A stretch of 64,000 bases of DNA from an uncultured Verrucomicrobiota bacterium. GTDB taxonomy: Bacteria > Verrucomicrobiota > Verrucomicrobiia > Methylacidiphilales > CAMAQI01. This document shows, piece after piece, positions 1-64,000 of the stretch (positions within the stretch are counted from its first letter, which is position 1; each line of letters starts with the position of its first letter). The position numbers and the translations under genes were made by a program. The stretch is taken from the NCBI GenBank assembly GCA_964555235.1, contig CAZKRU010000001.1, positions 7,915 through 71,914 of the forward strand. The letters are read 5' to 3'. A model generated the notes under the pieces. The model ran no database searches and was not told where the DNA came from. It was given only the letters and a program-made list of their open reading frames with translations.

Positions 1-1006
1 CGTGAAGCTTTTCCCTCAGTTTTTCGGCAAAATAACGATCGATCTCCACTGAGACGGTTCCTCTCTCACCGGGATCGAGAGCGATCTTTCCCCCGTTTCT
101 GTTGGATCTACCGGTCGCATTGGGATTCTCCACCCGAGCCACTAATGCAACCGACTCATCGGTATTATTGGTGAGATCAAACTCAACATTGGTATACGCG
201 GCGAGATTCCATGCCTCGGTCGGGGCTTTGAAAGTAATATTGGGATACGGATTTTTACAACCGGTCTTGACCCGAGCCACTTTAGCGCCATTTACATCAA
301 TGATCTCAAACGTTGAATCATTCGTCGTAATGAGAGATTTCACGTCGGCATTGGAAAAGTCCAATAAGAGAGGCTTCGTCCAAGGATCCCTTTTCACCGA
401 TGGCGAAACGGCAGCCCCGACTGCCGCTGACTTGGGTGATCCGAACGCCTGCAGGCTCTTCACCACCAATGAAACGGGAGACTTCGGTTGATTTAAGAAA
501 ACGTGGATGGCTTTTACCTCCGCCGGATTCAAAACATAAGAAACTTTGGCCTTACCCTCTTTCCCTTTCCCCGCATCAACGAAATCGACCTCAATCACTC
601 GTGTTCCCCCGGGTTCGATTTCTCCAGTGCCAGTGATCCACTTTTTTTCGGTTGCCGTTCCGGCATTATCCACACGAACAGCGACCTTTACCGCCGCGCT
701 TCCCGTGTTTGTAATTTCCGCACGAACTCCGCCAAATGAGCTCAAATCCCACGATCCGGTTGCAGACTCTAATGCAATATCGGGATACTTGGAGCTGGCC
801 TGAAAATCGACCTTCAGACACTTTTTCCCTTCAACATCAACCAGGCTGACTTCCGACTCTTTGGTCTTAACCTTTTTAACATCCTCTTCCCCCTCTATCA
901 CCATCAGCGACTTCGTATTCACCTCCGATTTCGTTTCCTGAGCTGAGATCATTCCCGCGAAAACCGCGAGAAACGAGATAGAGAGAGTTATTGAGATTTT
1001 TTTCAT
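1..1006 (-). CDS. Secreted GH-A-like glycoside hydrolase paralog, array copy 1 (5' 335 codons; 3' part lies beyond window edge)
   Basis: The reverse-complement ATG at 1004-1006 opens MKKISITLSISFLAVFAGMISAQETKSEVNTKSLMVIEGEEDVKKVKTKESEVSL..., colinear with ORF 1111..3804. Nt 1-1006 are ~93% identical (by eye) to 2769-3804, with one in-frame 30-nt indel. The ORF has no stop in the window, so it is absent from the ORF track. Confidence 0.8.
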   Translation of the reverse strand, partial: MKKISITLSISFLAVFAGMISAQETKSEVNTKSLMVIEGEEDVKKVKTKESEVSLVDVEGKKCLKVDFQASSKYPDIALESATGSWDLSSFGGVRAEITNTGSAAVKVAVRVDNAGTATEKKWITGTGEIEPGGTRVIEVDFVDAGKGKEGKAKVSYVLNPAEVKAIHVFLNQPKSPVSLVVKSLQAFGSPKSAAVGAAVSPSVKRDPWTKPLLLDFSNADVKSLITTNDSTFEIIDVNGAKVARVKTGCKNPYPNITFKAPTEAWNLAAYTNVEFDLTNNTDESVALVARVENPNATGRSNRNGGKIALDPGERGTVSVEIDRYFAEKLREKLH

Positions 1007-1110
1007 AGGGAGGGCATTCAATTTAACACTGAGGCTCATTCAAAGTAATTGGTAGGCGGCCGCAGCGGCTCCCCACGCAAAATATTTCGAAAAGGATGAC
1101 ATCCTCTTTT

Positions 1111-3804
1111 TCATTTTTTGGACCGAATCGGATAAATTTCGTGTGCGACCTTACGGGAAGCTTCAATCATTTCCAAATAAGGGGTATCGGTAACACTTAA
1201 AAAACCAACCCCATGATTCTCTCCATCACTGGGGCGCCCCGTCATACTTTCATCCTTTAAGCAAAACCAATGCACTCCAACAATACTCGGATTAGAGGCG
1301 GCACCCATCACATAGCGGGAAAACTTAACCGCGCGATCCTCTGCGCTCTTTGCTTTACATAAACCAGGCCCGAATACCCCCCGATCCGTGGCTCCAAAAT
1401 GAAATTCTCCGATCATCACTGGTTTATTAATCTCCACCACTGGCTTCCACGCGGCAATCGTATCTCGATAGATGTTAAACGAGACCACGTCACAATATTC
1501 AGCAGCGATTTTAACCACTTGAGCGTTATGGTCAGCAAAACGGCATCCCAGATAGAGTTTTTTAGGCGCAACCTCTTTAATGGCTTTGCTCACGCCTTGA
1601 AAATACCGGTGTGCAATTTTCGCATTGAATGCCCTCAAGTCTTTGATTCCCGCCTCCGTTTTGGGAATCTCTTTGTATCCATGCATCTCTTCCCATTTCG
1701 AAAGTTTGACGCCCCAAGCCGCATTCAACTTTTCTATCGTCCCGTAATTCTCCTCCAAATGCTTGACTAATTCCACCTTGGAAAAATTTGCCTTCGTTCC
1801 AGCCAATGCCGCCTTGGCTTGAAAAGTGTCATCACGCCAGCTCAACTCATTATCCACAAAATACCCGATACACATCGGATCATTGAGAGTATCTCTGGTA
1901 AACCGGACGGTTGCCTTTTTCACCTCCTCATCGAATTCTGGATTAAATGGATCCGGAATCGGATTGCGGGTATTTGCCTGCCATGGCAGATTTTTGACCT
2001 GAAGAAAGACCCATCCGGTGTAAGGAATGCCACCTTTTGCCAAAACCTTGGGCTCTGACCAATTTCCAATGGTGTTAAAGCCCCAGTTCATGAGTCGTTT
2101 CGGCATCAGTCCTTCCCAGGTGCTTTCCCAATCCGGCCCGTACTTCCTCAAGAGATTGGCTTCGTAGAAGTTAAAGGTTTTGAGCTTCATTCCTTTATAA
2201 TCACCGTGCCTTGATTCCTTTCCCTCATCGAGAAACGCACCAAACTCTTTTGAATTTTTCCAGGGCTCATCCGCAAACCAACCCTCTCGTTGCTCAATCG
2301 GAGTGGCATTCTTCGTCACCACAACATCCATCCCGAGCGAGAAGAAGAGTCGACCCTCTGGATCAACCAAGTGCCATTTTCCTTCGTGCTTGGCAGTATA
2401 AAAACTTCCAGTCGCCGGGAGCTGCGGGCCATCGACCCACCCTCCAAAACGATTCCAGCTCGAAGGGCGCGGATTGGTATCAATATACTTTAACTCCGCT
2501 GCTTTCTCCCGTGCAAAATCACTCTCCGCCTTTACCTTTCCTGGCCAATCTTGATGCATGTATTGGCCGTAACGATCAACAAATGGAAAAAAGGGGTCTG
2601 GAATCACCTCGCTCTTCGGATCAAAGACCCCAGTCGCCTTGATGCTATGAATGGTGACATCATAGGATCTCGCCGGATTACTCAAAAAAATGCTGACTTG
2701 AACAATATTGCCCGGATCAATCATCGCCCCATGCGTACCTCGCCCACCCCAAGGCGTGTGATGCATCCCCTTAAGGCTTTCCCTCAGTTTTTCGGCAAAA
2801 TAACGATCGATCTCCACCGATATGCCCCCTCTTTCCCCGGGATCTAAAGCGATTTTCGCCCCATTGCTGTTAGATCTACCAGTCGCATTGGGGTTATCCA
2901 CCCGTGCCGCTAATGAAATCGACTCATCAGTATTATTGGTGAGATCAAACTCAACATTGGTATAGGCGGCGAGATTCCATGCTTCTGTCGGGGCTTTGAA
3001 AGTAATATTGGGATACGGATTTTTACACCCGGTCTTGACCCGAGCCACTTTAGTCCCATTTACATCAATGATCTCAAAGGTTGAATCGTTCGTCGTAATA
3101 AGAGATTTCACGTCGGCATCGGCAAAGTCCAATAAGAGGGGCTTCGTCCAAGGATCCCTTTTCACCGCTGGCGGGCGTTCCGTTTGTTCGACCGCCGCTT
3201 GCGAAACAGCAGACCCTGCCACCGCCACTTTGGGGGCTCCAAACGCCTGCAGGCTCTTCACCACCAATGAAACGGGCGACTTCGGTTGATTTAAGAAAAC
3301 ATGGACCGCCTTGACCTCTGCCGGATTCAAAACATGGGAGGCCTTCGCCTTCCCCTCTTTGGCCTTCCCTGGATTAACAAAATCGACCTCAATCACCTGC
3401 GTCGCTCCGGGCTCAATATCCCCACTGCCGGTAATCCACTTTTTTTCAGTTGGCGTTCCGGGGTTATCCACACGAACCGCGACCTTAACCGCAGTGCTTC
3501 CTGTATTTGTAATTTCCGCACGAACCCCGCCAAATGCGCTCAAATCCCATGACCCGGTTGCGGACTCTAGTGCAATGTCCGGATACTTCGGGCTCGCTTG
3601 AAAATCAACTTTTAGACATTTTTTTCCTCCAACATCAACCAAGCTGACTTCCGACTCTTTGGTCTTAACCTTTTTAACATCCTCTTCCCCCTCTATCACC
3701 ATCAGCGACTTCGGATTCACCTCCGGTTTCGTTTCCTGAGCGGAGATCATTCCAGTGAAAAACGTGACCACCAAGAATGAGAGAGCCGTTGAGATTTGTT
3801 TCAT
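1111..3804 (-). CDS. Secreted glycoside hydrolase-like protein, array copy 2 (2 CBM-like repeats + clan GH-A-like TIM barrel)
   Basis: 897-aa ORF with signal peptide MKQISTALSFLVVTFFTGMISAQE and two ~190-aa beta-sandwich/CBM-like repeats. The C-terminal ~500 aa carry YFVDNELSW (candidate acid/base NE) and MIGEFHFG (candidate nucleophile E), as in clan GH-A enzymes. The CAZy family (GH50/GH42-like?) cannot be assigned by eye. Confidence 0.9.
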   Translation of the reverse strand: MKQISTALSFLVVTFFTGMISAQETKPEVNPKSLMVIEGEEDVKKVKTKESEVSLVDVGGKKCLKVDFQASPKYPDIALESATGSWDLSAFGGVRAEITNTGSTAVKVAVRVDNPGTPTEKKWITGSGDIEPGATQVIEVDFVNPGKAKEGKAKASHVLNPAEVKAVHVFLNQPKSPVSLVVKSLQAFGAPKVAVAGSAVSQAAVEQTERPPAVKRDPWTKPLLLDFADADVKSLITTNDSTFEIIDVNGTKVARVKTGCKNPYPNITFKAPTEAWNLAAYTNVEFDLTNNTDESISLAARVDNPNATGRSNSNGAKIALDPGERGGISVEIDRYFAEKLRESLKGMHHTPWGGRGTHGAMIDPGNIVQVSIFLSNPARSYDVTIHSIKATGVFDPKSEVIPDPFFPFVDRYGQYMHQDWPGKVKAESDFAREKAAELKYIDTNPRPSSWNRFGGWVDGPQLPATGSFYTAKHEGKWHLVDPEGRLFFSLGMDVVVTKNATPIEQREGWFADEPWKNSKEFGAFLDEGKESRHGDYKGMKLKTFNFYEANLLRKYGPDWESTWEGLMPKRLMNWGFNTIGNWSEPKVLAKGGIPYTGWVFLQVKNLPWQANTRNPIPDPFNPEFDEEVKKATVRFTRDTLNDPMCIGYFVDNELSWRDDTFQAKAALAGTKANFSKVELVKHLEENYGTIEKLNAAWGVKLSKWEEMHGYKEIPKTEAGIKDLRAFNAKIAHRYFQGVSKAIKEVAPKKLYLGCRFADHNAQVVKIAAEYCDVVSFNIYRDTIAAWKPVVEINKPVMIGEFHFGATDRGVFGPGLCKAKSAEDRAVKFSRYVMGAASNPSIVGVHWFCLKDESMTGRPSDGENHGVGFLSVTDTPYLEMIEASRKVAHEIYPIRSKK

Positions 3805-3876
3805 AGGAGGGATTATTCGATTTAAATTACCTGACGATCGTTGGGTTAGACAGCAAACAAAGAGTCAATTCGAAGC

Positions 3877-3913
3877 ATGATCACACGATAAATCTTAGCG
3901 TGTGATCTGTCAA
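3877..3913 (-). promoter_or_regulatory. Conserved promoter/operator-like motif upstream of array copy 2
   Basis: Coding strand reads TTGACA-gatcacacgctaagatt-TATCGT-gtgatcat: a -35 box, a 17-nt spacer and a TAnnnT -10-like box. A 9-bp inverted repeat GATCACACG (3879-3887) / CGTGTGATC (3899-3907) brackets the core. The motif lies 73 nt upstream of the ATG, and the same architecture recurs at 7323, 13984, 16551 and 17775. Confidence 0.5.
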
Positions 3914-3999
3914 ATTAAATTTCATCAGTCATCGAAAGAACTCTCTTTTCCCCCAACCCTTCGAACGTCAGTCCTTGAAGTCGTCGAGGTCAGATCTGT

Positions 4000-4605
4000 C
4001 TAAAATGCCTGCAAGTTTTTGACGAGAATCGTTACCGGCTCTCCAGGCTGATTCACAAACAAATGGATCGCACTCACGGTCGTCAGATCGAGCTCGTATT
4101 GAGCTGTTTTTTTGCCCTTTTTTTTGCCTCCCTCAAAGAGGACCTCGATCATTTTGGTATCCCCGGACTCAATTTGAACCGAACCGTTGATCCATTTCTT
4201 CTCATCGGGTTTGCCCGGATTATCAACCCGGATGGCCAACTTTACAGAACCTTGTCCGCTATTCGTAACCTCTGCACGAATGCCACGGAACGCGGACAAA
4301 TCCCAACTCCCCGTCTGGGGAGGAAAGTGGACATCAGGATATTTCTCACTGACCTTGAATTCGATTTTTACCGCTTTCTGGCCATTGGATTCCGCCAGAC
4401 TTACAGAGGATTCCCTTAATTTTAATCTTGAGAGGTCCGCCTCGCTTTCAATGGTGAAAAGCGACTTCGGCTCGAGCTTCGATTCCTCCGCCAAAGCCCC
4501 TCCGAAGTGGCTCATGAGGTAAAGAAATGCAATTACAGTGGCTTGGATCATCTTATTTTGAACGTGTGACATAAATCTCCTGGGCTGCTTTTCGTGAGGC
4601 TTCAA
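4000..4605 (-). CDS. Truncated array paralog: signal peptide + first CBM-like repeat only (stand-alone module or deletion remnant)
   Basis: 201-aa ORF, roughly 55-60% identical by eye to the N-terminus of 8550..11252. Its start (MSHVQNKMIQ...) overlaps the stop of 4553..7249, exactly as at the 11233/11252 junction. It ends ...LVKNLQAF*, where full-length copies continue. Confidence 0.6.
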   Translation of the reverse strand: MKPHEKQPRRFMSHVQNKMIQATVIAFLYLMSHFGGALAEESKLEPKSLFTIESEADLSRLKLRESSVSLAESNGQKAVKIEFKVSEKYPDVHFPPQTGSWDLSAFRGIRAEVTNSGQGSVKLAIRVDNPGKPDEKKWINGSVQIESGDTKMIEVLFEGGKKKGKKTAQYELDLTTVSAIHLFVNQPGEPVTILVKNLQAF

Positions 4606-7249
4606 TCATTTCAAGATAAGGAGTGTCTGTAACACTTAAAAAACCAACCCCATAGTTCTCGCCTTTGAGCGCGTTTCCGATTGCCGGTTGATCCAGCAGA
4701 CAAAACCAATGCACTCCAACAATCGAGGGATTGGATGCCGCTCCCATCACATACCGGGAAAACTTAACGGAACGGTCCACGGCGTTTTTTGCCCGTACAA
4801 GCCCGGGCCCGAAAACACCCCGGTCAGTTGCGCCAAAGTGGAACTCGCCGATCAGGATCGGCTTTTCAATTTCAACAAGAGGCTTCCAGGCTGCAATGGT
4901 TTCCCGATAGATGTTAAAGGATACCACATCGCAATACTCTGAGGCTATTTTTTCCACTTGTGCATTGTAATCGGCGAACCGACATCCCAGATAAAGTTTT
5001 TTGGGGGCAACCTCTTTAACCGCTTTGCTAACAACTTCAAAATACCGCCGGGCGATTTTGGCGTTAAATGCCCGCAAGTCTTTAATCCCCGCTTCCGTTT
5101 GGGGAATCTCCTTGTAGCTGATCATCGCTTCCCAATTCGACAGCTTGGAGCCCCAAGCCTGGTTCAATTTTTCAATCGTGCCGTAGCTGCTCTCCAAATA
5201 CTTCACGAACTCTACCTTGGCCGGATTGTCTTTGTTGCCGGCTAATGCCGCCTTGGCTTGGAAAGTGTCATCGCGCCAGGAGAGCTCATTATCGACAAAA
5301 TAGCCGATGCACATGGGATCATTCACGGAGTCCTTCGCAAACCGCTCCACCGCCTTTTTCACCTCCGCATCGAATTCTGGATTAAATGGATCCGGAATCG
5401 GATTGCGGGTATTTGCCTGCCATGGCAGGTTTTTAACTTGGAGGAATACCCAATCAGTATAAGGAATCCCCCCTTTTTTCAATACTTTGGGCTCGGACCA
5501 GTTTCCGATGGTATTAAAGCCCCAATTCATCAGCCGCCTGGGCATCAGATCCTCCCATACATTTTCATAATCCGACCCGTATTTCCTCTGAAGATTGGCT
5601 CCGTAAAAACTGAAGGTTCTCAGACTCATCCCCTTATAATCGCCATGCTTAATCCCGTTCTCCTTGGTTTTGCCCACGAACTTGCCAAACTCTTTTTCGT
5701 TTTTCCATGGCTCTTCGGAAAACCAGCCCTCCCTCCGATCGATGGGAGTGTGATTTTTCATTTGGACAACTGCCATCCCAAGGGAGAAAAAGAGCCGTCC
5801 CTCCGGATCCACCAAGTGCCATTTCCCATTGTGCTTTGCGGTATAAAAATGACCGGTCGCATTGAGCTGTGGTCCATCCGCCCATCCCCCATACCGATTC
5901 CAATTCGAAGGTCGCGGATTGGTATCAATATATTTTAATTCCGCTGTTTTCTCACGAATAAGATCACCATCCTCCTTAACCTTGCCCGGCCAATCCTGAT
6001 GGATATATTGCCCATAGCGATCAATGAACGGAAAAAAAGGCTCTGGAATAAACTCGCTCTTGGGATCAAAGACCCCCGTCGCCTTGATGCTGTGGACGGT
6101 GATATCATAAGGTCTGGAAGGGGTATTCAAAAACAGGCTGACCTGAACAACATTGGCAGGATCAATCATGGATCCCCGTTCGCTTCTCGGCCCCCATGGG
6201 GAAAAATACATCCCCTGAAGTTTTTCCCTCATTTCTTCTGCAAAATAACGATCGATCTCCACGGATGCAATTCCGCTTTCTCCAGGATCAAGACTGATCT
6301 TTCCCCCGTTGCTGTTGGCTCGACCGGTCGCATTGGGATTATCCACACGTACCGCAAGGGTGATGGACTCATTAGAATTGTTTGTTAATCCAAACTCGAC
6401 ATGAGTATAGGCCGCAAGATTCCAGGCCCCCTCGGGAGGCTTAAAGCTGATATTTGGATAGGGACTTTTGCATCCCATTTTCACACGTATTGCCTTAGCC
6501 CCATTGACATCGACGGCGTCAAATGTTGAATCGTTCGTCGAGATGAGGGATTTTGCATTGGCATCGGCAAAGTCCAATAGGAGAGGCTTTGTCCAAGGCT
6601 CATTTTTCACCACGGGCACAATCCCCATTTGCTCGGTCACTTCTGCTGCTGCAGGTTTGACCGCCGCTTCCCTAGGCGCACCAAAGGCCTGAATGCTCTT
6701 GACCATCAAGGAAACATCATTCTTGGGCTGGCTAATAAAAATATGAACTGCCGTCACTTCTGCAGGATTCAAAATATAGGTCGCTTTTTCTTTCCCTTTC
6801 TTGGATTTTTCAACTCCCGAAAAGGAGAGCTCGATCATTCGTGTTGTCCCCGGTTCTATTTCACCACCACCGGATATAAATTTCTTATCGGTTGAAGAGG
6901 CTCCCGGATTATCCGCGCGAATGGCGATCTTAACAGCCGCTTGTCCCGGGTTTATGATTTCCGCACGAATGCCGCCATAACCACTTAGATCCCATGTCCC
7001 AGACGGGGCTGAGAATTCAACGTCCGGATACTTCGGACTAGCTTTGAAATCAACCTTTAAGACTTTCTGTCCACCAGACACCGATAAGCTGACCGCCGAC
7101 TCCCGGGTTTTAACCTTTTTAACATCCTCTTCTCCCTCTAGCGCCACCAACGATTTTGTATTTAGCTCCGGCGTCGTTTCCTGAGCGGAGATCATTCCAG
7201 TAAAAAACGTGACAACCAAGAGCGAAAGAGCCATTGAGATTTGTTTCAT
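4553..7249 (-). CDS. Secreted glycoside hydrolase-like protein, array copy 3
   Basis: 898-aa ORF with signal peptide MKQISMALSLLVVTFFTGMISAQE. The domain order matches copy 2, with YFVDNELSW and LIGEFHFG motifs. Confidence 0.9.
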   Translation of the reverse strand: MKQISMALSLLVVTFFTGMISAQETTPELNTKSLVALEGEEDVKKVKTRESAVSLSVSGGQKVLKVDFKASPKYPDVEFSAPSGTWDLSGYGGIRAEIINPGQAAVKIAIRADNPGASSTDKKFISGGGEIEPGTTRMIELSFSGVEKSKKGKEKATYILNPAEVTAVHIFISQPKNDVSLMVKSIQAFGAPREAAVKPAAAEVTEQMGIVPVVKNEPWTKPLLLDFADANAKSLISTNDSTFDAVDVNGAKAIRVKMGCKSPYPNISFKPPEGAWNLAAYTHVEFGLTNNSNESITLAVRVDNPNATGRANSNGGKISLDPGESGIASVEIDRYFAEEMREKLQGMYFSPWGPRSERGSMIDPANVVQVSLFLNTPSRPYDITVHSIKATGVFDPKSEFIPEPFFPFIDRYGQYIHQDWPGKVKEDGDLIREKTAELKYIDTNPRPSNWNRYGGWADGPQLNATGHFYTAKHNGKWHLVDPEGRLFFSLGMAVVQMKNHTPIDRREGWFSEEPWKNEKEFGKFVGKTKENGIKHGDYKGMSLRTFSFYGANLQRKYGSDYENVWEDLMPRRLMNWGFNTIGNWSEPKVLKKGGIPYTDWVFLQVKNLPWQANTRNPIPDPFNPEFDAEVKKAVERFAKDSVNDPMCIGYFVDNELSWRDDTFQAKAALAGNKDNPAKVEFVKYLESSYGTIEKLNQAWGSKLSNWEAMISYKEIPQTEAGIKDLRAFNAKIARRYFEVVSKAVKEVAPKKLYLGCRFADYNAQVEKIASEYCDVVSFNIYRETIAAWKPLVEIEKPILIGEFHFGATDRGVFGPGLVRAKNAVDRSVKFSRYVMGAASNPSIVGVHWFCLLDQPAIGNALKGENYGVGFLSVTDTPYLEMIEASRKAAQEIYVTRSK

Positions 7250-7322
7250 AGGGGGGGATTATTCGATTTAAATTACCAGACGATCGTTGAGTTAGATAGC
7301 AAACAAAGAGTCAATTCTAAGC

Positions 7323-7359
7323 ATGATCACACGATAAATCTTAGCGTGTGATCTGTCAA
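7323..7359 (-). promoter_or_regulatory. Conserved promoter/operator-like motif upstream of array copy 3
   Basis: Contains GATCACACG (7325-7333), CGTGTGATC (7345-7353) and the reverse complement of TTGACA (7354-7359). The surrounding ~135 bp (7250-7383) nearly duplicate 3805-3940. The motif lies 74 nt upstream of the ATG. Confidence 0.5.
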
Positions 7360-7493
7360 ATTAAATTTCATCAGTCATCGAAAGTCCCCACTGCTTTCCA
7401 GAAAAATCAACCCAGCCCAAACCCAAAAAGAAATAACGCCGACTTTTTCAGTAGAATCGAATCGTTAGATACGTCCCCATCGCCCGTAGCGCG

Positions 7494-8267
7494 CTAGCGC
7501 GTGTGCCGTAACAGCCAAGTGTAGAGTTCCGGGTTTGCGTAGGTCTCGGTCCACGAATTGTGATTTGCCTCGGGATAGACGGTGAGCTGCACGTCGGTCA
7601 CGGCGACTCTTTTCAGCTCCTTGACCATAAGTTCCGATTCTTCGAGCGGGACCTTCGTATCCTTGGCGCCGTGGAAGGCCCAAACGCCCAGACTCGTTAG
7701 GGCGGATTTGTGTCTATTGCGGACAATATCGAGACGCTGACCCCCACCGCAGATTGGGACGACAGCCCCGAAACGCTCGGGGTACTTCATGGCGACGCTC
7801 CATGTGCCGTAGCCGCCCATGCTGAGACCCGTGAGGTAGATTCGGTGCGGGTCGACTTTGTGCTTCGCGGCGATTTCGTCCGCGAGCACCAGCACGCCGT
7901 CGTCGTCCCACCAAGCGTCTGCGGGGCACTGCGGCGAAACGACGATGAAATTCTCCGCGAGCGCCTTGCCGGCGGCGGACAGCGGCGACTCTCGCAGGAG
8001 CTTCGGAGGCCCGTGCTTCGCGACGAGAGAAGGATCACTGCCACGTTCGCCAGCTCCGTGGAGAAATACGAGCAACGGCCACGTTTTGCTCCCGGTGGCC
8101 TCGTAGCCGGTCGGTAGCGAAAGCAGGTAGGTGTAGCCGACTTTCTTGGTGATCGTGCGCTCGAAGGAGGCGACCGGCTGCGACTCGGCGGCGGAGACCG
8201 CGAGCGCGCCGGCTAGGACAAGCAGAAATAATAGGGACGTATCCCGTTTAACTTTTGAGTTCTTCAT
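7494..8267 (-). CDS. Secreted alpha/beta-hydrolase (carboxylesterase/phospholipase-type, CE1-like)
   Basis: 257-aa ORF with a signal peptide and the motifs LVFLHGAGERG, GLSMGGYG (GxSxG), FHGAKDTKVP and ANHNSW. A GAGGGG Shine-Dalgarno-like element lies 4 nt upstream. Sampled 60-mers are 55-70% GC, against ~35-45% in neighbouring sequence. Confidence 0.85.
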   Translation of the reverse strand: MKNSKVKRDTSLLFLLVLAGALAVSAAESQPVASFERTITKKVGYTYLLSLPTGYEATGSKTWPLLVFLHGAGERGSDPSLVAKHGPPKLLRESPLSAAGKALAENFIVVSPQCPADAWWDDDGVLVLADEIAAKHKVDPHRIYLTGLSMGGYGTWSVAMKYPERFGAVVPICGGGQRLDIVRNRHKSALTSLGVWAFHGAKDTKVPLEESELMVKELKRVAVTDVQLTVYPEANHNSWTETYANPELYTWLLRHTR

Positions 8268-8509
8268 AAACCCCTCTTAACTTCGCTTCTTTCTTGATTC
8301 GTTTTCGAATGCGTTTCAGTGCTGCTGTCACCGCCCTTTCTCCGCTCATTCCACATCTTCGACTCATCTCTTCAAGCGTTTCTCCACTTCGGACACCGCT
8401 TTCTCCCACTCCCATCCTCTTTCCATCCCGCGCAAAGCCGTCTGCTCCTTCCGATTCCCTTTCGCTGCCTTTTTGACTCGCGCCGTAAATTCTTCTCCGC
8501 CGAGATAAC

Positions 8510-8569
8510 TCATGAGGAAAAAACGACCATTAAACTCGCTTGAACCATCTTATTTTGAGCGTATGACAT
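8510..8569 (-). pseudogene. 5' remnant of a further array paralog (about 20-25 codons)
   Basis: The reverse complement reads MSYAQNKMVQASLMVVFSS*, homologous to the MSNVQNKLIKASSMALLFLMGHLGG and MSHVQNKMIQATVIAFLYLMSHFGG starts. It overlaps the stop of 8550..11252 as in the other junctions. After a 1-nt frameshift the homology continues to ...LMSYLGG (~8496) and then ends. Confidence 0.55.
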
Positions 8570-11252
8570 AAATCTCCTGGGCTACTTTTCGTGAGGCTTC
8601 AATCATTTCCAGATAGGGAGTGTCCGTGACACTTAAAAAGCCGTAACCGTGATTTTCGCCTTCCAGAGTGCGTCCTGCCGCATTTTCATCCACCAACGCG
8701 AACCAATGAACACCAACAAAATTAGGATTCGCTGCGGCTCCCCTGACATAGCGGGAAAATTTTACCGCGCGATCCTCCGCATTCTTCGCCTGGACCAGCC
8801 CACCCCCGAAAACACCGCGATCTGTGGAACCAAAATGAAACTCACCAACCATGCAGGGCTTGTCAATTTCAACTGGAGGTTTCCAAGCGGCGATGGTGTC
8901 CCGATAGATATTAAACGAAACCACATCGCAGTATTCAGCGGCGATTTTTACCACTTGCTCATTGTGGTCGGCAAAACGGCACCCCAAATAGAGTTTTTTA
9001 GGGGCAACCTCTTTTACAGCTTTTCTAACACCTTCAAAATACTGCCGGGCAATCATGGCGTTGAATGCTCTCAAGTCTTTAATTCCTGCTTCCGATTGGG
9101 GGATCTCCTTGTAGCTGATCATTTCCTCCCATTTCGACAGTTTGGATCCCCAAGCCTGATTCAGTTTTTCAATCGCTCCGTAGTTTCCCTCGAGATACTT
9201 GACGAACTCGACCTTCACGTAATTGTCTTTGTTGCCGGCCAGCGCCGCCTTGGCTTGAAAAGTATCATCCCGCCAGGACAATTCATTATCAACAAAATAG
9301 CCAATACACATCGGATCATTGATCGAGTCTTTTGTGAATCGAAGAGTTGCCTTTTTTACCTCTCCAACAAATTCTGGATGAAATGGATCAGGAATCGGAT
9401 TGCGGGTATTTGCCTGCCAGGGCAGATTCTTGCACTGCAGAAATACCCAATCGGTATAAGGAATTAGGCCCTTATGGATAATTTTGGGCTCAGACCAATT
9501 TCCAATGGTGTTAAAACCCCAGTTCATCAGTCGCTTAGGCATCAAACTTTCCCAAACATTTTCCCAGTCATTCCCGTATTTCCTCTGAAGGTTGGCACTG
9601 TAAAAACTGAACGTTCTGAGTTTCATTCCCTTGTATTCTCCGTGTTTGATCCCACGTTCATCCGTCGTCGTGATGAACTGACTGAACTCTTTTTCATTTT
9701 TCCAGGGCTCATCTGCAAACCAGCCCTCCCGGCGATCGATTGGAGTGGCAATGCCCTTTAATTTCACGACGTCCATTCCTAGCGAAAAAAAGAGTTTCCC
9801 CTCGGGATCAACCAAGTGCCATTTATTGTTATGCTTTGCTGTATAAAAGGAGCCGGTCGCATTAAGTTGGGGACCCTCAGCCCATCCTCCATAACGATTC
9901 CAGTTAGAGGGACGTGGATTGGAATCAATATACTTTAGTTCCGCCTCTTTTTCACGGGCGATGTCGCCGTCCGTTTTCACCTTACCTGGCCAATCCTGGT
10001 GGATGTATTGTCCGTATTTGTCAATAAATGGAAAAAAGGGCTCTGGGATCACCTCGCCCTTGGGATCAAAGGAACCAGTGGGTTTGATGCTATGGATGGT
10101 GATATCATAAGCTCTCGCCGGGTGGCTAAGAAAAAAGCTTACTTCAATAATATTACTCGGGTCAATCATAGCTCCATGGTTTCCTCTCCCCCCCCAGGGA
10201 GTTTTATGCATCCCCTCGAGTTTCTTCCTCAGATTTTCAGCAAAATAGCGATCCATCTCAATGGATACGATTCCGCTCTCTCCCGGATCAAGACTGATTT
10301 TCCCATTGTTCCTGTTGGATTTACCCGTGGCATTGGGATTATCCACTGTGGCCAACAGCTGGATGGATTCATTCGTATTGTTGGTTAATGCAAACTCAAC
10401 ATGTGTATAGGCCGAAAGATTCCAAGCGCCAGAAGGGGCTTTGAAAACTATATTGGGATAAGGGCTCTTAAATCCCGTCTTTACCCTCACCGCCTTGGCT
10501 CCGTTGATATCAGCAATTTCAAAGACAGAGTCATTGGTTGTGATGAGCGATCTCACATCAGGAGAGGAAAAATCAACCAGCAGAGGCTTTGTCCATGGCT
10601 CATTTTTGACGGTCGACACTGCCGACTTCCGCTCTTCATCCTGAGTTGCCGCTGCCGCCACTGAATTAGCGGTTCCCCCCGCAGGGACTCCGAATGCCTG
10701 AATATTTTTCACGATGAGCACCCCATCCTCTTTCGGTTGAGTGAGAAAAACGTGAATCGCAATAATCGCGGTACGATCGAGCGGATATTGAACTTGCTTC
10801 CCTTTGCTCTCACCAAAAACCACTTCGAAAACTCGCGTTTCACCAGGAGCCAGCGTATCACCTCCCACGATCCATTTTTTCTCTGCAGGAGTTCCTTGAT
10901 TATCAACACGAAGCGAAATCTTTTCCAGGTTTTTTCCCGCATTCGTAATCTCCGTACGAATCCCCGCGTATCCACTTAAATCCCAAGTCCCCGAAGGAGG
11001 TGAAAACTGAACATCGGGATATTTCTGACTTGCCTTAAAATCGATCTTTAAACACTTTTGTCCTCCCACTTCAGAAAGACTGACGTTGGCTTCGCGCGGC
11101 TTTAGTTTTGAGAGATCTGCATCACTTTCCATGTTAAACAGAGATTTCGGCTCGGGTTTCGTCTCCACCGCAAAAGCTCCTCCGAGGTGACCCATGAGGA
11201 AAAGAAGGGCCATTGAACTCGCTTTAATCAGCTTATTTTGAACGTTTGACAT
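8550..11252 (-). CDS. Secreted glycoside hydrolase-like protein, array copy 4
   Basis: 900-aa ORF with the same architecture, including YFVDNELSW and MVGEFHFG motifs. Its start overlaps the stop of 11233..13923 by 20 nt, which suggests an operon. Confidence 0.9.
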   Translation of the reverse strand: MSNVQNKLIKASSMALLFLMGHLGGAFAVETKPEPKSLFNMESDADLSKLKPREANVSLSEVGGQKCLKIDFKASQKYPDVQFSPPSGTWDLSGYAGIRTEITNAGKNLEKISLRVDNQGTPAEKKWIVGGDTLAPGETRVFEVVFGESKGKQVQYPLDRTAIIAIHVFLTQPKEDGVLIVKNIQAFGVPAGGTANSVAAAATQDEERKSAVSTVKNEPWTKPLLVDFSSPDVRSLITTNDSVFEIADINGAKAVRVKTGFKSPYPNIVFKAPSGAWNLSAYTHVEFALTNNTNESIQLLATVDNPNATGKSNRNNGKISLDPGESGIVSIEMDRYFAENLRKKLEGMHKTPWGGRGNHGAMIDPSNIIEVSFFLSHPARAYDITIHSIKPTGSFDPKGEVIPEPFFPFIDKYGQYIHQDWPGKVKTDGDIAREKEAELKYIDSNPRPSNWNRYGGWAEGPQLNATGSFYTAKHNNKWHLVDPEGKLFFSLGMDVVKLKGIATPIDRREGWFADEPWKNEKEFSQFITTTDERGIKHGEYKGMKLRTFSFYSANLQRKYGNDWENVWESLMPKRLMNWGFNTIGNWSEPKIIHKGLIPYTDWVFLQCKNLPWQANTRNPIPDPFHPEFVGEVKKATLRFTKDSINDPMCIGYFVDNELSWRDDTFQAKAALAGNKDNYVKVEFVKYLEGNYGAIEKLNQAWGSKLSKWEEMISYKEIPQSEAGIKDLRAFNAMIARQYFEGVRKAVKEVAPKKLYLGCRFADHNEQVVKIAAEYCDVVSFNIYRDTIAAWKPPVEIDKPCMVGEFHFGSTDRGVFGGGLVQAKNAEDRAVKFSRYVRGAAANPNFVGVHWFALVDENAAGRTLEGENHGYGFLSVTDTPYLEMIEASRKVAQEIYVIRSK

Positions 11253-13923
11253 AAATCTCCTGGGCTAATTTTCGAGAGGCCTCCACCATTTCAAGATAGG
11301 GCGTATCCGTAATACTTAAAAAACCGAAACCGTAATTTTCACAATCACTGACTCGACCCGACGTGGGCTCATCCACCAAAGCAAACCAATGCGCCCCCAC
11401 GATCAGAGGATTTGACGCCGCTCCCGTCACGTAGCGCGCAAACTTCACGGCACGATCCGCGGCATCTTTTGCTTTAGCAAGACCTGGCCCGAAAACCCCT
11501 CGATCTGTGGCACCAAAATGAAACTCTCCGATTATCACTGGCTTATCAATCTCAGCGACCGGCTTCCATCCGGCAACCGTGTCGCGGTAGATGTTGAATG
11601 AAACGACATCACAGTACTCGGCCGAAATCTTAACCACCTGGGCATTGTGATCGGCAAAGCGACAGCCCAGATATAGCTTCTTGGGAGCGACTTCTTTCAT
11701 CACCTTACTGACAATCTCGAAATATTTCCGGGCGATTTTTGCATTAAAATCTCTCAAATCCTTGACCGCCGCATCCGTGGTTGGAATCTCTTTGGCTCCG
11801 AGCATTTTTTCCCATTGGGAATACGATGTTCCCCATGCCGCATTTAATTTTTCGATCTTGCCGTAGCTCGCCTGAAGTTCCTTGATCAGCTCTACTTTGA
11901 CCGGTTTTGAAGCGTCACCCACCATGGCTGCCTTCGCCTGAAACGTGTCATCGCGCCAAGAAAGTTCGTTATCAACAAAGTACCCGATACAGAATGGATC
12001 CTCGAGACTTTCACTGGTGAATTGAACCGCATTTTTTCTGATTTCTTCCTCAAATGTCGGATGAAACGGATCCGCGATGGGATTACGGGTATTCGCCTGC
12101 CATGGAAGGCTTGGCGAACGATGAAAGACCCAATGAGTGTAAGGAATTCCCCCTTTTTTCAGAATTTTCGGATCAGACCAATTTCCAATCGTATTAAAAC
12201 CCCAATTCATGAGCCGTTTGGGCATCAGGTCGCACCAAGTGTTCTCCCAATCTGCCCCATATTTTCTTTGGAGATTGGCACCGAAAAAATTAAACGAACG
12301 GATCTTCTGCCCTTTATATTCTCCATGCTGAACCGCCGTTTCTTTAACCGTCGTCACTAATTCACTAAATCCCTTTTCATGCTCCCAAGGGGCATCCGCA
12401 AACCATCCATCTCTATGATCAATTGGCGTCCCATTCTTCGTCTGCACCACATCAATCCCCATGGAAAAGAATAAACGACCTTCGGGGTCGACAAGGTGCC
12501 ACTTTCCTTCGTGCTTCGCCGTGTAGAAATGTCCGGTCGCTTTCAATTGCGGGCCATCCGCCCAACCTCCGTAACGATTCCAGCTCGAAGGGCGAGGATT
12601 CGTATTGATATATTTTAATTCAAGTGCTTTCTCACGAGCAAAATCGTCGTTCGACTTCACCTTCCCCAGCCAATCCTTGTGAATGTATTGTCCGTAACGA
12701 TCAATGAAGGGGAAAAAGGGCTCGGGAATGACCTGAGTGGATGCATCAAAAGCGCCCACCGCTTTAATGCTGTTGACCGTGAATTCGTAAGGCTTTGCAG
12801 GAGTATTTAAAAAGAGACTGACTTGCACGATATTCGAAGGATCAATCATCGGGCCGTATTGAGAACGAACGCCCCACGGGGTGTAGCGCATTCCGGCGAG
12901 CTTCTCTCTCAATTTCTCAGCAAAGTAACGATTGAAGGTAACCGTGAGTGTTCCACTCTCACCCGGATCGAGACTCAGCTTCCCTCCATTGGAGTTGGAT
13001 TTTCCTGTGGCTCCCGGATTATCGACTCGTCCATTTATCTGAAGCGACTCTTGGCTCTTGTTCGTAATACCAATCTCAATTTGATTGTAAGCTTCGAGAT
13101 TCCAACTGCCATTCGCTGCGTTGAACGCGACGTTCGGAAAAGGCTTCGCGAAGCCGGTCGTGACCCGAAGCGCCTTCTGACCATTCACCTCAATAAATTC
13201 CTGCTTTGAATCGAGACCGGTAATGCGAGAGATGGCATCAGGTTCAGCGAAATTAAAGAGCTCAGGTTTCGTCCAAGGCTCATTTTTTACGGTCGGCCCC
13301 ACTGCGGCACCCGTCCCCTTAGGCTCGGAAGCCGCTTTGACAATCGGCGCCCCCTTCTCTGCGGTGGAACCTCCGAATGCCTGAATACTTTTCACGATGA
13401 GCACCCCATCCTCTTTCGGTTGAGCGAGAAAAACGTGAATCGCAATAATCGCCGCACGGTCGAGGGCATATTGAGCTTGCTTCCCTTTGCTCTCACCAAA
13501 AATCACTTCGAAAACTCGCGTTTCTCCAGGAGCCAGCTTATCACCTCCCGTGATCCATTTTTTCTCAGCAGGAGTCCCTTGATTATCAACACGAATCGAA
13601 ATTTTTTCCAGGTTTTTGCCCGCATTCGTAATCTCCGCACGGATCCCGGCGTATCCGCTTAAATCCCAAGTCCCGGAAGGAGGCGAAAACTGAACATCGG
13701 GGTACTTCTCACTTGCCTTAAAATCGATCTTTAAATATTTTTGTCCACTCCCTTCAGAAAGACTGACACTGGCTTCACGCGGCTTTAATTTTGAGAGATC
13801 CGTATCACTTTCAACCGCGAAAAGAGATTTAATGTTGCCTTCGGGTTTCCCCTCCTGCGCTGAAACTTGAATGTCATATCCTCCCAAGAGAAGGAGTGAG
13901 AAGAGTAAGGATTTTAATTTCAT
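11233..13923 (-). CDS. Secreted glycoside hydrolase-like protein, array copy 5
   Basis: 896-aa ORF with signal peptide MKLKSLLFSLLLLGG. The first CBM-like repeat is ~88% identical to that of copy 4, while the rest is ~60-65% identical. YFVDNELSW and IIGEFHFG motifs are present. Confidence 0.9.
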   Translation of the reverse strand: MKLKSLLFSLLLLGGYDIQVSAQEGKPEGNIKSLFAVESDTDLSKLKPREASVSLSEGSGQKYLKIDFKASEKYPDVQFSPPSGTWDLSGYAGIRAEITNAGKNLEKISIRVDNQGTPAEKKWITGGDKLAPGETRVFEVIFGESKGKQAQYALDRAAIIAIHVFLAQPKEDGVLIVKSIQAFGGSTAEKGAPIVKAASEPKGTGAAVGPTVKNEPWTKPELFNFAEPDAISRITGLDSKQEFIEVNGQKALRVTTGFAKPFPNVAFNAANGSWNLEAYNQIEIGITNKSQESLQINGRVDNPGATGKSNSNGGKLSLDPGESGTLTVTFNRYFAEKLREKLAGMRYTPWGVRSQYGPMIDPSNIVQVSLFLNTPAKPYEFTVNSIKAVGAFDASTQVIPEPFFPFIDRYGQYIHKDWLGKVKSNDDFAREKALELKYINTNPRPSSWNRYGGWADGPQLKATGHFYTAKHEGKWHLVDPEGRLFFSMGIDVVQTKNGTPIDHRDGWFADAPWEHEKGFSELVTTVKETAVQHGEYKGQKIRSFNFFGANLQRKYGADWENTWCDLMPKRLMNWGFNTIGNWSDPKILKKGGIPYTHWVFHRSPSLPWQANTRNPIADPFHPTFEEEIRKNAVQFTSESLEDPFCIGYFVDNELSWRDDTFQAKAAMVGDASKPVKVELIKELQASYGKIEKLNAAWGTSYSQWEKMLGAKEIPTTDAAVKDLRDFNAKIARKYFEIVSKVMKEVAPKKLYLGCRFADHNAQVVKISAEYCDVVSFNIYRDTVAGWKPVAEIDKPVIIGEFHFGATDRGVFGPGLAKAKDAADRAVKFARYVTGAASNPLIVGAHWFALVDEPTSGRVSDCENYGFGFLSITDTPYLEMVEASRKLAQEIYVKRSK

Positions 13924-13983
13924 TGGGAGGGATTCTGTTAAGTGTTGGTAGATCGAAAAGCCATTTACTCTGCAAATTGGATT

Positions 13984-14020
13984 ATGATTACACGTTAAAT
14001 CTTTAAATGTGATCTGTCAA
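13984..14020 (-). promoter_or_regulatory. Conserved promoter/operator-like motif upstream of copy 5/copy 4 operon
   Basis: Coding strand reads TTGACA-gatcacatttaaagatt-TAACGT-gtaatcat, 61 nt upstream of the ATG at 13923. Confidence 0.5.
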
Positions 14021-14164
14021 ATCGAACGATTGGAAACTTCAAAGAATCTTTTTTGAATCGGAAAAGTGCACGTGGTTCTCGCTCCATCCTGACCTGACAC
14101 TGATGCGCCCGTGATTCTAATCATAGAGGAAGTTCTCAATCCTCCCCGATTCGATGTAAGATAG

Positions 14165-14206
14165 CAACAAAATGCAACCCGCGCCCTCTTGTGAGGACGC
14201 GGGTTG
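14165..14206 (-). terminator. Rho-independent terminator-like hairpin downstream of S8 protease gene
   Basis: The stem is CAACCCGCG / CGCGGGTTG (14175-14206) with inner CCTC/GAGG pairing. On the minus strand it is followed by CATTTTGTTG. Confidence 0.55.
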
Positions 14207-14269
14207 ATCAAGTTTGTTAGAATTTAAGGAGAGCAGCTGAATGCCCACTCACGCCTTCAAACTCACTCT

Positions 14270-16492
14270 TTATTTCAGAGGAACTGCTCCCTCCGGATAG
14301 ACCCGAAGGAAGGTACTCCCCACGGCGCCATTCCACCCATCGACTGAGATTTGGTAGGTAGTCCCCATGACAACAGGAATCGTCACCAGTGACTTCCGAT
14401 CTGTAGGTGCCGACGACGTCCCTCGATCGTCATTGCTCCCCTTTTCGATCAAGGTCGTTAACTGATCTCCCTCATAGACTCCCAGCATCGTGTCAAATCC
14501 CTTAAGACCTCCATAAGTCTCAAAGAGATAGGTTCCCGTACTCGGAGCAACCCACGAAAACCAAATCGATCTCGCCGATGGAAATCCTGCTTTATCCGGT
14601 TCTCCCACTTCCACCGATGCCCCCGAATTATCAACCGCAATCTTGATGTTCGCTCCTGAGATCAACTGACGATTTGAGAAATCGTCATTGGGAGGAGGCA
14701 GATCGACGTGAACCGCAACGGTTCCAGTCTCACCGCTTTTACCATCAACTGCAATCAGGTAGCCCTTCCCTGATTGAACCGGAATGGTGACGTAACTGGT
14801 CTTTTTGCCATTCGCGTCATCATTACTTCCCAAAGGTAAGCCTTTGGGATTGCTCGCAGAATAGACTGCCATCACCGTATCCACCGCACTTCCTTCGGTA
14901 GAGATTCTGACGTTCCCACTTGCTTTCGCTACCCATCTAAACCAAACCGAGTGACCTCCCGCCACCCCCGCATGATCCAACTCCCCAACTTCTTTGGTCG
15001 CCCCTTGATTGGAAGCACGACCCGTTGCTGAGTTCTTCGTCAGCACAATCGCTTCAGCGATATCATCTCCCAACGGCCGTGTGTTCGTGCAAACTAATGC
15101 CTTCGCCACATTTAATCGTCCTTTCGATTGAACCTGGGCCCCATACCTTGCTTGAAGAGCAGCATCCGTCGATGTCTCGACCCCTCGACACAACCGATTG
15201 ATCAATTGGCTATAACTGTCAGCGGGGAAATGCGCCTTCATCAATGCCAACGCTCCTGCGACCTGAGGAGTCGCCATCGAGGTTCCACTCCATGCCGCAT
15301 ACGCCGTGTCAGAGCTTTTGATACAAGAAACAATTTCGTTTCCGGGAGCAAACAAATTCACGGTTCCCGAACCGTAATTGCTCCAGCTCGGCCTGGTCCC
15401 ATCACGAGAGATGGCTCCCACGGCAACGATGTTATCGAGCAAATACGATGACGGATAATGAGCCGCCACATCAATGTTCTGACCATTGTTTCCAGCCGCG
15501 GCAACAAAGATGATTCCAACCTGCCGCGCAGATTCAATTGAATCACGAAGTGCTTGAGAATAACCACCTCCACCCCAACTGTTACTCATGATATGGGCGC
15601 CCATTTTGCGAGCATACTCCACACACTCAATTGCATCAGAGGTAGTTCCACTACCCGATGCACTCAAAAACTTACAGCCCATGAGCTTCACCTTCGGCGC
15701 AATCCCTGTCATCCCTAACCCATCATTCGAAGAAGCCCCGATGACTCCGGCACAATGACTCCCGTGGCCATGATCGTCTTTCGGGTCTCCGTTCTTGCTT
15801 TTGATGGAGTTAATTCCATAAACGTCATCGATATATCCGTTCCCATCATCATCGACTTTGTTCGTCGCCTTGTCTCTCCCTTGAGCATCTAATCCCGTCT
15901 CGCCCGGATTCTTCCACATGCTGTTTTTGAGATCCTGATGCGTGTAGCGAATCCCCGTATCAATCACCGCCACAATAATATTCTCAGCAGAGGGCTGAAT
16001 ATCCCATGCTTCAGACGCATGAATATCCACACCGAAAACCCCGACCTTCGGATCGTTTTTTCCAGCCTGACCGGTATTCCGCAATGCCCATTGGCTCCCA
16101 TCCAAAAAGAGAGGATCATTGGGTGTCGCATTCAGTGAAATTTCAAAATCGGGCTCTGCAAAATCAACCGCGCCGCTCTTCCGATACTTCTCAATCATAC
16201 TCTCGACCGATTCCCCTGCCGGTACCTCAACCAAATGCGCATTCATTCGTTGAGAGAGAACTTTTTTAGATTGAGTCCTCAGCTTTTTATTGAGCGAATC
16301 AATTTCACCCAACTGCTTCCCTTTTTTAAATTTAACAATCAGCTGATTTTCCTTGAAAACAGGAGGCGACGGAGGCGTCGCCAAGTCGCTTGCTTCTTCT
16401 TGAGCTTGGAGTGGCATCCCAATCAGGAGGCTACATCCGATGGCTGCCAGCCAGGATTTCACGGTCTTTCGGTTCAATTTGAGCTTTTTCAT
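14270..16492 (-). CDS. Secreted subtilisin-like serine protease (peptidase S8) with C-terminal PPC-like domains
   Basis: 740 aa with a signal peptide and an I9-like propeptide. Triad motifs are VAVIDTGI (D), HGHGSHCAG (H) and SGTSMATPQVAG (S). Two C-terminal beta-domain repeats follow. Confidence 0.92.
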   Translation of the reverse strand: MKKLKLNRKTVKSWLAAIGCSLLIGMPLQAQEEASDLATPPSPPVFKENQLIVKFKKGKQLGEIDSLNKKLRTQSKKVLSQRMNAHLVEVPAGESVESMIEKYRKSGAVDFAEPDFEISLNATPNDPLFLDGSQWALRNTGQAGKNDPKVGVFGVDIHASEAWDIQPSAENIIVAVIDTGIRYTHQDLKNSMWKNPGETGLDAQGRDKATNKVDDDGNGYIDDVYGINSIKSKNGDPKDDHGHGSHCAGVIGASSNDGLGMTGIAPKVKLMGCKFLSASGSGTTSDAIECVEYARKMGAHIMSNSWGGGGYSQALRDSIESARQVGIIFVAAAGNNGQNIDVAAHYPSSYLLDNIVAVGAISRDGTRPSWSNYGSGTVNLFAPGNEIVSCIKSSDTAYAAWSGTSMATPQVAGALALMKAHFPADSYSQLINRLCRGVETSTDAALQARYGAQVQSKGRLNVAKALVCTNTRPLGDDIAEAIVLTKNSATGRASNQGATKEVGELDHAGVAGGHSVWFRWVAKASGNVRISTEGSAVDTVMAVYSASNPKGLPLGSNDDANGKKTSYVTIPVQSGKGYLIAVDGKSGETGTVAVHVDLPPPNDDFSNRQLISGANIKIAVDNSGASVEVGEPDKAGFPSARSIWFSWVAPSTGTYLFETYGGLKGFDTMLGVYEGDQLTTLIEKGSNDDRGTSSAPTDRKSLVTIPVVMGTTYQISVDGWNGAVGSTFLRVYPEGAVPLK

Positions 16493-16550
16493 CGTTCCTA
16501 TCTCCTTTTATTATTTCAACTGACTTTTTACTTTCAATTCCGATAAATGA

Positions 16551-16584
16551 ATGATCACAGGTTAAATCATTTAATCGTTCAAAG
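16551..16584 (-). promoter_or_regulatory. Conserved promoter-like motif upstream of S8 protease gene
   Basis: Coding strand reads ...gattaaatGATTTAACCTGTGATCAT, 59 nt upstream of the ATG at 16492. It shares the GATTTAACnTGTGATC core with the 17775 site and overlaps the 3' end of the SGNH gene. Confidence 0.4.
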
Positions 16585-17670
16585 ATTCGGCAAAATGCGC
16601 GTATAAAGGCCGTCCGCAAAGATTTGAGCGCCCTTGGGAGTCAGATGGACCGCATCCACTAAACTTTTTTCGGTCGTAGCAGTGATGATCTCCTCCCCAT
16701 TGACGACAAAGATATTGGCGTCACCTGCTGCTTTTCGTGCCGTTACGATCTCGGTGACCGCATTTCGATAAGGCTCAATCGTCACTCCATTTCCATTCAC
16801 AACCGTCTTCGTGTAAGTTTGGCGAATCAAAAAGATCTTCGCATCCGGATGACTCGTCCGAATCGTTCGAACATCCTCATCCAATCCCTTTTTGTAATCA
16901 GCCACACTCTTCTCCCCCTGCCAATCATTGTAGCCAATCAGATAGGTGATCATGTCAACTTTGGTCCAGTTGTTTACCAATGCGGTGATCCGGGGAGCAA
17001 TCTTACTTCCCCCACTGGCAAGATTGAAAAGCTCATATCCCAGCTTTTCCGATAAGAGAAAGGCGTAGGTCTTGTAGGCTGCCGATGACTGACCTGTTCC
17101 ATGCGTAATCGAATCCCCCAGCGCGAGGTAAACCTTCTTCTGAGGCACCACCAGCGGCACCAAAGGTTTTCCTGGGACCAGATCAATTCCTGTCAGAAAC
17201 GGATTCGACCAGCTCGGCAATACAATGTCATAGGTCGACTCACCCGCCACCGCACTTGTCAGCGACACGGTCATCTCATGCTGTGTGTTGGGAAAGTTGA
17301 ATGCTTGGAGCCAGACGCCATTCACATAAACCCCAAAACTTGAACCTTTATTCACTTCGCCAGCGATCGTCTTAAAATTGACGTTGATCGTCGGACTGGC
17401 AGTGCGAAAGAGAATCCGAACCCCCGAGGTCGTTCTCGCACGGGTTCCAAATGCCTGAAGCTGTCCAACCGGGATCGAAAGAATCTCTTCGGGCATCCGA
17501 AGAAACTCGACCCCCAAGGCGTCATTGACTGCAAACTTCGAACCCTGAATCAAAATGTTGGGATCCGTCGGTGCGACAGAGACCAAACTCTGAGCCATCC
17601 CGTAAAACGGGGTCAATGCTAAAAAGAGAATCGCTACCATACTACGTTTAAGGATCGATTGTATTTTCAT
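16579..17670 (-). CDS. Secreted SGNH/GDSL hydrolase (CE2-like esterase architecture)
   Basis: 363 aa with a signal peptide and an N-terminal beta-sandwich. LALGDSITHG supplies the block I Ser and DAVHLTPKG the block V DxxH. Confidence 0.85.
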   Translation of the reverse strand: MKIQSILKRSMVAILFLALTPFYGMAQSLVSVAPTDPNILIQGSKFAVNDALGVEFLRMPEEILSIPVGQLQAFGTRARTTSGVRILFRTASPTINVNFKTIAGEVNKGSSFGVYVNGVWLQAFNFPNTQHEMTVSLTSAVAGESTYDIVLPSWSNPFLTGIDLVPGKPLVPLVVPQKKVYLALGDSITHGTGQSSAAYKTYAFLLSEKLGYELFNLASGGSKIAPRITALVNNWTKVDMITYLIGYNDWQGEKSVADYKKGLDEDVRTIRTSHPDAKIFLIRQTYTKTVVNGNGVTIEPYRNAVTEIVTARKAAGDANIFVVNGEEIITATTEKSLVDAVHLTPKGAQIFADGLYTRILPNL

Positions 17671-17774
17671 AGGATTTGGATTGAGTTCTAATTTATCGAA
17701 CTGTTTTTCTGATGATTGCCCCTCGAACTTGCGGACAGATTTCCCTCATGAGCTTCAATAAAGGTAAATTCATA

Positions 17775-17811
17775 ACGATCACAGGTTAAATCATTAAATA
17801 ATCTTCGTCAA
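17775..17811 (-). promoter_or_regulatory. Conserved promoter-like motif upstream of SGNH hydrolase gene
   Basis: Coding strand reads TTGACG-aagattatttaatgatt-TAACCT-gtgatcgt, 105 nt upstream of the ATG at 17670. Confidence 0.45.
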
Positions 17812-17850
17812 CACTAAAATATTGTAATTGTGATTTATTTTTAAAATGTG

Positions 17851-18156
17851 GATACCCCTTTCTGGATTAGCGACACGTGAGGCCCAGGCGGCATATCACC
17901 GGGTATCTTAAAGCTTCCGAGCGACGATCTTAACTTGGGAAACGCAAAGTACGATTTCTCCGGAAGTGTGGTTAATGAGTATTTTTAAAGCTACGCTCGA
18001 CGATATAGGCCGGCGGAAGGGATGCTCAAAGAGTTCCTTCATGAACTTCCCGTCAGGGGCCGATTGCTCTCAAGGCGGCGAATGCTGCCGCCATGGCAAT
18101 CGCTGTCACCGCAAGAGAACGGTACGAGATTGAGTCCGCCACTAAGGGGGCTCAAG
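17851..18156. other. Structured non-coding segment of unknown identity (possible ncRNA or decayed element end)
   Basis: No convincing ORF. Nested stems include GATACCC 17851-57 / GGGTATC 17901-07, CGATTGC 18061-67 / GCAATCG 18096-102 and an inner GGCGGC 18074-79 / GCCGCC 18087-92. The segment abuts the 42-bp arm-like repeat. Confidence 0.25.
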
Positions 18157-18198
18157 AAATTCCAAAAACGATCCCCCGTACTGGCAATTCTACTGGCA
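18157..18198. repeat. 42-bp repeat shared with the integrase-proximal arm of the island (contains TACTGGCA-N4-TACTGGCA)
   Basis: aaattccaaaaacgatcccccgtactggcaattctactggca matches 58136-58177 at 40/42 positions. The flanks are unrelated on both sides. Confidence 0.65.
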
Positions 18199-18261
18199 CG
18201 AGCCCGATACCGTAGGAGTTACAAAAAATCATTATTTCCGTCAGCACCATAAGTTCAGATA

Positions 18262-18870
18262 TCAACTCTTCAAGCCTTCACTAATCGTTTTTGCTCGAAA
18301 ATAAAGTGCATCATTACCAATGGCTCGCATCCACTCAAGCGCTTTGGATATTTCTGAAGTAGTCGCATCCAGCGCAATCAAGTCTTGGACGTGACGCCGC
18401 CCCTTTTGTCCCTCACAAGCCGCATACAATTTCAAACTGATTAGATCCTGACGACTGGCAAAACATATCGTTAAACAAGGGCCATAATCGACCCTCTTTG
18501 CTCGAAATTGAATTCCCTCGGGAAGCGGCAAATCCAAAAGCGACATCGCTTGATGATTCACCCAATCGGACTGGGCGTTCAAATCCCGGGCAGTTTCCGT
18601 GACAAGATGACAAAAACCTTCAGGCAACGGATTGCGTGTGATTTCCCCTTGATCAAGAACCGCGATAACATCCACATCACGGGTCGTCCTTGAAATTCCA
18701 TGTTGAAGAATCAAATCCGCACCACCCACCACCAGTAATGAAAGCGGAGAATGATCCACAAGTGCCATCTTTCGACCCAAACGAATCAGGAGAGCCTCGA
18801 TCTCCTCCCTGGAATGAACCTCCCGCATTGACTCAAACCCGTTCCACAGGCTTGAACGAACCATCAACAT
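18262..18870 (-). CDS. Nucleotidyltransferase-fold protein (AbiEii/DUF6036-like), cassette copy A
   Basis: 202 aa with the polymerase-beta NTase signature LLVVGGADLILQHGISRTTRDVDVIAV (hGG...DxD). The downstream SRQDLISLKLYA...HVQDLIAL region resembles AbiEii/DUF6036-type NTases. The likelier start is M15 (18828), 4 nt after the stop of the upstream ORF. Confidence 0.75.
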   Translation of the reverse strand: MLMVRSSLWNGFESMREVHSREEIEALLIRLGRKMALVDHSPLSLLVVGGADLILQHGISRTTRDVDVIAVLDQGEITRNPLPEGFCHLVTETARDLNAQSDWVNHQAMSLLDLPLPEGIQFRAKRVDYGPCLTICFASRQDLISLKLYAACEGQKGRRHVQDLIALDATTSEISKALEWMRAIGNDALYFRAKTISEGLKS

Positions 18871-19072
18871 CCCAATGTTTTTCTTGCTTCATACGCACCT
18901 GTCGAGTAGGCGCCTCAGGAAACCGCTTGGGATTTGGAAAATCATTAAGGGCAATCACCCAAAAAGCAGAGGACTGGCGATCCCACAATCCAATATGGGA
19001 ATTGCGCCCTTCCCCTCGATACCAAACTCCATCCTCCAGAGCTTCCATCGAAAAATATGTCTCGGTTGCCAT
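18833..19072 (-). CDS. Small protein of unknown function coupled to NTase gene, copy A
   Basis: 79-aa ORF (MATETYFSMEALEDGVWYRGEGRNSHIGLWD...) tightly coupled to the downstream NTase gene. Both cassette copies are identical at nucleotide level. No family is recognisable by eye. Confidence 0.6.
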   Translation of the reverse strand: MATETYFSMEALEDGVWYRGEGRNSHIGLWDRQSSAFWVIALNDFPNPKRFPEAPTRQVRMKQEKHWDVDGSFKPVERV

Positions 19073-19466
19073 ACTCAGACTCTAACATAGCCTTTGAGAA
19101 GTGTCGAGCCGATCAAAAACATCTTCAACCCAATCGATTATACGTCTGCCGAAGTGCCAAAGTCTCTTTCTGGTAACTCCGGGAGTTTCATTTTGAACGC
19201 ACGAAAGGTGATTTTCGGTGAGAAGCATACTGCCACACGTGAGATCCGCATTCCGAAAATAACCTTCACGGATGAAGATTAAGATAAAATTCGCCCGCCC
19301 GATTATTTTAAATCCAAGTCGATTTTTGGCCTTTGAAAGCCATTTTCAGAAGAAAATCCATTGATCATAGCGATTTTCACGGACCCCTTCCTTATTCAAA
19401 ATAAGGTCGGCGCGATCTAAGATTTGTTATGGCTTTTGTTATGACTTTTCTATTTTTAGAGACTCA

Positions 19467-19484
19467 AAATGACGCAAGTCATTT
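19467..19484 (-). terminator. Hairpin that may be the displaced original tRNA-Cys terminator
   Basis: On the minus strand, directly after the tRNA-3'-end repeat, the sequence reads TTTTTTATTTAC-AAATGAC-TTGC-GTCATTT-TGAG. The stem is 7 bp and the T-run is weak. Confidence 0.35.
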
Positions 19485-19496
19485 GTAAATAAAAAA

Positions 19497-19516
19497 AGGC
19501 GGGAGCCGGAATCGAA
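19497..19516. repeat. Distal att-like direct repeat (copy of tRNA-Cys 3' end)
   Basis: aggcgggagccggaatcgaa is identical (20/20) to 58221-58240, i.e. the T-loop through the discriminator of the tRNA. Identity stops at 19517. Confidence 0.75.
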
Positions 19517-19609
19517 AGATCTTGCTTAATTTTTTGTTACTATAAACTATTTTTGAGAGGAGAACAAGCCATATAGTACGCTTAACAAAACTTAAAATCA
19601 CATAGCCAA

Positions 19610-19629
19610 TACTGGCAAATTTACTGGCA
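19610..19629. repeat. TACTGGCA-N4-TACTGGCA arm-like site at distal island end
   Basis: tactggcaaatttactggca lies 94 bp inside the distal att repeat. Related copies are at 18179-18198 and 58158-58177. Confidence 0.55.
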
Positions 19630-19692
19630 CGAACCCGATGCCGCAGGAGTTACGAAAAATTATTATTCCAGTCATCACCATAAGTTCAGAGA

Positions 19693-20301
19693 TCAACTCT
19701 TCAAGCCTTCACTAATCGCTTTTGCTCGAGAATAAAGCGCATCATTACCAATGACCCGTATCCACTTAAGTGCCTCGGATATTTCCGAAGTAGTCGCATC
19801 CAGCGCAATCAAGTCTTGGACATGACGCCGCCCCTTTTGTCCCTCGCAAGCTGCATACAATTTCAAACTGATGAGATCCTGACGACTGGCAAAACATATC
19901 GTTAAACAAGGACCATAATCGACCCTCTTTGCTCGAAGTTGAATTCCCTCAGGAAGCGGCAAATCCAAAAGCGGCATCGCTTGATGATTCACCCAATCGG
20001 ACTGGGCGTTCAAATCCCGGGCCGTTTCCGTAACCAGATGGCAAAAACCTTCAGGCAGCGGATTGCGTGTGATTTCCCCCTGATCAAGAACCGCAACAAC
20101 ATCCACATCACGGGTCGTCCTTGAAATTCCATGTTGAAGAATCAAATCCGCACCACCCACCACCAGTAATGAAAGCGGAGAATGATCCACAAGTGCCATC
20201 TTTCGACCCAAACGAATCAGGAGAGCCTCGATCTCCTCCCTGGAATGAACCTCCCGCATTGACTCAAACCCGTTCCACAGGCTTGAACGAACCATCAACA
20301 T
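19693..20301 (-). CDS. Nucleotidyltransferase-fold protein (AbiEii/DUF6036-like), cassette copy B
   Basis: 202 aa with 9 substitutions relative to copy A, all from residue 69 onward. The hGG...DxD signature is the same. Confidence 0.75.
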   Translation of the reverse strand: MLMVRSSLWNGFESMREVHSREEIEALLIRLGRKMALVDHSPLSLLVVGGADLILQHGISRTTRDVDVVAVLDQGEITRNPLPEGFCHLVTETARDLNAQSDWVNHQAMPLLDLPLPEGIQLRAKRVDYGPCLTICFASRQDLISLKLYAACEGQKGRRHVQDLIALDATTSEISEALKWIRVIGNDALYSRAKAISEGLKS

Positions 20302-20503
20302 CCCAATGTTTTTCTTGCTTCATACGCACCTGTCGAGTAGGCGCCTCAGGAAACCGCTTGGGATTTGGAAAATCATTAAGGGCAATCACCCAAAAAGCAG
20401 AGGACTGGCGATCCCACAATCCAATATGGGAATTGCGCCCTTCCCCTCGATACCAAACTCCATCCTCCAGAGCTTCCATCGAAAAATATGTCTCGGTTGC
20501 CAT
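20264..20503 (-). CDS. Small protein of unknown function coupled to NTase gene, copy B
   Basis: 79 aa, identical to 18833..19072. Confidence 0.6.
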   Translation of the reverse strand: MATETYFSMEALEDGVWYRGEGRNSHIGLWDRQSSAFWVIALNDFPNPKRFPEAPTRQVRMKQEKHWDVDGSFKPVERV

Positions 20504-20790
20504 ACTCGAACTCTAGCATAGCCTTTGAGAAGTGTCGAGCCGATCAAAAACATCTTCAAGTCAGTGTGGATATGATCCGGCGAGTGCTGAAAGGCCTTCA
20601 AAAAGAAAAATCCGTGATCTGCATCGAAAAAGGACAGCAGGCTAAATGGAAAAAGGCCAATTAGGTAATGAATTGGGTAATGAGCAAGAAGAATCCCGAG
20701 CCTTTAAGGATTTTTCGACTGAAGGATTGATTTTGATTTAACGGAATGCCCGAGAAACATTTGACGAGGGGAGATCTCATCCATCACAAT

Positions 20791-20878
20791 ACGTAGCAGG
20801 CCATGACCTGCGGAGTTTTCCTTTTTTGAGGAGCTTGCCGACGAGATCGTAAAAATGGGCCCCATTTTTACTATGCTC
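20791..20878. repeat. Left arm of ~88-bp imperfect inverted repeat
   Basis: acgtagcaggcc...gtaaaaatgggccccatttttactatgctc matches the reverse complement of 21694-21778 at ~75-80% by eye. It contains the palindrome GTAAAAATGGGCCCCATTTTTAC (20849-20871). Confidence 0.6.
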
Positions 20879-21140
20879 ATTGTTGACAAAATGGGGCATT
20901 TTTTGACCCATTTAGCAGGCTTCCGGTTCCTGTTCCACACCTCTCTCCGAAGCCAAAACGGGCAACTTGCCCGCTCCCTCCACCTCGGCCGCAAGAGGCG
21001 AGACGGAGCGGTTGCCAATCATCCGCAACAGGGCAATACCTCGAATTCACTCTTTTTCAGCCTTGTGAAAGACTGATAAAAAATCCTCAGACGTCTCTCC
21101 TAAGCTCCCGCTTGAGGGGCGGAACCACATCCACAAAAGA

Positions 21141-21221
21141 CTTCGAACAGAGATCGAACGAACTTCGAACACCGTTCGAGCTTCGTTCGAAGCTTGTTCG
21201 ATCTTCCCGGAAAAGTCCGGG
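21141..21221. repeat. TTCGAAC-rich imperfect palindrome cluster plus CCCGG/CCGGG hairpin
   Basis: cttcgaacagagatcgaacgaacttcgaac-acc-gttcgagcttcgttcgaagcttgttcgatc has about 22/30 arm complementarity. It is followed by cccggaaaagtccggg (21206-21221). Confidence 0.5.
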
Positions 21222-21693
21222 ATTGAGAATTTTCATCACCCTGAAAATCGACGCCGCAAGCAATTGACACCGGGAGTTGGTTCGCTTTTCTAAGTGATTC
21301 TAACGATGTCAAAATATCACGTACCATCCCGATCACTCACTTGAAAACCACCCTCCATCCCGACCCTGGCATTGAATCACGACATCTCCGGTCGGGAAAG
21401 AACCTGCCGACCCAACCCCTCTGGAAGGAGTTTTCCACCAACCCTCTTCCCCTTGAAATTCCAACCGCCAAGGAATGGAACGAGGATCTCGTTCATCGCG
21501 TTGGCATGAAAAAGAAGCTCTTTGTAAGCCACTCACCCTGCCCGGCATTCCAGCCCGCGCCTTCATCCATGAACCCTTTCCCCCTTGCCATCAACCACGC
21601 CCCCATCCGGGCAAATACCTATTTATCCCGTGTCGGTTCCATACGTCAGGACTCGGCTCAAAACCAAGAAATGGTCACCATTTCTTTTGAAAT

Positions 21694-21778
21694 GAGCATA
21701 GCAAAAATGGGCGCCATTTTTGCCTTCTCGTCATTCCTCCTCAAAAAACCGGACTCCACAGGTCTGGGCCTGCTACGT
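21694..21778. repeat. Right arm of ~88-bp imperfect inverted repeat
   Basis: Contains GCAAAAATGG-gcg-CCATTTTTGC (21701-21723). AGAAATGGT-c-ACCATTTCT lies just upstream (21667-21685). Confidence 0.6.
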
Positions 21779-21927
21779 CCACAACTTAAAAATCCAATGA
21801 AAACCAAACGCTATAACATCACTTTTGATACGTCCGAAAAGATCCCAGCAGCCATCCGGGCTCGGGAAATCAAAGCCAAGCTCAAACTTTTTCACGAAAA
21901 TTTTTCCAAAAAGTTTGAGTTAAATCC

Positions 21928-22614
21928 CTAGCCAACCGCTAATTCTTGTAATCGATCGAGGACCATCGGAATCCGATTTTGATTGCCGGGCCCCGCCGGA
22001 AAATGTCCCGGCAGAGCTTCACGAAAAGCATTGTTCTTCAACAAAATTGAAAATTCCGCCGCCAAATAGAGCCTTAAATCGGCGGGACCTTGACGGACTT
22101 CGGCAACAATTCCTGAGCGACCATCGACAACAGCCAAGAGATCTTCCAGATCATGACTGGCAAAATAGTCTCCCTCGCCGCGATCTTTGAACGCCTCCAG
22201 TTTTGTCGCCAGAAAGTATTTCGCTTCAATAATTGGAGCCATTTGGTCCGGGCTCACCTGTTTATTTGAAGCACTTGCCAATGCTTCCCGAAACCAGCGA
22301 GACCGTAATCCCAAAACAGTGGAATCAATCGGCATCACATCCACTTTGCAATTTTCGATCAGGTAACGGCAAATCGGAGCCCCTTCAGAAGTGTCGTTCA
22401 CGAAGCCATCCCTCCTCAATCGCGATTCAAGTTTGGCGTAGCTCGCCTGCGTTGTGACTTCGACAATTGCATCCACATCTTTGGTTGGACGAATCTCGTG
22501 CAGTTCCGGATGATCCATCAGCAACGGAACAATGCTACCACCCAAAAAGCCATGAGGAACCTCGAGCCGTTGCAAACGGCGGGTAACAATGGCAATGGAT
22601 TCAACCGGACTCAT
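21928..22614 (-). CDS. Nucleotidyltransferase-fold protein, AbiEii-like toxin candidate
   Basis: 228 aa with the NTase motif FLGGSIVPLL...RPTKDVDAIVEV and KLEAFKDRGEGDYFASHDLEDLL near the C-terminus. A 4-nt ATGA overlap links it to the upstream gene. Confidence 0.8.
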   Translation of the reverse strand: MSPVESIAIVTRRLQRLEVPHGFLGGSIVPLLMDHPELHEIRPTKDVDAIVEVTTQASYAKLESRLRRDGFVNDTSEGAPICRYLIENCKVDVMPIDSTVLGLRSRWFREALASASNKQVSPDQMAPIIEAKYFLATKLEAFKDRGEGDYFASHDLEDLLAVVDGRSGIVAEVRQGPADLRLYLAAEFSILLKNNAFREALPGHFPAGPGNQNRIPMVLDRLQELAVG

Positions 22615-23162
22615 TCAGACACCGTCTGGGCTTCTCCTAACGATTCCAATCGTTGGCGCAATTCCGAAGCAGCCATGTTCCGTTCACGCGCTCGACCCTC
22701 CCTCAAGGCATCCACTAAGGCCAATAATTCATAAAGCTTTGAATCTCGACGGGCGGCATAAGGTACATTCGAGAAGAGCGGTTCCAAGGCATAACCACGA
22801 ACCTTGCCTTCCGCATCAGGCCAAACAGGGGACAGATCTTTTCCTTTCTCTTGCTGAAGCTGGTCACATAAGGGTGGAGCGGCATAGGAGGTCGGCATTC
22901 CTCGGGTGGGAGCGCCACGACGCGCCGGGAAAGCATATTTGACCCCGTGAAGTAGATATTCGAGGAGCGCACTGACTCGAGGCCTTTTTGCCTTTAAATC
23001 AAACAACCCGGCCTCAGAAGCCCTGCGGCTAGCTCCATGAACTTCTCCCACGCTCATTCCCAATTCTCCTGCCATTTCGGCATAGGTTCGCAACGTGGGC
23101 ATCGAGAGCCACTTGAGCAGAACTACCACATCTTGAGATTTCGCAGTCACACTTATATTCAT
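22611..23162 (-). CDS. Winged-HTH-like partner protein, AbiEi-like antitoxin/regulator candidate
   Basis: 183 aa. The N-terminal segment TYAEMAGELGMSVGEVHGASRRASEAGL looks like an HTH. The gene is translationally coupled to the NTase gene. Confidence 0.65.
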   Translation of the reverse strand: MNISVTAKSQDVVVLLKWLSMPTLRTYAEMAGELGMSVGEVHGASRRASEAGLFDLKAKRPRVSALLEYLLHGVKYAFPARRGAPTRGMPTSYAAPPLCDQLQQEKGKDLSPVWPDAEGKVRGYALEPLFSNVPYAARRDSKLYELLALVDALREGRARERNMAASELRQRLESLGEAQTVSE

Positions 23163-23183
23163 AATTCATGAATTGTGAATATA
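23154..23183. promoter_or_regulatory. 30-bp near-perfect palindrome over the start of the wHTH gene (candidate autoregulatory operator)
   Basis: tatattcataattcatgaattgtgaatata is 28/30 self-complementary and includes the start codon at 23160-23162. Confidence 0.55.
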
Positions 23184-23225
23184 CAAGGCATTTCTATCAC
23201 TTTTTGCCCCCTTCAGGACATTCAA

Positions 23226-26200
23226 CTAAAACCGACTGGTAACGCCCAAATCCAACTGATGAGAACAAGACTCTAAGTTGACGCGGGCTTCATAGCCAAA
23301 GTTGAGTGTTGTCGTTTCGCTAAATCTGAGTTGGAATCCGGCTCCCGGAATGATCATCTCCCGCCCTGCTCCTTCTGGATGCACGGTAAAGGCATCGCCT
23401 CCTGCGGCAAACTGGGCGCGAATCTCGTTTGGTTTCTCCCATTGATGCGAACCCATCAGTCTAAGTTCCGGGATCCATTTCCAGCCGTTGTAGTTAAACG
23501 GACGACTCACTCGCATTCCGGCTCCCGTCTCTGCGGAGGCTCCCGCTTGAGAACCAAGATTCAATCGCGCTGCGGAGCCCCGCTCCTTGTATTTCTCAAT
23601 CCATTGATACCCGTAGTCTAGTTTTGCGATTGGGCCCCAGACCCATTCCTCCGCCTGAAAATCGACTCCTCCGACGATTTGTCCTGATAAATCATACCCT
23701 TGCGTTGAGCCTGATGCGGTCTCTCCGATAAATCCAATATTTCGTTTCGTATCAAAGCTCGTTGTTCCTGCTCCGAGACTTCCATTCAAATAATACCCGT
23801 TCTTGTGGTACCCTCCGTAGATTCCGATTCTTCCGGAATTTGCCTCCACCGATCCTCCGCCCCCTCCAAGTTTCGTGTCGGCGTACCCTTGACCTGCAAA
23901 GAACCCGGCCGTTACTTCTTTCGTTAGTTCCTGATCAATCCCTGCCGTGATTCCTCCCAATCGGTTCTCATACCCGATCCTTCTTTCATCCGAATCGACA
24001 TCCGAGTAGCTCCCGGTCGTATTCACAAAGAATCCGGTCTTTCCTGAAAACTTCTTCTTCGGGATCAGGATTGCTCCCTTTTCGACGGCGAGCAGTTCAT
24101 TTTCATAATCTCCATCGAGCGTTTGAAGGGTGATTCCATTCAGACTGACTCCTCGATCTCCCCATCGGATCTGACTTAGTCTTTGGTTTGTTCCGCTGTT
24201 ACTGATGCTTCCGAACTGTTTCACCGTCGCACTCATCGCCGTTAACTTTTCAGGACTCAATTGATCGTAGGCCGTCTTTAATCCGCTGTTGTCTTGCCGC
24301 ATCAATCCATTGAAGATCTTTCCGACATCACTCGTTGCGGTGACTCCCGAACTTCCTGCTACCGTTCTGGCATCAATCGCTGCCGGACGAAAACTTTGCA
24401 AGGCTCGACCGACGGAGTTCTGGTTTGAATTGAATCCGGAGACATTTCCAAAATCTGCAGGAACTGCGAAGAGATTCACTTCCGTGTTCCGATACTCCGG
24501 CATCCAGCTCACTCCGTTGCCATTGCCTGAAAAGTCATACGACTGAAACGAGCCTGTCACCGAGGAGGCCGTCAGGAAGGTGACTTTCGTTCCGAACTGA
24601 GGAACGAAGTTTGTTGAACCAGAGAAGATCGTGAACCCTTGCAAGGTTCCTCCATTGATGACAGCAGCTCCTCCGACTTGCGTTTGATCGTAAAAACCAC
24701 TTCCGTTTCCAGCGGTCGCTCCGTCGATTTCAATCAGAAGCGAGCCTCCGGGATTGATGGTGAGAGAACCGACTTGTTGGATCCCGGGGGAATTTCCCGG
24801 ACTGTACAGTGCTCCGCTATTAATCACGAGATCTCCGGAGATCGTTCCACGTCCCTTCAGGGTTCCTCCGTTCGCCACGACGTTCCCTGCCCAATTCCCA
24901 CCCGCTGACGTTCCGATCGTGAGCGTTCCTGAGTTGACCGTCGCCATCCCCGTTGAGGTGTTTGCTCCAATGAGCGTTTGAGATCCCGTTCCGGTTTGCG
25001 TAATTCCAGTGGTACCCCCATAAGCGGTCGCGTCAGGCGCGAGCTCCAAGTTATTCGCCGACAAACTTACGGTTAGACTGATCGTATTTGCATTGTACAC
25101 CAGTGCACCCGAAAATCCTCCTCCCGCGATTGTGACCGCCCCCAGTTCATTGGTAAATCCATGTGCAGTTGCCGTGGTTCCAGAATCACTGAAAAAATCG
25201 TAAAGGGTAAAACTCCCGGCAGCAAAACCAGCTCCTTGATTGATCGTGATCGCATTACTGTTCAATACGACTTCGCCATTACTGTAATTAAAGAAGCGAA
25301 CTTTATCGCTCGTCGTTCCCAACGTGAAAACAAAGGTGGAGCCTGAATCAAAGGTCGTTGATCCTGCCAGCGCCGCTGCAGCATTATCGAAAACGAGCGA
25401 CTGATTTCCATTCCCCGGGGTTACGGTTCCTGAAAAATGCAACTGCCCAGTACTCCCATTCGCTACCGTGATCGTGCGACTTGTGTTACCGGTCGAAAGA
25501 TTGCCCAAGGTCATATTCGCTCCTGTTAAAGTAAAGGTCGGATTACCGGTGAGTGTGGTTGCGCCAAAAATAAGCCCGGCGGTTCCTGAAGTGACATTCG
25601 CTCCTTTGTTCACCGTCAACGGATTGGTGCCGACGGAGAGCGTCCCCATCGTGTGATTAATTCCGGCTCCTGCAGTGGCCCGATCAATGGTAATCGTGGT
25701 ATCTCCTGAGCTTGCCGCATTGACGGTAGTATTATTCCCAAAAGTCGTCGCCGTATCATTCGTTAAAGTTAACGTCCCCTTATTCAGAGTGAGTACCCCT
25801 TTCGTCCCCGTTTGCCCGAGTGAGTTTCCATCCCGAAGATCGATTTGATCCCCGGTATTCACTCCATTCAGCACGAGTGTCCCCGTAAAACCGGTATTGG
25901 CGGCGCCAATCAACATCTTCACGGTATTTGTCCCATTCGTCGACCCGCTAAAGGTCAAGGTATTGCCGCCCACCAATTGCCCGGCGGTGTTCAATTGAAA
26001 GACCGTTCCCGCGAGAGAGGTAATTTGAATCTCTCCATTGCCCCCTGAAAAATCGAGCACACGACTCGCCCCCAAAGTAAAGTTGTTCGCGCGAAATCTT
26101 CCCCCACCAAAAATCAAATCATTGGCGGCATCTCCCAACCGGCCATCATTCAGAGTAACTAGCGTCCCCCCATTGAGGAGCCAGTTTCCGGTGAACGTAT

Positions 26201-26690
26201 GCACGGCCGCTGTCGTAATTAACCTCGCGGTTGAGGTCCCTTGAATGGTCACATTGGCCGCATTCGATAGAATCCCACCAATATTGACATTCCCAGTCCC
26301 CGTACTGTTAAAAGTGACATTCCCTAAAAGCGAAATGGCTTGGTTAATTTGAAAAGTACCAGCGGTATTGCTCACCACGCTCCCTCCGCTCGCGAGCGAG
26401 AAGGTGTTGCCCGTTAAAGTAAGCCCTCCACCGGTTGAGAGCGTGAGACTATTCAAAGTAAGTCCAACAAGATCCTGTGATGTCGGATCAAACGTTGCCG
26501 CACTTGAATCCAAGGTAACATCATCCCCATTCGCCGGCACACCGCCCGTCCAGTTTCCACCCGTCGACCAAAGGGAATCAGTGGAAACTAAAGGATTCCA
26601 AGTTACCGAAGCCGCATTCATTGGAACATTAAACCCTATGAGGCAGAAAACAGACCAAAAAAGGGGCTTACAGCTTCGATACGTGATCAT
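23226..26690 (-). CDS. Autotransporter adhesin-like protein (beta-strand-repeat passenger + C-terminal beta-barrel)
   Basis: 1154 aa with a signal peptide. The passenger carries many G/T/N-rich repeats of autotransporter-associated beta-strand type (e.g. TGNWLLNGGTLVTL, GGTLKGRGTISGDLVINSG). The C-terminal ~280 aa have alternating-residue barrel character and end ...LDLGVTSRF. Confidence 0.9.
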   Translation of the reverse strand: MITYRSCKPLFWSVFCLIGFNVPMNAASVTWNPLVSTDSLWSTGGNWTGGVPANGDDVTLDSSAATFDPTSQDLVGLTLNSLTLSTGGGLTLTGNTFSLASGGSVVSNTAGTFQINQAISLLGNVTFNSTGTGNVNIGGILSNAANVTIQGTSTARLITTAAVHTFTGNWLLNGGTLVTLNDGRLGDAANDLIFGGGRFRANNFTLGASRVLDFSGGNGEIQITSLAGTVFQLNTAGQLVGGNTLTFSGSTNGTNTVKMLIGAANTGFTGTLVLNGVNTGDQIDLRDGNSLGQTGTKGVLTLNKGTLTLTNDTATTFGNNTTVNAASSGDTTITIDRATAGAGINHTMGTLSVGTNPLTVNKGANVTSGTAGLIFGATTLTGNPTFTLTGANMTLGNLSTGNTSRTITVANGSTGQLHFSGTVTPGNGNQSLVFDNAAAALAGSTTFDSGSTFVFTLGTTSDKVRFFNYSNGEVVLNSNAITINQGAGFAAGSFTLYDFFSDSGTTATAHGFTNELGAVTIAGGGFSGALVYNANTISLTVSLSANNLELAPDATAYGGTTGITQTGTGSQTLIGANTSTGMATVNSGTLTIGTSAGGNWAGNVVANGGTLKGRGTISGDLVINSGALYSPGNSPGIQQVGSLTINPGGSLLIEIDGATAGNGSGFYDQTQVGGAAVINGGTLQGFTIFSGSTNFVPQFGTKVTFLTASSVTGSFQSYDFSGNGNGVSWMPEYRNTEVNLFAVPADFGNVSGFNSNQNSVGRALQSFRPAAIDARTVAGSSGVTATSDVGKIFNGLMRQDNSGLKTAYDQLSPEKLTAMSATVKQFGSISNSGTNQRLSQIRWGDRGVSLNGITLQTLDGDYENELLAVEKGAILIPKKKFSGKTGFFVNTTGSYSDVDSDERRIGYENRLGGITAGIDQELTKEVTAGFFAGQGYADTKLGGGGGSVEANSGRIGIYGGYHKNGYYLNGSLGAGTTSFDTKRNIGFIGETASGSTQGYDLSGQIVGGVDFQAEEWVWGPIAKLDYGYQWIEKYKERGSAARLNLGSQAGASAETGAGMRVSRPFNYNGWKWIPELRLMGSHQWEKPNEIRAQFAAGGDAFTVHPEGAGREMIIPGAGFQLRFSETTTLNFGYEARVNLESCSHQLDLGVTSRF

Positions 26691-26846
26691 TGTGGTGGCT
26701 TTCTACAGCTTAACCGATACTAACCTAAGCCTTTATCTCAGCACTTTCAAGCCATTCAAATTATCTTCCCCCAGCCCGCAGCCTCCCCCCCCCTCATCAT
26801 GAATACTTGCGAAGTTGATGGCACTTACACCAATGAAAAAAGATCA

Positions 26847-27485
26847 CTACCGCCGAAATGAGCGAATATTTCCAGTAAGGGAGTCGATCTGTATGGTAAA
26901 AAAATTAACGAGTGTCGATGCCCGCTTATCGCGATCCACCACCAACGTCACATAGTTTTCATTGCTCCCCAAGTCCGTTGAGCCATTGGGATTGAAGGAA
27001 AAACTCCGATAGCGATAGTTGCTCCCATAAACCCCTACATTGGGCGAATTCCGATCAGGAAACATCTCAGGATGGAGATTAGAAAAAAGGAGCGGCGACG
27101 CTTCCTCCCAAAGAGCGATGATCACTGGAGGGGGGAAATATTCCACTTTGGTCAGTGGCGTCGGCCGCTTCTCTTCCGAAAGAAAAAGCTGAAATGCAGC
27201 GTAGCCGGCCGGAGGAGCTGAGACCGCCTTTCCTGACTCAGGAAGCATGTAAAATCGCACTTCCACCGGCAAGCCGCGAGCCACTGCCGTTTGATGCGCC
27301 AAGTTGAGCTGATCGAACAAACGACGCCCACTCTGATTTAATTGATATGCCCTCATGACCCCTCCGATTGAAGGAACTGTCACTGCGGCAATCACTCCAA
27401 TAATCACCAGTACCACCAGCAATTCAATTAACGTGAAGGCGCTCCTGCATCGCCCTCCTGCCTGTTTTTGAGAAATCCGATTCAT
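26847..27485 (-). CDS. Prepilin-type N-terminal methylation-domain protein (GspH/FimT-like minor pseudopilin)
   Basis: 212 aa with RSAFTLIELLVVLVIIGVIAAV, followed by QLNLAHQTAVARGLPVEVRF. Confidence 0.8.
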   Translation of the reverse strand: MNRISQKQAGGRCRSAFTLIELLVVLVIIGVIAAVTVPSIGGVMRAYQLNQSGRRLFDQLNLAHQTAVARGLPVEVRFYMLPESGKAVSAPPAGYAAFQLFLSEEKRPTPLTKVEYFPPPVIIALWEEASPLLFSNLHPEMFPDRNSPNVGVYGSNYRYRSFSFNPNGSTDLGSNENYVTLVVDRDKRASTLVNFFTIQIDSLTGNIRSFRR

Positions 27486-27488
27486 TGC

Positions 27489-30400
27489 TTACTGAGTAAA
27501 TCGTTTCGTGGAAACCGTCCTAAACTTGTAGAACCGACTAATCGGAAGCGGAGTCGATTGATTAGGGTCGGCGTAGTCAGGAATAGAAGTATTGCTTAAA
27601 TCTAAATAGCGTTCCACCGTTTGACAGCCTCGATATTCTGCTTGAATCAGATCCTCGCCATCGACCCAAATCGAAGGATTTCCCTTCTTCTGTTTCTGCA
27701 GAGACTGCACCCTCGCATAAATCGTAAACGTATTCGACTTCGTCGTCAGTCGAGGATAAATCGTCGCGTAGGGCCGCTCACGGGAGTTATCTCCGGTCAC
27801 CCGTTTATCATTCCAATACGTGGACATCGACGAGTACGTTGCCCCTCCCTCTTGAGGAACAATCGGAAGGGTACAGATTTCACTCGCTGAACGGAAAATA
27901 TCCTTTGTTGTAAATCGATTTTTGAAGCCTTTGAGGGTTTCATCCATGTTAACAGGATATCGAAATTCCGTTGACGTCAATGCGGCCGCCTGCCCCTTCT
28001 GCTTATATTCATGCGCCAACGATTCGGGAATCGAAATCACTTTTTCAGATTTTAAGATCGAACGTATCCCCGTCTCGCGGGTAATGTAGGTAAACGGAAC
28101 AATCTGATAATTCATATTAATACGACCGCCCGTCGAAAGCGGCTCACTAATGGCATAAGGCTCCACGACAGGCATATTGAATAACTCCAGAAGCAAGTGA
28201 TCCGCTGGCGCTCCAGTACTGGCGACACCACTCCCGTTTCGATCCTTATTCCCGGGATGTGTTCCACTCGGGTCTGGACGAAACAAGAGCGTCTGCCAGG
28301 GCCGAAACGACCAGACGCCCGTCGGCAGCGACCCTAACATCACAGGTGATGGCATAATTCGATTCGGAGAAAAACGCGCACTCCCCACCAAGGTATTTGC
28401 TGTATAATAAGGAGTCGCCCCGTCGGCCCCCTCGTCCGGCTTGTTGATGTACGGACCATCCGGATACCACGATACTCCGTTATCCCAGTCACCTGGCAGG
28501 TCCGTCGCAGCGTTATAGGCAGTCGTTTTCCCCATCGCCACCCCAGTCGTAAACGTATCCGGAACCACCGAAGAATCACGAGGCGCTAAGTTGTCGATTT
28601 TGTTTTTTAGAATTGCCTGATTGAAGCGTGCCTTACACTCACTATACGTTCCGTTTCCGGTATTCGGCAAGCCGACCAATTTCCCGACAGTCGATTGATA
28701 GAAAGGGTGATTCTGCCCGGCCCTCATGTTGTGAGCCCAAAAATCCGTGGATGTAGAATAGAGACTGTGAGGCATATACATTAAATTATAATTGGCATCC
28801 GAAACCTGAACCGTTTCGCGCACCGCAATCAAGCGCATGTCTCCCACCGCAGGAACGATCGCTCGGACACGATCCTCCTCTTGAACCCATGTCGGCTCCT
28901 GATTTCCATCCGTACAACTCAATCGACAGTTTGAGCCGATTAACTTTCGATAATTGAGTGGCGCGGACACTCCCGCTTTGGTCTCAATCGAGAGCAGGGG
29001 CACTGGAAAAGTCGCTGTCGGAAATTTCAATTCTATCGATTGCAACAACACTTCAGGGGTTGCTGAGCTCCAAAGTTCAAATTTAACAATTCCATTTGCT
29101 GACGGATTGAAAGGGAATGTCGGCGGCGCCGCTGATTTGTCCATGTTGATTGGAATACTGATCAGTGGATAAGCGGTATTTTTGGCCGCTGCCGAAACGG
29201 CTCCGATCCCTCCGCCATAAGGGTGATCACCGAACATCCGATTCGGTGAAGGTTGTCCGGCGGTTCCTGATCCGTTCATGGTGACCGTTGCGGCATCCGA
29301 TTTAAACATTGGCACTTCTCCCACGATCCCTGTCCACTTCATGCTCAATAATCCACTGACTTTGACGGTGTATTCAGGAAAATTTCCAGGAAACCCATGG
29401 GAGGGGTCAAAAAATTGAGGAATCAATACCGCCATCACTGTTTGCTGTTGTCCCACCGGATCTGCCACAGTTGGAAATCCATTGGCAATCAGATCCGCAT
29501 TATTAAGATTGGTTCGGTTCGCAATCAAGGGAGCATCACCTGAGGCAACCCCTACAAATAAAAGGGTTGCTCCTTGGAGCGTCGGAAACCGTCCAAAGCC
29601 TCGAGTTCCCGTGGTTGAGTCCTTGATGGGAACCACCTGCCCGGACCGTTTAATCAACTGCTGATTCACAAAATCATACGGCGTATAGGTCGTCATTCTT
29701 GCCACAGAGGTATCAATGAGATTCACACAGCGAATATAATCAAAAATCTCTGTTAAAATCTGATCCCGGTCCGTTCCACCGGCAGGATTCGTGGTGGAAT
29801 ATTTTTCAGAAAACTTGCCACCAAACCCAGGAATTCTCTGAGAGGTCAACTGACGAAGGTATTCCAGAAGCTGCCGATTCCGTCCCAAGCCCGTGACGGA
29901 GCCAGTGACCGGAAGATCCGTGCTCGGGCTGTTCGCATTCTCGCGTTGAAAATAATAGAGCTTTCCATTCACCGTAGAACAGAGCGCAATCAATTGATCC
30001 AACGTCGTTCGATATTCTTTCGAATTCGTAAGCGAAATGGGCCACATTGAAACGCGAGGCTGGTTAAAAAGATTCACATCCGGCGCTCGACTAAACGCCG
30101 TTAAAAAGAATTTGGCCTTTTCCAACGTTTCTCCCGTCAACTTCACCGTGTCATTTTCGAGTCGGGTTGATTCATCAATCGATTCCTCAATGATGGGGCT
30201 GAACGCCAATTCATCAACACTGGCGAAAAGTCGATCTGAGTCCGGTGTCACTCCACTTCCCGCCACCGTCCCTCCCAGCGAGGTTCCGGTTCCCCCTTTG
30301 ACACGGGGAAGGATTTGATAAAGCTTCTCCCTCCATTGATCGTCTGAAAAGCCCTGCGGTTTTTTTAAGACTGTCGAGAGCGAGGTCATCGACGGATGTC

Positions 30401-31304
30401 CAGGATACCGCTGAAACTCATGCTGTCCTGGCTGACGACTTCCGTAGTACGAATCCTGATTGCTACTCAAAAGCGGCGTGCTCCAATATGTCCCCTCGGA
30501 AGCCGTATTGATATTCACCTTGCACGTTTCGTCATCCGCCCAAAATGCAATACGACCAATGATCGGATTCGATGCCGTTGCGGATTTGATAATTGCCTCT
30601 CCGGGATTCGAGCCTGCTTCGGCTTGCACAATCCGCCCATCCGCGAGAACATAAAGCCATCGCACTGGCATCGGAATCTCATTATTCGAAGAAATCGGAG
30701 CATCTTTTGCCACGGAAAAACCATCAATATCAGGAACCTTGTCGCCATCGGAATCGTAGGTTTTGACCCCATTCATTTCCACCAAATGATTGGCATCGAG
30801 GATCGGATAATAAGATTTACCATTCACTCGATAAGGCTGATTGAGATCCGTAAATAAAGCACTCTGGTCCTTCCAGCTCTCAGGAACTCGCTCCAATTCA
30901 TGGCTCGGATCAAATCCTCCTTTTTGACTCATGGTGCTCCAAGAATAGAGCTTGTAGCAAGTAGCGACCGCGCCACTCTGGTCGTAAGTTCGAATCATCC
31001 CCGGCTGTGAAGCCCAGGCCAAAGGGGCGTCCCCCTCCTCCGTTACTCCACGCGTCGCTTGAGTAATTTGGGAGATGCAGAAATGATAAGCTGATTGAGT
31101 GAGCAACTCAGCACGGGCCCCCTCCGAATATCGCTTGGAGGACTGCATTTCCGTGGAAACACTTCCAACAAAGGCCATCACCAAGGCCACCAAAAAGACC
31201 AAGCTGGAGAGAACAATCAGTAGCGCCATCCCGCGACGATCAGAAAACGTTCTCCTTGGAAAAAGCGAAAAGACCTTGTTCCATTTTTTCACAACGGACT
31301 CCAT
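27489..31304 (-). CDS. Giant pseudopilin-operon protein with GspK-like N-terminal anchor
   Basis: 1271 aa. The N-terminus RRGMALLIVLSSLVFLVALVMAFVGS resembles minor pseudopilin K. The remaining ~1200 aa match no family recognisable by eye. A 16-nt overlap links it to the upstream gene. Confidence 0.8.
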   Translation of the reverse strand: MESVVKKWNKVFSLFPRRTFSDRRGMALLIVLSSLVFLVALVMAFVGSVSTEMQSSKRYSEGARAELLTQSAYHFCISQITQATRGVTEEGDAPLAWASQPGMIRTYDQSGAVATCYKLYSWSTMSQKGGFDPSHELERVPESWKDQSALFTDLNQPYRVNGKSYYPILDANHLVEMNGVKTYDSDGDKVPDIDGFSVAKDAPISSNNEIPMPVRWLYVLADGRIVQAEAGSNPGEAIIKSATASNPIIGRIAFWADDETCKVNINTASEGTYWSTPLLSSNQDSYYGSRQPGQHEFQRYPGHPSMTSLSTVLKKPQGFSDDQWREKLYQILPRVKGGTGTSLGGTVAGSGVTPDSDRLFASVDELAFSPIIEESIDESTRLENDTVKLTGETLEKAKFFLTAFSRAPDVNLFNQPRVSMWPISLTNSKEYRTTLDQLIALCSTVNGKLYYFQRENANSPSTDLPVTGSVTGLGRNRQLLEYLRQLTSQRIPGFGGKFSEKYSTTNPAGGTDRDQILTEIFDYIRCVNLIDTSVARMTTYTPYDFVNQQLIKRSGQVVPIKDSTTGTRGFGRFPTLQGATLLFVGVASGDAPLIANRTNLNNADLIANGFPTVADPVGQQQTVMAVLIPQFFDPSHGFPGNFPEYTVKVSGLLSMKWTGIVGEVPMFKSDAATVTMNGSGTAGQPSPNRMFGDHPYGGGIGAVSAAAKNTAYPLISIPINMDKSAAPPTFPFNPSANGIVKFELWSSATPEVLLQSIELKFPTATFPVPLLSIETKAGVSAPLNYRKLIGSNCRLSCTDGNQEPTWVQEEDRVRAIVPAVGDMRLIAVRETVQVSDANYNLMYMPHSLYSTSTDFWAHNMRAGQNHPFYQSTVGKLVGLPNTGNGTYSECKARFNQAILKNKIDNLAPRDSSVVPDTFTTGVAMGKTTAYNAATDLPGDWDNGVSWYPDGPYINKPDEGADGATPYYTANTLVGSARFSPNRIMPSPVMLGSLPTGVWSFRPWQTLLFRPDPSGTHPGNKDRNGSGVASTGAPADHLLLELFNMPVVEPYAISEPLSTGGRINMNYQIVPFTYITRETGIRSILKSEKVISIPESLAHEYKQKGQAAALTSTEFRYPVNMDETLKGFKNRFTTKDIFRSASEICTLPIVPQEGGATYSSMSTYWNDKRVTGDNSRERPYATIYPRLTTKSNTFTIYARVQSLQKQKKGNPSIWVDGEDLIQAEYRGCQTVERYLDLSNTSIPDYADPNQSTPLPISRFYKFRTVSTKRFTQ

Positions 31305-32311
31305 TTCGAGTTTTTCAACGAAATCACCGTTCTAAAAATCCGGTAGGAAATCTTTCTTTGGGTCAAATTTTCGCCAAATCGTTTCACGTCCTCATCCAAT
31401 TTTAATGCATCTTGAAAAAAACCATCATTCAATCCGATCTCGGGAGGAGTTTCACTCTCACCCAATCTCACAATCGAAGCTTCATCCACGGCCACCAGAA
31501 CCACCTCAATCGTCGGAGGTAATTGATTCTCCGTCACCTGCGGCGGCGTGCTCGATCCAGGAACCGGACGCGTATCGTATTGATAGTTGCGAGTCAGCGG
31601 AGCTCCCGCACTACCATCGGACGAAGCCAAACGAGGTAACACGATCAAGGCAACAATATTCTCGGCGAGCTCACGCACTGGAGGATGCGATTCCTCAAAG
31701 GGCTTACTGAGCCAGAGATTATTCGCTCCACGGACTTTGTCATAAATGGCCAAACTCTCTGACGGCTGTATGAATTGCATCAACCGATAGCGGTATTGAT
31801 GAGGAAACGGTTTGGATAATTTATCCAAAAAAGTGGGCCTTAGCAAATCCTTATCATATTTTACATAAAATCCACAAACATTCAGGAGTGACTCCATGTG
31901 TTTGTATCGACTGTTGTTAGAGACCCCAAGAGTTGTCTGAAAAAAAATCGAGTGAGTCATTTGATCGGGAACCAACCCCTTTCCCGAGACGAGACAGAGA
32001 TCGGATTTCCTCACGTAACCCTCAACCTCTCCGGAGAAAGAATTATATCGATAGTCATAATAGGTATTGAGCGTGGCATTCCCCAAAGTCGCCGTAATCA
32101 CATCAAAAGAATTGCGCGCCGCCTGAAAGGCTTCGATTTGCGTCGTGCACCGCTTCCAGACCGTGGAGACTTGCTGCGTAATTTGAAAAATGATCCCCAT
32201 GATCACAACCAGAATCGTCGTCGCCACAAGCATCTCGACCATTGTAAAGCCACGATGCCCTGGAGAACTTCCAATCCTTGCACTCCCGACTAAAATCATC
32301 TTAAAGCTCAT
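31289..32311 (-). CDS. Prepilin-type N-terminal methylation-domain protein (GspJ-like position)
   Basis: 340 aa with HRGFTMVEMLVATTILVVIMGIIF. Confidence 0.8.
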   Translation of the reverse strand: MSFKMILVGSARIGSSPGHRGFTMVEMLVATTILVVIMGIIFQITQQVSTVWKRCTTQIEAFQAARNSFDVITATLGNATLNTYYDYRYNSFSGEVEGYVRKSDLCLVSGKGLVPDQMTHSIFFQTTLGVSNNSRYKHMESLLNVCGFYVKYDKDLLRPTFLDKLSKPFPHQYRYRLMQFIQPSESLAIYDKVRGANNLWLSKPFEESHPPVRELAENIVALIVLPRLASSDGSAGAPLTRNYQYDTRPVPGSSTPPQVTENQLPPTIEVVLVAVDEASIVRLGESETPPEIGLNDGFFQDALKLDEDVKRFGENLTQRKISYRIFRTVISLKNSKWSPL

Positions 32312-32321
32312 CGAGTCACGA

Positions 32322-32780
32322 TTATTCCCGGGAAACGATCAGAGGATAGGACCTCTCTCCCGTCCTGCCTAGCTCTTTGATCTTAATAAAAACCGTTTTA
32401 CCGGCGGTTGGTGAGACTCCCCCTTCCACATTAAAATCGCCAATCTCAATCTGGACGGTAAAAATACACTGCGGATTCCCCGCCTCAACCCGCATTCCTT
32501 GATGATCAAAATAAGCAGAGTAAGCCCTCAACTGGTCATAACTCGTTCGACCAATGTCATTCGACAGCGCTTTGATAATATTGGACTCAGAAGTGAGCGA
32601 CGTCGCCTTGCGAAAATGACCCAAGCCGACCGGCACCATTCCGACAATTCCAACGAGAGCAAAGCCGACAATTCCGAGAGCAATGGCGGTTTCGACCAAG
32701 CTGAAGCCCGCAATTTTTCGATTTCTCCGTTGGAGGAGCCCCTTAAACTTGGAACTTCGAGTGGCATTCAAATGATTCAT
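32322..32780 (-). CDS. Prepilin-type N-terminal methylation-domain protein (GspI-like size)
   Basis: 152 aa with IAGFSLVETAIALGIVGFAL. Confidence 0.8.
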   Translation of the reverse strand: MNHLNATRSSKFKGLLQRRNRKIAGFSLVETAIALGIVGFALVGIVGMVPVGLGHFRKATSLTSESNIIKALSNDIGRTSYDQLRAYSAYFDHQGMRVEAGNPQCIFTVQIEIGDFNVEGGVSPTAGKTVFIKIKELGRTGERSYPLIVSRE

Positions 32781-32853
32781 GGCTTTTTCCTAAACCCAAC
32801 ACTTCGCTTGCTTTCCAAAAACTAGCAAAGATTCAACTTGCTGACAAGATAAA

Positions 32854-32868
32854 TTTATCATATACTAT
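32854..32868. promoter_or_regulatory. Weak copy of TTATCATATGATAAT palindrome in the divergent pseudopilin/sulfatase intergenic region
   Basis: tttatcatatactat is essentially the left half-site only (11/15). Confidence 0.3.
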
Positions 32869-33124
32869 ATTTTATGAAATCAAAATATTCTCAGATTTAC
32901 ATTCTTAATTACAAGTCAATTACAACCCAAGGCGAAACTCATTCCGATCATTATTTATCCTATGCGAATTAATTGTAAAATTGGCAGCCAACCCTTGCGG
33001 AGTCTTCTTTGAAGACGAGATCCCCCTTCCATGAAGCCATGATTCTGGAGCCTTTACGAGGAGTAATTTACAGAATTGCCTTACCAACTTTACCCACCCA
33101 GACTTCAACGTCAACCGAACCCTC

Positions 33125-34447
33125 ATGAACCCTCCCCTTGTTACACGCCCCAATCTCATTTTCTTTTTTACCGATCAGCAGCGCTGGGATTCCACAGGCC
33201 TCCACGGGAATCCACTCGACCTCACTCCCAATTTGGACCGGATTGCTCGAGCTAACACTCACCTGAGTCACTGCTTTACTCCTCAACCGGTTTGCGGCCC
33301 CGCACGCGCCTGCCTTCAAACCGGCATGTACGCCTCCTCTCATGGATGCATCAGCAATGGCGTCCCCCTCCCCGACAACCTACCCCTTCTGGCAAACTCC
33401 TTTCGCGAAGGCGGCTATGAAACGGCTTATATTGGAAAATGGCATTTAGCAGGACGCCAAAATCCACGAGGACCGGTCCCCGTCGAAAAACGGGGCGGCT
33501 ACGAATATTGGCTCGGCGCAGAAGCGATCGAACTAGTCACCGAGCCGTACCGCTGCAACGTTTATAATCAGGAAAATCAGGAGGTCATTCTTCCCGGCTA
33601 TCGCGTCGACGCACTCACAGATGCCGCGATCCGCTATGTCTCCACCCCAAAAGAAAAACCGTTCTTTCTATTTTTCTCTCTCTTGGAGCCACACCATCAA
33701 AACAACACCGATGACTACCCTGCCCCCACCGGATACGCAGATCGTTATCAAGGAAGATGGACTCCTCCCGATCTCCAAGCACTTGGAGGCACTTCTCCGC
33801 AACACCTCGGAGGCTATTGGGGAATGGTCCGGCGCATTGACGAAGCCTACGGACGACTGATGGACTCCCTCCAAAGCCTAAACCTTCTGGAGAAGACCGT
33901 CGTGGTCTTTACCTCCGATCATGGCTGTCACTTTAAGACGCGAAACAGCGAATACAAACGCTCGTGCCACGACGCCTCCCTCCGGGTTCCCGGAGTGATT
34001 AGCGGCCCCGGATTTTCGGGGGGCGGACAAATCGACAAACTCATCTCTCTCGTCGACCTCCCTCCCACCCTGCTAGAAGCCGCCGGACTTAAAGTTCCCG
34101 AGACCATGCAAGGCCGCTCACTCCTTCCCCTCCTTCGAGGAAATGCCGCTCCATGGCCGGAAGAAGTTTTCTTTCAAATCAGCGAGGCCTCTTTGGGTCG
34201 GGGAATTCGCACGCGGCGTTGGAAATACGCCGTCACAGCCCCCGCCCACATCAATACCCGTGATCGCGATTCCTCACTTTATCTGGAAACCGAGCTCTAC
34301 GATTTGAACTCCGATCCTTACGAACTCACGAACTTGATTGATAAATCAGGAATGGAACCGATCCTTTCTCCGTTACGCGAAACCTTACTCAAAAGAATGC
34401 GCGAAATTGGCGAACCCGAAGCAGTCATTCAAACCCGAGTGAAATAA
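33125..34447 (+). CDS. Sulfatase (formylglycine-dependent, S1 family)
   Basis: 440 aa with LIFFFTDQQRWD, CGPARACLQTGMY (the C-x-P-x-R motif) and VVFTSDHG. Confidence 0.9.
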   Translation: MNPPLVTRPNLIFFFTDQQRWDSTGLHGNPLDLTPNLDRIARANTHLSHCFTPQPVCGPARACLQTGMYASSHGCISNGVPLPDNLPLLANSFREGGYETAYIGKWHLAGRQNPRGPVPVEKRGGYEYWLGAEAIELVTEPYRCNVYNQENQEVILPGYRVDALTDAAIRYVSTPKEKPFFLFFSLLEPHHQNNTDDYPAPTGYADRYQGRWTPPDLQALGGTSPQHLGGYWGMVRRIDEAYGRLMDSLQSLNLLEKTVVVFTSDHGCHFKTRNSEYKRSCHDASLRVPGVISGPGFSGGGQIDKLISLVDLPPTLLEAAGLKVPETMQGRSLLPLLRGNAAPWPEEVFFQISEASLGRGIRTRRWKYAVTAPAHINTRDRDSSLYLETELYDLNSDPYELTNLIDKSGMEPILSPLRETLLKRMREIGEPEAVIQTRVK

Positions 34448-34459
34448 CGAGAATCAACC

Positions 34460-35491
34460 ATGAATCCCTCTCAAAACCGTGCTTTCGCTTTTCTTAAAAG
34501 ATGGACCGCTTTTTTTTGTTTTCTCCCTGGACTCGCCATCTCGCAGGAGGCCCCATCCTCCGAAAAAAACACCAACAGCCCTTATGTCCCAACGGACTAT
34601 ACCCAGGTTTTTGCGGATGAATTCAACGAGTCCAAGCTCGATCTCACGCAATGGTGGACGCGCTACATTTATAAAAACGGAATGCAGGACACCTTGAACA
34701 ACGAAAAGCAGCGCTACCGGGAAAACGAGAACCATCAAATGACCGGAAGCGCTCTTAAGCTCATAACCAAAAAAGCGACTGCCGATTCGACCCCAGAAGC
34801 GCCTTATGACTCCGGCATGATCCGTTCGAAAAAAACCTTCAAATATGGTTATTACGAATCCCGAGCAAAGATCCCGGAGTTTCTGGGCGTCCGAGCCTCC
34901 ATGTGGCTGACGAGCGACGCCACTCCTGACGGGGTTACCAGCTGGCCACCGGAGATCAACATCTTCTCCGTCGTCATCAATGTCAAAGAGGATATGGGGC
35001 CGCAAAAAAATGATTCTCCCAATATGGTTTTCACGGGAGTCGCCAATCGCAACAAGCAATATCCGAACCTCTGTCCGTGGGGCGTTACCAATCTCTTTCT
35101 GGATCCAAGTTATTCCGTCGCTCCCAAAGATCCCGGGGCCGGCTCCTACCATGCCCCCTTCAAGTTCACCGAGGACTTTCATGTTTTTGGAGCCCTATGG
35201 GAAGAGGATGACACGGTCACTGTTTTTATCGACGGCAAAAAGATCGTAAAACGAAGTTACCGCTGGGTGAATAAAGAAGGAATTGAAGCTCCTTTCGCAC
35301 ACCTCATGTTTACCCTTGCCGTCGGTGGATCGTGGGCTGGACGTTTCGGAATTGAAGATGCCAGCTTTCCTCAATCCATGGAAATTGATTATGTCCGGGT
35401 CTATCAGAGGAAAGATAAAATTCTGACCGGACAAAGCACGATTGGACGTGATCTTCTTTATCTTCTAAAATCAAGTAATCCCGCTCCATGA
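34460..35491 (+). CDS. GH16-like protein lacking the catalytic E-x-D-x-x-E motif
   Basis: 343 aa with a signal peptide, ~55% identical by eye to the next gene. The position of the catalytic motif reads SWPPEINIFSV. Confidence 0.8.
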   Translation: MNPSQNRAFAFLKRWTAFFCFLPGLAISQEAPSSEKNTNSPYVPTDYTQVFADEFNESKLDLTQWWTRYIYKNGMQDTLNNEKQRYRENENHQMTGSALKLITKKATADSTPEAPYDSGMIRSKKTFKYGYYESRAKIPEFLGVRASMWLTSDATPDGVTSWPPEINIFSVVINVKEDMGPQKNDSPNMVFTGVANRNKQYPNLCPWGVTNLFLDPSYSVAPKDPGAGSYHAPFKFTEDFHVFGALWEEDDTVTVFIDGKKIVKRSYRWVNKEGIEAPFAHLMFTLAVGGSWAGRFGIEDASFPQSMEIDYVRVYQRKDKILTGQSTIGRDLLYLLKSSNPAP

Positions 35492-36501
35492 AATCCATTC
35501 GACATTCCCTCACCCGAATCATCCTCGGCTTTCTCCTTCTGACAAACTTCATCCTGGGTGATGAAACGCCGACCGACAGCCTGTACATTCCTGAAGGATA
35601 TCTCAAAGTCTTCGAGGACAACTTTAGTGAATCCAAATTGAATACCGCCAAATGGTGGACCCGCTACATTTATAAAAATGGAATGCTGGCAACGCTCAAT
35701 CAGGAGCGTCAACTCTTTCGTGACAACGAGAATCATCTCTTCACCGGCAAATCACTCCAACTCACCGCTCGAAAAGTGAAAAATGAAAAAAATCCGTATT
35801 TTCTTTATGAATCCGGAATGATTCGATCGAAGATGACGTTCAAATATGGCTATTACGAATCCCGCGTCAAAATGCCGGGTGGCTTGGGTGTCTGGCCTGC
35901 CTTCTGGCTCAACAGTGATTCGGATTCAAACGGGAAGGCGGAGTGGCCTCCGGAAATTGACATCTTCGAGTTCGTGATCGATGGAAAAACGGAGCTACCC
36001 AACATGGTTCACACCGGGGTGATCAACAATACGCACAAGGATAAAAAATCACATCCCTGGAAGGCTGAAAATCTCTATGTCGACCCCGATTACAAACCCG
36101 GGAAGTCCCTCTCTGGAGGCGCCTACACCGCTCCGTTTAAATTCCCCGACGACTTCCATACCTTCGGTGCCTTGTGGGATACGGATGATACCGTGACCAT
36201 TTTTATTGATGGAAAGAAGATCGTGCAACGGCGTTATCTTTGGATCCATAAGGACGGCCGCGAGGCCCCGTACGCCCACGTACTACTAAATCTTTCCATT
36301 GGCGGAAACTGGGCCGGTCGCAATGGAATTGACGACTCCGCTTTTCCGCAATCCTTGGAAGTTGATTATGTTCGGGTCTATCAGAAAAAGGATCAGATCA
36401 AAACCGGCCAAAGCACGATTGGACATGATTTGATTTATAAACCTCCTCAAGAGGAAGAGGTTCCCGCCCCTTCAAAAGCGAATAGCGTCACTGAGGATTA
36501 A
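35488..36501 (+). CDS. Glycoside hydrolase family 16-like enzyme
   Basis: 337 aa with a signal peptide, GVWPAFWL and EWPPEIDIFEF (the GH16 E-x-D-x-x-E motif). An ATGA overlap links it to the upstream paralog. Confidence 0.85.
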   Translation: MKSIRHSLTRIILGFLLLTNFILGDETPTDSLYIPEGYLKVFEDNFSESKLNTAKWWTRYIYKNGMLATLNQERQLFRDNENHLFTGKSLQLTARKVKNEKNPYFLYESGMIRSKMTFKYGYYESRVKMPGGLGVWPAFWLNSDSDSNGKAEWPPEIDIFEFVIDGKTELPNMVHTGVINNTHKDKKSHPWKAENLYVDPDYKPGKSLSGGAYTAPFKFPDDFHTFGALWDTDDTVTIFIDGKKIVQRRYLWIHKDGREAPYAHVLLNLSIGGNWAGRNGIDDSAFPQSLEVDYVRVYQKKDQIKTGQSTIGHDLIYKPPQEEEVPAPSKANSVTED

Positions 36502-36513
36502 CTCAGCAACGTC

Positions 36514-37311
36514 ATGTATCCCCTCACCATCTCCCGCCTGATCGAGCAGATCCAACAGCAAATGCCGCCTCCGTTGGAAAAGACAAGCGTCGACTCCTTT
36601 AAATGCGGAGATCCGACACAACCCCTTCGAGGCATTGTAATAACCTTTCTGGCAACCTACGCCGTATTGGAGCAAGCCGTCTCACTCAATGCTAATCTCA
36701 TCATTACGCACGAACCCACATTTTTTTCGGGTCGCGATGCCTCCGATTGGCTTGAAAGCGATTCGACCTATCAAGCGAAGCGGGAGTTTTTAATAAAACA
36801 TCAACTCACGGTTTGGCGCAATCACGACGGAATTCATTACCGTCGACCGGATGGAATTTTCACCGGAATGATCGAAAAGCTCGGATGGAAGAATCGAATG
36901 ATTCCCGAAGACCACTCCTTGATCGAAATTCCGTCCCTCACCCTTGAGCAGCTTGCCCACCACTGCAAGGAGCGGCTTGGAATTCAAAAAATTAAAATCG
37001 CGGGAAATCCCCTCCAACCGTGCGAGACCCTCGCCCTTCTTCCGGGAGCCAGCGGAGGAAAATCGCAAATTGAGCAACTCCGCCGAAAAAATGTCGATGC
37101 CGTCATTTGTGGGGAGAGCCCGGAATGGGAAACCTGCGAGTACGTCCGGGATGCCACACGCCTTGGAAAACGAAAGGCACTCATTGTGCTCGGTCACGCG
37201 AATAGCGAAGAAGCCGGAATGGAATGGTTTGCGAACTGGTTAAGACCGCAGGTTCCCAAGGAAATCCCAATCACCCATATCCCCACAACCGATCCGTTTC
37301 AATTCATTTAA
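36514..37311 (+). CDS. NIF3/YbgI-family dinuclear metal-centre protein
   Basis: 265 aa with LIITHEPTFF, WRNHDGIH and LGHANSEEAG motifs. Confidence 0.75.
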   Translation: MYPLTISRLIEQIQQQMPPPLEKTSVDSFKCGDPTQPLRGIVITFLATYAVLEQAVSLNANLIITHEPTFFSGRDASDWLESDSTYQAKREFLIKHQLTVWRNHDGIHYRRPDGIFTGMIEKLGWKNRMIPEDHSLIEIPSLTLEQLAHHCKERLGIQKIKIAGNPLQPCETLALLPGASGGKSQIEQLRRKNVDAVICGESPEWETCEYVRDATRLGKRKALIVLGHANSEEAGMEWFANWLRPQVPKEIPITHIPTTDPFQFI

Positions 37312-38381
37312 GACGTTCGTCCTTGAAAAATTGCGGTAGATCCCCGCTGAATCAACTGCACAGGAAGCGTATAATGCCGGGGCTGACCGGTCAAAAGGCC
37401 GCTTCCGCGCTCCATATTAATTTGCGCCGCCTTTTGTCCCATCTCATACCCATTTTGCTCAATGGTTGTTAAGGGCGGAACCATCACCTCGGCATTACTG
37501 GAATTTCCGACACCGACCACACTCAAATCGCGTGGCAACGAAAGGTTCAAACGCTTTGCCGCACGATAAACTTGTTGCGCCAATCCATCGGTGCAGGCGA
37601 TAACGGCGCTGATGGAAGCGTCTTGACGAAGCGACTCCAATATCTGCTCCGTCACATCCGAGTCAATCGGCACGCGCATTAAACGAACCACTGTATTGGG
37701 AATTGGCTTGACCTCACTAAGCAATGCCTCACTTCGATGATCGGCCCATCCGAGATTTTCTGGACCCGAAACCACTAAGAAATTCCGATGATTCAAAGCC
37801 GCAAGATGCGAGACGATCAACTTGGCGATCATGAATTCGTCCGAAGCGAGTGTATCCGCAGACAACTGAGGCATCGCATGATCAATGGAGACCAATGGAA
37901 TCTGTCGGCTCTCAAACTCCTTCAAACAGTCTGCATAAAGCGAGGTGAAACGAGGCCAGAGAATCACTCCATCCACCCAGTGATCCAACAACCGATGAAT
38001 CTGCTGAATCGCGTAATCCTCACTTTTGATTTCAGGGCGAATACTATCCCACAAAAAGATTGGAAGATGATCCGCCTCTATGAGGCGATCGTGAATTCCG
38101 TGAACCACCGCCGTCCAAAATGATCCTTGAGGATGAACCAAAACTCCTATCATCCGGCTTTTACCACTGCGAATTCCACGGACCAGCGCATTGGGACGAT
38201 AGCCCATTTTTTTAGCCATCTCAATTACTTTGGCCTGCGTCTTCAAGGCGGCCCCCTTGTCCCCTCTCAAAATAAGAGAAACCGTCGCCCGGGAAACCCC
38301 TAGAGCTTTCCCAATGGCTGCCTGACTGACTCTCTTGGGGCGAAGTCCCTGCCACGATTTTGAAGGCTTAATTTTACTCAA
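37308..38381 (-). CDS. LacI-family transcriptional regulator
   Basis: 357 aa. The N-terminal HTH is VSQAAIGKALGVSRATVSLILRG, and the rest is a periplasmic-binding-protein-like core. Confidence 0.88.
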   Translation of the reverse strand: MSKIKPSKSWQGLRPKRVSQAAIGKALGVSRATVSLILRGDKGAALKTQAKVIEMAKKMGYRPNALVRGIRSGKSRMIGVLVHPQGSFWTAVVHGIHDRLIEADHLPIFLWDSIRPEIKSEDYAIQQIHRLLDHWVDGVILWPRFTSLYADCLKEFESRQIPLVSIDHAMPQLSADTLASDEFMIAKLIVSHLAALNHRNFLVVSGPENLGWADHRSEALLSEVKPIPNTVVRLMRVPIDSDVTEQILESLRQDASISAVIACTDGLAQQVYRAAKRLNLSLPRDLSVVGVGNSSNAEVMVPPLTTIEQNGYEMGQKAAQINMERGSGLLTGQPRHYTLPVQLIQRGSTAIFQGRTS

Positions 38382-38413
38382 GTTTAATACTCCATTTTCA
38401 ATAATTTAGCTTA

Positions 38414-38428
38414 CTATCAGATGATAAT
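38414..38428. promoter_or_regulatory. TTATCATATGATAAT-type palindrome, copy in LacI/GH130 divergent region
   Basis: ctatcagatgataat (13/15), 33 nt upstream of the LacI-family start. Confidence 0.45.
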
Positions 38429-38528
38429 TTTTTTACAACGTTTTTGTTCAAAAAATTAAAAAATGGATCAAACATTGATTGCTTTCTATCAAAAATAATC
38501 GCTTTGATTATTTGGCTAAATTACAAAT

Positions 38529-38556
38529 TTGACATATGATAATTTTTTGCTTTAAT
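38529..38556 (+). promoter_or_regulatory. Near-consensus sigma70-type promoter overlapping a TTATCATATGATAAT-type palindrome
   Basis: TTGACA (38529-34), a 16-nt spacer and TTTAAT (38551-56) end 6 nt before the ATG at 38563. The palindrome ttgacatatgataat (38529-38543, 13/15) covers the -35 box and spacer. Confidence 0.5.
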
Positions 38557-38562
38557 TGTAAC

Positions 38563-39561
38563 ATGAATTCATCCAATTCAAAAATCCAGATTGTCAGCAA
38601 CTCAATCCCCAATATCCCTTGGCAGGAACGTCCTATCGGAGACATCTCGGTTGTATGGCGCTACTCAAGCAACCCAGTGATCCCGAGAAACCCCTTTCCA
38701 ACAGCCAACAGCGTCTTTAACAGCGCAGTGGTTCCCTTCAATGGGAAATTCGCCGGCGTCTTCCGCTGTGATGACACCTCCCGACTTCAGAACCTCCACG
38801 CGGGCTTTAGCGATAACGCCATCGACTGGAAGATCAACCCGGAGCCCATCCGATTTATCGGAGCGGATTCGGAAATCGCAAAATGGAACTTCGGCTACGA
38901 TCCCCGCGTTGTATGGCTCGAGGATCGATTCTATATCACCTGGTGCAATGATTATCATGGTCCCACCATTGGTGTGGCGTGGACCCAGGATTTCAAAACC
39001 TTCCACCAGATTGAGAATTCATTTCTCCCTTACAACCGAAACGGCGTTCTCTTTCCTCGCAAGATCAACGGAAAGTATCATCTCCTCAGCCGCCCCAGCG
39101 ACGGAGGACACACCGCATTCGGGGATATTTTTGTCAGCAGCAGCACCGACATGGTTCACTGGGGCTGCCACCGTCACGTCATGTCGAAAGGGGGAACTCC
39201 CTGGCAGGGAACCAAAATCGGCGCTGGCCCAATTCCCATTGAAACTACCGAGGGCTGGCTGATGTTTTATCACGGCGTTCTCAGTTCCTGCAATGGCATG
39301 GTTTATGCCTGGAGCGCAGCACTGCTGGATCTCGAAAAGCCCTGGAAGGTGATACACCGCCCAAAACCCTATCTTCTCGCACCCTGGGAAATTTATGAGT
39401 GCGTGGGAGATGTCCCAAATGTCACCTTCCCCACTTCCGCCCTGACGGATGCAACAACCGGTAGAATCGCCATCTATTATGGCTGCGCAGATACCGTAAC
39501 GGGAATAGCATTCTGCCAAGTAGATGAAGTAATCGCTTGGCTGAAATCAAATTCCCTTTAG
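38563..39561 (+). CDS. GH130-like glycoside phosphorylase/hydrolase (beta-mannoside type)
   Basis: Motifs FGYDPRVVWL, YNRNGVLFPRKINGKY, WLMFYHGV and IYYGCADT are typical of GH130 five-bladed propellers. The ORF-track start at 38536 lies inside the promoter palindrome, so M10 (38563) is preferred. Confidence 0.82.
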   Translation: MNSSNSKIQIVSNSIPNIPWQERPIGDISVVWRYSSNPVIPRNPFPTANSVFNSAVVPFNGKFAGVFRCDDTSRLQNLHAGFSDNAIDWKINPEPIRFIGADSEIAKWNFGYDPRVVWLEDRFYITWCNDYHGPTIGVAWTQDFKTFHQIENSFLPYNRNGVLFPRKINGKYHLLSRPSDGGHTAFGDIFVSSSTDMVHWGCHRHVMSKGGTPWQGTKIGAGPIPIETTEGWLMFYHGVLSSCNGMVYAWSAALLDLEKPWKVIHRPKPYLLAPWEIYECVGDVPNVTFPTSALTDATTGRIAIYYGCADTVTGIAFCQVDEVIAWLKSNSL

Positions 39562-39636
39562 TAGCCTTTGGACTTGCTAAGCCCTACAGACTGCTAGGCT
39601 TTTTCTACAAGAAAAAGCTCCCAACCCGAACACCTC

Positions 39637-41184
39637 ATGAGAATTCTCTACATTGATATTGATAGCCTGCGCCCAGATCATCTGGGCTGCTACGGATACC
39701 ATCGCAACACCAGTCCGTCGATCGATCAGATCGCTCGTGACGGAGTGATCTTTCGAAAAACATACACCGTCGACTCCCCCTGTCTTCCTTCCCGTTCCGC
39801 ACTCTATTCCGGACGTTTTGGAATTCAAACTGGTGTCGTCGGACACGGCGGAATCTCCTCACAGCCAAAAATCCAAGATATGAATACCCGCCGCTTTCGT
39901 GACACTTTTGTGGAGCAAGGCTTCATCCGAGAGCTTACCCGCAAAGGCTGGCACACGGCGATGATCAGTCCTTTTGGCCAACGTCACGCCGCCCACTGGT
40001 TCTACGCCGGCTTTTTGGAGATTCATAACACCGGCCACGAAGGAATGGAATCCGCAGAACAAATCCAGCCCTACGTCGACAAATGGATGCATGAAAATGC
40101 AAAGCATGACAATTGGTACTTGCACGTGAATTACTGGGATCCGCACACTCCTTACCGGGTTCCCCTTGAATATGGGGATCCCTTCGCCAACGATCCGCTT
40201 CCAGCCTGGCTCACCGACGAGAAGCTCATTGAGCGACACTCAAAAAAAGTCGGCCCTCACACTGCCCAGGATATCGGAGGCATGTACGATGACCGCGAAG
40301 ATCCCCGCTACCCGCGTCACCTCGGAAAAATCTCCAACCTGAATGATGTTCGCCGCTTGATTGACGGCTACGACACCGGCATCCGATACGCCGATGATCA
40401 CATCGCCAAGATCATCGCGACCCTCAAAGCCGCAGGCGTTTACGAAGAGACCGCCATCATTATTTCCGGGGATCACGGAGAAAGCTTCGGAGAACTCGGG
40501 ATCTACGGCGAACACGCCACCGCGGATGAATCCGTCAACCACATCCCGATGATCATCAAATGGCCCGGAGGAAGAAAAGGAGCGGAGGAAAATGGGCTTC
40601 ACTACAATATCGATCTCGTTCCCACTCTCATGGACCTGACGGAAACCAGAAAACACGAAATTTGGGACGGAAAATCCTTCGCTGAATCCATCACCAAGGA
40701 GAGCGAAACCGGGCGGAACGAGTTGATCCTGAGTCACTGCGCCATGACCTGTCAGCGCTCGGTTCGCTGGAGCCAATGGCTCTACATCCGCACCTATCAT
40801 GACGGATTCCATCTCTACCCCCAGGAGATGCTCTTTGATATCGAACGTGACCCCTACGAACAAAATGATCTCACCGCGCAGCATCCCGAACTGTGCAAGG
40901 AAGGAGCATGGCGGCTCCTTCGCTGGCATGATGAGCAGATGCAGAAAATGGCAAAGTATTCTACGGACTCCGTGGATCCGCTCTGGAGCGTCATGCGAGA
41001 AGGCGGCCCTTTTCACGCCAACCTTCAAGAGCAGACCCGCGACCCCGGCGGCATCGACGGCTTTCTTAAATACCTGAAGCGCCTAGATGAAACCGGCCGC
41101 AAAGAGGGAAGCGACGCTCTGCGCAAAAAATACGCCGCATTCCTCCCTTCTGAAAAAATTAATCCCCGTCGATCGGATTCCTGA
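39637..41184 (+). CDS. Sulfatase (formylglycine-dependent, S1 family)
   Basis: 515 aa with ILYIDIDSLRPDHLGCYG, SPCLPSRSALYSG (C-x-P-S-R) and IISGDHGE. Confidence 0.9.
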   Translation: MRILYIDIDSLRPDHLGCYGYHRNTSPSIDQIARDGVIFRKTYTVDSPCLPSRSALYSGRFGIQTGVVGHGGISSQPKIQDMNTRRFRDTFVEQGFIRELTRKGWHTAMISPFGQRHAAHWFYAGFLEIHNTGHEGMESAEQIQPYVDKWMHENAKHDNWYLHVNYWDPHTPYRVPLEYGDPFANDPLPAWLTDEKLIERHSKKVGPHTAQDIGGMYDDREDPRYPRHLGKISNLNDVRRLIDGYDTGIRYADDHIAKIIATLKAAGVYEETAIIISGDHGESFGELGIYGEHATADESVNHIPMIIKWPGGRKGAEENGLHYNIDLVPTLMDLTETRKHEIWDGKSFAESITKESETGRNELILSHCAMTCQRSVRWSQWLYIRTYHDGFHLYPQEMLFDIERDPYEQNDLTAQHPELCKEGAWRLLRWHDEQMQKMAKYSTDSVDPLWSVMREGGPFHANLQEQTRDPGGIDGFLKYLKRLDETGRKEGSDALRKKYAAFLPSEKINPRRSDS

Positions 41185-41225
41185 CCCTCCCTTCACTCTG
41201 GAGTGATTCGAGCGGAACGAAGTGG

Positions 41226-42566
41226 TCACACCGATTCCTTTTCTTTTAAAAGCCGGGCGGGAACTCCGACAATTAAAGTGATTGCTCCAAGGAGAAGGAT
41301 TCCTCCAATCACCGCAAAGCCCGCATAGTAACTTCCCGTAGCCGCTTTGACTTGTCCAATAATCACCGGACTAGCGAATCCACCGAGCCCGCCGAGACTG
41401 CTCACCAACGCAATCCCTGCCGCCGCAGCCGAGCCAGACAAATAGGCCGGAGGAATTGTCCAAAAAACCGCAAATCCGCTGTAAATTCCTGAAGCCCCAA
41501 CCACGACAAGAAGAAACGCCAGTCGCGCATCATACGCCGCCGTCCAACCGAGCAATCCGAAGCAGAGCGCTCCCACCACCATCCCCGTCGCTACATGCCA
41601 TCGGCGCTCCATCGTTCGATCCGAATGTCGTCCCACGAAGTACATCGCCACCGCTGCAGCGGCGTAAGGAATCGCTGAAAGCCAGCCAATATTCCCAACA
41701 CTCTGCACTCCCATCGTTTGAATCAGCGACGGCATCCACAGGGTCATAGAATTGTTTCCGCAAAGAATTGCAAAATAGACAACAACGACGACATAGACCT
41801 TCGGATCCAAAAATGCCTGACTCAGTCCGCCCCCTGAACGACGGTTCACTTTCTTTCGATGATCTGCCTCAATCTCCGATAAAACCATCCGCCGCTCCCG
41901 CTCCGTCAGCCAATTCACTTCTTCCGGACGATCATGCAGATAAAAATAGGCGTAAATTCCAAGCGCAACCGTCGGAAGTCCTTCCAACAAAAAAAGCCAC
42001 TGCCAGCTTTTGAGAATTGTCACGCCGGACATCCCCTCCATGATCCATCCGGAGAGAGGGCCGCCAATGACTGCCGCCAGAGTGTTCCCAATTAAAAAGA
42101 GCGAAGTGATTCTTGCCCGACGACTCGCCGGAAACCAGTAGGTCAGATAAAGAATCAACCCCGGAAAAAAACCGGCCTCCGCAGCTCCGAGCAAAAAACG
42201 GGCGACATAAAATTGCATCGGAATCGTCACAAAAGCCATCCCCGCAGAAATCGTCCCCCAAATCACCATGATTCGAGTAAACGTAATCCGTGCCCCGACT
42301 TTTTGCAGATAGAGATTGCTCGGCACCTCAAAAAACATGTAGCCTATAAAAAAGAGCCCAGCCCCCAAACCATAAGCCGCATCCCCAAGACCGAGATCCC
42401 GCATAAATTCGAGCTTCGCAAAACTCACATTGATCCGGTCGAGATGACTGAAGAGATAGCAGACAAAAAGCAGTGGAAAGATTTTGAAAGTAATCTTGCG
42501 AAAGACCAGATCTGCCTCACGAGGAGTATGGGCCAATTCCATCGATGAATGAGAAACAGCCTTCAT
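41226..42566 (-). CDS. MFS transporter (anionic sugar/sugar-acid type, ACS-like)
   Basis: 446 aa with about 12 predicted TM helices and a composition like hexuronate/galactonate transporters. An ATGA overlap links it to the upstream gene. Confidence 0.8.
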   Translation of the reverse strand: MKAVSHSSMELAHTPREADLVFRKITFKIFPLLFVCYLFSHLDRINVSFAKLEFMRDLGLGDAAYGLGAGLFFIGYMFFEVPSNLYLQKVGARITFTRIMVIWGTISAGMAFVTIPMQFYVARFLLGAAEAGFFPGLILYLTYWFPASRRARITSLFLIGNTLAAVIGGPLSGWIMEGMSGVTILKSWQWLFLLEGLPTVALGIYAYFYLHDRPEEVNWLTERERRMVLSEIEADHRKKVNRRSGGGLSQAFLDPKVYVVVVVYFAILCGNNSMTLWMPSLIQTMGVQSVGNIGWLSAIPYAAAAVAMYFVGRHSDRTMERRWHVATGMVVGALCFGLLGWTAAYDARLAFLLVVVGASGIYSGFAVFWTIPPAYLSGSAAAAGIALVSSLGGLGGFASPVIIGQVKAATGSYYAGFAVIGGILLLGAITLIVGVPARLLKEKESV

Positions 42567-43723
42567 GATGAGACTCCGTATCGATGTCCGACTTGAAAGG
42601 ATTTCAACCTCTTCAGGTCCGGAGCCACCCCCAGTCCCGCCTCATCGGAAAGCTGAATGCCCCCTTCCTTTAACGTTGAGATTGCCGGAGCTAGCAAATC
42701 CCGCAGCGGATTCGGGTTTGCATCCACCTCCACAAAGCCATTTCCGCCAAGGGCCGCTTTCAAATGAAGTGACGCCATCAATCCCATCCCGCTACCGAGC
42801 CAATGCGGACAAAAAAGTCGCCCCGCTTCCAGCACCGCTTTTCCCACCGGAAGACATCCACTAAATCCTCCCCACTTTGCCAAATCCGGCTGAATCACGG
42901 ACAACGCCCCCGCCTCTGTCGCCTCTCTGAAATTTTCAGCACCTCGAAGATTCTCACCCGCCGCCAAAGGAATCGGAGAGTGGCTTGAAAGTTTTTTCCA
43001 CTCATCGATCGTAGAATCCGCCGCAATCGGTTCTTCAAGCCAGAAGAGGTTAAATTCCTCCAAAACGCGACTCATTTCTTTCGCCTCTTCCAGAGTCCAT
43101 CCTTGATTCGCATCCGCCAATACTCGCGTCTCCGCTCCGAGTTCACGACGCAATCCCTGCAAATTGGCTGAATCGCGATCCACTCCAAAACCGATTTTTA
43201 ATTTAAAGGCACGATACCCCTCCTCATATTTCAAGGCCGCCAGTTTTTCCGGCTGAGTCGGATTCAATCCCGAGGCATAGACGCCGATCTCCGGACTGCC
43301 GCCGAACAATTTCCACAACGGCATTTTCATCCGTTTCCCCACCATATCCCACAAAGCGATATCCACTCCGGCGATGACCTGCGCCATGGTCCCCGGCTCT
43401 CCACATTGAATTCCCAAAATTCTCAACCGTTTTGAAAGCTCCTCGAAAACTTCCCGGGGCCCGCTCCACTCACGGCTCAATAAAAACGGGGCCACATTCG
43501 ATTCGAAAACCCGCGCCCGATGCTCTGCGCCAACCCCTGGAAAATTACACCAGACTTCCCCCCACCCGAAACACCCCTCTGAATCCTCCACCCGAACCAA
43601 AACCGCAGGGCGGTCCGTCATGATTCCAAATGACGTCTGCACGGGCGTTTCAATCGGCGCCCTGAAAACCAGCGCTTCAACCCGGCTCAGCCGGAACGGA
43701 AACTGTCCTTCAAATCCACTCAT
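42563..43723 (-). CDS. Enolase-superfamily enzyme (mandelate racemase/muconate lactonizing family; sugar-acid dehydratase or cycloisomerase)
   Basis: 386 aa with AFKLKIG (KxK), ADANQGWTLEEA, LFWLEEPI and VIQPDLAKWGG. Confidence 0.85.
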   Translation of the reverse strand: MSGFEGQFPFRLSRVEALVFRAPIETPVQTSFGIMTDRPAVLVRVEDSEGCFGWGEVWCNFPGVGAEHRARVFESNVAPFLLSREWSGPREVFEELSKRLRILGIQCGEPGTMAQVIAGVDIALWDMVGKRMKMPLWKLFGGSPEIGVYASGLNPTQPEKLAALKYEEGYRAFKLKIGFGVDRDSANLQGLRRELGAETRVLADANQGWTLEEAKEMSRVLEEFNLFWLEEPIAADSTIDEWKKLSSHSPIPLAAGENLRGAENFREATEAGALSVIQPDLAKWGGFSGCLPVGKAVLEAGRLFCPHWLGSGMGLMASLHLKAALGGNGFVEVDANPNPLRDLLAPAISTLKEGGIQLSDEAGLGVAPDLKRLKSFQVGHRYGVSS

Positions 43724-43730
43724 TCATCCC

Positions 43731-44543
43731 TTACTGAATCAAGTTGATGGATTTTAGAAATTTCTCCATTTGATCCATCGTCCTGGGTTTTTCCTGCGCA
43801 TAATTGAAAAACCCGTGTTTTTTGTTTTCATAAGAAAAAAGCTCGCACCGATTTCCACTCGCCTTCATTTTTTCACCAAAAGACTGCGCGGTTGCATAGG
43901 GAACCACTTGATCCGCCGTCCCATGAAAAACTGCAGTCGGAGGCAGTCCAGCAATCACCTGGTGGATCGGAGAGTATCGGCGGGCAACGTCCTCCTCCCC
44001 AAAAATAGACACCTTCTTCGTCACATCTAGCGCAGGGTTAAACAATATCATCGCCCGTGGAATTTTATAAATCTCCTGCGGATCGATTTCAGCCTCCCGG
44101 AGCATCACCGTGCAAGCCGCAAGATGGCCGCCGGCGGAACCTCCCGCCACCACAATTTTTTCCGGATCGATTCCCAGTTCGTCCGCGTGTTCTTTCGTCC
44201 ACAGAACGGCCGCTTTCGCATCGGCGACCGCATCCATGCCGTTGGTTTTGTGTCGGCTGGAGACGCGATATTCAGGGGTCAGACCCACGACCCCCTTTTC
44301 TGAGAGAAACTCACATTGATCTTTGAACTGCTCCCGGCTTCCCCCTACCCACCCTCCTCCAAAAAAGAATATGACTGTTGTTCTCTTGTCCCCCGGCTTC
44401 CATTCTTTTGGCTTATAAACCGACATCGGAAGCTGGATTCCATTCACCTCGCGATAATTGATGTCGGAGCTGGTAGCGTCGGCTTTCGACGCGACACACC
44501 CCAATCCCATCAGCATCAACATGGCCAGCGCCGGTATTGTCAC
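43731..44543 (-). CDS. Secreted alpha/beta-hydrolase fold-3 esterase
   Basis: 270 aa with IFFFGGGWVGG (oxyanion region), AGGSAGGHLA (GxSxG) and FHGTADQVVP. Confidence 0.82.
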   Translation of the reverse strand: MTIPALAMLMLMGLGCVASKADATSSDINYREVNGIQLPMSVYKPKEWKPGDKRTTVIFFFGGGWVGGSREQFKDQCEFLSEKGVVGLTPEYRVSSRHKTNGMDAVADAKAAVLWTKEHADELGIDPEKIVVAGGSAGGHLAACTVMLREAEIDPQEIYKIPRAMILFNPALDVTKKVSIFGEEDVARRYSPIHQVIAGLPPTAVFHGTADQVVPYATAQSFGEKMKASGNRCELFSYENKKHGFFNYAQEKPRTMDQMEKFLKSINLIQ

Positions 44544-44558
44544 AGTAATGATACTCCT

Positions 44559-46541
44559 TTAGAATTCGTAAATCCGGACATCAAATTTTTTGAAAGTATC
44601 CTTGAATACATTGCCGGTTGGCTGAAGACTTCTTCCCTCGGCAGGCACCAAAACCTGCAGCACTGGATTCCCTCCAATCGTGAAGGTGGCTTCCCCTTCT
44701 GCATCTCCATTGTTAGCCACAAACAGATACCGCTTCGTTCCCACCCGCTTGACCAGCAGATGCAGCCATTCCGGATTTTCAGGAATGCAATCCACCGTTA
44801 CTTGTGGCGTTGAAAGCTGAGAAAGTAAGGCCGGCGCCGCCTGATCAATCTCTGCGGCAATCGCCTTGAGGTCCTCCCACTCCTGCTGCTTTTGAGCCAT
44901 CGTGGCACCCTTTTGATTCCAAACATCAAACCATGAATAAAACAGAATGCCTGTCGCCCCTTCACAAATCGCCTGCCAGGACATACTTCTCATTTCCGCA
45001 TAGGTGGGAGGACGCGAATTGGTTCCGCCAATCCCATAGTTGGCCAAATTAAACGCCTGGATCACCTGCCACATCGGCCGGGCTTTGCCCACCTGCTTAA
45101 ACGTCTCGATCGTCCAATCGGCCGCCATCGACGCCGGCTTGGTGGTCACCGGATAGGGATCCGATCCGATCACATCAAACGCTTTGATATAATCCGCCGT
45201 TGCCGGAGGATTGGTTAATACCATCCAGCTCGGATGATCCGGGTCATCTTCCATCACCCAGCGCTGATGGGCTTCCATTGCCGGTATAAACGATTCCGTC
45301 AGTTCATCATTCAAATACCAGGTCAACAGCGCGGGGTGCGACCGGAAATTCCGGATCAGCTGCCGAACCACCGTTTCCTCCGTCGCCTTGCTCGTAATGG
45401 TCTTCGGGCACCACGGAGAGCCAAAATAATGATCTTTCAGCGAAAAGATCACCTTGATCCCGTAGCTCTGCGCCGCATCCAACTGTGTCTGTCCCGGAAC
45501 CCAGTAAGGCATCAGACAGTTGAATTTGCTGTCCGCATAGAGCCTTAAATCATCCGTGATTCCATTTCCTTCATTAATGCCATTGCAATACATCCCGATC
45601 GGAAAAAAAGGCTTTCCATCCACCTGCAGACGTCGGTTGACATCAATGGCCACCTTCGGCGCAAAGGTATCCGCCATCCGCACCACTTCATGTCGGCTTT
45701 CCGATAAAATATTTCCTGCCGTATCTTTCAGATAGACAACCGCCGTGTAATTTCCAGGGGTCAGATCCGTCGAGGGCATCACGACGTGATATTCATTCTG
45801 GATGGCTTTGACACCGGGCGCCGTCGCCGGATGCAACAATCCCCCGGAGTCATCGAGCAGTTCCCCGGAGAGCCTGACCCCCGAAGCCTTGAGGTTGTAG
45901 TCCGCTAAATTCAAAAGGGCGCGCACCCGGATTTTTTCAGGTCCGCTGGCGGTAATTCGGCCTCGATACATCGGAGCCGTCATCAAGGTCTGCAACACAG
46001 GTTCAACCCGTCTCACCAGCTGAACATCATCAAACCAGGCCACTCCCACCCCCCCTTTTTGCACATAGCAAGTCACCGAGCATCCATTGGCCTCCACCGG
46101 CAAGCGCACCAATCCCGATACATACGTCCAATTTTTGGTTCCCTTGACTCCATCAAGATAAACCCCATTCATATAGTTTCCCGCCCGATCCCTCCACTCG
46201 ACGCAAATGGTGGCATTCTTATACAGAAGCCCCTCGGTTTTGATCCATCCCCCCACCTGGTAGGTCACCCCGCCGGGAACATCCACAAACTGGGAGCAAA
46301 GCTCATAGCGTGTTTTGAGTGTGTTGGAATATTTGAGCGATCCGGATCCCGCATGAGAGACCCCGTCATCCCGAGAATAAACCACGTTGGATCCCGTCCA
46401 ACTCAGAGGAATCGGACCTCCGTTTTCAAAACTATGATTAAGCAGACTGTTGGGAACAACAGGAGCCGGTAATTCCGCTAAGGCAAAAAGGGCAAACATT
46501 TGAAGAAATACAAGAACTCGAACGCATCTTCCGGGAATCAT
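44559..46541 (-). CDS. Secreted putative glycoside hydrolase with N-terminal CBM4/9-like domain
   Basis: The ORF runs 44559..46613. The preferred start is M25 (46541), which gives signal peptide MIPGRCVRVLVFLQMFALFALA with AGGA 8 nt upstream. Other elements are LLNHSFENGG..., WYLNDELTE and DVIGSDPYP. The family is unassigned. Confidence 0.78.
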   Translation of the reverse strand: MIPGRCVRVLVFLQMFALFALAELPAPVVPNSLLNHSFENGGPIPLSWTGSNVVYSRDDGVSHAGSGSLKYSNTLKTRYELCSQFVDVPGGVTYQVGGWIKTEGLLYKNATICVEWRDRAGNYMNGVYLDGVKGTKNWTYVSGLVRLPVEANGCSVTCYVQKGGVGVAWFDDVQLVRRVEPVLQTLMTAPMYRGRITASGPEKIRVRALLNLADYNLKASGVRLSGELLDDSGGLLHPATAPGVKAIQNEYHVVMPSTDLTPGNYTAVVYLKDTAGNILSESRHEVVRMADTFAPKVAIDVNRRLQVDGKPFFPIGMYCNGINEGNGITDDLRLYADSKFNCLMPYWVPGQTQLDAAQSYGIKVIFSLKDHYFGSPWCPKTITSKATEETVVRQLIRNFRSHPALLTWYLNDELTESFIPAMEAHQRWVMEDDPDHPSWMVLTNPPATADYIKAFDVIGSDPYPVTTKPASMAADWTIETFKQVGKARPMWQVIQAFNLANYGIGGTNSRPPTYAEMRSMSWQAICEGATGILFYSWFDVWNQKGATMAQKQQEWEDLKAIAAEIDQAAPALLSQLSTPQVTVDCIPENPEWLHLLVKRVGTKRYLFVANNGDAEGEATFTIGGNPVLQVLVPAEGRSLQPTGNVFKDTFKKFDVRIYEF

Positions 46542-46607
46542 AGAGGAGTCCTTTTGTTGCAACTTAAGATGAGTTTGCGAGAAAAACCCAACGCAGTCAA
46601 TATTAAC

Positions 46608-46622
46608 TATCATATGATAATT
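46608..46622. promoter_or_regulatory. TTATCATATGATAAT-type palindrome upstream of the GH/esterase/dehydratase/MFS operon
   Basis: ctatcatatgataat (14/15), ~70 nt upstream of the preferred start at 46541. A TTGACT lies 6 nt downstream on the coding strand. Confidence 0.5.
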
Positions 46623-46643
46623 TATTCTGTTTTTCGTGATTAT

Positions 46644-46682
46644 CCCCGGCCTTGACGGTTTTTTAACCGTGCAAGACCGGGG
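46644..46682. terminator. Long imperfect hairpin between S8 protease gene end and next operon
   Basis: The structure is CCCCGG-c-CTTG-a-CGGTT-tttt-AACCG-tg-CAAG-a-CCGGGG. A T-rich tract follows on the plus side only. Confidence 0.4.
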
Positions 46683-46720
46683 AGGATTGTTTGTTTTGAC
46701 TTACTATTGGATTTCCAATT

Positions 46721-49576
46721 TTACTGGGTCAAAGAGAACCCGTCCACCGTGGTCGTGAACGTATTGGTAATCGCTGGCGTCCAATCGGGATCATCATAGT
46801 GAACCAACCCCGAGCCACAGGTCGCCACCCCAACAAAGATCTTGTTGGAGAGATCAACCGTAACCGTTTCACCCACTTGCTTCCAAGTCACTCCATCTAC
46901 GGACAGGTAAGAGGTGAATTGATTTCCCTCACGCACCAACCGGAGCCATTGAGGCTCGACATCCACCGGTCTGAATGTTTTGCCATTAGCCACCTGCTGA
47001 TCCGCACCCCAGACGCTGCGATGAAACATCCGCCCGCCCATATAGCCACTCCAGCTGGACCCCAAATAACGGGCTGAGCTTTTGATCGCCACGCCAACGC
47101 ATTTATCGAGCCCAAGAGCGGATTCCCGCGCCATCAGACCAACGTTACCGTAATTATCCGTACGGATTCCACTCGATGTATTAACCGTTTTCCAGCTGGT
47201 CACTCGAACTTTCATGTCAAAGTTGCCCTCAATATACCGGCAGTTGAAGTAGAAGTCATCGCCACTTCCTCCACTCGAATTGGTATATCCGCCGCCCATC
47301 GTGGAGAGGGTGCCGGAGCCTGTTGATTCATTCATGACTCCCGAAACATCGCCAATCTGCCCAACATTCAGGGCATTCCATCCGTAGATGCGATAAACGG
47401 AAAGATTGATGTTCCCAGCTTCACCGCCGTAACCATCCACGGCAATCTGGTAGGTGACTCCCCCTTGAAGTGAAACAATTAACTGACTCTGACGTAACAC
47501 TCCATCCTGGATATCATCATTCTCCGCGACCAGTTGCAGAGCCGAGAGACTCCCGCCGGTATAGATCGAAAGAAGCGTATCGAAATTCGATCCGTTCGTA
47601 TCGATGATATAGTCGCCCGAAACCGGAGCTGTCCAAGAATACCAGACCGAATGAATTCCCCCTCCACCAGGGAACTGGGGCTCACCGGCTTCCGTAGTTG
47701 CCGCTGCATTGGTCCCGGTGGTCGCAAATCGATCTCCACTCAGAATCATTCGATTCGCAAAGCTGTCATTCGCCGGAGGAACCCCAACGGTCACCAAAGC
47801 CATCCCTGTCACCCCTCCCACCCCATCCACTGCGATTTTGTAGATCGTATCCTTAACCGCATTGAAGTTCACAGAGCTGGTCACCCCACCGCTCGGGTCG
47901 TTATCGTTGGCCGCGATGAGCTGATACGGTCTGCTCGCGGTTCCTTTTTTGTAAAGGCCGAGAACGGTATCAAAGGTACTCCCCTTGGTGTTAACATAAG
48001 CAACCCCCGTTGCCGGCGCTTTCCAGAGGAACCAGACCGAGTGACCCCCGGCTTGACCCGCAATCGCCGGCTCACCCGATTCCTTGGTCGCCTCGCCTGT
48101 CGCCACGCGTGTCGTGATCCCGTTCACCGAACCGAGATTCATTGGAGCATTATGGTCATCATTGATCGGACGAAAATCCGTGGATTTCAGTGCGTTCAAG
48201 ACATTCAGCTCCCCCGTCTGACAATAGCGATCGAGATAACCGGAGGGGACCGCGCCACGAAGCATCCGGTTGATCAGCTTCTGATAGGACTCATTCGGAA
48301 ACTGCGCTTTCATCAACGCAAAGGTTCCCGTGACATGAGGGGCAGCCATCGAACTTCCACTGCAGAACAGATAGGCGGAATCCGATGCCGTTCCTGTCGA
48401 ATAGATATTTTCGCCCGGAGCAAAGAGATTCACCGCTCCCATGCCGTAATTCGAAAAATAGGATTTCTGACCCTTGAGATTCATGGATCCCACCGTCACA
48501 ATATTTTCCAGCATATAGTCGCCTGGATACGATCTCCGAAGATCGAGATTTGTCTCACTATTCCCCGCGGCAACGACCACAATAATCCCTTGATCACGAC
48601 AAGCCCCGATCGCATCGCGCAGAGCCTGAGAGTAACCGGCACCACCCCAACTGCAATTGATCGCTTGAGCTCCCATTTTTCGAGCATATTCGATTCCCTC
48701 AATATTATCAGAAACATAAGACCTTCCATTCGAATCAAAGGTCTTTACCGCCATCAGCTGTACCTTCCAGGCCACGCCAGCAATCCCTACTCCGTTATTG
48801 GCCACCGCACCAATGATTCCCGCGCAATGGGTTCCATGGAAATGATCTCCCATACAATTCCCGGCATTTGGACTCTTCGGGTCCACCAGACAATTGACCC
48901 CATAAAAGTCATCCACATAGCCATTCCCGTCATCATCAACCCCATTCCCAGGAATTTCCTTTGTATTTTTCCACATGTTGCCCGCCAGATCCTGGTGTGT
49001 GTAGCGAATCCCGGTATCCACCACCGCCACCACCACGGATTCTGCCGAGTTACGAATATCCCAAGCTTCGGGAGCATCGACATCTCGATCCACAATTCCA
49101 GTCCGACTTTCTCCACTTCCCTCGTCAAACACCGTTTGTCCGATGTTATGGAGGCCCCACTGCTTCAGATATTCACCATCGTTCGGAATGGCGCTCAAAG
49201 AGATCGCATAGTCCACCTCCGCATACTCCACCGATGGATCCTTACGCAGACGGGCTAGAACCACTTCAGGCTTTTCTCCCTTTGCCGTCTCCAACAGCTG
49301 AATTCCCAGACGACGTGAAAGCATTTTCTTGCTTTTGGTTTGATGGCGCGCATTCACAGACGCCACCTTGGCATCGGTCGCCTGAGCCGTTTCCCCCGCC
49401 ACCCGCTTATACTTCACAATGAAGTGATTTTCACGAAGTGGCATAGGAGCCTCGGATTCGGCCGAAAGACCTTCAATTGGGGACCCCGAATTCGCCAATT
49501 GGGCAGAAAGCGGCATCGCCAGCATTAGCCATCCCATCAAGACTCCTGAAATTATCATATGGTAATTAATCTTCAT
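46721..49576 (-). CDS. Secreted subtilisin-like serine protease (peptidase S8), long paralog with extra C-terminal lectin-like domain
   Basis: 951 aa. Triad motifs are VAVVDTGI (D), HFHGTHCAG (H) and SGSSMAAPHVTG (S). PPC-like repeats are followed by a ~220-aa beta-sandwich-like tail. Confidence 0.92.
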   Translation of the reverse strand: MKINYHMIISGVLMGWLMLAMPLSAQLANSGSPIEGLSAESEAPMPLRENHFIVKYKRVAGETAQATDAKVASVNARHQTKSKKMLSRRLGIQLLETAKGEKPEVVLARLRKDPSVEYAEVDYAISLSAIPNDGEYLKQWGLHNIGQTVFDEGSGESRTGIVDRDVDAPEAWDIRNSAESVVVAVVDTGIRYTHQDLAGNMWKNTKEIPGNGVDDDGNGYVDDFYGVNCLVDPKSPNAGNCMGDHFHGTHCAGIIGAVANNGVGIAGVAWKVQLMAVKTFDSNGRSYVSDNIEGIEYARKMGAQAINCSWGGAGYSQALRDAIGACRDQGIIVVVAAGNSETNLDLRRSYPGDYMLENIVTVGSMNLKGQKSYFSNYGMGAVNLFAPGENIYSTGTASDSAYLFCSGSSMAAPHVTGTFALMKAQFPNESYQKLINRMLRGAVPSGYLDRYCQTGELNVLNALKSTDFRPINDDHNAPMNLGSVNGITTRVATGEATKESGEPAIAGQAGGHSVWFLWKAPATGVAYVNTKGSTFDTVLGLYKKGTASRPYQLIAANDNDPSGGVTSSVNFNAVKDTIYKIAVDGVGGVTGMALVTVGVPPANDSFANRMILSGDRFATTGTNAAATTEAGEPQFPGGGGIHSVWYSWTAPVSGDYIIDTNGSNFDTLLSIYTGGSLSALQLVAENDDIQDGVLRQSQLIVSLQGGVTYQIAVDGYGGEAGNINLSVYRIYGWNALNVGQIGDVSGVMNESTGSGTLSTMGGGYTNSSGGSGDDFYFNCRYIEGNFDMKVRVTSWKTVNTSSGIRTDNYGNVGLMARESALGLDKCVGVAIKSSARYLGSSWSGYMGGRMFHRSVWGADQQVANGKTFRPVDVEPQWLRLVREGNQFTSYLSVDGVTWKQVGETVTVDLSNKIFVGVATCGSGLVHYDDPDWTPAITNTFTTTVDGFSLTQ
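49552..49566. promoter_or_regulatory. TTATCATATGATAAT-type palindrome overlapping 5' end of S8 protease ORF
   Basis: ttatcatatggtaat (14/15). It lies within codons 4-8 of the annotated ORF and contains an alternative ATG (M7). Confidence 0.35.
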
Positions 49577-49672
49577 ACTTTTGTCCTATTTTTGTTGCTT
49601 GGGTTTTTAAAATTGCAATGACTTCGTTCAAGAAATAACAAAAAAACGGATTCGGTCAATAAATATATTTTT

Positions 49673-49687
49673 TTATCATATAGTAAT
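49673..49687. promoter_or_regulatory. TTATCATATGATAAT-type palindrome in S8/GH36 divergent intergenic region
   Basis: ttatcatatagtaat (13/15). Confidence 0.4.
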
Positions 49688-49877
49688 GAAGCCCTCCCTC
49701 AACTCCTCCCAGCGCCCCTGCGAGATTTAAAAAATCAGGAACGAGGAGCCCCTCAAAAAACGACGGAGGAAGCGAGAACTCCGGATTTGGCGAGAGAAAA
49801 GATCCACCGATCATCCCGCCGACTCGAAAGAAATGGTGAGATAAAAAATCTTTTCTAAGCTGCATTATCTGATATTG

Positions 49878-49892
49878 TTTTCATATGGTAAA
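49878..49892. promoter_or_regulatory. Degenerate TTATCATATGATAAT-type site at GH36 gene start
   Basis: ttttcatatggtaaa (12/15). It contains the ORF-track ATG at 49885. Confidence 0.3.
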
Positions 49893-51858
49893 TTCCTCCC
49901 ACTTTCCTTTCCTCGCACTCAACCGCAACAGCCAAACCCGACGACAGCGCGCCCCCCAGGGCGACTGGATCCATGTTCGGAAGGATTTCAACTCAACAAA
50001 AACCTCCCGACTTTTTTCTCTTCCCCCCTCCTGTCGTTGGATGGCGCTGCGACGAACCAATCTCTACTGGATGCAACCCGCATTTGGCTCCGCCCTCGAT
50101 ACAATCCCCCCAGAGACTCAATTTCTTCTTTTCCAACAAAAGAAGACCTACACCCTTTTTTTGCCGCTCATCGAAGGAGATCTGCGCGCGACCCTGAAAG
50201 GAAATGGCCCTCACGTGGAGATCGCCTTTGACGGGGCACTTCCCGACTCAGTACCAAAATCAATGCGCGCCCTCTACATGGCCTCCGGTCGCGAGCCTTT
50301 TACACTGATCCGCGACTCCATGAGCACGCTTTCGAGAGAGATGAAGTCATTCCGGCTCCGTGAAGAGAAGCCGGCTCCGGAATTTCAAGATTACTTCGGC
50401 TGGTGTACCTGGAACGCCTTCTACGACAAAGTCGATGAGCGAAAAATGGACGCCGGACTTCAATCGTGGAAAAAGGGCCGTTTCATTCCCAGCCTCGTTC
50501 TCCTCGATGACGGATGGCTCGATCGCAAGGTCGATCTCCTCAACGATTTTCCCGCCGACAAAAAAAAGTTTCCCCGAGGCCTCGCTTCGCCCGCCCGAAT
50601 GCTAAAAGAGAAATATGGAGTCAAGCGATTCGGAATCTGGCACGCCTTTCAGGGCTACTGGGCCGGATTAAATCCAGACGGGGCCCTGGCCAAACGCTAC
50701 CGGACGACCCCCAATCAGGGAAAAATGCGACCGTGGGAGAAAGAAAATGAGAAAGTCATGGAATTAAACCTCGTTCATCCCGACGAGATCTATCGCTTTT
50801 ATCATGAATTTTATCGTTACCTCAAAAGTCAGGGCGTAGAGATGGTTAAAGTCGACGGACAATCGTCACTTGAAGTTTTTTGTCGAAATGTTCTAGGGCG
50901 AGTCAGCGCCATGCGCGCCTATCAGGAGGCATTCCAAAGCGCCGGCGCTTCCGCTTTCGGATCAAACCTCCTTCACTGTATGTCCCACAGCAGCGACGTG
51001 ATTTATCACTCAAATCTCTCCAACTGCATCCGCAATTCAGACGATTATTTTCCCCAAAAAGAGAATTCCGCACAACAGCTTCACCTTCAAATAAACGCCT
51101 ACAATGCCCTCTGGATCAGCCAAGTGGCAGTTCCGGATTGGGATATGTTTCAAAGCCATCATCCTCATTCCTCCTACCATGCTGCCGCCCGCGCCATCAG
51201 CGGCGGACCGATTTATGTCTCAGATAAACCAGGAAAACAGAACTTCCGCCTCCTCGAAAAACTCGTCTGGTTTGAAAATGGAGACACCCGAACCCTCCAA
51301 TGCCCTAATCCGGCATTGGTCACTCGCGATCGACTGATGACCGATTGCACCCAAGAGCCCAAGCTCTTAAAAATCTTTAATCAGGTCCACGGAATCGGAC
51401 TCCTCGGATTTTTTCACACAAATAAATCGGGAGACCGAATTCAGGACTCATTCAAACCGACGGATGTCGAGAATCTCAAGGGAGCTCTGTTTGCCGTCTG
51501 GCGACATCGGGCTGAGACCTTGGAAATCCTCACTCGCCGACAAGCCTCCAAGCAAATTTTAAAAAATACCGAGTGGGAACTTGCCATCATCTCCCCAATC
51601 CATCACCAGACCGCAATCCTGGGGCTTTTGGACAAATATAATAGCCCCGCTGGAATTGAAAAAGTCGAGTCGTCCAAAAGCTGTCTTAAATTCGAAACGA
51701 AAGACGGAGGAAGAGTCGGCATTTATTGTCGCCATAAACCCCTCCAATTGATGCTTAACGGCTGTAAAACAACGTTCAACTATCATCCCAAAACAGGACT
51801 TCTTGTCATTTCACTTCCTAAGCGAAAATCATCCACGGTAGTCGTGATACTAAAATAA
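49885..51858 (+). CDS. GH36-clan raffinose synthase/Sip1-like alpha-galactosidase
   Basis: 657 aa with YFGWCTWNAFY, VLLDDGW, MVKVDGQ, RNSDDYFP and VPDWDMFQS, all characteristic of the raffinose-synthase/Sip1 branch. The exact start is uncertain. Confidence 0.85.
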   Translation: MVNSSHFPFLALNRNSQTRRQRAPQGDWIHVRKDFNSTKTSRLFSLPPSCRWMALRRTNLYWMQPAFGSALDTIPPETQFLLFQQKKTYTLFLPLIEGDLRATLKGNGPHVEIAFDGALPDSVPKSMRALYMASGREPFTLIRDSMSTLSREMKSFRLREEKPAPEFQDYFGWCTWNAFYDKVDERKMDAGLQSWKKGRFIPSLVLLDDGWLDRKVDLLNDFPADKKKFPRGLASPARMLKEKYGVKRFGIWHAFQGYWAGLNPDGALAKRYRTTPNQGKMRPWEKENEKVMELNLVHPDEIYRFYHEFYRYLKSQGVEMVKVDGQSSLEVFCRNVLGRVSAMRAYQEAFQSAGASAFGSNLLHCMSHSSDVIYHSNLSNCIRNSDDYFPQKENSAQQLHLQINAYNALWISQVAVPDWDMFQSHHPHSSYHAAARAISGGPIYVSDKPGKQNFRLLEKLVWFENGDTRTLQCPNPALVTRDRLMTDCTQEPKLLKIFNQVHGIGLLGFFHTNKSGDRIQDSFKPTDVENLKGALFAVWRHRAETLEILTRRQASKQILKNTEWELAIISPIHHQTAILGLLDKYNSPAGIEKVESSKSCLKFETKDGGRVGIYCRHKPLQLMLNGCKTTFNYHPKTGLLVISLPKRKSSTVVVILK

Positions 51859-52101
51859 ACGCGATTGGAACTTGAAGCCATTCCTTGCAAACGGATAGAC
51901 CAAGAAAAGAAGGGCTCAAGAGATAATATTAGGAGTTGGAGTCCCCGTTACAAAAGCGACGAAAGAAACACTCCCGCGTTCAAAATGACGAATAAAAATC
52001 GGTGTTTTAAAACCTCACTCATTGACTCTTAGTGTAACACGCAAGCCAATGATGGCAATTGCGCTATGATTGAAAATCCGAGTCCTCTTCCTACCTCCCT
52101 C

Positions 52102-52881
52102 TCAGCTTCCACCCCTATTCAATGGCTCCATAGGCGTCTCATCCGCAATTTTCTGCAACCGCTCCGCTTCTTCCTTTTTCAAGTCCGGCAATACCCCTTT
52201 TTTATTGATCTTCGGCCCCACAATCTGATGGGGCATTCCGACACTGGGCTGTCCAAAGAACGAACGGTAAAAAACACAGGCCGCCAAATATCCCCCATGC
52301 GTCGTTGGATGATGGCTATCCCGATACAACTGAAACGGAGGATTCTTCCCCGGCCCCATAAAAGCCAGCCAAGCGGGCCCCACTGGCACCACTCCCACAT
52401 TCAACTCTTTTCCGAGCGAGGTGTAGGCCTCCTGAAGGGGAGCCATCTCCTCCTGCTTAATTTCCGTCGGCACCTGATTATAGACCGGCCAGGTCATATA
52501 TAAAACCGTCTGAGCCCCGGCTTTTTTAATTTCTGCATCAAACATCCGGACATATTTGTTCATATCCTCCCGATGATCCTTCGGGTAGGTCGCCTTCTCC
52601 TGCAATACCACGTAATCCCATTTCTCACTCTTGATTTTCGCCAACGCCTCCCCTTTCTCCCAATGCTGCTGCAAACAGGATGCCCCGATTAAACTTGTAA
52701 AAAACTCAAACTCTCGCCCGGAGGATTTCGCCATCGCCGCAATGATCGGAGGAATCTCCCCCGCGCCAATGAGACTGTTCCCAATAAACATCACCTTGAG
52801 TTTTTTGGGAGCGGAATCCTCAGAATATCCCGAGAGCGGAAGAAGCCACAGGAGAAGCAATACGAACGATGTTATTTTCAT
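52102..52881 (-). CDS. Secreted SGNH-like hydrolase (DUF4886-like)
   Basis: 259 aa with a signal peptide, KVMFIGNSLIG (GNS in place of GDS) and YRDSHHPTTHGGYLAA (DxxH region). Confidence 0.7.
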   Translation of the reverse strand: MKITSFVLLLLWLLPLSGYSEDSAPKKLKVMFIGNSLIGAGEIPPIIAAMAKSSGREFEFFTSLIGASCLQQHWEKGEALAKIKSEKWDYVVLQEKATYPKDHREDMNKYVRMFDAEIKKAGAQTVLYMTWPVYNQVPTEIKQEEMAPLQEAYTSLGKELNVGVVPVGPAWLAFMGPGKNPPFQLYRDSHHPTTHGGYLAACVFYRSFFGQPSVGMPHQIVGPKINKKGVLPDLKKEEAERLQKIADETPMEPLNRGGS

Positions 52882-52908
52882 GAATGTGATTTCGCCTAAA
52901 GTGAACGG

Positions 52909-53505
52909 TTATTCTGAAAAATCGACCGTGAACTGGGAGTTCGCAGGATTTTTTACAAAGTCACAACGCATCTGATAGACGAATTTTTTAGATCCCTTTG
53001 TCCGACTATCTTGCAGCCCAAACCAAGCAGCTGAGGTCTGAATACTGAAATGCGCTCCCATGGCGTCCGTAATCGTAATCCGACGAGGCTTGCCCTGTTC
53101 CAAATACTGATCATTACTCTCAATCGGAAAGGGAACCGCCTCTTTGCCAGCAATCGAATATTTTCCACCGAGATTAAATTTGGAGGGAAGATTGACCTGC
53201 CACTTAAAAGCCTTCGATCCTTCCGGAACGCCAGAGTAGGTAAAAGTGATTCTAGCACCATCAATTTTGGCATTGAGTTTCGCTCCACACGGATAAGTGG
53301 CGTCACCCGTCGAAGGATCAAATGCGGGTTGCTCGATCTTCGTCTCCCCCAACATCAAATTAGGAACCGTCATCAGAAACTCTCCCATTCCTGGAGCACT
53401 CAAAACGATTCCTTTTCCTCCGAATGAGAGCTGGGGAGATTCTGCAAAAAGAGAGCTTACCATTAAAGTAAAGCCGCCGATGACTGCCAGTAGTATTTGC
53501 TTCAT
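52909..53505 (-). CDS. Secreted hypothetical protein
   Basis: 198 aa with signal peptide MKQILLAVIGGFTLMVSSLFA. It sits in an operon position between a GH gene and the SGNH-like gene. Confidence 0.6.
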   Translation of the reverse strand: MKQILLAVIGGFTLMVSSLFAESPQLSFGGKGIVLSAPGMGEFLMTVPNLMLGETKIEQPAFDPSTGDATYPCGAKLNAKIDGARITFTYSGVPEGSKAFKWQVNLPSKFNLGGKYSIAGKEAVPFPIESNDQYLEQGKPRRITITDAMGAHFSIQTSAAWFGLQDSRTKGSKKFVYQMRCDFVKNPANSQFTVDFSE

Positions 53506-53557
53506 TTTATTTTCCTTGATTGTAATTGAGCTGTTATCTGACCTCGATCAAAACCGA

Positions 53558-55804
53558 TTAATTCGTTGCCAACTTTGCCCGCCCCCATTTACCTCGATCC
53601 ACTGAATTCTTTCCCGTTCCATTCCAAACCAAAGCCTGTTTGCGGCGCTCCCCATCGTCACTATTATTCACCGCCACATCAAAGAGGAGTTCCTTCCCAT
53701 CCGCAGGAGTGATCCCCATCACTTTCCACGGAATCGTCGCCACCAGTGTATATCCGTCACCGGAGACTTCCCTCACCACCAAAGCACTGCAGTCTCCTGC
53801 ACCTGCCTCATTTCCTGCAACGAAGATCTCAGGTTTCTCACCGCTTGCGCTGATGCTAATATGCCGATCCGTAAATAACATCGGCCCCCCTTCATCGGGT
53901 TTCTGGTCGCCGACAAAGATTTCAATTCCATCGCCCAGCCAAAGCTTCTTCCCCTTTTGTTGATTCTTCATCGGGATCGGATCCTTAACCAGAATATGAA
54001 GATATAAATTCGTCACATCCCAACATAAACGAAAATCCGCTCTAAAATCATCGGATGGCTTTCCTTCAACAATACGAGTCCCATCAATGGAATCCGCCGG
54101 ACGTCCCGGCCAATTTGCCGTGGTTCCATCCAGTTTGATCCCAGGAAGCGATTGCGCAATGGAAAGCACCTTCCTGGAAGTCCCCATCTCCTTGGCAGTA
54201 AACCGCGGATCATCAAAATGAAACGGCGCCTTCTCCCCCATCATAATTGCATAAATCTGATCATTCGACAGCTTCGCTTGGGATACCAGCTCTTCATAGG
54301 GACGATCCACCACATTAATCAGTCCGATATTATTCCCCTCTCCATTAAATCCCTCAAAAAAGCGTCCTGTGATTGATTGATCCATATAGCTGAACCATTC
54401 GGAACCGACGACATAAGGAAGTGCAGCGGAAGATTCCAAATAATTGCGATAGGCCAGTCCACGCTCATTCTGATTTCTAACTTCCTTGCGCGCCAGCAAC
54501 CCCTGATCATCCGCACAGAAATGCCACTCACTCAAAATAATCGGCTTTCCCCCACTACGCTCGTGAACCTTCTTTAAAAACGATTCCTCAATCGCATAGG
54601 TATAATAATTAATACTCAGCACATCCAAATATTTCCCTCCCGCACGAACCACAATCTCACTCCCCGCCGTTCCCGCCGTCCAGCGACTTCCAATCAGCAA
54701 ATGATTCGAATCGTGCTTGCGGTAAACCCGATGAATCAATGAGTAGTAAGTCTCCATGAAAAGCTCAAAGAATTCCTTCATGTCCTGAGCCCCTGCCTCC
54801 GTACGAATGAACAACGGCTGATCTTTTAATTCATCAAAGCTTGCAAACGGTTTCGCTGGATTCCATGCCTCGTTAAATTTTTGGATCTCTCCATATTTTT
54901 TCTGGAGCAACTCAACCAACCGTAACTTTGATGCACAGGTGCTTTTGTAAGTCGGAATCAACTTCGGAATATTTTCAAAATGCTGTTCATTTCCCAAAAA
55001 GTATCCGATGAGCAGCGGATCCGAAGCACCGGGAGCAAGGGCCTTGGCAAAGGCGTCATCCAGCGCTTTTTCATTCCCGGGCGCAAACGGATCTAATAAT
55101 TTGGACGCCCCGATCTTATCCGGAAACAACTGAATCCCTGGAATTTTTCCCGACGGCAAATGCGCCACGTACGGAAAGTTAAGACCCTGCATCACTCCAG
55201 GCGAATAGCGGGAAAAGGCCCCCGCGCTGTTAAATCCCCAGGCACGAAGCCGTTCTACCGTTTGACGGCCAAATTCCTCGGGGTCATACGATTTCCCAAA
55301 TTTACGAATCCAATTCGCAATATAAAATGACATCACTCCCGCAGGACCTTCCGGTCGCCAGACCCTCGCAAACTCCCCCTTCTTTTCCGGAATCCACTCG
55401 TACGTCGTCTCCCGACCATCAACCAGCGTGTAATCATCAATATTGGCATTCACTCCACACGGTCCAAGGTGAAAGAACACATTCCCTTCGGGAGTCACCA
55501 AAACCAGACGCTCTCCTGCCTTTTCAACATGAAAAAAACCGGTCTTTTTTAGCTTATACTTTTCACCGCTCCCAGAGAGCCCACCAAACTTATCCAATGC
55601 CGTCGGTCCTGCCTTGGGGAGCTCTCGCTTCTGCTTCTCCACATCCGCTTTTAATTCCTCCTCACTCGTAATCTTATCAGGATAATTTTTCCTGACGCTC
55701 TGACCAAAGCGATCCACAATAAAGCTACCACTTGGAGCGGATTGCGCGAATTCCGCACCCAAAATAAGCCCGACGACCCCCAAAAGGAGCGCATTATTTA
55801 TCAT
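53558..55804 (-). CDS. Secreted GH-A-like glycoside hydrolase (same catalytic family as the tandem array) with C-terminal CBM9-like domain
   Basis: 748 aa. LIGYFLGNEQHF and PIILSEWHF are colinear with the NE and E motifs of the array paralogs. The C-terminus has FRLCWDVTNLYLHILVKD...GDGIEIFVG. Confidence 0.88.
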   Translation of the reverse strand: MINNALLLGVVGLILGAEFAQSAPSGSFIVDRFGQSVRKNYPDKITSEEELKADVEKQKRELPKAGPTALDKFGGLSGSGEKYKLKKTGFFHVEKAGERLVLVTPEGNVFFHLGPCGVNANIDDYTLVDGRETTYEWIPEKKGEFARVWRPEGPAGVMSFYIANWIRKFGKSYDPEEFGRQTVERLRAWGFNSAGAFSRYSPGVMQGLNFPYVAHLPSGKIPGIQLFPDKIGASKLLDPFAPGNEKALDDAFAKALAPGASDPLLIGYFLGNEQHFENIPKLIPTYKSTCASKLRLVELLQKKYGEIQKFNEAWNPAKPFASFDELKDQPLFIRTEAGAQDMKEFFELFMETYYSLIHRVYRKHDSNHLLIGSRWTAGTAGSEIVVRAGGKYLDVLSINYYTYAIEESFLKKVHERSGGKPIILSEWHFCADDQGLLARKEVRNQNERGLAYRNYLESSAALPYVVGSEWFSYMDQSITGRFFEGFNGEGNNIGLINVVDRPYEELVSQAKLSNDQIYAIMMGEKAPFHFDDPRFTAKEMGTSRKVLSIAQSLPGIKLDGTTANWPGRPADSIDGTRIVEGKPSDDFRADFRLCWDVTNLYLHILVKDPIPMKNQQKGKKLWLGDGIEIFVGDQKPDEGGPMLFTDRHISISASGEKPEIFVAGNEAGAGDCSALVVREVSGDGYTLVATIPWKVMGITPADGKELLFDVAVNNSDDGERRKQALVWNGTGKNSVDRGKWGRAKLATN

Positions 55805-55812
55805 ATGATAAT
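55798..55812. promoter_or_regulatory. Perfect TTATCATATGATAAT palindrome containing the start codon of 53558..55804
   Basis: ttatcatatgataat (15/15). Upstream on the coding strand are TTGACA (reverse complement of 55835-55840), 16 nt, TAAGTT, 8 nt and then the ATG. Confidence 0.5.
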
Positions 55813-55917
55813 AACTTATCTAAAAGACTGATTCTGTCAAATTGAATTGTGACTCAAAACTTCGTCGTCACCCCTAAATCCCAGTGAAACAGCTAAATCG
55901 GCATATTACAGTCTCAA

Positions 55918-56163
55918 CTATTGAAGCACAATCGTGGCCAAGACGCCGCCAGATTCATTCAAAAATTCGGGTTTATTTTTTGAATTACGGAGTGTGAATA
56001 AAATATTTTTCCCTCTCAATGCCCTCACAACAGCCTTTACCGCCTTGCTCTTGTTCGAATGGGTAAGCTGTTTCAATCCCCATTCGGAAGACGCATAAAC
56101 TGGCACTTGTATTTTGTACACTTTGACATTCATATTAGTTGAACCACTCCTCGATTCTTTCAT
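55918..56163 (-). CDS. Small hypothetical protein (weak call)
   Basis: 81-aa ORF, or 71 aa from MNVKVYKIQ.... It has no recognisable motif and lies between the island cargo and the excisionase-like gene. Confidence 0.3.
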   Translation of the reverse strand: MKESRSGSTNMNVKVYKIQVPVYASSEWGLKQLTHSNKSKAVKAVVRALRGKNILFTLRNSKNKPEFLNESGGVLATIVLQ

Positions 56164-56634
56164 TTCCCGTCATCGTATTTTCCTAGCGGGCCTAGGCAGA
56201 TGTTACCCTCATGTAACTCAACCTGTAGCGGGAAGATTATGTGTCAACGATATTATCCAGCGCGATTCATTCCCTTTCGCTCCTCAAAATCCTCAAGGCA
56301 TTTCTAAATCTCTTCCAATTCACCTTTGATGATCAGCAAATTATTTTTATGCCCTTTACTCAAGTGATGTTTCGAGGTCAAGAAGCCGTGTTGATCCTCG
56401 GCTTGAAATGAAATAATTTTCTTCCGTCATACAAAAATTTTACATAAATCATCTTGATTGCCGACGTAATGCCTTTGAAGACATGAATCCACGCATCTCT
56501 TCGTTGACAATCTACTCGTTTAAGTTACCAGTAGCTATAGATACAAAGCGAAGTCACGCTTTCCTCCTCGAAAAATCAAGTTTTTCGCGGGTATTCCAAC
56601 CAACTACATTACAAATTAAAAATCGAGCAATCGC

Positions 56635-56964
56635 ATGTCAAAACAGTACGAAATTGAAGCCCACACCTTATTGACGGCGCAGCGATTGCCTGCCCAGCTT
56701 TATGCAAAAGAAGCCGCGTTTTTTCTTCGCATTAGTCCGGAAGATCTGAATCATCTTGCTGTAAATAAACTCATCAAACCGGTTGGGAAACCGACTCCGA
56801 ATGCGCCAAAGTACTATCTGACACAGGAAGTTCTCAGTAAATCCAACGATTCTGAATGGATGAATAAAATGAACGTCTTTTTAAGTAAACACCGTAGAGA
56901 CAAGAATCTCAAATATCGGAAAGACGAGCCCCAAGACGTAACTTCCGCAGAGCTTCCTCAATAG
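56635..56964 (+). CDS. Excisionase/AlpA-like HTH DNA-binding protein
   Basis: 109 aa. LYAKEAAFFLRISPEDLNHLAVNKLIKPVG resembles HTH_17/excisionase-type motifs. The gene is convergent with and abuts the integrase gene. Confidence 0.6.
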   Translation: MSKQYEIEAHTLLTAQRLPAQLYAKEAAFFLRISPEDLNHLAVNKLIKPVGKPTPNAPKYYLTQEVLSKSNDSEWMNKMNVFLSKHRRDKNLKYRKDEPQDVTSAELPQ

Positions 56965-56965
56965 C

Positions 56966-58060
56966 TTACATTGCCTCCACGATTCTCGTTGAAGCCGAGG
57001 GCTCTACTACACTCAAAAATGGAATGATTTTGGAGTTACCATTCTTTTCCCACTCCTCCAATGAGGGACAGATCACCTCCGCTCCTTCAGAATAGGCACG
57101 ATGAACGGCTTTTGAGCCGTGTCCCAGATTTGACATCGCCATTCGCTCTGGATACCCCGAAGTCTTGGCTCGCTGCGCCCAAGCATAGCGATATGAGTGA
57201 AGCGAAACCCCTTGAATTCCAAGTCCGGCGCAGCGCTGTTTAAATTCCGTGGAACGATCCCCGGCGCGGACTGAATTCAAATACGGGAAGAAATACCCTT
57301 GCGCGGGCAGTTTCCTCACAATTCCTTCCAAACGGGGCCCTATGCGGACTTTGGCCGGAGGCTGATCCTGCCCCGCGAGCTTCTTCCGATAAATAACCAA
57401 TATGTTCTCCCTCCAATCAATCGCCTCAGCGCTTAAACGGGCCGCGTCTCCTTGCGATGCTCCAGTCTCCCAAAGAAAATCGTAATACAACCGACGCTCT
57501 GAATTTCTTTCTCGATCGATAATACGAAAATGTTCGTCCAAAGTAATGGCTCGCCTCTTCTGGTGGCGAACCTTAGGCCATAGTTTCTTGGGCAAAACAA
57601 TCTTGGGAAGCCAATCCATATCGAGAGCAAAGTTATGGATTTTTCGCAAAAACATATTCGTGGAAATTCCGCCAAGACCCAAAACCTTGAGAATGTCCTC
57701 GCCCGTCGTATCGATTAATTTTTTGTGGCGAATCAGGTCAAACGCTGCGTCTTTCATGGCCGACTTTTTTCTCATCAGTGTCAATGGACCCCCGCTTTGA
57801 GCAAACGCATCCATGACCGTCTGCCAATTCCTTTGAGTCATCTCCGGATCGGAAACGCTCAGATAGGCAATGGCAATTTTCCGATTGATGATCGGATTGG
57901 CGTGCGCTTCGTTGTGAGAATGTAAAAGACGTTTGGCTTCTTCCTTGTCGGAAGTTTCCAAACTAAATTGCTTTCGAGTCAGGCAATCCTCCAAGTAGAA
58001 ACGTCCTGACGCTCTGCGGCGATATAACCGATATTTCGACATGATGCTCCCTCTTGTCAT
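56966..58060 (-). CDS. Tyrosine recombinase/integrase
   Basis: 364 aa with box II LHSYRYAWAQRA (HxxR) and LGHGSKAVHRAY (H...Y). The box I region reads WETGASQGDAARL, so the expected Arg appears to be substituted. The gene lies 160 bp from the 3' end of tRNA-Cys. Confidence 0.85.
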   Translation of the reverse strand: MTRGSIMSKYRLYRRRASGRFYLEDCLTRKQFSLETSDKEEAKRLLHSHNEAHANPIINRKIAIAYLSVSDPEMTQRNWQTVMDAFAQSGGPLTLMRKKSAMKDAAFDLIRHKKLIDTTGEDILKVLGLGGISTNMFLRKIHNFALDMDWLPKIVLPKKLWPKVRHQKRRAITLDEHFRIIDRERNSERRLYYDFLWETGASQGDAARLSAEAIDWRENILVIYRKKLAGQDQPPAKVRIGPRLEGIVRKLPAQGYFFPYLNSVRAGDRSTEFKQRCAGLGIQGVSLHSYRYAWAQRAKTSGYPERMAMSNLGHGSKAVHRAYSEGAEVICPSLEEWEKNGNSKIIPFLSVVEPSASTRIVEAM

Positions 58061-58135
58061 AAGCTAGAGCGATCACAGAAAAGCCCTTCATGGCTTCTGG
58101 CCGGTTAAACGCCGTTTGTGGGTGGTTTTATGGAA

Positions 58136-58177
58136 AAATTCCAAAACCGATCCCACGTACTGGCAATTCTACTGGCA
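58136..58177. repeat. 42-bp arm-like repeat between integrase gene and tRNA (contains TACTGGCA-N4-TACTGGCA)
   Basis: aaattccaaaaccgatcccacgtactggcaattctactggca matches 18157-18198 at 40/42 positions. Confidence 0.65.
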
Positions 58178-58220
58178 AACCAGCTCTTGGGGGCCATTTT
58201 TCCCTCTGGATCAGAGGGAG

Positions 58221-58292
58221 AGGCGGGAGCCGGAATCGAACCGGCGCATAGGGCTTTTGCAGAGCCCGGCCTTACCACTTGGCAATCCCGCC
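58221..58292 (-). tRNA. tRNA-Cys (anticodon GCA)
   Basis: The reverse complement is GGCGGGATTGCCAAGTGGTAAGGCCGGGCTCTGCAAAAGCCCTATGCGCCGGTTCGATTCCGGCTCCCGCC plus discriminator T. It has a 7-bp acceptor stem, anticodon loop CTGCAAA and T-loop TTCGATT. CCA is not encoded. Confidence 0.9.
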
Positions 58293-58424
58293 GTGAAAAG
58301 GGAGCGACAGATTCTCCTGATCCTTGAATTCTGGCAAGTCAGAAATCATATAATTCACTTGTCACGTGTTTGACATCTAATTGAAACAATTCACCATTAC
58401 AAAGCAATCTTAGGAGAAAAAATT

Positions 58425-58928
58425 ATGTCACAACGCCCCAAAATTCTATTTCTTTGTACTGGTAATTCTGCCCGTAGTATCATGGGTGAATATCTCATCC
58501 GTCAAGTGGCCCCCGGGCGATTTGACTCCTGCAGCGCCGGCTCTCAGCCGAGTGGCAAAGTCAATCCATGGGTTCAACGCTGCCTCAAAGAAAAATTCAA
58601 GATCGATACCTCCGATGCACGAAGCAAGTCTTGGAGTGAATTTAAGGATACCCATTTTGACTTTGTGATTACGGTTTGCGACAACGCCAAAGAGAGCTGC
58701 CCGATCTGGCCCGGTCAACCGATTATCGCCCATTGGGGCTCTCCAGATCCCGCTGATTTTCAAGGGACGGATGAAGAAAAGATTCACAAAATCTACGATG
58801 TCGCCCTCCAGATTCGGCGCCGCATTGAGTTGTTCTGCAGCCTCCCCATTGAAAAAATGGAACGTCTCAAACTTCAAAAAGCCATGAGTGATATTGGCAC
58901 GCCGCAGCCGCAGCCCGTGAACGCATGA
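58425..58928 (+). CDS. arsC: Arsenate reductase, LMW-PTP/thioredoxin-coupled type
   Basis: 167 aa with KILFLCTGNSARS (the CX5R P-loop) and a downstream Cys pair in VCDNAKESCP. AGGAG lies 9 nt upstream. Confidence 0.85.
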   Translation: MSQRPKILFLCTGNSARSIMGEYLIRQVAPGRFDSCSAGSQPSGKVNPWVQRCLKEKFKIDTSDARSKSWSEFKDTHFDFVITVCDNAKESCPIWPGQPIIAHWGSPDPADFQGTDEEKIHKIYDVALQIRRRIELFCSLPIEKMERLKLQKAMSDIGTPQPQPVNA

Positions 58929-59716
58929 AGCGAATGCTTCTGGGTGAATTTCTCGGCACCGCGCTTCTGGTTTTCTTTGGATGCGGATCCGTCGCTGCTG
59001 CGGTCACCACCGGAGCTCAAGTCGGAATTTTCGAAGTCGCCATTGTTTGGGGACTTGGAATTGCAATTGCGATCGGTCTCACCGCACCCCTCAGCGGAGC
59101 GCATTTAAATCCTGCCGTCACACTCGCTGCGGCGATTTGGAAGAAATTCCCTTCGCGCCTTCTCCTCCCGTATTGGTTCGCCCAGCTGACTGGGGCCTTT
59201 TTCGCGGCCATTCTCCTACATCTCATCTTTTCTGATTCGATTCATACGTTTGAAAAGAGACAGGGAGTGATTCGAGGAACTCCTGGAAGCGAAGCCAGCG
59301 CGATGGTTTACGGTGAATACTTTCCCAATCCCGAAGGAAAAGCACTGACTCCTGACTCCCGTGAACGAATGACGGCGTCACGCGCTTTTTTTGCCGAAGT
59401 CGTTGGAACGGCGCTGTTGGTTCTGGTGATTTTCGGCCTCGAATCCGGATCCCCTCCGGTCTATCCACCCGGATTTCGACCCGTCCTGATTGGACTCACG
59501 GTAACCCTTTTGATTTCCCTCTTGGGACCACTGACAATGTGTTGTCTCAATCCCGCTCGAGATCTCGGACCGCGCCTCTTTTCGAGTCTGGCTGGATGGG
59601 GATCCATTCCATTCACCGTCAATGGAAGCGGATGGCTCACTGTTTACCTGATCGCCCCGCTTTTGGGTGGAGTTTTGGGAGGAGCAATTTTCCAAAGACT
59701 CCTCGCTGAAAAGTAA
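58925..59716 (+). CDS. MIP-family aquaglyceroporin (arsenite channel candidate)
   Basis: 263 aa with two NPA boxes (HLNPAVTLA and CLNPARDLGPR). A 4-nt overlap links it to arsC. Confidence 0.88.
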   Translation: MKRMLLGEFLGTALLVFFGCGSVAAAVTTGAQVGIFEVAIVWGLGIAIAIGLTAPLSGAHLNPAVTLAAAIWKKFPSRLLLPYWFAQLTGAFFAAILLHLIFSDSIHTFEKRQGVIRGTPGSEASAMVYGEYFPNPEGKALTPDSRERMTASRAFFAEVVGTALLVLVIFGLESGSPPVYPPGFRPVLIGLTVTLLISLLGPLTMCCLNPARDLGPRLFSSLAGWGSIPFTVNGSGWLTVYLIAPLLGGVLGGAIFQRLLAEK

Positions 59717-59723
59717 TGCTGCG

Positions 59724-60113
59724 TCAAATCAACTGAAACGCGGCCTCTCTTAGTTCATTTAATGCCATCCGCATCCTCTCCAAATCCTTCAGCTCTCCTC
59801 TTGGAGTTTCACTCTCAGCACCATCAATCAACGCTCGAATGGTTTTTTGAAGACTCGCAATGTCGAGTTCCAGATGTGCATAGAAAATATAAAAAATCTC
59901 CTGCGTCCTCGGAACATCATCAGGTCGAATGGAGTCATCAACAAGAACTTGAATCTGGTCAACCGTCGTGATGATAAACCTTAAATGAGCTTCACGATTA
60001 CTGTTCGCCTCAGCATCTTCCAAGAGAAGCTCGGAAAACCCTCGAATGATTCCCAAAAAATTTCTCAACTGATGACGCCCCCGTCGATACTTCAGTTTCA
60101 ACTCCTCGCTCAT
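59724..60113 (-). CDS. Small HisKA-like (H-box) domain protein
   Basis: 129 aa. RHQLRNFLGIIRGFSELLLEDA resembles the histidine-kinase dimerisation/phosphoacceptor H-box. There is no ATPase domain. Confidence 0.45.
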   Translation of the reverse strand: MSEELKLKYRRGRHQLRNFLGIIRGFSELLLEDAEANSNREAHLRFIITTVDQIQVLVDDSIRPDDVPRTQEIFYIFYAHLELDIASLQKTIRALIDGAESETPRGELKDLERMRMALNELREAAFQLI

Positions 60114-60248
60114 TGAGCGTCACTATGCCGAGCCCTCCGCCTCGAGCAAGAAGATAGCCTCCAAAAAATTCCGAAAACTTGGCGTGAGAGGCATTCTTCC
60201 AAAGTCCTGGATTGATTCTGATTCAACTCCTGCTTAGGATACGCTCCC

Positions 60249-60863
60249 GTGATCGAACCGCCACCGGCCCCCTCCTCTCCGGAACAGGATCCCCCGGATG
60301 CGGAGCTCGTTCAACGAGCCCAGCAAGGGGATCCCTCGGCATTTGACGACCTCGTCCGTCGCTATCAGAAGCGTCTCTACAGCGTCATCCACAACATGAC
60401 ACATCACCATGCAGACACAGAGGACATCCTTTACGAAACCTTTCAGAAGGCTTACCAAAACATTCACGGATTCAAGGCCCAATCCGGATTTCACACCTGG
60501 CTCTACCGGATCGCCATTAACCGGAGTCTCAATTTTATTCGCTCCCGAAAGAATAAAATTCATATCAGCTTAAATGACGACGAAAGCGATACCGCTCCCC
60601 CTTTGGAAATCCAGGATGAAACGGCCGCTCAAGACCCGGAACAGCAGCTTGCCCTTCAAGAATTACAAAATAAATTGAACGAATCGCTCCAGAAACTGTC
60701 TGAAGAGCATAGAGCTGTGGTAAATCTTTTCGACATACAAGGCCTGAGTCACGCGGAAATCGCCAAAATTATGGACTGTTCCGAAGGAACCGTTCGCTCC
60801 CGACTCTTTTATGCACACAAACAGTTGCAAAAATCTCTCAAATCGTATATAAATCAGGACTAA
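60249..60863 (+). CDS. ECF-type sigma-70 family sigma factor
   Basis: 204 aa with a GTG start. Region 2 is FDDLVRRYQKRLYSVIHNMT...TWLYRIAINRSLNFIR. Region 4 is LSEEHRAVVNLFDIQGLSHAEIAKIMDCSEGTVRSRLFYA. Confidence 0.9.
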   Translation: MIEPPPAPSSPEQDPPDAELVQRAQQGDPSAFDDLVRRYQKRLYSVIHNMTHHHADTEDILYETFQKAYQNIHGFKAQSGFHTWLYRIAINRSLNFIRSRKNKIHISLNDDESDTAPPLEIQDETAAQDPEQQLALQELQNKLNESLQKLSEEHRAVVNLFDIQGLSHAEIAKIMDCSEGTVRSRLFYAHKQLQKSLKSYINQD

Positions 60864-60867
60864 ATCA

Positions 60868-61344
60868 ATGAACCAACCAGAATCCACCCCTTCGCTTCAG
60901 AAATTATTGGCTTACAAGCGCTTGGATATGCCAAGTTCTGCTTATTTTAACGGGGTTGTTTCCGAGTTTCATCGTCGCCAACGCGCGAATTTCCTTCAAC
61001 CAAAGTCCACTTGGTCCACTTGGATGGAATCTCTCTCAGATATAATCTTCTTTCAACCGGCCCGATGCCTTCAGATGGCGAGCGTGACCTGCGCTTTGAT
61101 CACTCTGACAGTGGTTGGACTTTCTCATGCGTGGAACTCTCCCACGGGCGACCTCTTTGCCACTCACATCCCATCGATTTCTGAAGAACACTATCTCGTT
61201 TCAAACGCTTCGGAGACCTTGGCCACTCTAGAGCTCAGCCCGAAGCTCGAAATGGTCGCCTCCCTTCAAGACTCCGATTTGGAGCGGGCTCAATACGTCT
61301 TGAACGAAGCGCCTGCCGCCTACGATGCGGTCATGGCGTTTTAA
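60868..61344 (+). CDS. Putative membrane anti-sigma factor
   Basis: 158 aa, starting 4 nt after the sigma gene, with a single TM segment (MASVTCALITLTVVGLS). No zinc-binding anti-sigma motif was seen. Confidence 0.45.
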   Translation: MNQPESTPSLQKLLAYKRLDMPSSAYFNGVVSEFHRRQRANFLQPKSTWSTWMESLSDIIFFQPARCLQMASVTCALITLTVVGLSHAWNSPTGDLFATHIPSISEEHYLVSNASETLATLELSPKLEMVASLQDSDLERAQYVLNEAPAAYDAVMAF

Positions 61345-61351
61345 TCACCGC

Positions 61352-62404
61352 ATGATCCTCTCCTTCTCACGCTCCTCGATGGTTTTAGGGGCGTGGTTTT
61401 GTCTCGGTTTCTCCGCACTCACCGCTCAAGGCGTCTTCGAGTCGATCGGGCAGGAAGTTAATAACCTCTTTGAAAAAGTAAAACCCTCCATCGTCAAAAT
61501 TCGCTCCGATAACGGTCTTCTCACGCTCGTCGGCAGCGGTTTTTATATTGATCAAAAGGGGACGATTTTAACCAGTGCCATGATTGTGGCTGACGATACC
61601 GCAACATCGGTGGAATTGGATGGAGTCAAGTTGGATGCACAGGTCATTGGAAAAGATGTTCGCAGCGGACTTGCCCTGCTCCGCGTTTATAATGATGGCA
61701 AAACTCCGTTTCTGACGTTTGGGAATTCCTCACAACTCAAACCGGCCACTGCCGTGGTCGGAGTCGGGTATCCCTACAATCTTCCCGTCGCCCCCAGCTT
61801 CGGACTCGTCGGCGGCTTTGATGTTCAATATCTCAACCGATTTTTTGCAACCACCCATATCCGCGTCAATCTCCCCATCAGCCCCGGTCAGGTCGGCGGC
61901 CCGCTCCTCAACACCAAGGGAGAAGTCATTGGGATTATGGTGATGTCCGTCGAAAATGGAAAATCCTGTTACGCCCTCCCTTCGCTCGCCGCACAAAAAA
62001 TTATCAACGAGCTCCAAACGACCGGAGCCGCACGGCAAGGCTGGGTCGGTGTCGGTGTTGCGGATCGGAACCCGGCGGAACCGAACCAAGGCGTCATGAT
62101 TTCAAAACTCTTCGATCACTCTCCTGCCCCGCAAAGCGGCCTTCAAATCGGTGACGTGCTTCTACGCATTGGCACCAAAGAAATCCGTCACCCATCCGAT
62201 GTCATCGATGTTTCATTCTTCAGTAAAGTTGGCGAGACCCTTCCAGTGGTCGTCTCTCGAAGTGGCAAGGTCATGAACTTCAAACTGGCCGTCCACGAAC
62301 GCCCGACCTCCCTCCCTGCGGTCATTCGCACGGAAAACCCGACTCCCGCCCCCTCCACGACTTCTCCGATCATTCGTCTGAATGACTCCACCCTCTCGCA
62401 CTAA
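61352..62404 (+). CDS. HtrA/DegS-like protein with PDZ domain, catalytic triad absent (pseudoprotease)
   Basis: The ORF runs 61325..62404. The preferred start is M10 (61352), giving signal peptide MILSFSRSSMVLGAWFCLGFSALTA. The trypsin-fold motifs read GSGFYIDQKGTILTSAMIV (His to Met), SGLALLRV (Asp to Gly) and ISPGQVGGPLL (Ser to Val). The PDZ region contains GLQIGDVLLRIG. Confidence 0.8.
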   Translation: MILSFSRSSMVLGAWFCLGFSALTAQGVFESIGQEVNNLFEKVKPSIVKIRSDNGLLTLVGSGFYIDQKGTILTSAMIVADDTATSVELDGVKLDAQVIGKDVRSGLALLRVYNDGKTPFLTFGNSSQLKPATAVVGVGYPYNLPVAPSFGLVGGFDVQYLNRFFATTHIRVNLPISPGQVGGPLLNTKGEVIGIMVMSVENGKSCYALPSLAAQKIINELQTTGAARQGWVGVGVADRNPAEPNQGVMISKLFDHSPAPQSGLQIGDVLLRIGTKEIRHPSDVIDVSFFSKVGETLPVVVSRSGKVMNFKLAVHERPTSLPAVIRTENPTPAPSTTSPIIRLNDSTLSH

Positions 62405-62471
62405 TCAAGACTGAAATTAAAAACCCTCTGTCTTCTCTGCGAACTCTGCGCGAGTAAAAGCATCGGGAGAT

Positions 62472-63014
62472 TTACGACATTCCGAGACGCTTTTTTCCCT
62501 CGGGAGAAATCATCGAAGGATTCCAGGCCGGCTCCCAAACGACTTCGACCTGTGCCTCCACAATTCCCGGCAACGTCAAAATTTTCTCGCGCGCATCCGC
62601 CGCAATCGCAGGCCCCATACCACACCCTTGCGCCGTCAGGGTCATCTTGACGTTCACTTGAATTCCTTTGTCTCCCGGATTCAACTCCAAACTGTAAATC
62701 AATCCGAGATCGACAATATTGACCGGAATTTCCGGATCGTAACAACTTTTCAACTGCTCCCAAATATCTTCTTCCTTCACCGCACCACTGGCGACGGGTG
62801 TCGAAGCGGAAACCTTTTCTTTTCCCAATGCATCTGCGTCCTGCCCGCTAATCCGATAAAGCCCCGGCTGCGTCGGAACCGTCACCGTATAGGAACCGCC
62901 AAGTCCTTGGGTAATCGTAACCGATGTTCCCGCAGGAAGTATCAACTTTTGACCGCTCGGAATTTGAATTACTTCAATTTCCCGACTCAACGCAATGGAT
63001 TCACCTGATGACAT
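62472..63014 (-). CDS. DUF59/MIP18-family Fe-S assembly protein (SufT-like)
   Basis: 180 aa with CYDPEIPVNIVDLGLIY and TLTAQGCGMG motifs. Confidence 0.8.
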   Translation of the reverse strand: MSSGESIALSREIEVIQIPSGQKLILPAGTSVTITQGLGGSYTVTVPTQPGLYRISGQDADALGKEKVSASTPVASGAVKEEDIWEQLKSCYDPEIPVNIVDLGLIYSLELNPGDKGIQVNVKMTLTAQGCGMGPAIAADAREKILTLPGIVEAQVEVVWEPAWNPSMISPEGKKRLGMS

Positions 63015-63169
63015 AAATCAATTCTCCTTGGCAGCGACCCTAACGGGCCTTGAAAACAAATGCAATGCGAACCCTTGAAGGAACTGTGGTTAAAAACTCA
63101 AAAATCACTCTCTATCAAAAACTTTGAACATTTTCTCTCCCCCTCCTGTCTAACCTTTTGTCTATTATT

Positions 63170-63239
63170 AGCGGATGCCTGTTTTCCTCCTTGGGGCTTG
63201 GTGGCCTCATCCTCCTTAAACAGGCATCCGCTCTTTTTT
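63170..63239 (+). terminator. Orphan intrinsic-terminator-like hairpin (15-bp perfect stem + T6) just upstream of the last ORF
   Basis: AGCGGATGCCTGTTT (63170-84) pairs with AAACAGGCATCCGCT (63218-32) and is followed by CTTTTTT. The 33-nt loop carries two TCCTCCTT repeats. No plus-strand gene lies upstream. Confidence 0.45.
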
Positions 63240-63278
63240 ACCATGGCACTTTTAAAATTCTGCGCTAAGTTTATCTCC

Positions 63279-64000
63279 ATGAGGGACTTCCTTCTTTTAC
63301 TACTTCTCAGTTCCAGCCTTGCCTGGAGCGCGGATGAGTCCTCCAAAGCCACCCCTTCGGAAAAGTCCGAAAAAGAGAAAAACTGGCTTCAAGAGACCCT
63401 CAAAGACCAACAACAAATGAGGGAGTCCCGTCAGGCTACTATGGACGAAAAGAAAAACCCGTACGAATCCCTGAGTAATACCAAAGAAGAGGGCCGACCG
63501 GTTTCGCTGTTAGATCGAAAAGAAAAAGCCCCTGCTCCAAAAACTCTCCCTACAAAATCTTCTGAGACAAGCCTCCGCGCGGATCCGCGAACTCCGAGCA
63601 CCTACCGTCCAGCCATTTCTGGTTTCTCCAAGTTTTCGTCCGCCCCCCTACACGACTCACCCGATCGAAAAGAATCCAATCCTCCAAGAAGCTCCGATTT
63701 AGCCAACGATCCATCCAACTCCGCACTCGATCCCCAAAATCCCTTCCAAATCCGGAAACCCCAGGAACTTTCCAATCAACTCAATACCCGGCGCGATAAT
63801 TTGAAGTTAGAAAATGCAGTGAATGTTCCACCTCCCACCCAGAATCTAGATCCCAACAATCCCTACACCCGCAATCCGCTTGATCCGAAAGAGCGACAAA
63901 ACTCCGGAAATTTTAATAGTGATCGATTCACTTCCGTCAACATTACCCCGAGCACGCTCCCCAACCAGCATTCCATCAATTCTCCCTCAGCCCCCAAACC
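63279..64000 (+). CDS. Secreted low-complexity (P/S/N/K-rich) protein, 5' part (continues beyond window)
   Basis: The frame is open from 63243 to the window end. The preferred start at 63279 gives signal peptide MRDFLLLLLLSSSLAWSA. The ORF has no stop in the window, so it is absent from the ORF track. Confidence 0.6.
   Translation, partial: MRDFLLLLLLSSSLAWSADESSKATPSEKSEKEKNWLQETLKDQQQMRESRQATMDEKKNPYESLSNTKEEGRPVSLLDRKEKAPAPKTLPTKSSETSLRADPRTPSTYRPAISGFSKFSSAPLHDSPDRKESNPPRSSDLANDPSNSALDPQNPFQIRKPQELSNQLNTRRDNLKLENAVNVPPPTQNLDPNNPYTRNPLDPKERQNSGNFNSDRFTSVNITPSTLPNQHSINSPSAPK

Follow-up and report, generated by a model that had tools for sequence, protein, structure and literature searches.

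A probable 38.7-kb integrated element at tRNA-Cys carrying polysaccharide-utilisation and cell-surface genes in a Verrucomicrobiota bacterium

Overview

Positions 19517-58220 of the 64-kb window (the whole stretch of DNA analysed here) are probably an integrated element, at a probability that we put at about 0.8, whose integrase uses for recombination an attP core with the same sequence as the final 17-20 nt of tRNA-Cys. This 38.7-kb block behind a tRNA-Cys gene is a genomic island of the classical kind, real but ordinary, and is not a new kind of system. The general pattern followed by tRNA-targeting elements with tyrosine integrases has been described (PMC8138268). From the repeat and arm layout present in the window we infer an integration event that would have restored the tRNA at attL (58221-58240) and left a displaced 20-nt copy at attR (19497-19516). 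The features that carry this reading are as follows.

58220-58292, minus strand: tRNA-Cys(GCA), the integration target, with its 3' end directed into the island (ARAGORN and 33 of 80 related loci)
58221-58240, minus strand: attL core, the tRNA 3'-terminal 20 nt from the T-loop through the discriminator base, an exact repeat of 19497-19516
58136-58219, minus strand: P arm of the island (island A), with a hairpin (58202-58218), a tandem repeat R'' and a 22-nt segment X' (58136-58157)
58158-58165 and 58170-58177, minus strand: R'', tandem arm-type repeat of the P arm (TACTGGCA at both)
56966-58060, minus strand: tyrosine-recombinase integrase of 364 aa, from a large Verrucomicrobiota family, adjoining the tRNA end
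56635-56964, plus strand: 109-aa protein with a predicted winged helix of MerR/excisionase type and a candidate recombination directionality factor, convergent on the integrase gene
19517-19629, minus strand: P' arm of island A, a 93-nt spacer V followed by a tandem arm-type repeat R'
19610-19617 and 19622-19629, minus strand: R', tandem arm-type repeat of the P' arm (TACTGGCA at both, the same motif as in the P arm)
19497-19516, minus strand: attR core, an exact 20-nt copy of the tRNA-Cys 3' end

Attachment sites and recombination genes

ARAGORN found only one tRNA in the window, tRNA-Cys(GCA) on the minus strand at 58220-58292, one nucleotide longer than the 58221-58292 reported by a first-pass annotation of this DNA. 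Its 3'-terminal 20-mer (AGGCGGGAGCCGGAATCGAA) is present in two exact copies, at 58221-58240 and 19497-19516, against a chance expectation of 0.01, and identity between the copies ends at both edges. The abruptly bounded second copy that the annotation had pointed out is the sole one in the window; no further match was found there with up to three mismatches permitted, and in the window the 20-mer is not a sequence that recurs at many loci. The tRNA-Cys fragments found in relatives start where the attL core starts, at (C)CGATTCC.

Both ends of the island carry the same arm motif. TGCCAGTA is present twice, with a 12-nt period, in each arm, where its distance from the core is +44 (attL) or -115 (attR); the window holds seven copies of this motif where 0.66 are expected, six of them within att-related sites, and period-12 tandem repeats number six altogether in the 64 kb. 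The att layout is conserved in the family as core, hairpin and then a 12-nt-period tandem repeat at about +50 nt (in most, not all, of the related loci examined). A second family arm repeat, also of period 12, lies at -117 to -122 (about -118) in at least 12 inter-element junctions, a range that the -115 repeat of the P' arm fits. The putative arm-type recombinase sites, as read from the sequence, match on both arms and have the geometry seen in relatives.

The tyrosine recombinase reported inside the tRNA end corresponds to the 364-aa gene, whose start lies 160 nt away from the 3' end of tRNA-Cys. We base its identity on a match to the PHROG_1 integrase (E=3.5e-14), a profile alignment to XerA (5hxy) and a family alignment, in which it is full length and has all family-invariant residues. 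The catalytic residues K227, H288, R291 (HxxR), H320 and Y323 are present, H314 corresponds in the alignment to the canonical LGH histidine, and R225-x-K227 is invariant in the family, all members of which have Ser in place of the canonical first arginine. Against PF00589 the protein scores 23.9 bits, under the cutoff of 27.1, and most of its homologues have a precomputed PF00589 match. The sub-cutoff score and the absent first arginine are counterpoints to the island reading; the latter is common to the whole family. A precedent for the missing arginine is IntDOT, the integrase of CTnDOT, in which a downstream arginine is reported to substitute for the first one (PMC8138268). The likeness, as drawn from the published description of IntDOT, lies in the lack of the box I first catalytic arginine and in a conserved arginine further downstream, which in the present integrase would be R225, two residues before K227. 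CTnDOT, for its part, is not known to use the 3' end of a tRNA as its target in the manner of the present island.

The excisionase-like helix-turn-helix gene noted at the tRNA end is the 109-aa gene, for which a MerR/excisionase-type fold is predicted (AF2 pLDDT 90). Foldseek matched the model to MerR family proteins, BldC (probability 1.0) and the RdfS excisionase (probability 0.94), with E-values of 0.045 at best, and Pfam HTH_17 gave a sub-threshold score only. Its homologues form 574 representative clusters and are found in 40 of 80 related loci, typically convergent on the integrase gene and downstream of it by 75 nt to about 4 kb. Judging from the modelled fold, the protein is a candidate recombination directionality factor.

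Because the same arm motif lies on both sides at family distances, the integrase is intact and the partner is conserved, the evidence supports the view that the limits of 19497-58240 are a genuine attL/attR pair belonging to an integrase that targets the tRNA-Cys 3' end, which agrees with the island that the first-pass annotation had proposed from the repeats. The integrase would be expected to bind the tandem 12-nt-period TGCCAGTA x2 sites of both arms and, aided by its 109-aa MerR/Xis-type partner, to cut out the 38.7 kb in circular form. Cell-to-cell transfer would need a relaxase-bearing relative, plausibly by way of the tandem arrays found in the family.

A large family of related loci

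Homologues of the integrase number more than 5000 proteins, mainly from Verrucomicrobiota, and we compared 80 related integrase loci. A full tRNA-Cys lies 150-320 nt upstream of the integrase in the same orientation in 33 of these, other tRNAs serve as the site in four, and in at least 21 the integrase is preceded by a bare 17-18-nt tRNA-Cys fragment; such fragment-only loci indicate tandem arrays, and arrays made up of different elements are a common sight in this family. One locus (L086) is a complete small relative, with a 27-nt repeat of a tRNA-Asn 3' end 5.7 kb away. Within 10 kb to the left and right of the integrase, none of the 80 loci showed a second tRNA-Cys core, and a large element size is therefore normal. 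A TrwC/MOBF relaxase gene stands beside the integrase in 20 of the 80, and some relatives also have type I restriction-modification systems; none of the island's metabolic cargo is shared by relatives within 10 kb of the integrase. These loci apparently represent a widespread, undescribed family of verrucomicrobial integrating elements.

If the 20-nt repeat were a product of chance or a relic, and the integrase a domesticated, fixed neighbour of tRNA-Cys, nothing here would be mobile. The adjacency of tRNA-Cys and integrase across many verrucomicrobial lineages would fit such a situation, as would the lack of a repeat within 10 kb in all tRNA-Cys relatives, but the repeat is expected by chance at only 0.01 and the arm motifs agree on both sides at family-typical distances. 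In addition, a full tRNA in one locus and a bare fragment in another can precede P arms and integrases that are nearly identical (L032 and L026 are an example), a genome may have several copies, and there is linkage between relaxases and the integrase. This explanation is already disfavoured, and we consider it extremely improbable.

The integrated-element reading can be placed in a broader frame, which we offer tentatively and at somewhat less than even odds. The island may be one member of an undescribed, very large tRNA-Cys-specific family of Verrucomicrobiota whose forms extend from relaxase-bearing ICE/IMEs to islands without a relaxase, the latter moved in cis by neighbouring relatives. 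Its hallmarks would be an integrase that, like IntDOT, does not have the canonical first arginine, frequent tandem arrays at one tRNA, and a rigid two-copy arm-site code of 12-nt period that differs between elements. If this is true, the tRNA-Cys family would be a main vehicle by which CAZyme/sulfatase clusters and surface cassettes are exchanged in the phylum.

Probable remains of other elements beyond attR

Two further structures lie immediately outside the distal core.

19423-19496, minus strand: P arm of an integrase-less element (element B), with a hairpin (19467-19484) and a 12-nt-period tandem repeat
18157-19128, minus strand: relic joint outside the island, in which a DUF6036 module N (18199-19128) is joined at an arm repeat R (18179-18198) to a P-arm segment X (18157-18178, 22 nt of P-arm sequence)

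The element B repeat consists of TTTGTTATG at 19423 and 19435, that is CATAACAAA x2 at +55 in integrase orientation, and belongs to the six period-12 tandem repeats of the window; its arm layout agrees with the inter-element junctions of related loci. The T-run and hairpin beyond the distal repeat had been taken for a displaced tRNA terminator. We rejected this interpretation; a terminator scan called no terminator there, and the structure fits instead the arm of a second, decayed, integrase-less element of the same family. No integrase remnant was found in 17600-19520. With blastn, 18179-19128 is 95.7% identical to 19610-20559, and 18157-18198 is 95% identical to 58136-58177. The joint, which is also present in two other samples (L088 and L089), looks from these matches like an attP-type junction that has lost its spacer, core and hairpin by deletion.

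The DNA left of 19497 is not pristine chromosome, and the island is the tRNA-proximal member of a tandem array. Because the element B arm and the relic joint lie directly beyond attR, the outer edge of the mobile region may be left of the window. The left flank encodes four 897-aa Agarase_CBM/GH42-like paralogues, an S8 protease, esterases and glycoside hydrolases, and the operator motif GATCACACG-N11-CGTGTGATC is limited to it. Tetranucleotide and GC profiles run on across the borders, and only the operator motifs set inside and outside apart.

It is worth weighing a larger mobile region, whose tandem array in the window would take in island A, what is left of B and perhaps, as the cargo of an older element, the GH50-like cluster at 1-17.6 kb, with an outer boundary left of position 1. 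A second element's P arm directly outside attR, the attP-type relic joint at 18157-19128, the frequency of mixed arrays in the family and the accessory-type, tandemly amplified genes of the left flank all point in this direction. Nevertheless, 1-17.6 kb contains no more tRNA-Cys cores or period-12 arm repeats, 17600-19520 lacks an integrase remnant, and the left flank has a different operator, so that we regard this extension as rather unlikely.

Cargo and mobility genes

Within the integrated element as delimited by attL and attR, the cargo falls into the following blocks.

33125-55804, strand unassigned: polysaccharide-utilisation cargo of ~22 kb (Pfam, NCBIfam)
23226-32780, minus strand: cell-surface cargo, a Verru_Chthon pseudopilin cassette in the order B, C, A, D (32780 down to 26847) and then an autotransporter
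23226-26690, minus strand: the autotransporter (beta-domain E=3.6e-48)
21928-23162, minus strand: PDC-M21A/B pair, a candidate defence or toxin-antitoxin module (PADLOC E=5.9e-44 and 3.5e-55)
19630-20559, minus strand: N' module, a DUF6036 nucleotidyltransferase (19693-20301) with a 67-aa partner (20301-20506)

The utilisation block encodes two sulfatases, two GH16 proteins, NIF3, a LacI regulator, GH130, an MFS transporter, an enolase-superfamily dehydratase, an esterase, two CBM-bearing glycosidases, an S8 protease, a GH36-like enzyme and a DUF4886 protein. A palindrome, TTATCATATGATAA, occurs at seven sites, all inside 38414-55811 and thus restricted to the island; it is a putative operator motif of the utilisation cluster, private to the island. 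The cluster reads as a putative sulfated-polysaccharide type, and its GH16 proteins score 62-68 bits against a kappa-carrageenase model with a cutoff of 350. No TonB-dependent receptor or SusD domain was found in any island protein, and without a SusC/SusD pair in the island a Bacteroidota-type polysaccharide utilisation locus was rejected.

The adjacent Verru_Chthon genes A-D all pass the curated NCBIfam cutoffs (TIGR02596, TIGR02598, TIGR02599, TIGR02600), with scores of 948 against 332 for A, 65.9 against 51.4 for B, 277 against 256.5 for C and 113.9 against 70 for D. The N' nucleotidyltransferase exceeds its Pfam cutoff (29.5 bits against 23.6), and N', which lies at the island's distal end, is likely a toxin-antitoxin or stabilisation module; PDC-M21A/B has weak similarity to the AbiEii nucleotidyltransferase. 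The nucleotidyltransferase-type modules that had been placed inside the far end are indeed there, as two two-gene modules, but another DUF6036 copy lies outside the repeat.

Pfam and PHROGs revealed no relaxase, coupling or type IV secretion genes in the window, and tblastn with the TrwC relaxases of relatives found nothing there. An ICE or IME was therefore rejected for the island itself. In a PHROGs scan of 10 poorly annotated island ORFs the integrase was the sole match, and the other island genes have metabolic and surface functions by Pfam; a prophage was rejected in view of the lack of structural, packaging or lysis genes among the genes scanned. The earlier statement that conjugation and phage genes are absent agrees with these scans, in which nothing besides the integrase was detected. 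Its corollary, that mobility would need a helper, is reasonable because the island is relaxase-less while 20 of 80 relatives have TrwC; a TrwC-bearing relative is the likely helper.

One unit or several

The first-pass annotation had expected a compositional discontinuity at 19.5 and 58.2 kb, and had itself counted its absence against an island. None was found. GC content is flat along the window, and the tetranucleotide distance between island and left flank (0.0092) does not exceed that between the island halves (0.0097). The expected break at 19.5 kb is also absent in function, since polysaccharide-degrading genes (glycoside hydrolases, S8 protease and esterases) continue into the left flank. 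Pattern searches gave no matches for attB and none for attR/attP, with no circular form found. An identical ArsC gene is present on four contigs, all four of which carry the integrase, making every contig with an identical flank an occupied one; the closest ArsC homologues are otherwise about 75% identical. No close relative, and no empty tRNA-Cys site of the kind the annotation had suggested looking for, was found.

With real att sites and a real integrase, most of the 38.7 kb might still not have been delivered in one event: native or other DNA might have accumulated between the ends of a small integrase/toxin-antitoxin element, or array members might have fused successively. The absence of a compositional break is consistent with this, as are a Verru_Chthon cassette typical of the lineage, the functional continuity with the left flank, and relatives that hold relaxase and restriction-modification genes and not CAZymes. 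The distal relics (a truncated gene at 20560-20663, a period-12 repeat at 20664 and an inverted-repeat pair at 20791/21753) may also be read in this way, and the relic joint at 18157-19128 demonstrates arm-to-arm deletion locally. However, the same motif lies on both arms at canonical distances, and with both arms canonical the integrase would today excise the interval in its entirety. The island has its private operator motif, large size is normal in the family (no second core within 10 kb in 80 loci), and elements moving inside one lineage are expected to match host composition. We judge piecemeal assembly to be distinctly unlikely; all ~30 genes may have arrived as one unit.

Comparison with known systems

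Porphyran and agarose loci on Bacteroides ICEs are mobile polysaccharide-utilisation loci. They resemble the integrated island in being integrative elements with a gene block for the degradation of polysaccharides, in the island putatively of algal type; the present island differs in phylum and integrase family and has no SusC/SusD pair.

In the accretion model of streptococcal ICESt3/CIME elements, ICEs form tandem arrays with non-autonomous elements. Here too different elements share one att core head to tail with core fragments between them, and a relaxase-less member might be movable in cis by a relaxase-bearing neighbour. In contrast to those elements, the present relaxase-less island keeps an intact integrase and partner, and its neighbour in the window is decayed and without a relaxase.

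In layout the island resembles tRNA-targeting islands and ICE/IMEs with lambda-type tyrosine integrases (P4-like, SXT-like, and NBU1 at tRNA-Leu), which have an integrase by the tRNA 3' end, a distal direct repeat of that end, arm-type sites flanking the core on both sides, a small MerR/Xis-type partner (in the island a candidate one) and modular cargo (toxin-antitoxin/defence, surface, metabolic). Relative to these, the present island is without transfer genes, targets tRNA-Cys in Verrucomicrobiota, and has Ser at the first-arginine position of its integrase and strict two-copy arm sites of 12-nt period at about +50 and about -118.

Boundaries of the island

The sole tRNA of the window is tRNA-Cys(GCA), called by ARAGORN on the minus strand at 58220-58292. 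The last 20 nt of its 3' end (58221-58240; plus strand AGGCGGGAGCCGGAATCGAA) have an exact copy in the same orientation at 19497-19516, and identity breaks off sharply at either edge of this core. ARAGORN and the repeat search thus bear out the coordinates given for the repeat in the first-pass annotation. The 20-mer is not widespread: the window holds two copies only, even with three mismatches allowed (0.01 expected by chance). We regard 19497-58240 as a genuine element, bounded by attL at tRNA-Cys and attR at its distal end, that belongs to a large, mostly verrucomicrobial family specific for tRNA-Cys. It is an integrase island of the classical kind, with nothing in its mechanism beyond the textbook case. 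Upon excision, the attP junction of the circle would read ...GGATCAGAGGGAG + AGGCGGGAGCCGGAATCGAA + AGATCTTGC... and the restored attB would read TTTGTAAATAAAAAA + AGGCGGGAGCCGGAATCGAA + CCGGCGCAT.

Features of the island
19497-19629: attR, core plus distal (P') arm, with TGCCAGTA x2 at -115
19693-20506: DUF6036 nucleotidyltransferase and 67-aa partner, distal end
21928-23162: PDC-M21A/B candidate defence pair (PADLOC)
23226-26690: autotransporter
26847-32780: complete Verru_Chthon cassette B, C, A, D, all exceeding NCBIfam cutoffs
33125-55804: polysaccharide cluster with two sulfatases, two GH16 enzymes, NIF3, a LacI regulator, GH130, an MFS transporter, an enolase-superfamily dehydratase, an esterase, two CBM-bearing glycosidases, an S8 protease, a GH36-like enzyme and a DUF4886 protein
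56635-56964, plus strand: 109-aa partner gene, convergent with the integrase gene
56966-58060, minus strand: integrase-like gene, 364 aa, just inside the tRNA end

Attachment-site layout

At most of the related loci examined, a hairpin comes after the core and precedes, at about +50 nt, a 9-13-nt motif present twice with a period of 12 nt. The motif itself varies by element (AGTGCCAGC, AGCTCCAGCAAAA, ACTTCCAGTGA and others). At least 12 junctions at which only a tRNA fragment precedes the integrase carry a second period-12 repeat at -117 to -122, mostly of another motif, which is the distal arm of the element before it.

The window matches this arrangement exactly. At attL, two copies of TGCCAGTA (plus strand TACTGGCA) lie at +44 from the core (58158-58177), and the same tandem motif recurs at attR at -115 (19610-19629). 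Period-12 tandem repeats of at least 8 nt are found six times in the 64 kb, four of them associated with att sites (18179, 19423, 19610 and 58158). The arm motif shared at family distances is the strongest evidence that 19497-19629 is a true attR of the window integrase.

The stretch 20560-20683, directly after the duplicated DUF6036 module, holds an apparent 3' remnant of a truncated gene (...KGQQAKWKKAN, then a stop) and, at 20664, a further period-12 tandem repeat, GGTAATGA x2, which may be another relic arm site. A 26-nt inverted repeat (20791-20816 and 21753-21778, 88% complementary) surrounds about 1 kb with two family-less ORFs; a small insertion element, intact or decayed, may account for this segment.

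The integrase and its partner

The tyrosine recombinase annotated just inside the tRNA end matches the PHROG_1 integrase family (3.5e-14) but stays below the cutoff of Pfam PF00589 (23.9 bits against 27.1). Its homologues number more than 5000, mostly in Verrucomicrobiota, the closest being 58-61% identical. Alignment with 16 of these homologues, together with a profile alignment to XerA (5hxy), shows K227, H288-x-x-R291, H320 and Y323 to be present. The canonical position of the first arginine (TGxR) holds Ser or Ala in all 17 aligned members, a sample from the family of more than 5000, and an invariant arginine, R225, stands two residues ahead of K227 as R-x-K in the beta-hairpin. Because loss of the first arginine is family-wide and the window integrase retains every invariant column, its low Pfam score is a family trait and not a sign of decay. 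The CTnDOT integrase is reported in a published survey to show the same situation, with a downstream arginine as substitute (PMC8138268), and is echoed here by the absence of the arginine at its canonical position and the R-x-K further downstream. A full-text literature search found no description of the family, which appears to be undescribed there; it has a few unusual traits.

The 109-aa protein gave no significant match in Pfam, PHROGs, NCBIfam or PADLOC, and a word-indexed homologue search returned only itself. Its family nevertheless comprises 574 representative clusters, and 7 of 50 members have sub-threshold matches to Pfam HTH_17. A single-sequence fold (pLDDT 50) was discarded; AlphaFold with a 50-member alignment predicted, at pLDDT 90, a beta-alpha-alpha-beta-beta core with a long C-terminal helix. 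With this model Foldseek retrieved MerR-family DNA-binding domains, BldC (probability 1.0, TM 0.75) and the RdfS excisionase (probability 0.94), with E-values of only about 0.05-0.2. Homologues occur at 40 of 80 related loci, typically convergent with the integrase gene and a short way downstream of it (75 nt to about 4 kb). The description of this gene as excisionase-like is therefore supported at the level of predicted fold and of linkage, not by function.

Sequence outside attR

The hairpin and T-run beyond attR had been read as the displaced tRNA terminator. We rejected this reading: a terminator scan left of 19497 called nothing, and the sequence past the core, in integrase orientation, consists of a hairpin (19467-19484) and CATAACAAA x2 at +55 (19423-19443; period 12 nt). 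Apart from its different motif, this is the integrase-proximal (P) arm layout of the family, and hence the arm of a second element, element B. Searching 17600-19520 by tblastn with 120 family integrases found no integrase remnant; judged by this search, the integrase of element B is gone.

Further left, the distal end of the island (19610-20559) has a 95.7% copy at 18179-19128, and the island's P arm (58136-58177) has a 95% copy at 18157-18198. This relic joint (18157-19128) links a second DUF6036 module, through the arm repeat, to 22 nt of integrase-proximal arm. As the two copies overlap in the arm repeat, the relic is a P'/P joint without spacer, core or hairpin, such as recombination between arm repeats in a circle or in a same-type tandem would leave. 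A simple tandem duplication of 1431 nt was rejected, the shared stretch being only 950 nt. The relic joint also occurs in contigs from two other samples; in the window it is placed beyond the arm of element B. The two DUF6036 copies form a mosaic, with 410 nt 100% identical (18667-19076 and 20098-20507) and the remainder about 92%, which suggests recent gene conversion between the copies inside and outside the island. Neither the two DUF6036 proteins nor the leftmost 897-aa protein had a match in record look-ups.

Given the arm of element B and the relic joint, the sequence left of 19497 is not a clean flank, and the island forms the first member of a tandem array that is partly decayed. In the left flank there are at least five tandem paralogues of about 897 aa, Agarase_CBM/GH42-like and 64-74% identical at the amino-acid level, four of them complete and a partial one cut by the window start; 1-13923 is a locally amplified glycosidase array. 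An esterase, a GDSL esterase and an S8 protease (44% identical to that of the island) are also found there. A possible histidine-kinase fragment in the right flank is a 129-aa ORF (59724-60113) that has only a weak HisKA match and lacks the kinase ATPase domain.

Gene content and the question of joint import

The Verru_Chthon cassette and the names of homologues place the organism in Verrucomicrobiota; its source samples are SRR12816580, SRR12808456, SRR12822860 and SRR12822863. The NTase-type modules expected inside the far end were recovered as the DUF6036 gene with its 67-aa partner and the PDC-M21A/B pair, and the reported lack of conjugation and phage genes held, as no relaxase, secretion or phage structural genes were detected in the window besides the integrase.

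Evidence on whether the cargo arrived as one block points both ways. The palindrome TTATCATATGATAA has seven sites at no more than two mismatches (0.14 expected), all within 38414-55811; several sites overlap the start codons of cargo genes, and the divergent LacI/GH130 intergenic region contains one set. The palindrome is likely to act as operator for a regulon private to the island. In its place the left flank has GATCACACG-N11-CGTGTGATC, carried upstream of the ~897-aa genes by a conserved intergenic block (96% identical over 133 nt; 3806-3938, 7252-7384 and 13973-14022) confined to that flank, whereas TTATCATATGATAA is confined to 38.4-55.8 kb. This confinement of the palindrome speaks in favour of the island as a separate unit. 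Against an imported block, glycan-type functions lie on both sides of 19.5 kb. The k-mer comparison likewise gave no compositional break at the borders: GC is flat across the window, and the tetranucleotide distance between island and left flank (0.0092) does not exceed those between the halves of the island (0.0097) or of the left flank (0.0108).

An exact look-up of the flanking ArsC gene returned four contigs, all occupied, and there is no close relative to compare since ArsC homologues are at most 77% identical. An empty-site pattern (outer hairpin joined to tRNA beyond the core), which took as native flank a hairpin that later became doubtful, had no matches in genome and metagenome collections, and the attR/attP pattern of a circular form had none in metagenomes. 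Joint arrival of all ~30 genes and continued activity of the element are unproven.

Sulfated glycans from algae and hosts have major degraders among the Verrucomicrobiota, and to our knowledge the exchange of large glycan-degradation gene sets within the phylum is poorly documented. If the element is mobile, a polysaccharide-utilisation cluster of about 22 kb and a pseudopilin/autotransporter cassette can move between strains on a tRNA-Cys element.

Related loci

Scanning one genome per species with the integrase alignment gave 80 loci, with 580 stretches confirmed as relatives. OY969777.1 and CAWDIX010000002.1 are examples of complete verrucomicrobial genomes that carry this integrase. At 33 of the 80 loci the integrase has, 150-320 nt upstream and in the same orientation, a full tRNA-Cys(GCA); four others target tRNA-Thr, Phe, SeC or Asn. 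A further group of at least 21 loci has at the same distance only a 17-18-nt fragment (xxCGATTCCGACCCTCGCCTCCA) preceded by non-tRNA bases, so the integrase there either follows another element in a tandem array or stands in an attP-like arrangement. In one locus (L032) the full tRNA, and in another (L026) the fragment, is followed by near-identical arms.

Within 10 kb of the integrase, on either side, none of the 80 loci showed a second tRNA-Cys core, so large elements are usual. Only the tRNA-Asn relative L086 (9743-15514) has a repeat: 5.7 kb downstream, the 3' end of its tRNA recurs as a 27-nt direct copy. L086 is a small, complete element that includes integrase and 109-aa partner, with an ArsC-like gene immediately upstream of its tRNA.

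A TrwC/MOBF relaxase-helicase gene lies 1-6 kb from the integrase at 20 of the 80 loci (L020, L024-L027, L029, L030, L032, L034-L036, L046, L049, L053, L056, L057, L063, L065, L075 and L087), and the family therefore includes ICE/IME-type elements. Type I restriction-modification systems also occur in L027 and L029, and a ParA-like ATPase in L032. The relaxase-less window element would need a TrwC-type relative, plausibly inside a tandem array.

If the element is mobile, the att layout (core, period-12 repeats at +50 and -118) would offer a simple rule for delimiting such elements among the phylum's many fragmented genomes, whose contigs often break at this very site. Many metagenome-assembled contigs stop at the tRNA-Cys core or close to it, 70-420 nt upstream of the integrase (L010, L012, L031, L038, L043, L048, L051-L053, L056, L070, L074, L085 and L087). 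Such breaks would be expected if populations vary at the site or if arrays confuse assembly. A contig identical to the window (L004) starts inside the tRNA, at 58253.

Follow-up and report, generated by a model that had tools for sequence, protein, structure and literature searches.

Two inverted arms of about 100 bp in a Verrucomicrobiota chromosome are probably two copies, now diverged, of the transfer origin (oriT) found in a family of mobilisable or conjugative elements, orphaned there as relics. The oriT label is based on position, architecture and a nick-box match. Because the neighbouring genes are broken and a relaxase is missing, we consider the segment as the wreck of mobile elements and not as a new kind of system. 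The arms lie in the window, i.e. the whole 64-kb stretch of DNA which was analysed, surrounded by an islet of toxin-antitoxin (TA) and defence genes that includes DUF6036 pairs and PDC-M21.

Inverted arms around a segment without an intact gene

The original prediction described a gene-poor segment with inverted arms of about 75-80% identity, four palindromes of the form AAATGG-N-CCATTT, a TTCGAAC palindrome of about 64 bp at 21141-21204 and a CCCGG/CCGGG hairpin. All of these features were found again. Blastn joined 20791-20881 and 21691-21778 at 78% identity. A repeat search resolved three arm pairs, 20840-20894/21678-21732 (55 nt, 78%), 20791-20816/21753-21778 (26 nt, 88%) and 20822-20833/21737-21748 (12 nt, 100%). 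The full extents, with the outer palindromes, are listed with all other features in Table 1. A 30-nt arm core had two sites in the window, i.e. both arms, with none expected. All four palindromes were present, two per arm and 36 bp apart, and the strict form AAAATGG-N3-CCATTTT occurred twice in the window against 0.05 expected. IR-A is intact in both arms. The first pair of the right-arm IR-C is broken; at this position L006 and L216 (L numbers denote loci) carry a G.

Table 1. Coordinates of features in the arms and between them (positions in the window).
Feature	Position	Strand	Basis or remark
Left oriT-like arm (oriT-L)	20791..20905	-	R1 covariance model, 65.0 bits at 20775-20887 (-)
Left-arm IR-C hairpin GCAGG / CCTGC, 6-nt loop	20796..20811	-	sequence; family covariation
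Left-arm IR-A palindrome GTAAAAATGGG-C-CCCATTTTTAC	20849..20871	-	sequence; repeat pair; family helix covariation
Left-arm candidate nick box CTATGCTC	20871..20878	+	position equivalent to CTATCCTG of family elements
Left-arm outer palindrome, degenerate, CAAAATGGGGCATTTTTTG	20887..20905	.	sequence; repeat pair
TCGAAC array, 3 direct then 3 inverted hexamers, 64-bp palindrome	21141..21206	.	sequence, repeats, fold
7-bp hairpin TCCCGGA-AAAG-TCCGGGA	21205..21222	.	fold
DUF3991/Toprim primase-like gene, 3'-end relic	21297..21566	+	frameshifts and stop codons
Spacer from Toprim relic to right arm, leading side of putative right oriT	21567..21667	+	conserved with sister copy
Right oriT-like arm (oriT-R)	21668..21778	+	R1 covariance model, 68.7 bits at 21685-21794 (+)
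Right-arm outer palindrome GAAATGG-TCA-CCATTTC	21668..21684	.	sequence; repeat family
Right-arm candidate nick box	21694..21701	-	+ strand GAGCATAG, - strand CTATGCTC
Right-arm IR-A palindrome GCAAAAATGG-GCG-CCATTTTTGC	21701..21723	+	sequence; repeats; covariation
Right-arm IR-C hairpin ACAGG / CCTGC	21758..21773	+	first pair broken (A.C)
Accessory gene, internally deleted, 44 aa, candidate RHH-like	21797..21931	+	tblastn with P0130

The ORFs in 20560-21930 had been called unconvincing. Their codon-usage scores were -0.35 to +0.05 and none was coding-like (real genes, 0.25 ± 0.12; wrong frames, -0.30 ± 0.19). Pfam gave no credible match for them; the best E-value was 0.013, far below curated cut-offs. 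Rfam, searched at gathering and permissive thresholds, has no family for the region and reported only sub-threshold miRNA-like hairpins there. Elsewhere, a tRNA-Cys at 58221-58292 was the only match in the window above the gathering threshold. Promoter and terminator scans gave counts at chance level.

The arm homologue precedes accessory and relaxase genes

The arm pattern was used to scan 185,579 species representatives. This yielded one match, in one genome (L004). There the arm homologue is directly followed by an 81-aa gene and a gene for a 411-aa protein with the motif HHDTDNLHMHV, next to genes for Toprim/DUF3991 and HTH_36/DnaA_N proteins. The layout is repeated in L005, L008, L089 and L090. 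Further genes nearby code for T4CP-like proteins (L008, L089), ParA-type ATPases (L005, L089) and ArdC (L089, L090). In more than 60 related loci the arm homologue is an element of about 110 nt, and the family gene order is a Toprim/DUF3991 primase-like gene, the element, a small accessory gene and a MOBP-like relaxase of about 400 aa.

A covariance model of the element matched 56 of 85 loci (80 from a metagenome scan with the relaxase alignment and 5 fetched earlier), always on the relaxase strand. In the loci checked the matches ended about 240-265 nt before the relaxase start. Five loci outside the training set were also matched, with 65-84 bits. In these 56 loci as well as in L089, L090 and L215-217 the element was without exception upstream of the accessory-relaxase operon and on the same strand. 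A clade missed by the model displays the same order of Toprim gene, CAGGATAG box, inverted repeats and accessory gene. A metagenome scan with the alignment of the small accessory protein gave pattern matches, none of which was confirmed. A third match of the R1 model in the window (42090-42206, 19.9 bits) was discarded as chance; it is inside an MFS transporter gene and the hairpins are absent.

The inverted repeats of the element covary. In alignment A7, 92.2% of the cells of two inverted repeats were paired, and 13 of 15 pairs had double changes. None of 500 shuffles was as good, and every slid control remained at or below 59%. Double changes affected 9 of 10 pairs of the IR-A helix; the IR-C helix was 97.6% paired, with double changes in 4 of 5 pairs.

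Both window arms have relatives. The left arm aligns with L004, L005, L089, L090 and L216, and its outer half-site is also present beyond the nick box in L004, L005, L089 and L090. On the right, positions 1-88 of L006 match 21752-21838 at 87.5%, and L216 matches at 80%. The same sequencing runs that contain the window also hold intact elements, including the P0004 and P0007 modules, and decayed sister copies. The closest intact element (P0004) was seen only from L006, a contig that starts inside the putative P0004 oriT.

Candidate nick boxes

As published (PMC3772185), the MOBP nick consensus, (C/T)ATCCTG(C/T), is found beside an inverted repeat that precedes the relaxase gene. Among 50 distinct elements of the family, 25 have CTATCCTG directly after the inner repeat (IR-A), read on the antisense strand of the mob genes, and 21 of the 50 match YATCCTG|Y exactly. 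The distance from the end of IR-A to the putative nick is 7 nt. Variants of the box in the family are CTATCCTG, CTTTGCTC and CTATGCTC. The last is common to the intact loci L004, L005 and L090 and to the partly decayed sister copy L216. The antisense strand next to IR-A reads CTATGCTCATT in the window arms; their box, TATGCTCA, departs from ATCCTG at two of six core positions and thus lies outside the MOBP consensus. Both candidate boxes point toward the 783-bp interior. On the left, the nick would be after 20878 on the plus strand and transfer would run rightwards into the interior. On the right, it would be between 21694 and 21693 on the minus strand, with transfer leftwards into the interior. 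IR-C, with its loop TCAGG, is better conserved and close to the accessory start codon; nicking or recognition could take place here instead, or the hairpin could be a feature of the transcript.

Partner proteins in the relatives

The motif HHDTDxLHxHV is invariant in the relaxase family. Precomputed PF03432 matches exist for several members, and 9 of 12 members matched PF03432 directly, the best with 22.9 bits, which is below the cut-off of 24.6. MobL and MobP2 matches were weaker, and all scores stayed below the curated thresholds of all libraries. The best Foldseek matches were the relaxases NES, TraI-pCU1 and MobA-R1162 (4ht4, 3l57, 2ns6); they were weak (E 0.03-0.2). A profile of the relaxase alignment run against PDB sequences retrieved only a marginal relaxase match, 9qq7 (E 0.05). 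A tblastn search with the relaxase had no match among 72,556 PLSDB plasmids.

In the AF2 monomer of the accessory protein an extended N-terminus precedes two helices, 14-27 and 32-44 (pLDDT 69). Neither a fold search nor Pfam and NCBIfam gave a match for this protein. Its profile weakly matched 2kel (E 0.55), presumably an RHH protein, and we consider the accessory protein a candidate RHH-like protein.

Gene relics next to the right arm

Two gene relics are detectable on the right. Residues 199-240 of P0128, a protein with the domains PF13154 and PF13155, matched 21413-21538 (69%, E 2e-14); the flanking parts are in another frame and contain stops. Blastn aligned positions 680-1178 of L215-217 with 21353-21838 of the window at 80.3% nucleotide identity over 503 columns, and the spurious ORF P0126 aligns from 21563. 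On the other side of the arm, residues 6-101 of P0130 were aligned with 21734-21919 by tblastn with a gap of 34 residues. The accessory gene thus retains its N-terminal 22 and C-terminal ~20 residues; 34 codons are gone, in frame. Its N-terminal part aligns with the accessory proteins of L004, L005, L006 and L008. A real conserved gene, an outcome that would have spoken against the original prediction, is present only as these two pseudogene fragments of the parent element.

The left arm ends abruptly after CTACGT at 20791 and no accessory gene is located downstream. Remnants of partner genes were sought in 20560-20790 and in 20906-21296, the latter about 390 bp of the interior including the TCGAAC array. 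None were found, and relatives of these two stretches were not detected. A scan of the flanking ORFs and 20 further large ORFs of the 64-kb window revealed no gene for a relaxase, Rep or T4SS, nor for ParA or ParB. Relaxase and ParB-like genes had been proposed as the ones to look for. No Toprim ORF was found elsewhere in the window. The islet borders (17600-18300 versus 23100-23300) carry no attachment-site-like repeats of at least 11 nt.

The TCGAAC array

Midway between the arms TCGAAC is repeated at 21143, 21154 and 21165 and GTTCGA at 21174, 21185 and 21196, with an exact period of 11 bp. The palindrome folds with z = -5.2 (plus strand) and -4.1 (minus strand). Is TCGAAC a conserved feature of the leading region? 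This was rejected: the motif occurs 1.2 times per kb upstream of the element and 1.7 times downstream. Equally, 11-bp TCGAAC arrays are no special phage motif; 61 stretches were counted compared to 26 and 36 for two permuted hexamers. In viral contigs TCGAAC-like arrays are only about twice as common as permuted-hexamer arrays, their gene contexts are heterogeneous, and 11-bp arrays of arbitrary hexamers are common there. Iteron or centromere-like arrays with an 11-bp period are known, e.g. parC of plasmid R1. As in R1 parC-type arrays, the six hexamers all lie on the same side of the helix and form two sets of three in opposite orientation. Unlike in these, no partner protein was found and the motif is not conserved in the relatives.

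Proposed function and fate of the elements

The parent module would consist of a Toprim/DUF3991 primase-like gene, the oriT, the small accessory protein and the MOBP-like relaxase, in this order. In intact elements dimers of the accessory protein may bind the AAATGG-N3-CCATTT palindromes which flank the nick box. The relaxase would recognise IR-A and, 7 nt past this repeat, cut the antisense strand of the mob genes, i.e. after CTATCCTG in half of the family and after CTATGCTC in the window clade. Export of the cut strand would then proceed 5' to 3' and lead away from these genes. Judged by sequence, the right remnant in the window is a Toprim pseudogene, a spacer, a putative oriT and an internally deleted accessory gene; the left remnant is a bare putative oriT. 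As cognate proteins in cis are missing, the window sites would be inert. Any activity would require a relaxase and an accessory protein provided in trans by a co-resident element.

Such use in trans leads to another reading. The facing orphan oriTs might have been kept because they still work: an element of the same family would nick either arm and start an Hfr-like chromosomal transfer, with the interior as the common leading region and the TCGAAC hairpin forming on either transferred strand. With the right arm sending DNA leftwards and the left arm sending it rightwards, the flanking TA/defence genes (DUF6036 pairs, PDC-M21) would be exported in both directions. We regard this as improbable. 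Most likely the arms are an evolutionary relic within a small TA/defence islet.

Alternative explanations

The element is located immediately upstream of the accessory-relaxase operon and on the operon strand in every case. Therefore, it may be asked whether the element serves this operon only as promoter, operator and 5' leader, with the palindromes as autoregulatory operators and the window arms as dead promoters. Only 19-40 nt separate the end of IR-C from the accessory start codon, IR-B and IR-C are readable as transcript structures, and covariation suits RNA as well as single-stranded DNA. The centres of the palindrome repeats are specific to each element, a pattern that would be expected with a cognate DNA-binding protein. 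However, an exact antisense MOBP nick consensus 7 nt from an inverted repeat is unexpected for a promoter, and a sigma-70-like promoter was not found inside the arms. We assign this explanation a small though appreciable likelihood. Promoter and oriT roles are not mutually exclusive; known oriTs such as that of RP4 also carry tra promoters. A transcript or product of the arms themselves, i.e. a small RNA or the short peptide MSI[AV]KMG, or a regulation of the adjacent TA genes by the region, is very improbable. The arms do fold better than shuffles (z = -3.3 and -2.7) and gene callers predict the ORFs P0125 and P0126 across them, yet an Rfam family is lacking and the conservation is at the DNA level. 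The 12-nt block CTCCTCAAAAAA is in different frames in the two arms, and intact L004, L005 and L090 read AAAGAGCATAG and lack the ATG of the peptide. The distrust with which the original prediction had viewed this peptide was justified. The TA pair belongs to its own duplicated unit, which is entirely outside the arms, and a promoter-like site (20538-20510) closely precedes the start codon of the proximal copy. In the relatives it is the mob operon, not TA genes, to which the element belongs, and this speaks against the regulatory hub for TA modules that had been considered.

Two inverted arms around a short interior without an intact gene also invite explanations by rearrangement. They could mark, as terminal inverted repeats, the two ends of a non-autonomous transposon of ~1 kb, a MITE or IS relic. 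Yet the homologue of each arm in plasmid-like elements is an internal region present in one copy, and around the right arm homology extends well into the gene relics that adjoin it on either side. Identity between the arms is only 66-78%, no higher than their identity with L004 or L005. The adjoining bases display no clear target-site duplication (CACAAT versus CCACAAC), and there are no further copies in the window and a single matching genome among the species representatives. This reading is largely refuted and we give it next to no weight. Alternatively, inverted oriT copies might be recombination sites where a relaxase or recombinase flips the 0.8-kb interior like a phase switch. The short non-coding segment between inverted repeats would fit, and recombination between two oriT copies is an activity of relaxases such as TrwC (compare the Mob/oriT recombination system). 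However, the two public contigs spanning the region come from different runs and agree with the window in orientation, at 99.97% identity. Furthermore, the longest perfect stretch common to the arms is only 12 nt, and the scanned ORFs include neither a recombinase nor a relaxase gene. Inversion appears highly unlikely. Among the candidates listed originally, the oriT-like site is favoured by the evidence and the general assignment as a protein-binding or structured region holds; for the partition-like site no ParA or ParB partner emerged from the ORF scan.

Implications and comparison with known systems

What seemed an enigmatic structured spacer is probably an ordinary object, the debris of mobilisable elements in a TA/defence islet of the chromosome of a polysaccharide-degrading Verrucomicrobiota bacterium. 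More useful than this finding is its by-product: a compact, strongly covarying putative oriT architecture of nick box and three inverted repeats, and a conserved Toprim-oriT-accessory-relaxase module at more than 80 metagenomic loci for a relaxase clade which current curated models and the plasmid database miss. With the covariance model, transfer origins could be annotated in uncultured lineages that lack conjugation genetics, and the series of nick-box variants is natural material for studies of relaxase specificity. Chromosomal genes could be exported by way of the orphan copies if these were usable in trans.

As in the oriTs of RP4/IncP TraI and of Ti-plasmid VirD2 with the T-DNA borders, the inverted repeat is immediately 5' of the nick box. 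The family shares with MOBP oriTs the box (C/T)ATCCTG(C/T) in the elements with an exact match and the intergenic location upstream of accessory and relaxase genes; the nicked strand would lead away from them. The HxDxD...HxH motif of the relaxase is also that of MOBP systems. Differences are evident as well. The family relaxase remains under the curated thresholds (PF03432, MobP2, TraI_MobP) and has no tblastn match in the plasmids searched. The element has three inverted repeats, including the almost invariant hairpin with the TCAGG loop. The box of the window clade is CTATGCTC.

In tfs4 of Helicobacter pylori a VirD2-like relaxase outside the established MOB families uses a MOBP-type nick box; within this chromosomal island the oriT, an inverted repeat with TATCCTGC, closely precedes the relaxase gene (PMC3772185). 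The relaxase family described here is likewise outside the established MOB families and associated with a MOBP-type nick box. Yet tfs4 is an intact, self-transmissible island with demonstrated nicking, whereas the window copies are two, face each other and are devoid of a relaxase. Staphylococcal oriT-only plasmids carry an oriT without a relaxase of their own, which can be used in trans by a co-resident element. Similarly, a B. subtilis chromosome bearing oriT_LS20 is mobilised by a helper plasmid (PMC5787278). Unlike such orphan or mimic oriTs, the window arms look like by-products of decay, and for their facing, inverted arrangement there is no described functional design; they are candidate sites. 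Like orphan oriTs, they are without a relaxase of their own, and related intact modules are present in the same sequencing runs.

An inverted pair of related elements in a gene-poor segment

The segment 20560-21930 was indeed gene-poor: by codon usage it was without a coding-like ORF, and none of its ORFs matched Pfam credibly (lowest E-value 0.013, well short of the curated cut-offs). The predicted inverted repeat was recovered by a repeat search as three collinear pieces, which blastn merged into one alignment of 78% identity. The AAATGG-N-CCATTT palindromes are present as two per arm with a spacing of 36 bp; the strict form was observed twice versus 0.05 expected. Folding supported the 64-bp central palindrome (z = -5.2 vs shuffles). 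It consists of TCGAAC x3 followed by GTTCGA x3 in an exact 11-bp period, and the CCCGG hairpin (7 bp) directly follows. The similar peptide start read from both arms was an artefact of DNA conservation: the frame in which an identical 12-nt block is read differs between the arms, and intact relatives lack the ATG of the peptide. Gene callers predict 120-, 152- and 179-aa proteins straight through the element (window 21569-21931, the spurious ORF P0126 and relative L008 2227-2766, respectively); conservation of the DNA alone makes such ORFs group together in protein databases.

Coordinates of the features in the window and in the sister contigs
Feature	Position	Strand	Remark
Left oriT-like arm (oriT-L)	20791-20905	-	cut straight after CTACGT (20791)
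Right oriT-like arm (oriT-R)	21668-21778	+	one IR-C pair broken
Left candidate nick box	20871-20878	+	CTATGCTC
Right candidate nick box	complement of 21694-21701	-	
Repeat piece 1	20840-20894/21678-21732		78%
Repeat piece 2	20791-20816/21753-21778		88%
Repeat piece 3	20822-20833/21737-21748		100%
Part of the interior that includes TCGAAC array and CCCGG hairpin	20906-21296		no detectable relatives
Segment before left arm	20560-20790		no detectable relatives
Toprim pseudogene	21297-21566		21413-21538 encodes C-terminus
Accessory-gene remnant	21797-21931		34 codons deleted in frame
TA-like pair, two copies	18179-19128, 19610-20559		period 1431 bp
228-aa and 183-aa genes	21928-23162	-	converge on right arm
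Four paralogous ~900-aa ORFs	1111-13923	-	consecutive
Chance covariance-model hit	42090-42206	+	19.9 bits
Second decayed module copy (L215/L216/L217)	147-1729		Logan SRR12822860, SRR12816580, SRR12808456

The arms belong to a family found next to putative relaxase genes

When one genome per species was scanned with the arm core, the sole relative was on L004, a 40-kb contig from a Verrucomicrobiota MAG. Immediately downstream of the arm homologue in L004 is a gene for an 81-aa protein, the N-terminus of which is similar to the 44-aa ORF behind the right arm of the window. Next comes a 411-aa protein with an HHDTDNLHMHV motif and relaxase-family matches below threshold; the genes ahead encode a DUF3991/Toprim protein and a replication-type protein (HTH_36/DnaA_N). 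On the contigs L005, L008, L089 and L090, too, Toprim comes first, then the arm homologue, the small gene and the relaxase. Neighbours of the module were a VirD4/TraG-like coupling protein (L008, L089), ParA-type ATPases (L005, L089) and ArdC (L089, L090). In the protein collection, 242 proteins are related to the relaxase, and for several of them PF03432 hits were precomputed; a metagenome scan with the relaxase yielded 80 more loci (L009-L088). The module of Toprim/DUF3991 gene, oriT, 75-81-aa accessory protein and ~400-aa relaxase is widespread in metagenomes, as seen in L004, the four other contigs and these 80 loci. A DUF6036 nucleotidyltransferase pair sits between accessory gene and relaxase, in opposite orientation, in three intact relatives, L008 (3072-3960), L089 (5069-5960) and L090 (5069-5903); it had no detectable sequence similarity to the DUF6036 pair of the window.

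On the strand of the mob genes, the element starts with a box AG(G/C)A(T/A)AG. It is followed by the palindrome IR-A of clade-specific sequence (AAAAATGGG..CCCATTTTT, GATTTCCC..GGGAAATC, CACTTTTCC..GGAAAAG), the hairpin IR-B (T-run/A-run; A-run/T-run in some clades), CTCC, and the hairpin IR-C with a variable stem and a near-invariant loop TCAGG, then T-N-CG. In a MAFFT alignment of 30 sequences, 83% of cells were paired with double changes in 13 of 15 pairs; IR-C alone was 99.3% paired. Of the 85 loci searched with the covariance model derived from this alignment, 80 came from the relaxase scan and 5 had been fetched earlier; the element was detected in 56. All hits were on the relaxase strand and, in loci checked, ended ~240-265 nt before the relaxase start. 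In the alignment of 50 distinct sequences, 92% of cells were paired; none of 500 shuffles reached the observed values and in slid controls pairing collapsed to 59% or less. Five loci outside the training set scored 65-84 bits at the expected place. In a clade missed by the model, the Toprim C-terminus (..KDWNDDL) is still present, together with a CAGGATAG or CAGGATGG box, the small gene and inverted repeats, which are long.

A candidate nick box and a putative relaxase clade

Antisense to the mob genes, CTATCCTG directly follows IR-A in 25 of the 50 distinct elements, and in 21 the octamer is exactly (C/T)ATCCTG(C/T). The octamer is the consensus for nick regions cut by MOBP relaxases; it is reported to adjoin an inverted repeat and to be intergenic, upstream of the relaxase gene (PMC3772185). 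Other clades carry the variants CTTTGCTC, CTATCCCG and CTATGCTC; the last is common to both window arms, L004, L005, L033, L090 and L216. The relaxase was assigned because of near-threshold PF03432 matches (9 of 12 members scored slightly below the cut-off; MobL and MobP2 were weaker), an invariant 3-His motif, the best, albeit weak, PDB matches of its AF2 model (pLDDT 75), i.e. relaxase domains of NES, TraI-pCU1 and MobA-R1162, and the conjugation-type neighbourhood. The clade is below every curated family threshold, and tblastn against PLSDB gave no match to it; one could describe this clade as a MOB subfamily that has an oriT model of its own.

The secondary structures of the accessory protein follow an RHH-like order; a fold search gave no confirmation of RHH. 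In the clade of the window, a second palindrome located ~36-40 bp past the nick box repeats the IR-A half-site. The palindrome centres tend to differ between elements and are the same at both sites within L089 and L090. Such paired palindromes are to be expected if a cognate dimeric protein binds on either side of the nick, and sites on both sides of the nick would explain the four palindromes originally noticed. We infer the nick position, the binding proteins and transfer.

Decay of the window copies

ORFs for a relaxase, Rep, Toprim or coupling protein were absent from the entire 64 kb, and the surrounding genes are those of an ordinary chromosome (sulfatases, glycoside hydrolases, MFS transporter etc.). 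Relics came to light when the longest ORF (21341-21931) was used in an exhaustive HMMER search. The C-terminus of a DUF3991/Toprim protein is 69% identical to P0128, which carries PF13154 and PF13155; the Toprim flanks are in another frame with stops and, therefore, this is a pseudogene. The right arm is followed by a shortened accessory gene; no partner-gene relics were found beside the left arm. Both arms kept the IR-A palindrome and the nick-box variant of the clade, and IR-B is weak in both. Their covariance-model scores (65-69 bits) are inside the range of intact elements. The additional hit in the window was inside the MFS transporter gene, without hairpins.

Contigs of the same run series as those reproducing the window contain a sister copy, 80.3% identical to window 21353-21838. 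It consists of a gene for a 250-aa Toprim protein, the oriT, a complete accessory gene and a relaxase gene cut short at 122 aa, and abuts non-mobile genes (fatty-acid desaturase, SDR, alginate export). Intact modules occur in the same runs, with relaxase modules P0004 on L006/L007 and P0007 on L090/L091; L006, whose sequence begins within its own oriT, shares 87.5% identity with window 21752-21838.

Origin of the arms and alternative readings

The arms are only 66% identical over ~120 nt and thus resemble one another no more than they do L004 or L005. Therefore, a recent local duplication is excluded; the arms stem from either two insertions or one old duplication. Both candidate nick boxes point inward. 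If either were used, the 783-bp interior would be transferred first, and transfer would then pass through the opposite arm out into the flanks. The pair was considered a relic; conceivably, other members of the family residing in the same cell might use the arms in trans.

The original prediction of a protein-binding or structured region had offered several candidates. A MITE was not supported; a 30-nt arm core had no other occurrence in the 64 kb. Neither was an inverton: two spanning contigs from different runs were both in the orientation of the window and thus gave no sign of inversion. Readings as sRNA/peptide or as regulator of the TA modules likewise lacked support. The oriT-like candidate stood as far as architecture is concerned. 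Because the arms have this architecture, lack the strict nick consensus and are without a relaxase, they were classed as orphan copies of an oriT that is MOBP-like and belongs to an uncharacterised relaxase clade.

The TCGAAC array is not characteristic of the family and was rejected as a family feature. In viral contigs, TCGAAC in 11-bp hexamer arrays was only ~2x as common as permuted hexamers, in heterogeneous contexts. IMG/VR loci L092-L214 had 61 TCGAAC stretches vs 26 and 36 for two permutations; such arrays are common whatever the hexamer. Two loci, L139 and L147, have a window-like arrangement (TCGAAC x3, then GTTCGA) and share the 16-mer TTCGAACACCGTTCGA. As a guess, the array could serve as iteron-like binding sites, or it could form a hairpin in single-stranded DNA of the left element's leading region.

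Surrounding genes

The tandemly duplicated TA-like unit comprises a 79-aa protein, identical in both copies, and a 202-aa DUF6036/AbiEii-like nucleotidyltransferase differing at few residues. Public short-read contigs end at 20530, the edge of the duplication. The 228-aa and 183-aa genes match PDC-M21B and PDC-M21A (E 3.5e-55 and 5.9e-44), a candidate defence pair in PADLOC; a Pfam search of both gave nothing. Of the four ~900-aa ORFs, the one scanned (1111-3804) had agarase-CBM-like and GH42-like matches; the next genes encode a subtilase and a GDSL esterase. Together they resemble the polysaccharide-degradation clusters that are typical of Verrucomicrobiota.

Comparison with known systems

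The window arms resemble MOBP oriTs in architecture, whereas the strict nick consensus and the relaxase are missing from the window. The closest known systems are the MOBP-type oriTs (RP4, T-DNA borders) and the tfs4 oriT of H. pylori, whose relaxase is likewise not a member of the classical MOB families and uses ATCCTG (PMC3772185).

Follow-up and report, generated by a model that had tools for sequence, protein, structure and literature searches.

A TA-centred palindrome as the probable operator of a LacI-family regulator of glycan-utilisation genes in Verrucomicrobiota

Genes and candidate sites of the cluster

We analysed a 64-kb stretch of DNA, hereafter the window, in which there are seven strong copies of the palindrome TTATCATATGATAA(T), every one of them in a 5' region. 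The genes and sites concerned are listed from left to right, with fractions giving the matching positions of the 15-mer.

26847-32780, minus strand: probable target operon, Verru_Chthon cassette proteins B, C, A and D (NCBIfam; membership by orthology with other genomes)
32855-32868: weak site TTATCATATACTAT, half-conserved, lying upstream of the Verru_Chthon cassette (75 nt) and the sulfatase-GH16 operon (257 nt)
32955-32968: further weak candidate, TTATCCTATGCGAA, sharing that divergent region (13.8 bits)
33125-37311, plus strand: possible target operon, sulfatase, two GH16 genes and a NIF3-like gene (Pfam)
37308-38381, minus strand: gene of a LacI-family transcription factor of 357 aa proposed to bind the palindrome, listed with a TTG start (Pfam, structure alignment, orthologues)
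38414-38428: predicted operator CTATCAGATGATAAT (13/15), 32 nt upstream of the regulator start; candidate autoregulatory site
38529-38543: predicted operator TTGACATATGATAAT (13/15) of the GH130-sulfatase operon, whose probable GH130 start (38563) follows after about 20 nt
38563-41184, plus strand: predicted target operon, GH130 beta-1,4-mannoside phosphorylase and sulfatase (Pfam)
41226-46613, minus strand: predicted target operon, CBM4_9/GH42-like protein, esterase, enolase-superfamily sugar-acid dehydratase and MFS transporter (Pfam)
46607-46621: predicted operator (14/15) before the CBM4_9/GH-like-esterase-dehydratase-MFS operon; one-directional context
46721-49576, minus strand: predicted target gene, S8 subtilase (Pfam Peptidase_S8)
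49552-49566: predicted operator (14/15) over the first codons of the S8 protease gene
49673-49687: second predicted operator (13/15) between the divergent S8 and GH36-like genes, 96 nt ahead of the S8 start
49878-49892: predicted operator (12/15) at the GH36-like gene (raffinose-synthase family), overlapping its first possible start codon
49885-51858, plus strand: predicted target gene, GH36-like alpha-galactosidase/raffinose-synthase family (Pfam Raffinose_syn, 7e-119)
52102-55804, minus strand: predicted target operon, GH50-like catalytic domain with CBM9, 198-aa protein and DUF4886 (Pfam CBM9_1, DUF4886)
55798-55812: predicted operator with a perfect match (15/15) at the GH50-like/CBM9 gene, overlapping its sole upstream start codon; one-directional context

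The gene identities proposed in an earlier note on this DNA agree with Pfam, which gives LacI, GH130, sulfatases, the MFS/dehydratase/esterase operon, S8, GH36-like and CBM9. The nearest solved structures of the GH130 protein are UhgbMP and a beta-1,4-mannooligosaccharide phosphorylase (E about 1e-149 to 1e-141), and the GH50-like domain matches GH50 agarase structures (E 1e-44 to 1e-47). The NCBIfam dehydratase matches of the dehydratase in the 41226-46613 operon are below their cutoffs. The four Verru_Chthon genes all score above theirs: TIGR02598 (B) 65.9 versus 51.4 bits, TIGR02599 (C) 277.2 versus 256.5, TIGR02600 (A) 948 versus 332.3 and TIGR02596 (D) 113.9 versus 70. They are adjacent and contiguous, with gaps of 10, -16 and 3 nt, and encode pseudopilin-like proteins with prepilin-type N-termini. 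An integrase adjoins the cluster, which is insufficient for calling the cluster mobile.

The protein encoded at 37308-38381 has the architecture of the LacI/GalR family, an N-terminal helix-turn-helix (HTH) followed by a hinge helix and a type-I periplasmic-binding-protein-like domain. The HTH matches Pfam LacI (PF00356) at 31 bits (cutoff 27) over residues 26-64 and aligns with that of CcpA, the effector domain matches Peripla_BP_1/3/4 (PF13377, PF00532, PF13407), and the protein aligns over its full length (residues ~23-350) with the structures of CcpA, PurR, LacI and RbsR. Its best NCBIfam equivalog match is RbsR, at 150 bits versus a cutoff of 382; since all equivalog matches are far below their cutoffs, it is no orthologue of any named regulator. 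Its own orthologues are 47-60% identical to it and near-invariant in the HTH and hinge, where VSRATVSLxLRG and MGYRPNALVxSIRSGKSR are nearly invariant. Hence, the residues predicted to read DNA are retained across the group.

The palindrome is confined to the 5' regions of the cluster

A search of the window with TTATCATATGATAAT, allowing up to three mismatches, gave 17 strand-matches, comprising the seven palindromic sites, the weak match at 32955 and two 12/15 matches (3877 and 7323). The sites that the earlier note had placed at 38414, 38529, 49552, 49673, 49878 and 55798 were recovered with the mismatch counts it claimed; its 46608 site is a 14/15 match as stated, one position to the left (46607), and its weak site at 32854 is present at 32854/32855, where only the left half is perfect. 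One hundred dinucleotide shuffles of the window gave a mean of 1.14 matches and a maximum of 5. The 15 matching positions all fall within the 9,273 bp of non-coding DNA and the gene edges, as the note had proposed for its copies, and a first-order Markov null with the non-coding composition averaged 0.41 matches (maximum 6) versus these 15. The note had named a similar density in coding DNA as grounds for giving up its reading; there are no matches in the 54,727 bp of coding DNA of the window.

The approximately 35 kb of the window beyond the cluster served as a control from the same genome. We found no match with two or fewer mismatches beyond 32.8-55.8 kb. The matches at 3877 and 7323, both with three mismatches, are part of a different 18-mer, GATTTAACGTGTGATCAT, present in five copies ahead of the left-hand gene cluster. 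The note's remark on a different motif outside is thus borne out.

The full motif is an even palindrome of 18 bp, AWTTATCATATGATAAWT, with a TA centre. A logo of 27 sites from outside the window is a symmetric 18-mer whose centre is T and A at 98%. Both halves are kept in one-directional contexts (46607 and 55798 in the window, and 5682, 11802, 13551 and 15189 in locus L116 of another genome), a pattern better matched by a dimeric protein than by a promoter box. The spacings between sites, calculated by hand from the coordinates, are 115, 121, 205, 139, 211, 74 and 111 bp; we propose no DNA looping because the paired sites show no consistent helical phase.

Co-occurrence of palindrome and regulator across Verrucomicrobiota

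We derived a scan matrix from the seven window sites alone and used it on 18 loci with orthologues of the regulator (231,307 bp) and on 98 loci with non-orthologous LacI genes (962,043 bp). Matches of at least 16 bits numbered 21 in the orthologue loci versus one in the controls (Fisher p = 1.9e-14), those of at least 14 bits 27 versus 6, and the loci with a match of at least 14 bits were 12 of 18 versus 5 of 98. Several of the orthologue loci have 62-64% G+C, where the palindrome is especially unlikely by chance because the word is A+T-rich. The association is not universal: the orthologue locus L039 (49% identity, ample flank) has no palindrome site, and L004 and L006 have only degenerate ones.

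In eight loci (L003, L004, L005, L006, L013, L114, L116 and L118), the palindrome precedes or overlaps the start of the regulator's own gene. An unbiased 7-mer count in 12 upstream regions of the regulator returned mainly pieces of the palindrome, tied with two A/T-rich words, and we found no CG-centred alternative motif common to these 12 regions. Pairs of site and target are also conserved. The GH50-like/CBM9 orthologues in L003, L005 and L013 have the palindrome 0-15 nt before their start, and in an alignment of GH130 upstream regions from four genomes it is the sole conserved island. The orthologous Verru_Chthon cassettes have a perfect site in L013 (16893) and strong ones in L034 (15696) and L116 (2697/2808); the site in L115 (17405) is weaker.

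The pair of regulator and predicted site thus recurs in distant Verrucomicrobia, with a core regulon made of LacI, GH130, GH50-like/CBM9 and the Verru_Chthon cassette. As this core is syntenic in distant lineages, the regulon is inherited and not the feature of one mobile island, which makes the earlier description of it as island-specific misleading. A genomic island was rejected on the same synteny and on a G+C content that is not distinct. The note had further described a regulon of CAZyme units. The predicted regulon also includes non-CAZyme genes and extends leftward to the pseudopilin cassette (26847-32780). Its membership is tentative for the 33125-37311 operon, because the sites upstream of it (32855 and 32955) are only weak, the latter being below any control-clean threshold with its 13.8 bits.

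Start codons within the palindrome

In a tally of sites and called gene starts, the central ATG of the palindrome is the first in-frame start at approximately 11 of approximately 37 sites. This is the one in three expected by chance for a site lying just upstream, hence the central ATG is no general design rule. In some genes such a start looks real. In L004, L006, L013, L114 and L116, the conserved N-terminus of the regulator (M-L/M-K-P-K-R) begins at the central ATG, and that of the CBM9 gene of the window has no start candidate further upstream.

Which factor reads the palindrome?

The LacI-family regulator encoded at 37308-38381 is, in our view, highly likely to use the palindrome as its operator. 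The earlier note had named this protein as a candidate binder, which is supported by the co-occurrence of the motif with the orthologues (21 versus 1) and by the sites at its own gene and at orthologous targets. Several observations count against this reading, namely the TA centre, the absence of a site in L039, the weakness of the 32855 and 32955 sites, and sites nearer to start codons than is the norm in the family. The TA centre, atypical among LacI-family sites, would be easier to understand if the palindrome were the operator of a different transcription factor encoded elsewhere and the LacI-family gene merely one of its targets. The half-sites also hold GATAA/TTATC words that are read by other families, such as Fur-like proteins. 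However, the motif tracks this group of LacI orthologues and is nearly absent from the 962 kb that surround the other LacI genes; the loci share no regulator gene except LacI, and the even length and dyad symmetry suit the LacI family. Another factor is therefore improbable. The Fur family in particular can be set aside. The consensus Fur box has its arms in the order TGATAAT-N-ATTATCA (7-1-7), 6-6-1-6 being the other arrangement of the hexamers. Boxes of the Fur/Zur/PerR type, with their GATAAT-type hexamers, share with the palindrome an A+T-rich inverted repeat with GATAA/TTATC, but the arms are everted here (TTATCA-TA-TGATAA), the targets are CAZymes and sulfatases instead of metal homeostasis genes, and no Fur-family gene was found in the examined loci.

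The palindrome might also owe its form to promoters, as a -10-like TATGAT/GATAAT box that looks palindromic where promoters are bidirectional and is no regulator site at all. The half-site TATGAT equals TATAAT at five of six positions, and a simple sigma-70 scan puts a -10 hexamer within the palindrome at 38414, 38529 and 49673. A sigma-70 -10 element is directional, lies at a fixed distance and needs no dyad, whereas the palindrome, taking start codons as the reference, keeps both halves when there is a gene on one side only (the two window and four L116 sites above) and lies anywhere from over the start codon to more than 100 nt away. Several genes offer no start besides the central ATG, and a -10 box could not lie ahead of such a start. 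The remaining promoters of the window lack the palindrome word, and its co-occurrence with one regulator lineage is not what a promoter box would give. In the four operator regions, promoter and terminator scans returned consensus matches no more convincing than those of shuffles, so that we do not place transcription starts from them. We regard a promoter box as very unlikely. We give still less credence to a signal acting in the mRNA, such as a hairpin hiding the start codon, or to a chance product of A+T-rich intergenic DNA, even if the palindrome often includes an ATG and the intergenic DNA of the window is 57% A+T. There is no Rfam match in 26-57 kb and the folding energies of the four regions are no better than those of shuffles (z from -1.2 to +1.1), on which grounds RNA explanations are rejected; chance is at odds with the composition-matched null (0.41 versus 15 matches) and with the conservation of the motif in genomes of 62-64% G+C.

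Comparison with known systems and proposed mechanism

The LacI-family regulator resembles local sugar repressors of the LacI/GalR family (RbsR, CcpA, PurR; PMC4052901) in its HTH, hinge helix and type-I periplasmic-binding-protein core, and in the type of its predicted regulon, local and made of carbohydrate genes clustered around the regulator. A survey of the family (Ravcheev et al. 2014, PMC4052901; RegPrecise), whose main text makes no mention of Verrucomicrobiota, describes operators that are typically even palindromes of 16-22 bp, with a site at their own gene for 72% of the members. The palindrome is likewise even, within this range and with a fixed distance between half-sites, and co-occurs with the regulator orthologues, including at their own gene. 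The comparison with RegPrecise-type motifs suggested in the earlier note holds for length, even symmetry and own-gene site, but fails for the centre. LacI/GalR operators usually have a central CG, which is not obligatory (1173 of 1303 reconstructed motifs, with a different central pair in 49 of 1303), whereas the palindrome is TA-centred (CATATG). Family sites also lie typically at -140 to -30 from start codons, while those described here are mostly within 0-60 nt. In our reading of the structure alignment, the 'leucine lever' position of the hinge is occupied by Ile.

We propose that a dimer of the LacI-family protein binds the 18-bp palindrome, with one HTH per half-site. In this model the predicted sites of eight transcription units fall downstream of the -10 region and before the start codon, or in some cases on it, and the bound protein would block RNA polymerase by promoter occlusion, thus acting by repression rather than activation. 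A sugar from the substrate of the cluster would then bind the periplasmic-binding-protein-like core and release the repressor, turning on the whole cluster (~29 kb, ~20 genes) together with the regulator's own gene. Our guess for the inducer is a beta-mannoside handled by the GH130 phosphorylase, since GH130 is among the genes most consistently adjoining the regulator.

The cluster also recalls the polysaccharide utilisation loci of Bacteroidota, which likewise combine co-regulated glycoside hydrolases, sulfatases and esterases with a transporter and with surface or secretion components under a dedicated sensor-regulator. Unlike these loci, it lacks a SusC/SusD pair, a hybrid two-component system and an ECF/anti-sigma sensor; it appears to be controlled by a LacI-type repressor in the cytoplasm and has the Verru_Chthon pseudopilin cassette as its envelope component.

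Implications

To our knowledge, no transcription-factor regulon has been mapped in Verrucomicrobiota, experimentally or computationally, and our searches of the literature for the motif string, LacI regulons in Verrucomicrobia and the name of the Verru_Chthon cassette returned nothing relevant. The pair formed by the LacI-family regulator and the palindrome is an ordinary kind of switch and leaves the understanding of such switches unchanged. A wider reading, which we hold tentatively and think rather doubtful, is that the repressor defines a verrucomicrobial counterpart of the polysaccharide utilisation locus, that the cassette is a sugar-induced machine and that several targets are leaderless or nearly so. 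If true, the conserved core would consist of an intracellular GH130, secreted GH50-like/CBM9 enzymes and the Verru_Chthon pseudopilin cassette, and this uncharacterised multi-copy cassette would be a sugar-induced machine for secretion or glycan capture. Leaderless or near-leaderless mRNAs would be made from several targets, among them the regulator's own gene in at least five lineages, with the central ATG of the operator as start codon and a single protein-DNA contact spanning the starts of transcription and translation. If validated, the operator would add an example of a LacI-type hinge reading a TA-centred site, provide the first functional handle on the Verru_Chthon cassette, and allow the cheap delimiting of glycan-utilisation clusters in abundant soil, freshwater and marine degraders.

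Distribution of the palindrome in the window

Searching the whole window for TTATCATATGATAAT with up to three mismatches returned 17 strand-matches, whereas dinucleotide shuffles averaged 1.14 and never exceeded 5. These reduce to seven palindromic sites (38414, 38529, 46607, 49552, 49673, 49878 and 55798). The matches to the palindrome all fall in non-coding DNA (9.3 kb) or at gene edges, with 0.41 expected under a null model of non-coding composition, and none lies in the 54.7 kb of coding DNA. An earlier note, made from the sequence alone, had listed the seven sites with the same match counts, and its coordinates hold except for one (46608 should be 46607). The weak site that it saw near 32854 is found at 32855, with a perfect left half; another weak site lies at 32955. 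The gene identities that it had guessed agree with the Pfam assignments.

Genes of the cluster, in window coordinates (Pfam; NCBIfam for the Verru_Chthon cassette)
26847-32780, minus strand: complete Verru_Chthon cassette, B (152 aa), C (340 aa), A (1271 aa) and D (212 aa)
33125-37311, plus strand: sulfatase, two GH16 genes and a NIF3-like gene
37308-38381, minus strand: LacI-family gene (the regulator)
plus strand: GH130 and sulfatase
minus strand: operon of CBM4_9/GH-like, esterase, enolase-superfamily dehydratase and MFS genes
minus strand: S8 protease
plus strand: GH36-like gene
minus strand: CBM9 gene and two small genes downstream

The cluster does not stand out from its surroundings in G+C content, and hence shows no clear sign of recent mobility. 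The last operator is followed directly on its right by a weak phage-integrase-family gene (56966-58060, minus strand). A long G+C-rich inverted repeat (CCCCGGCCTTGACGGTT...AACCGTGCAAGACCGGGG, 46644-46682) separates the operator at 46607 from the S8 stop codon. It looks like a terminator insulating two tandem transcription units, and was not called by a simple terminator scan. Downstream of the GH50-like/CBM9 gene (53558-55804), a 198-aa protein (52909-53505) is homologous to the N-terminal domain of its 935-1000-aa orthologues in other genomes (L003 1153-4080, L005 6673-9660 and L013 6386-9193; L handles denote loci around LacI-family genes). In the window this domain is thus a separate, relocated gene.

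The left-hand cluster uses another word

The three-mismatch matches to TTATCATATGATAAT at 3877 and 7323 are copies of another word, GATTTAACGTGTGATCAT, in line with the claim of the earlier note that a different motif is used outside the island. It has five copies in the window, with 0.05 expected, all on the minus strand and always on the gene strand (3877-3894, 7323-7340, 13984-14001, 16551-16568 and 17775-17792). They precede three GH50-like transcription units, an S8 protease and a GDSL lipase, which suggests that this left-hand cluster has a separate regulon, or a promoter of its own. Three of these sites have an inverted partner GATCACA and a TTGACA about 20 nt upstream. The cluster includes four tandem paralogues of about 900 aa (1111-13923, minus strand) with an Agarase_CBM and a GH42-like region, which are probably GH50-like. 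Two of them share nearly identical upstream regions, a sign of recent tandem duplication. Two 202-aa DUF6036 (nucleotidyltransferase-like) genes, 1.4 kb apart (18262-18870 and 19693-20301, minus strand), stand between the glycan clusters and may be duplicated toxin-antitoxin-type modules.

The motif co-occurs with one group of LacI-family regulators

The product of 37308-38381 is a full-length LacI/GalR-family member, with HTH, hinge and periplasmic-binding-protein-like core, and aligns end to end with the structures of CcpA, PurR, RbsR and LacI. Its best NCBIfam equivalog match is RbsR (150 bits, cutoff 382); judged by sequence, it is not the orthologue of any named regulator. In a protein search, orthologues sharing 47-60% identity with it formed a group spread over Verrucomicrobiota, with members in Methylacidiphilales, Verrucomicrobiales, Lacunisphaera and strain LW23, the isolate from which locus L005 comes. 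Members of the group barely differ in the recognition helix and hinge, and should hence read the same DNA.

A matrix derived solely from the seven window sites was used to scan the DNA around 18 orthologues (231 kb) and around 98 non-orthologous LacI genes (962 kb). At 16 bits or more there were 21 matches in the orthologue loci and 1 in the controls (Fisher p = 1.9e-14); at 14 bits or more there were 27 and 6 (p = 1.8e-14), with a match in 12 of 18 orthologue loci and 5 of 98 controls. Orthologue loci without a match are mostly very short contigs; L004 and L006 carry degenerate copies on the regulator start codon, and L039 is the only orthologue locus lacking a site despite ample flank. Several palindrome-positive loci have 62-64% G+C. 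When 7-mers were counted without prior bias in twelve upstream regions of the regulator, palindrome fragments dominated, level with two A/T-rich words, and no alternative centred on CG came up. More distant relatives carry a variant, TTATTATATAATAA (L007 4228-4274, 41% identity; L118 9634-9647, 52% identity, with altered HTH residues), which may reflect drift in half-site preference.

These comparisons support the earlier proposal of an operator with the LacI-family protein as candidate binder. They also count against chance, as do the shuffles and the non-coding null. Binding by a different, unlinked factor is disfavoured, since the motif tracks one regulator orthologue group; the loci have no regulator gene in common other than the LacI-family one. 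A promoter element would be expected to be directional, but both halves are kept where there is a gene on one side only (window 46607 and 55798, and four L116 sites between tandem genes), which fits a dimeric protein, and the spacing to the start is variable. Action as an RNA structure is argued against by the lack of an Rfam match and by folding not above background.

Anatomy of the site

The logo, built from 27 non-window sites, shows a symmetric 18-mer, A-W-TTATCATATGATAA-W-T, rather than the 15-mer described initially, and its centre is T|A in 98% of sites. Sites adjoining the regulator gene tend toward a less perfect TTAGCA...TGCTAA variant. A Fur-like box was ruled out by half-site order and target function. 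According to site positions and gene calls, most sites are at most about 60 nt from the downstream start codon.

At several sites the downstream gene has no possible start codon ahead of the ATG in the centre of the palindrome, and sometimes no other at all: window 55802-55804, 49885-49887 and 49556-49558, and the regulator gene in five lineages (L004 1536, L006 2738, L013 10004, L114 10094 and L116 10019). This suggests very short or absent 5' leaders. Over all sites, the frequency of such a position (about 11 of 37) is that expected from chance in-frame placement.

Sites in other genomes

The regulon had been described as island-specific; it is instead lineage-wide, with sites preceding orthologous targets in other Verrucomicrobiota. 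The palindrome lies upstream of the regulator's own gene in L003, L005 and L118, and on its start codon in L004, L006, L013, L114 and L116, where ATG-CTA-AAA encodes the conserved N-terminus M-L-K. Orthologues of the GH50-like/CBM9 gene (56-59% identical) each have it 0-15 nt from the start (window 55798, L003 4096, L005 9676 and L013 9194). GH130 sites occur at window 38529, L034 6949/6829, L115 8944/8847 and L116 7570, and the palindrome is the only conserved island in an alignment of four GH130 upstream regions. Nearly all transcription units of L116 that lie at most 10 kb from the regulator have a site.

The Verru_Chthon cassette is a pseudopilin-like operon whose four genes all score above the NCBIfam curated cutoffs and whose products have prepilin-type N-termini. 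Its sites are at L013 16893 (perfect), L034 15696, L115 17405 and L116 2697/2808, and in L013, L034 and L115 its orthologues adjoin the LacI orthologue, behind the palindrome. The weak window site at 32855 has the same position relative to the cassette. An extension of the regulon leftwards to about 26.8 kb, beyond the earlier limit, is thereby supported.

Proposed function and relation to known systems

By analogy with the LacI family, a repressor dimer would sit downstream of the -10 element and ahead of the start codon until released by a sugar; promoter scans of the operator regions were uninformative. The most consistently conserved neighbours of the regulator are GH130 and the GH50-like/CBM9 gene, while in L117 it stands beside a GH2 beta-mannosidase-like gene and an MFS gene instead. 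Since the GH130 protein very closely resembles the beta-1,4-mannoside phosphorylases UhgbMP and RaMP2, and given the GH2 neighbour in L117, we favour a beta-mannoside as the inducer, with low confidence. The other members (GH50-like, GH16, sulfatases, GH36-like and enolase-superfamily sugar-acid dehydratase) point to a sulfated galactan or mixed glycan.

The system is of a textbook kind: a LacI-family sugar regulon that is local and probably autoregulated, like those catalogued by Ravcheev et al. 2014 (PMC4052901). It differs in its TA centre, whereas 1173 of 1303 family motifs are centred on CG and 49 on another pair, and in sites nearer the start codon than the typical -140 to -30 (PMC4052901). 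Verrucomicrobiota are absent from the main text of that survey, and neither the motif nor the cassette name was found in the literature searched. A further difference is that the regulon includes the Verru_Chthon cassette. Although mechanistically conventional, the result is solid and of use in the annotation of verrucomicrobial glycan loci, and the regulon gives a lead on this uncharacterised cassette.
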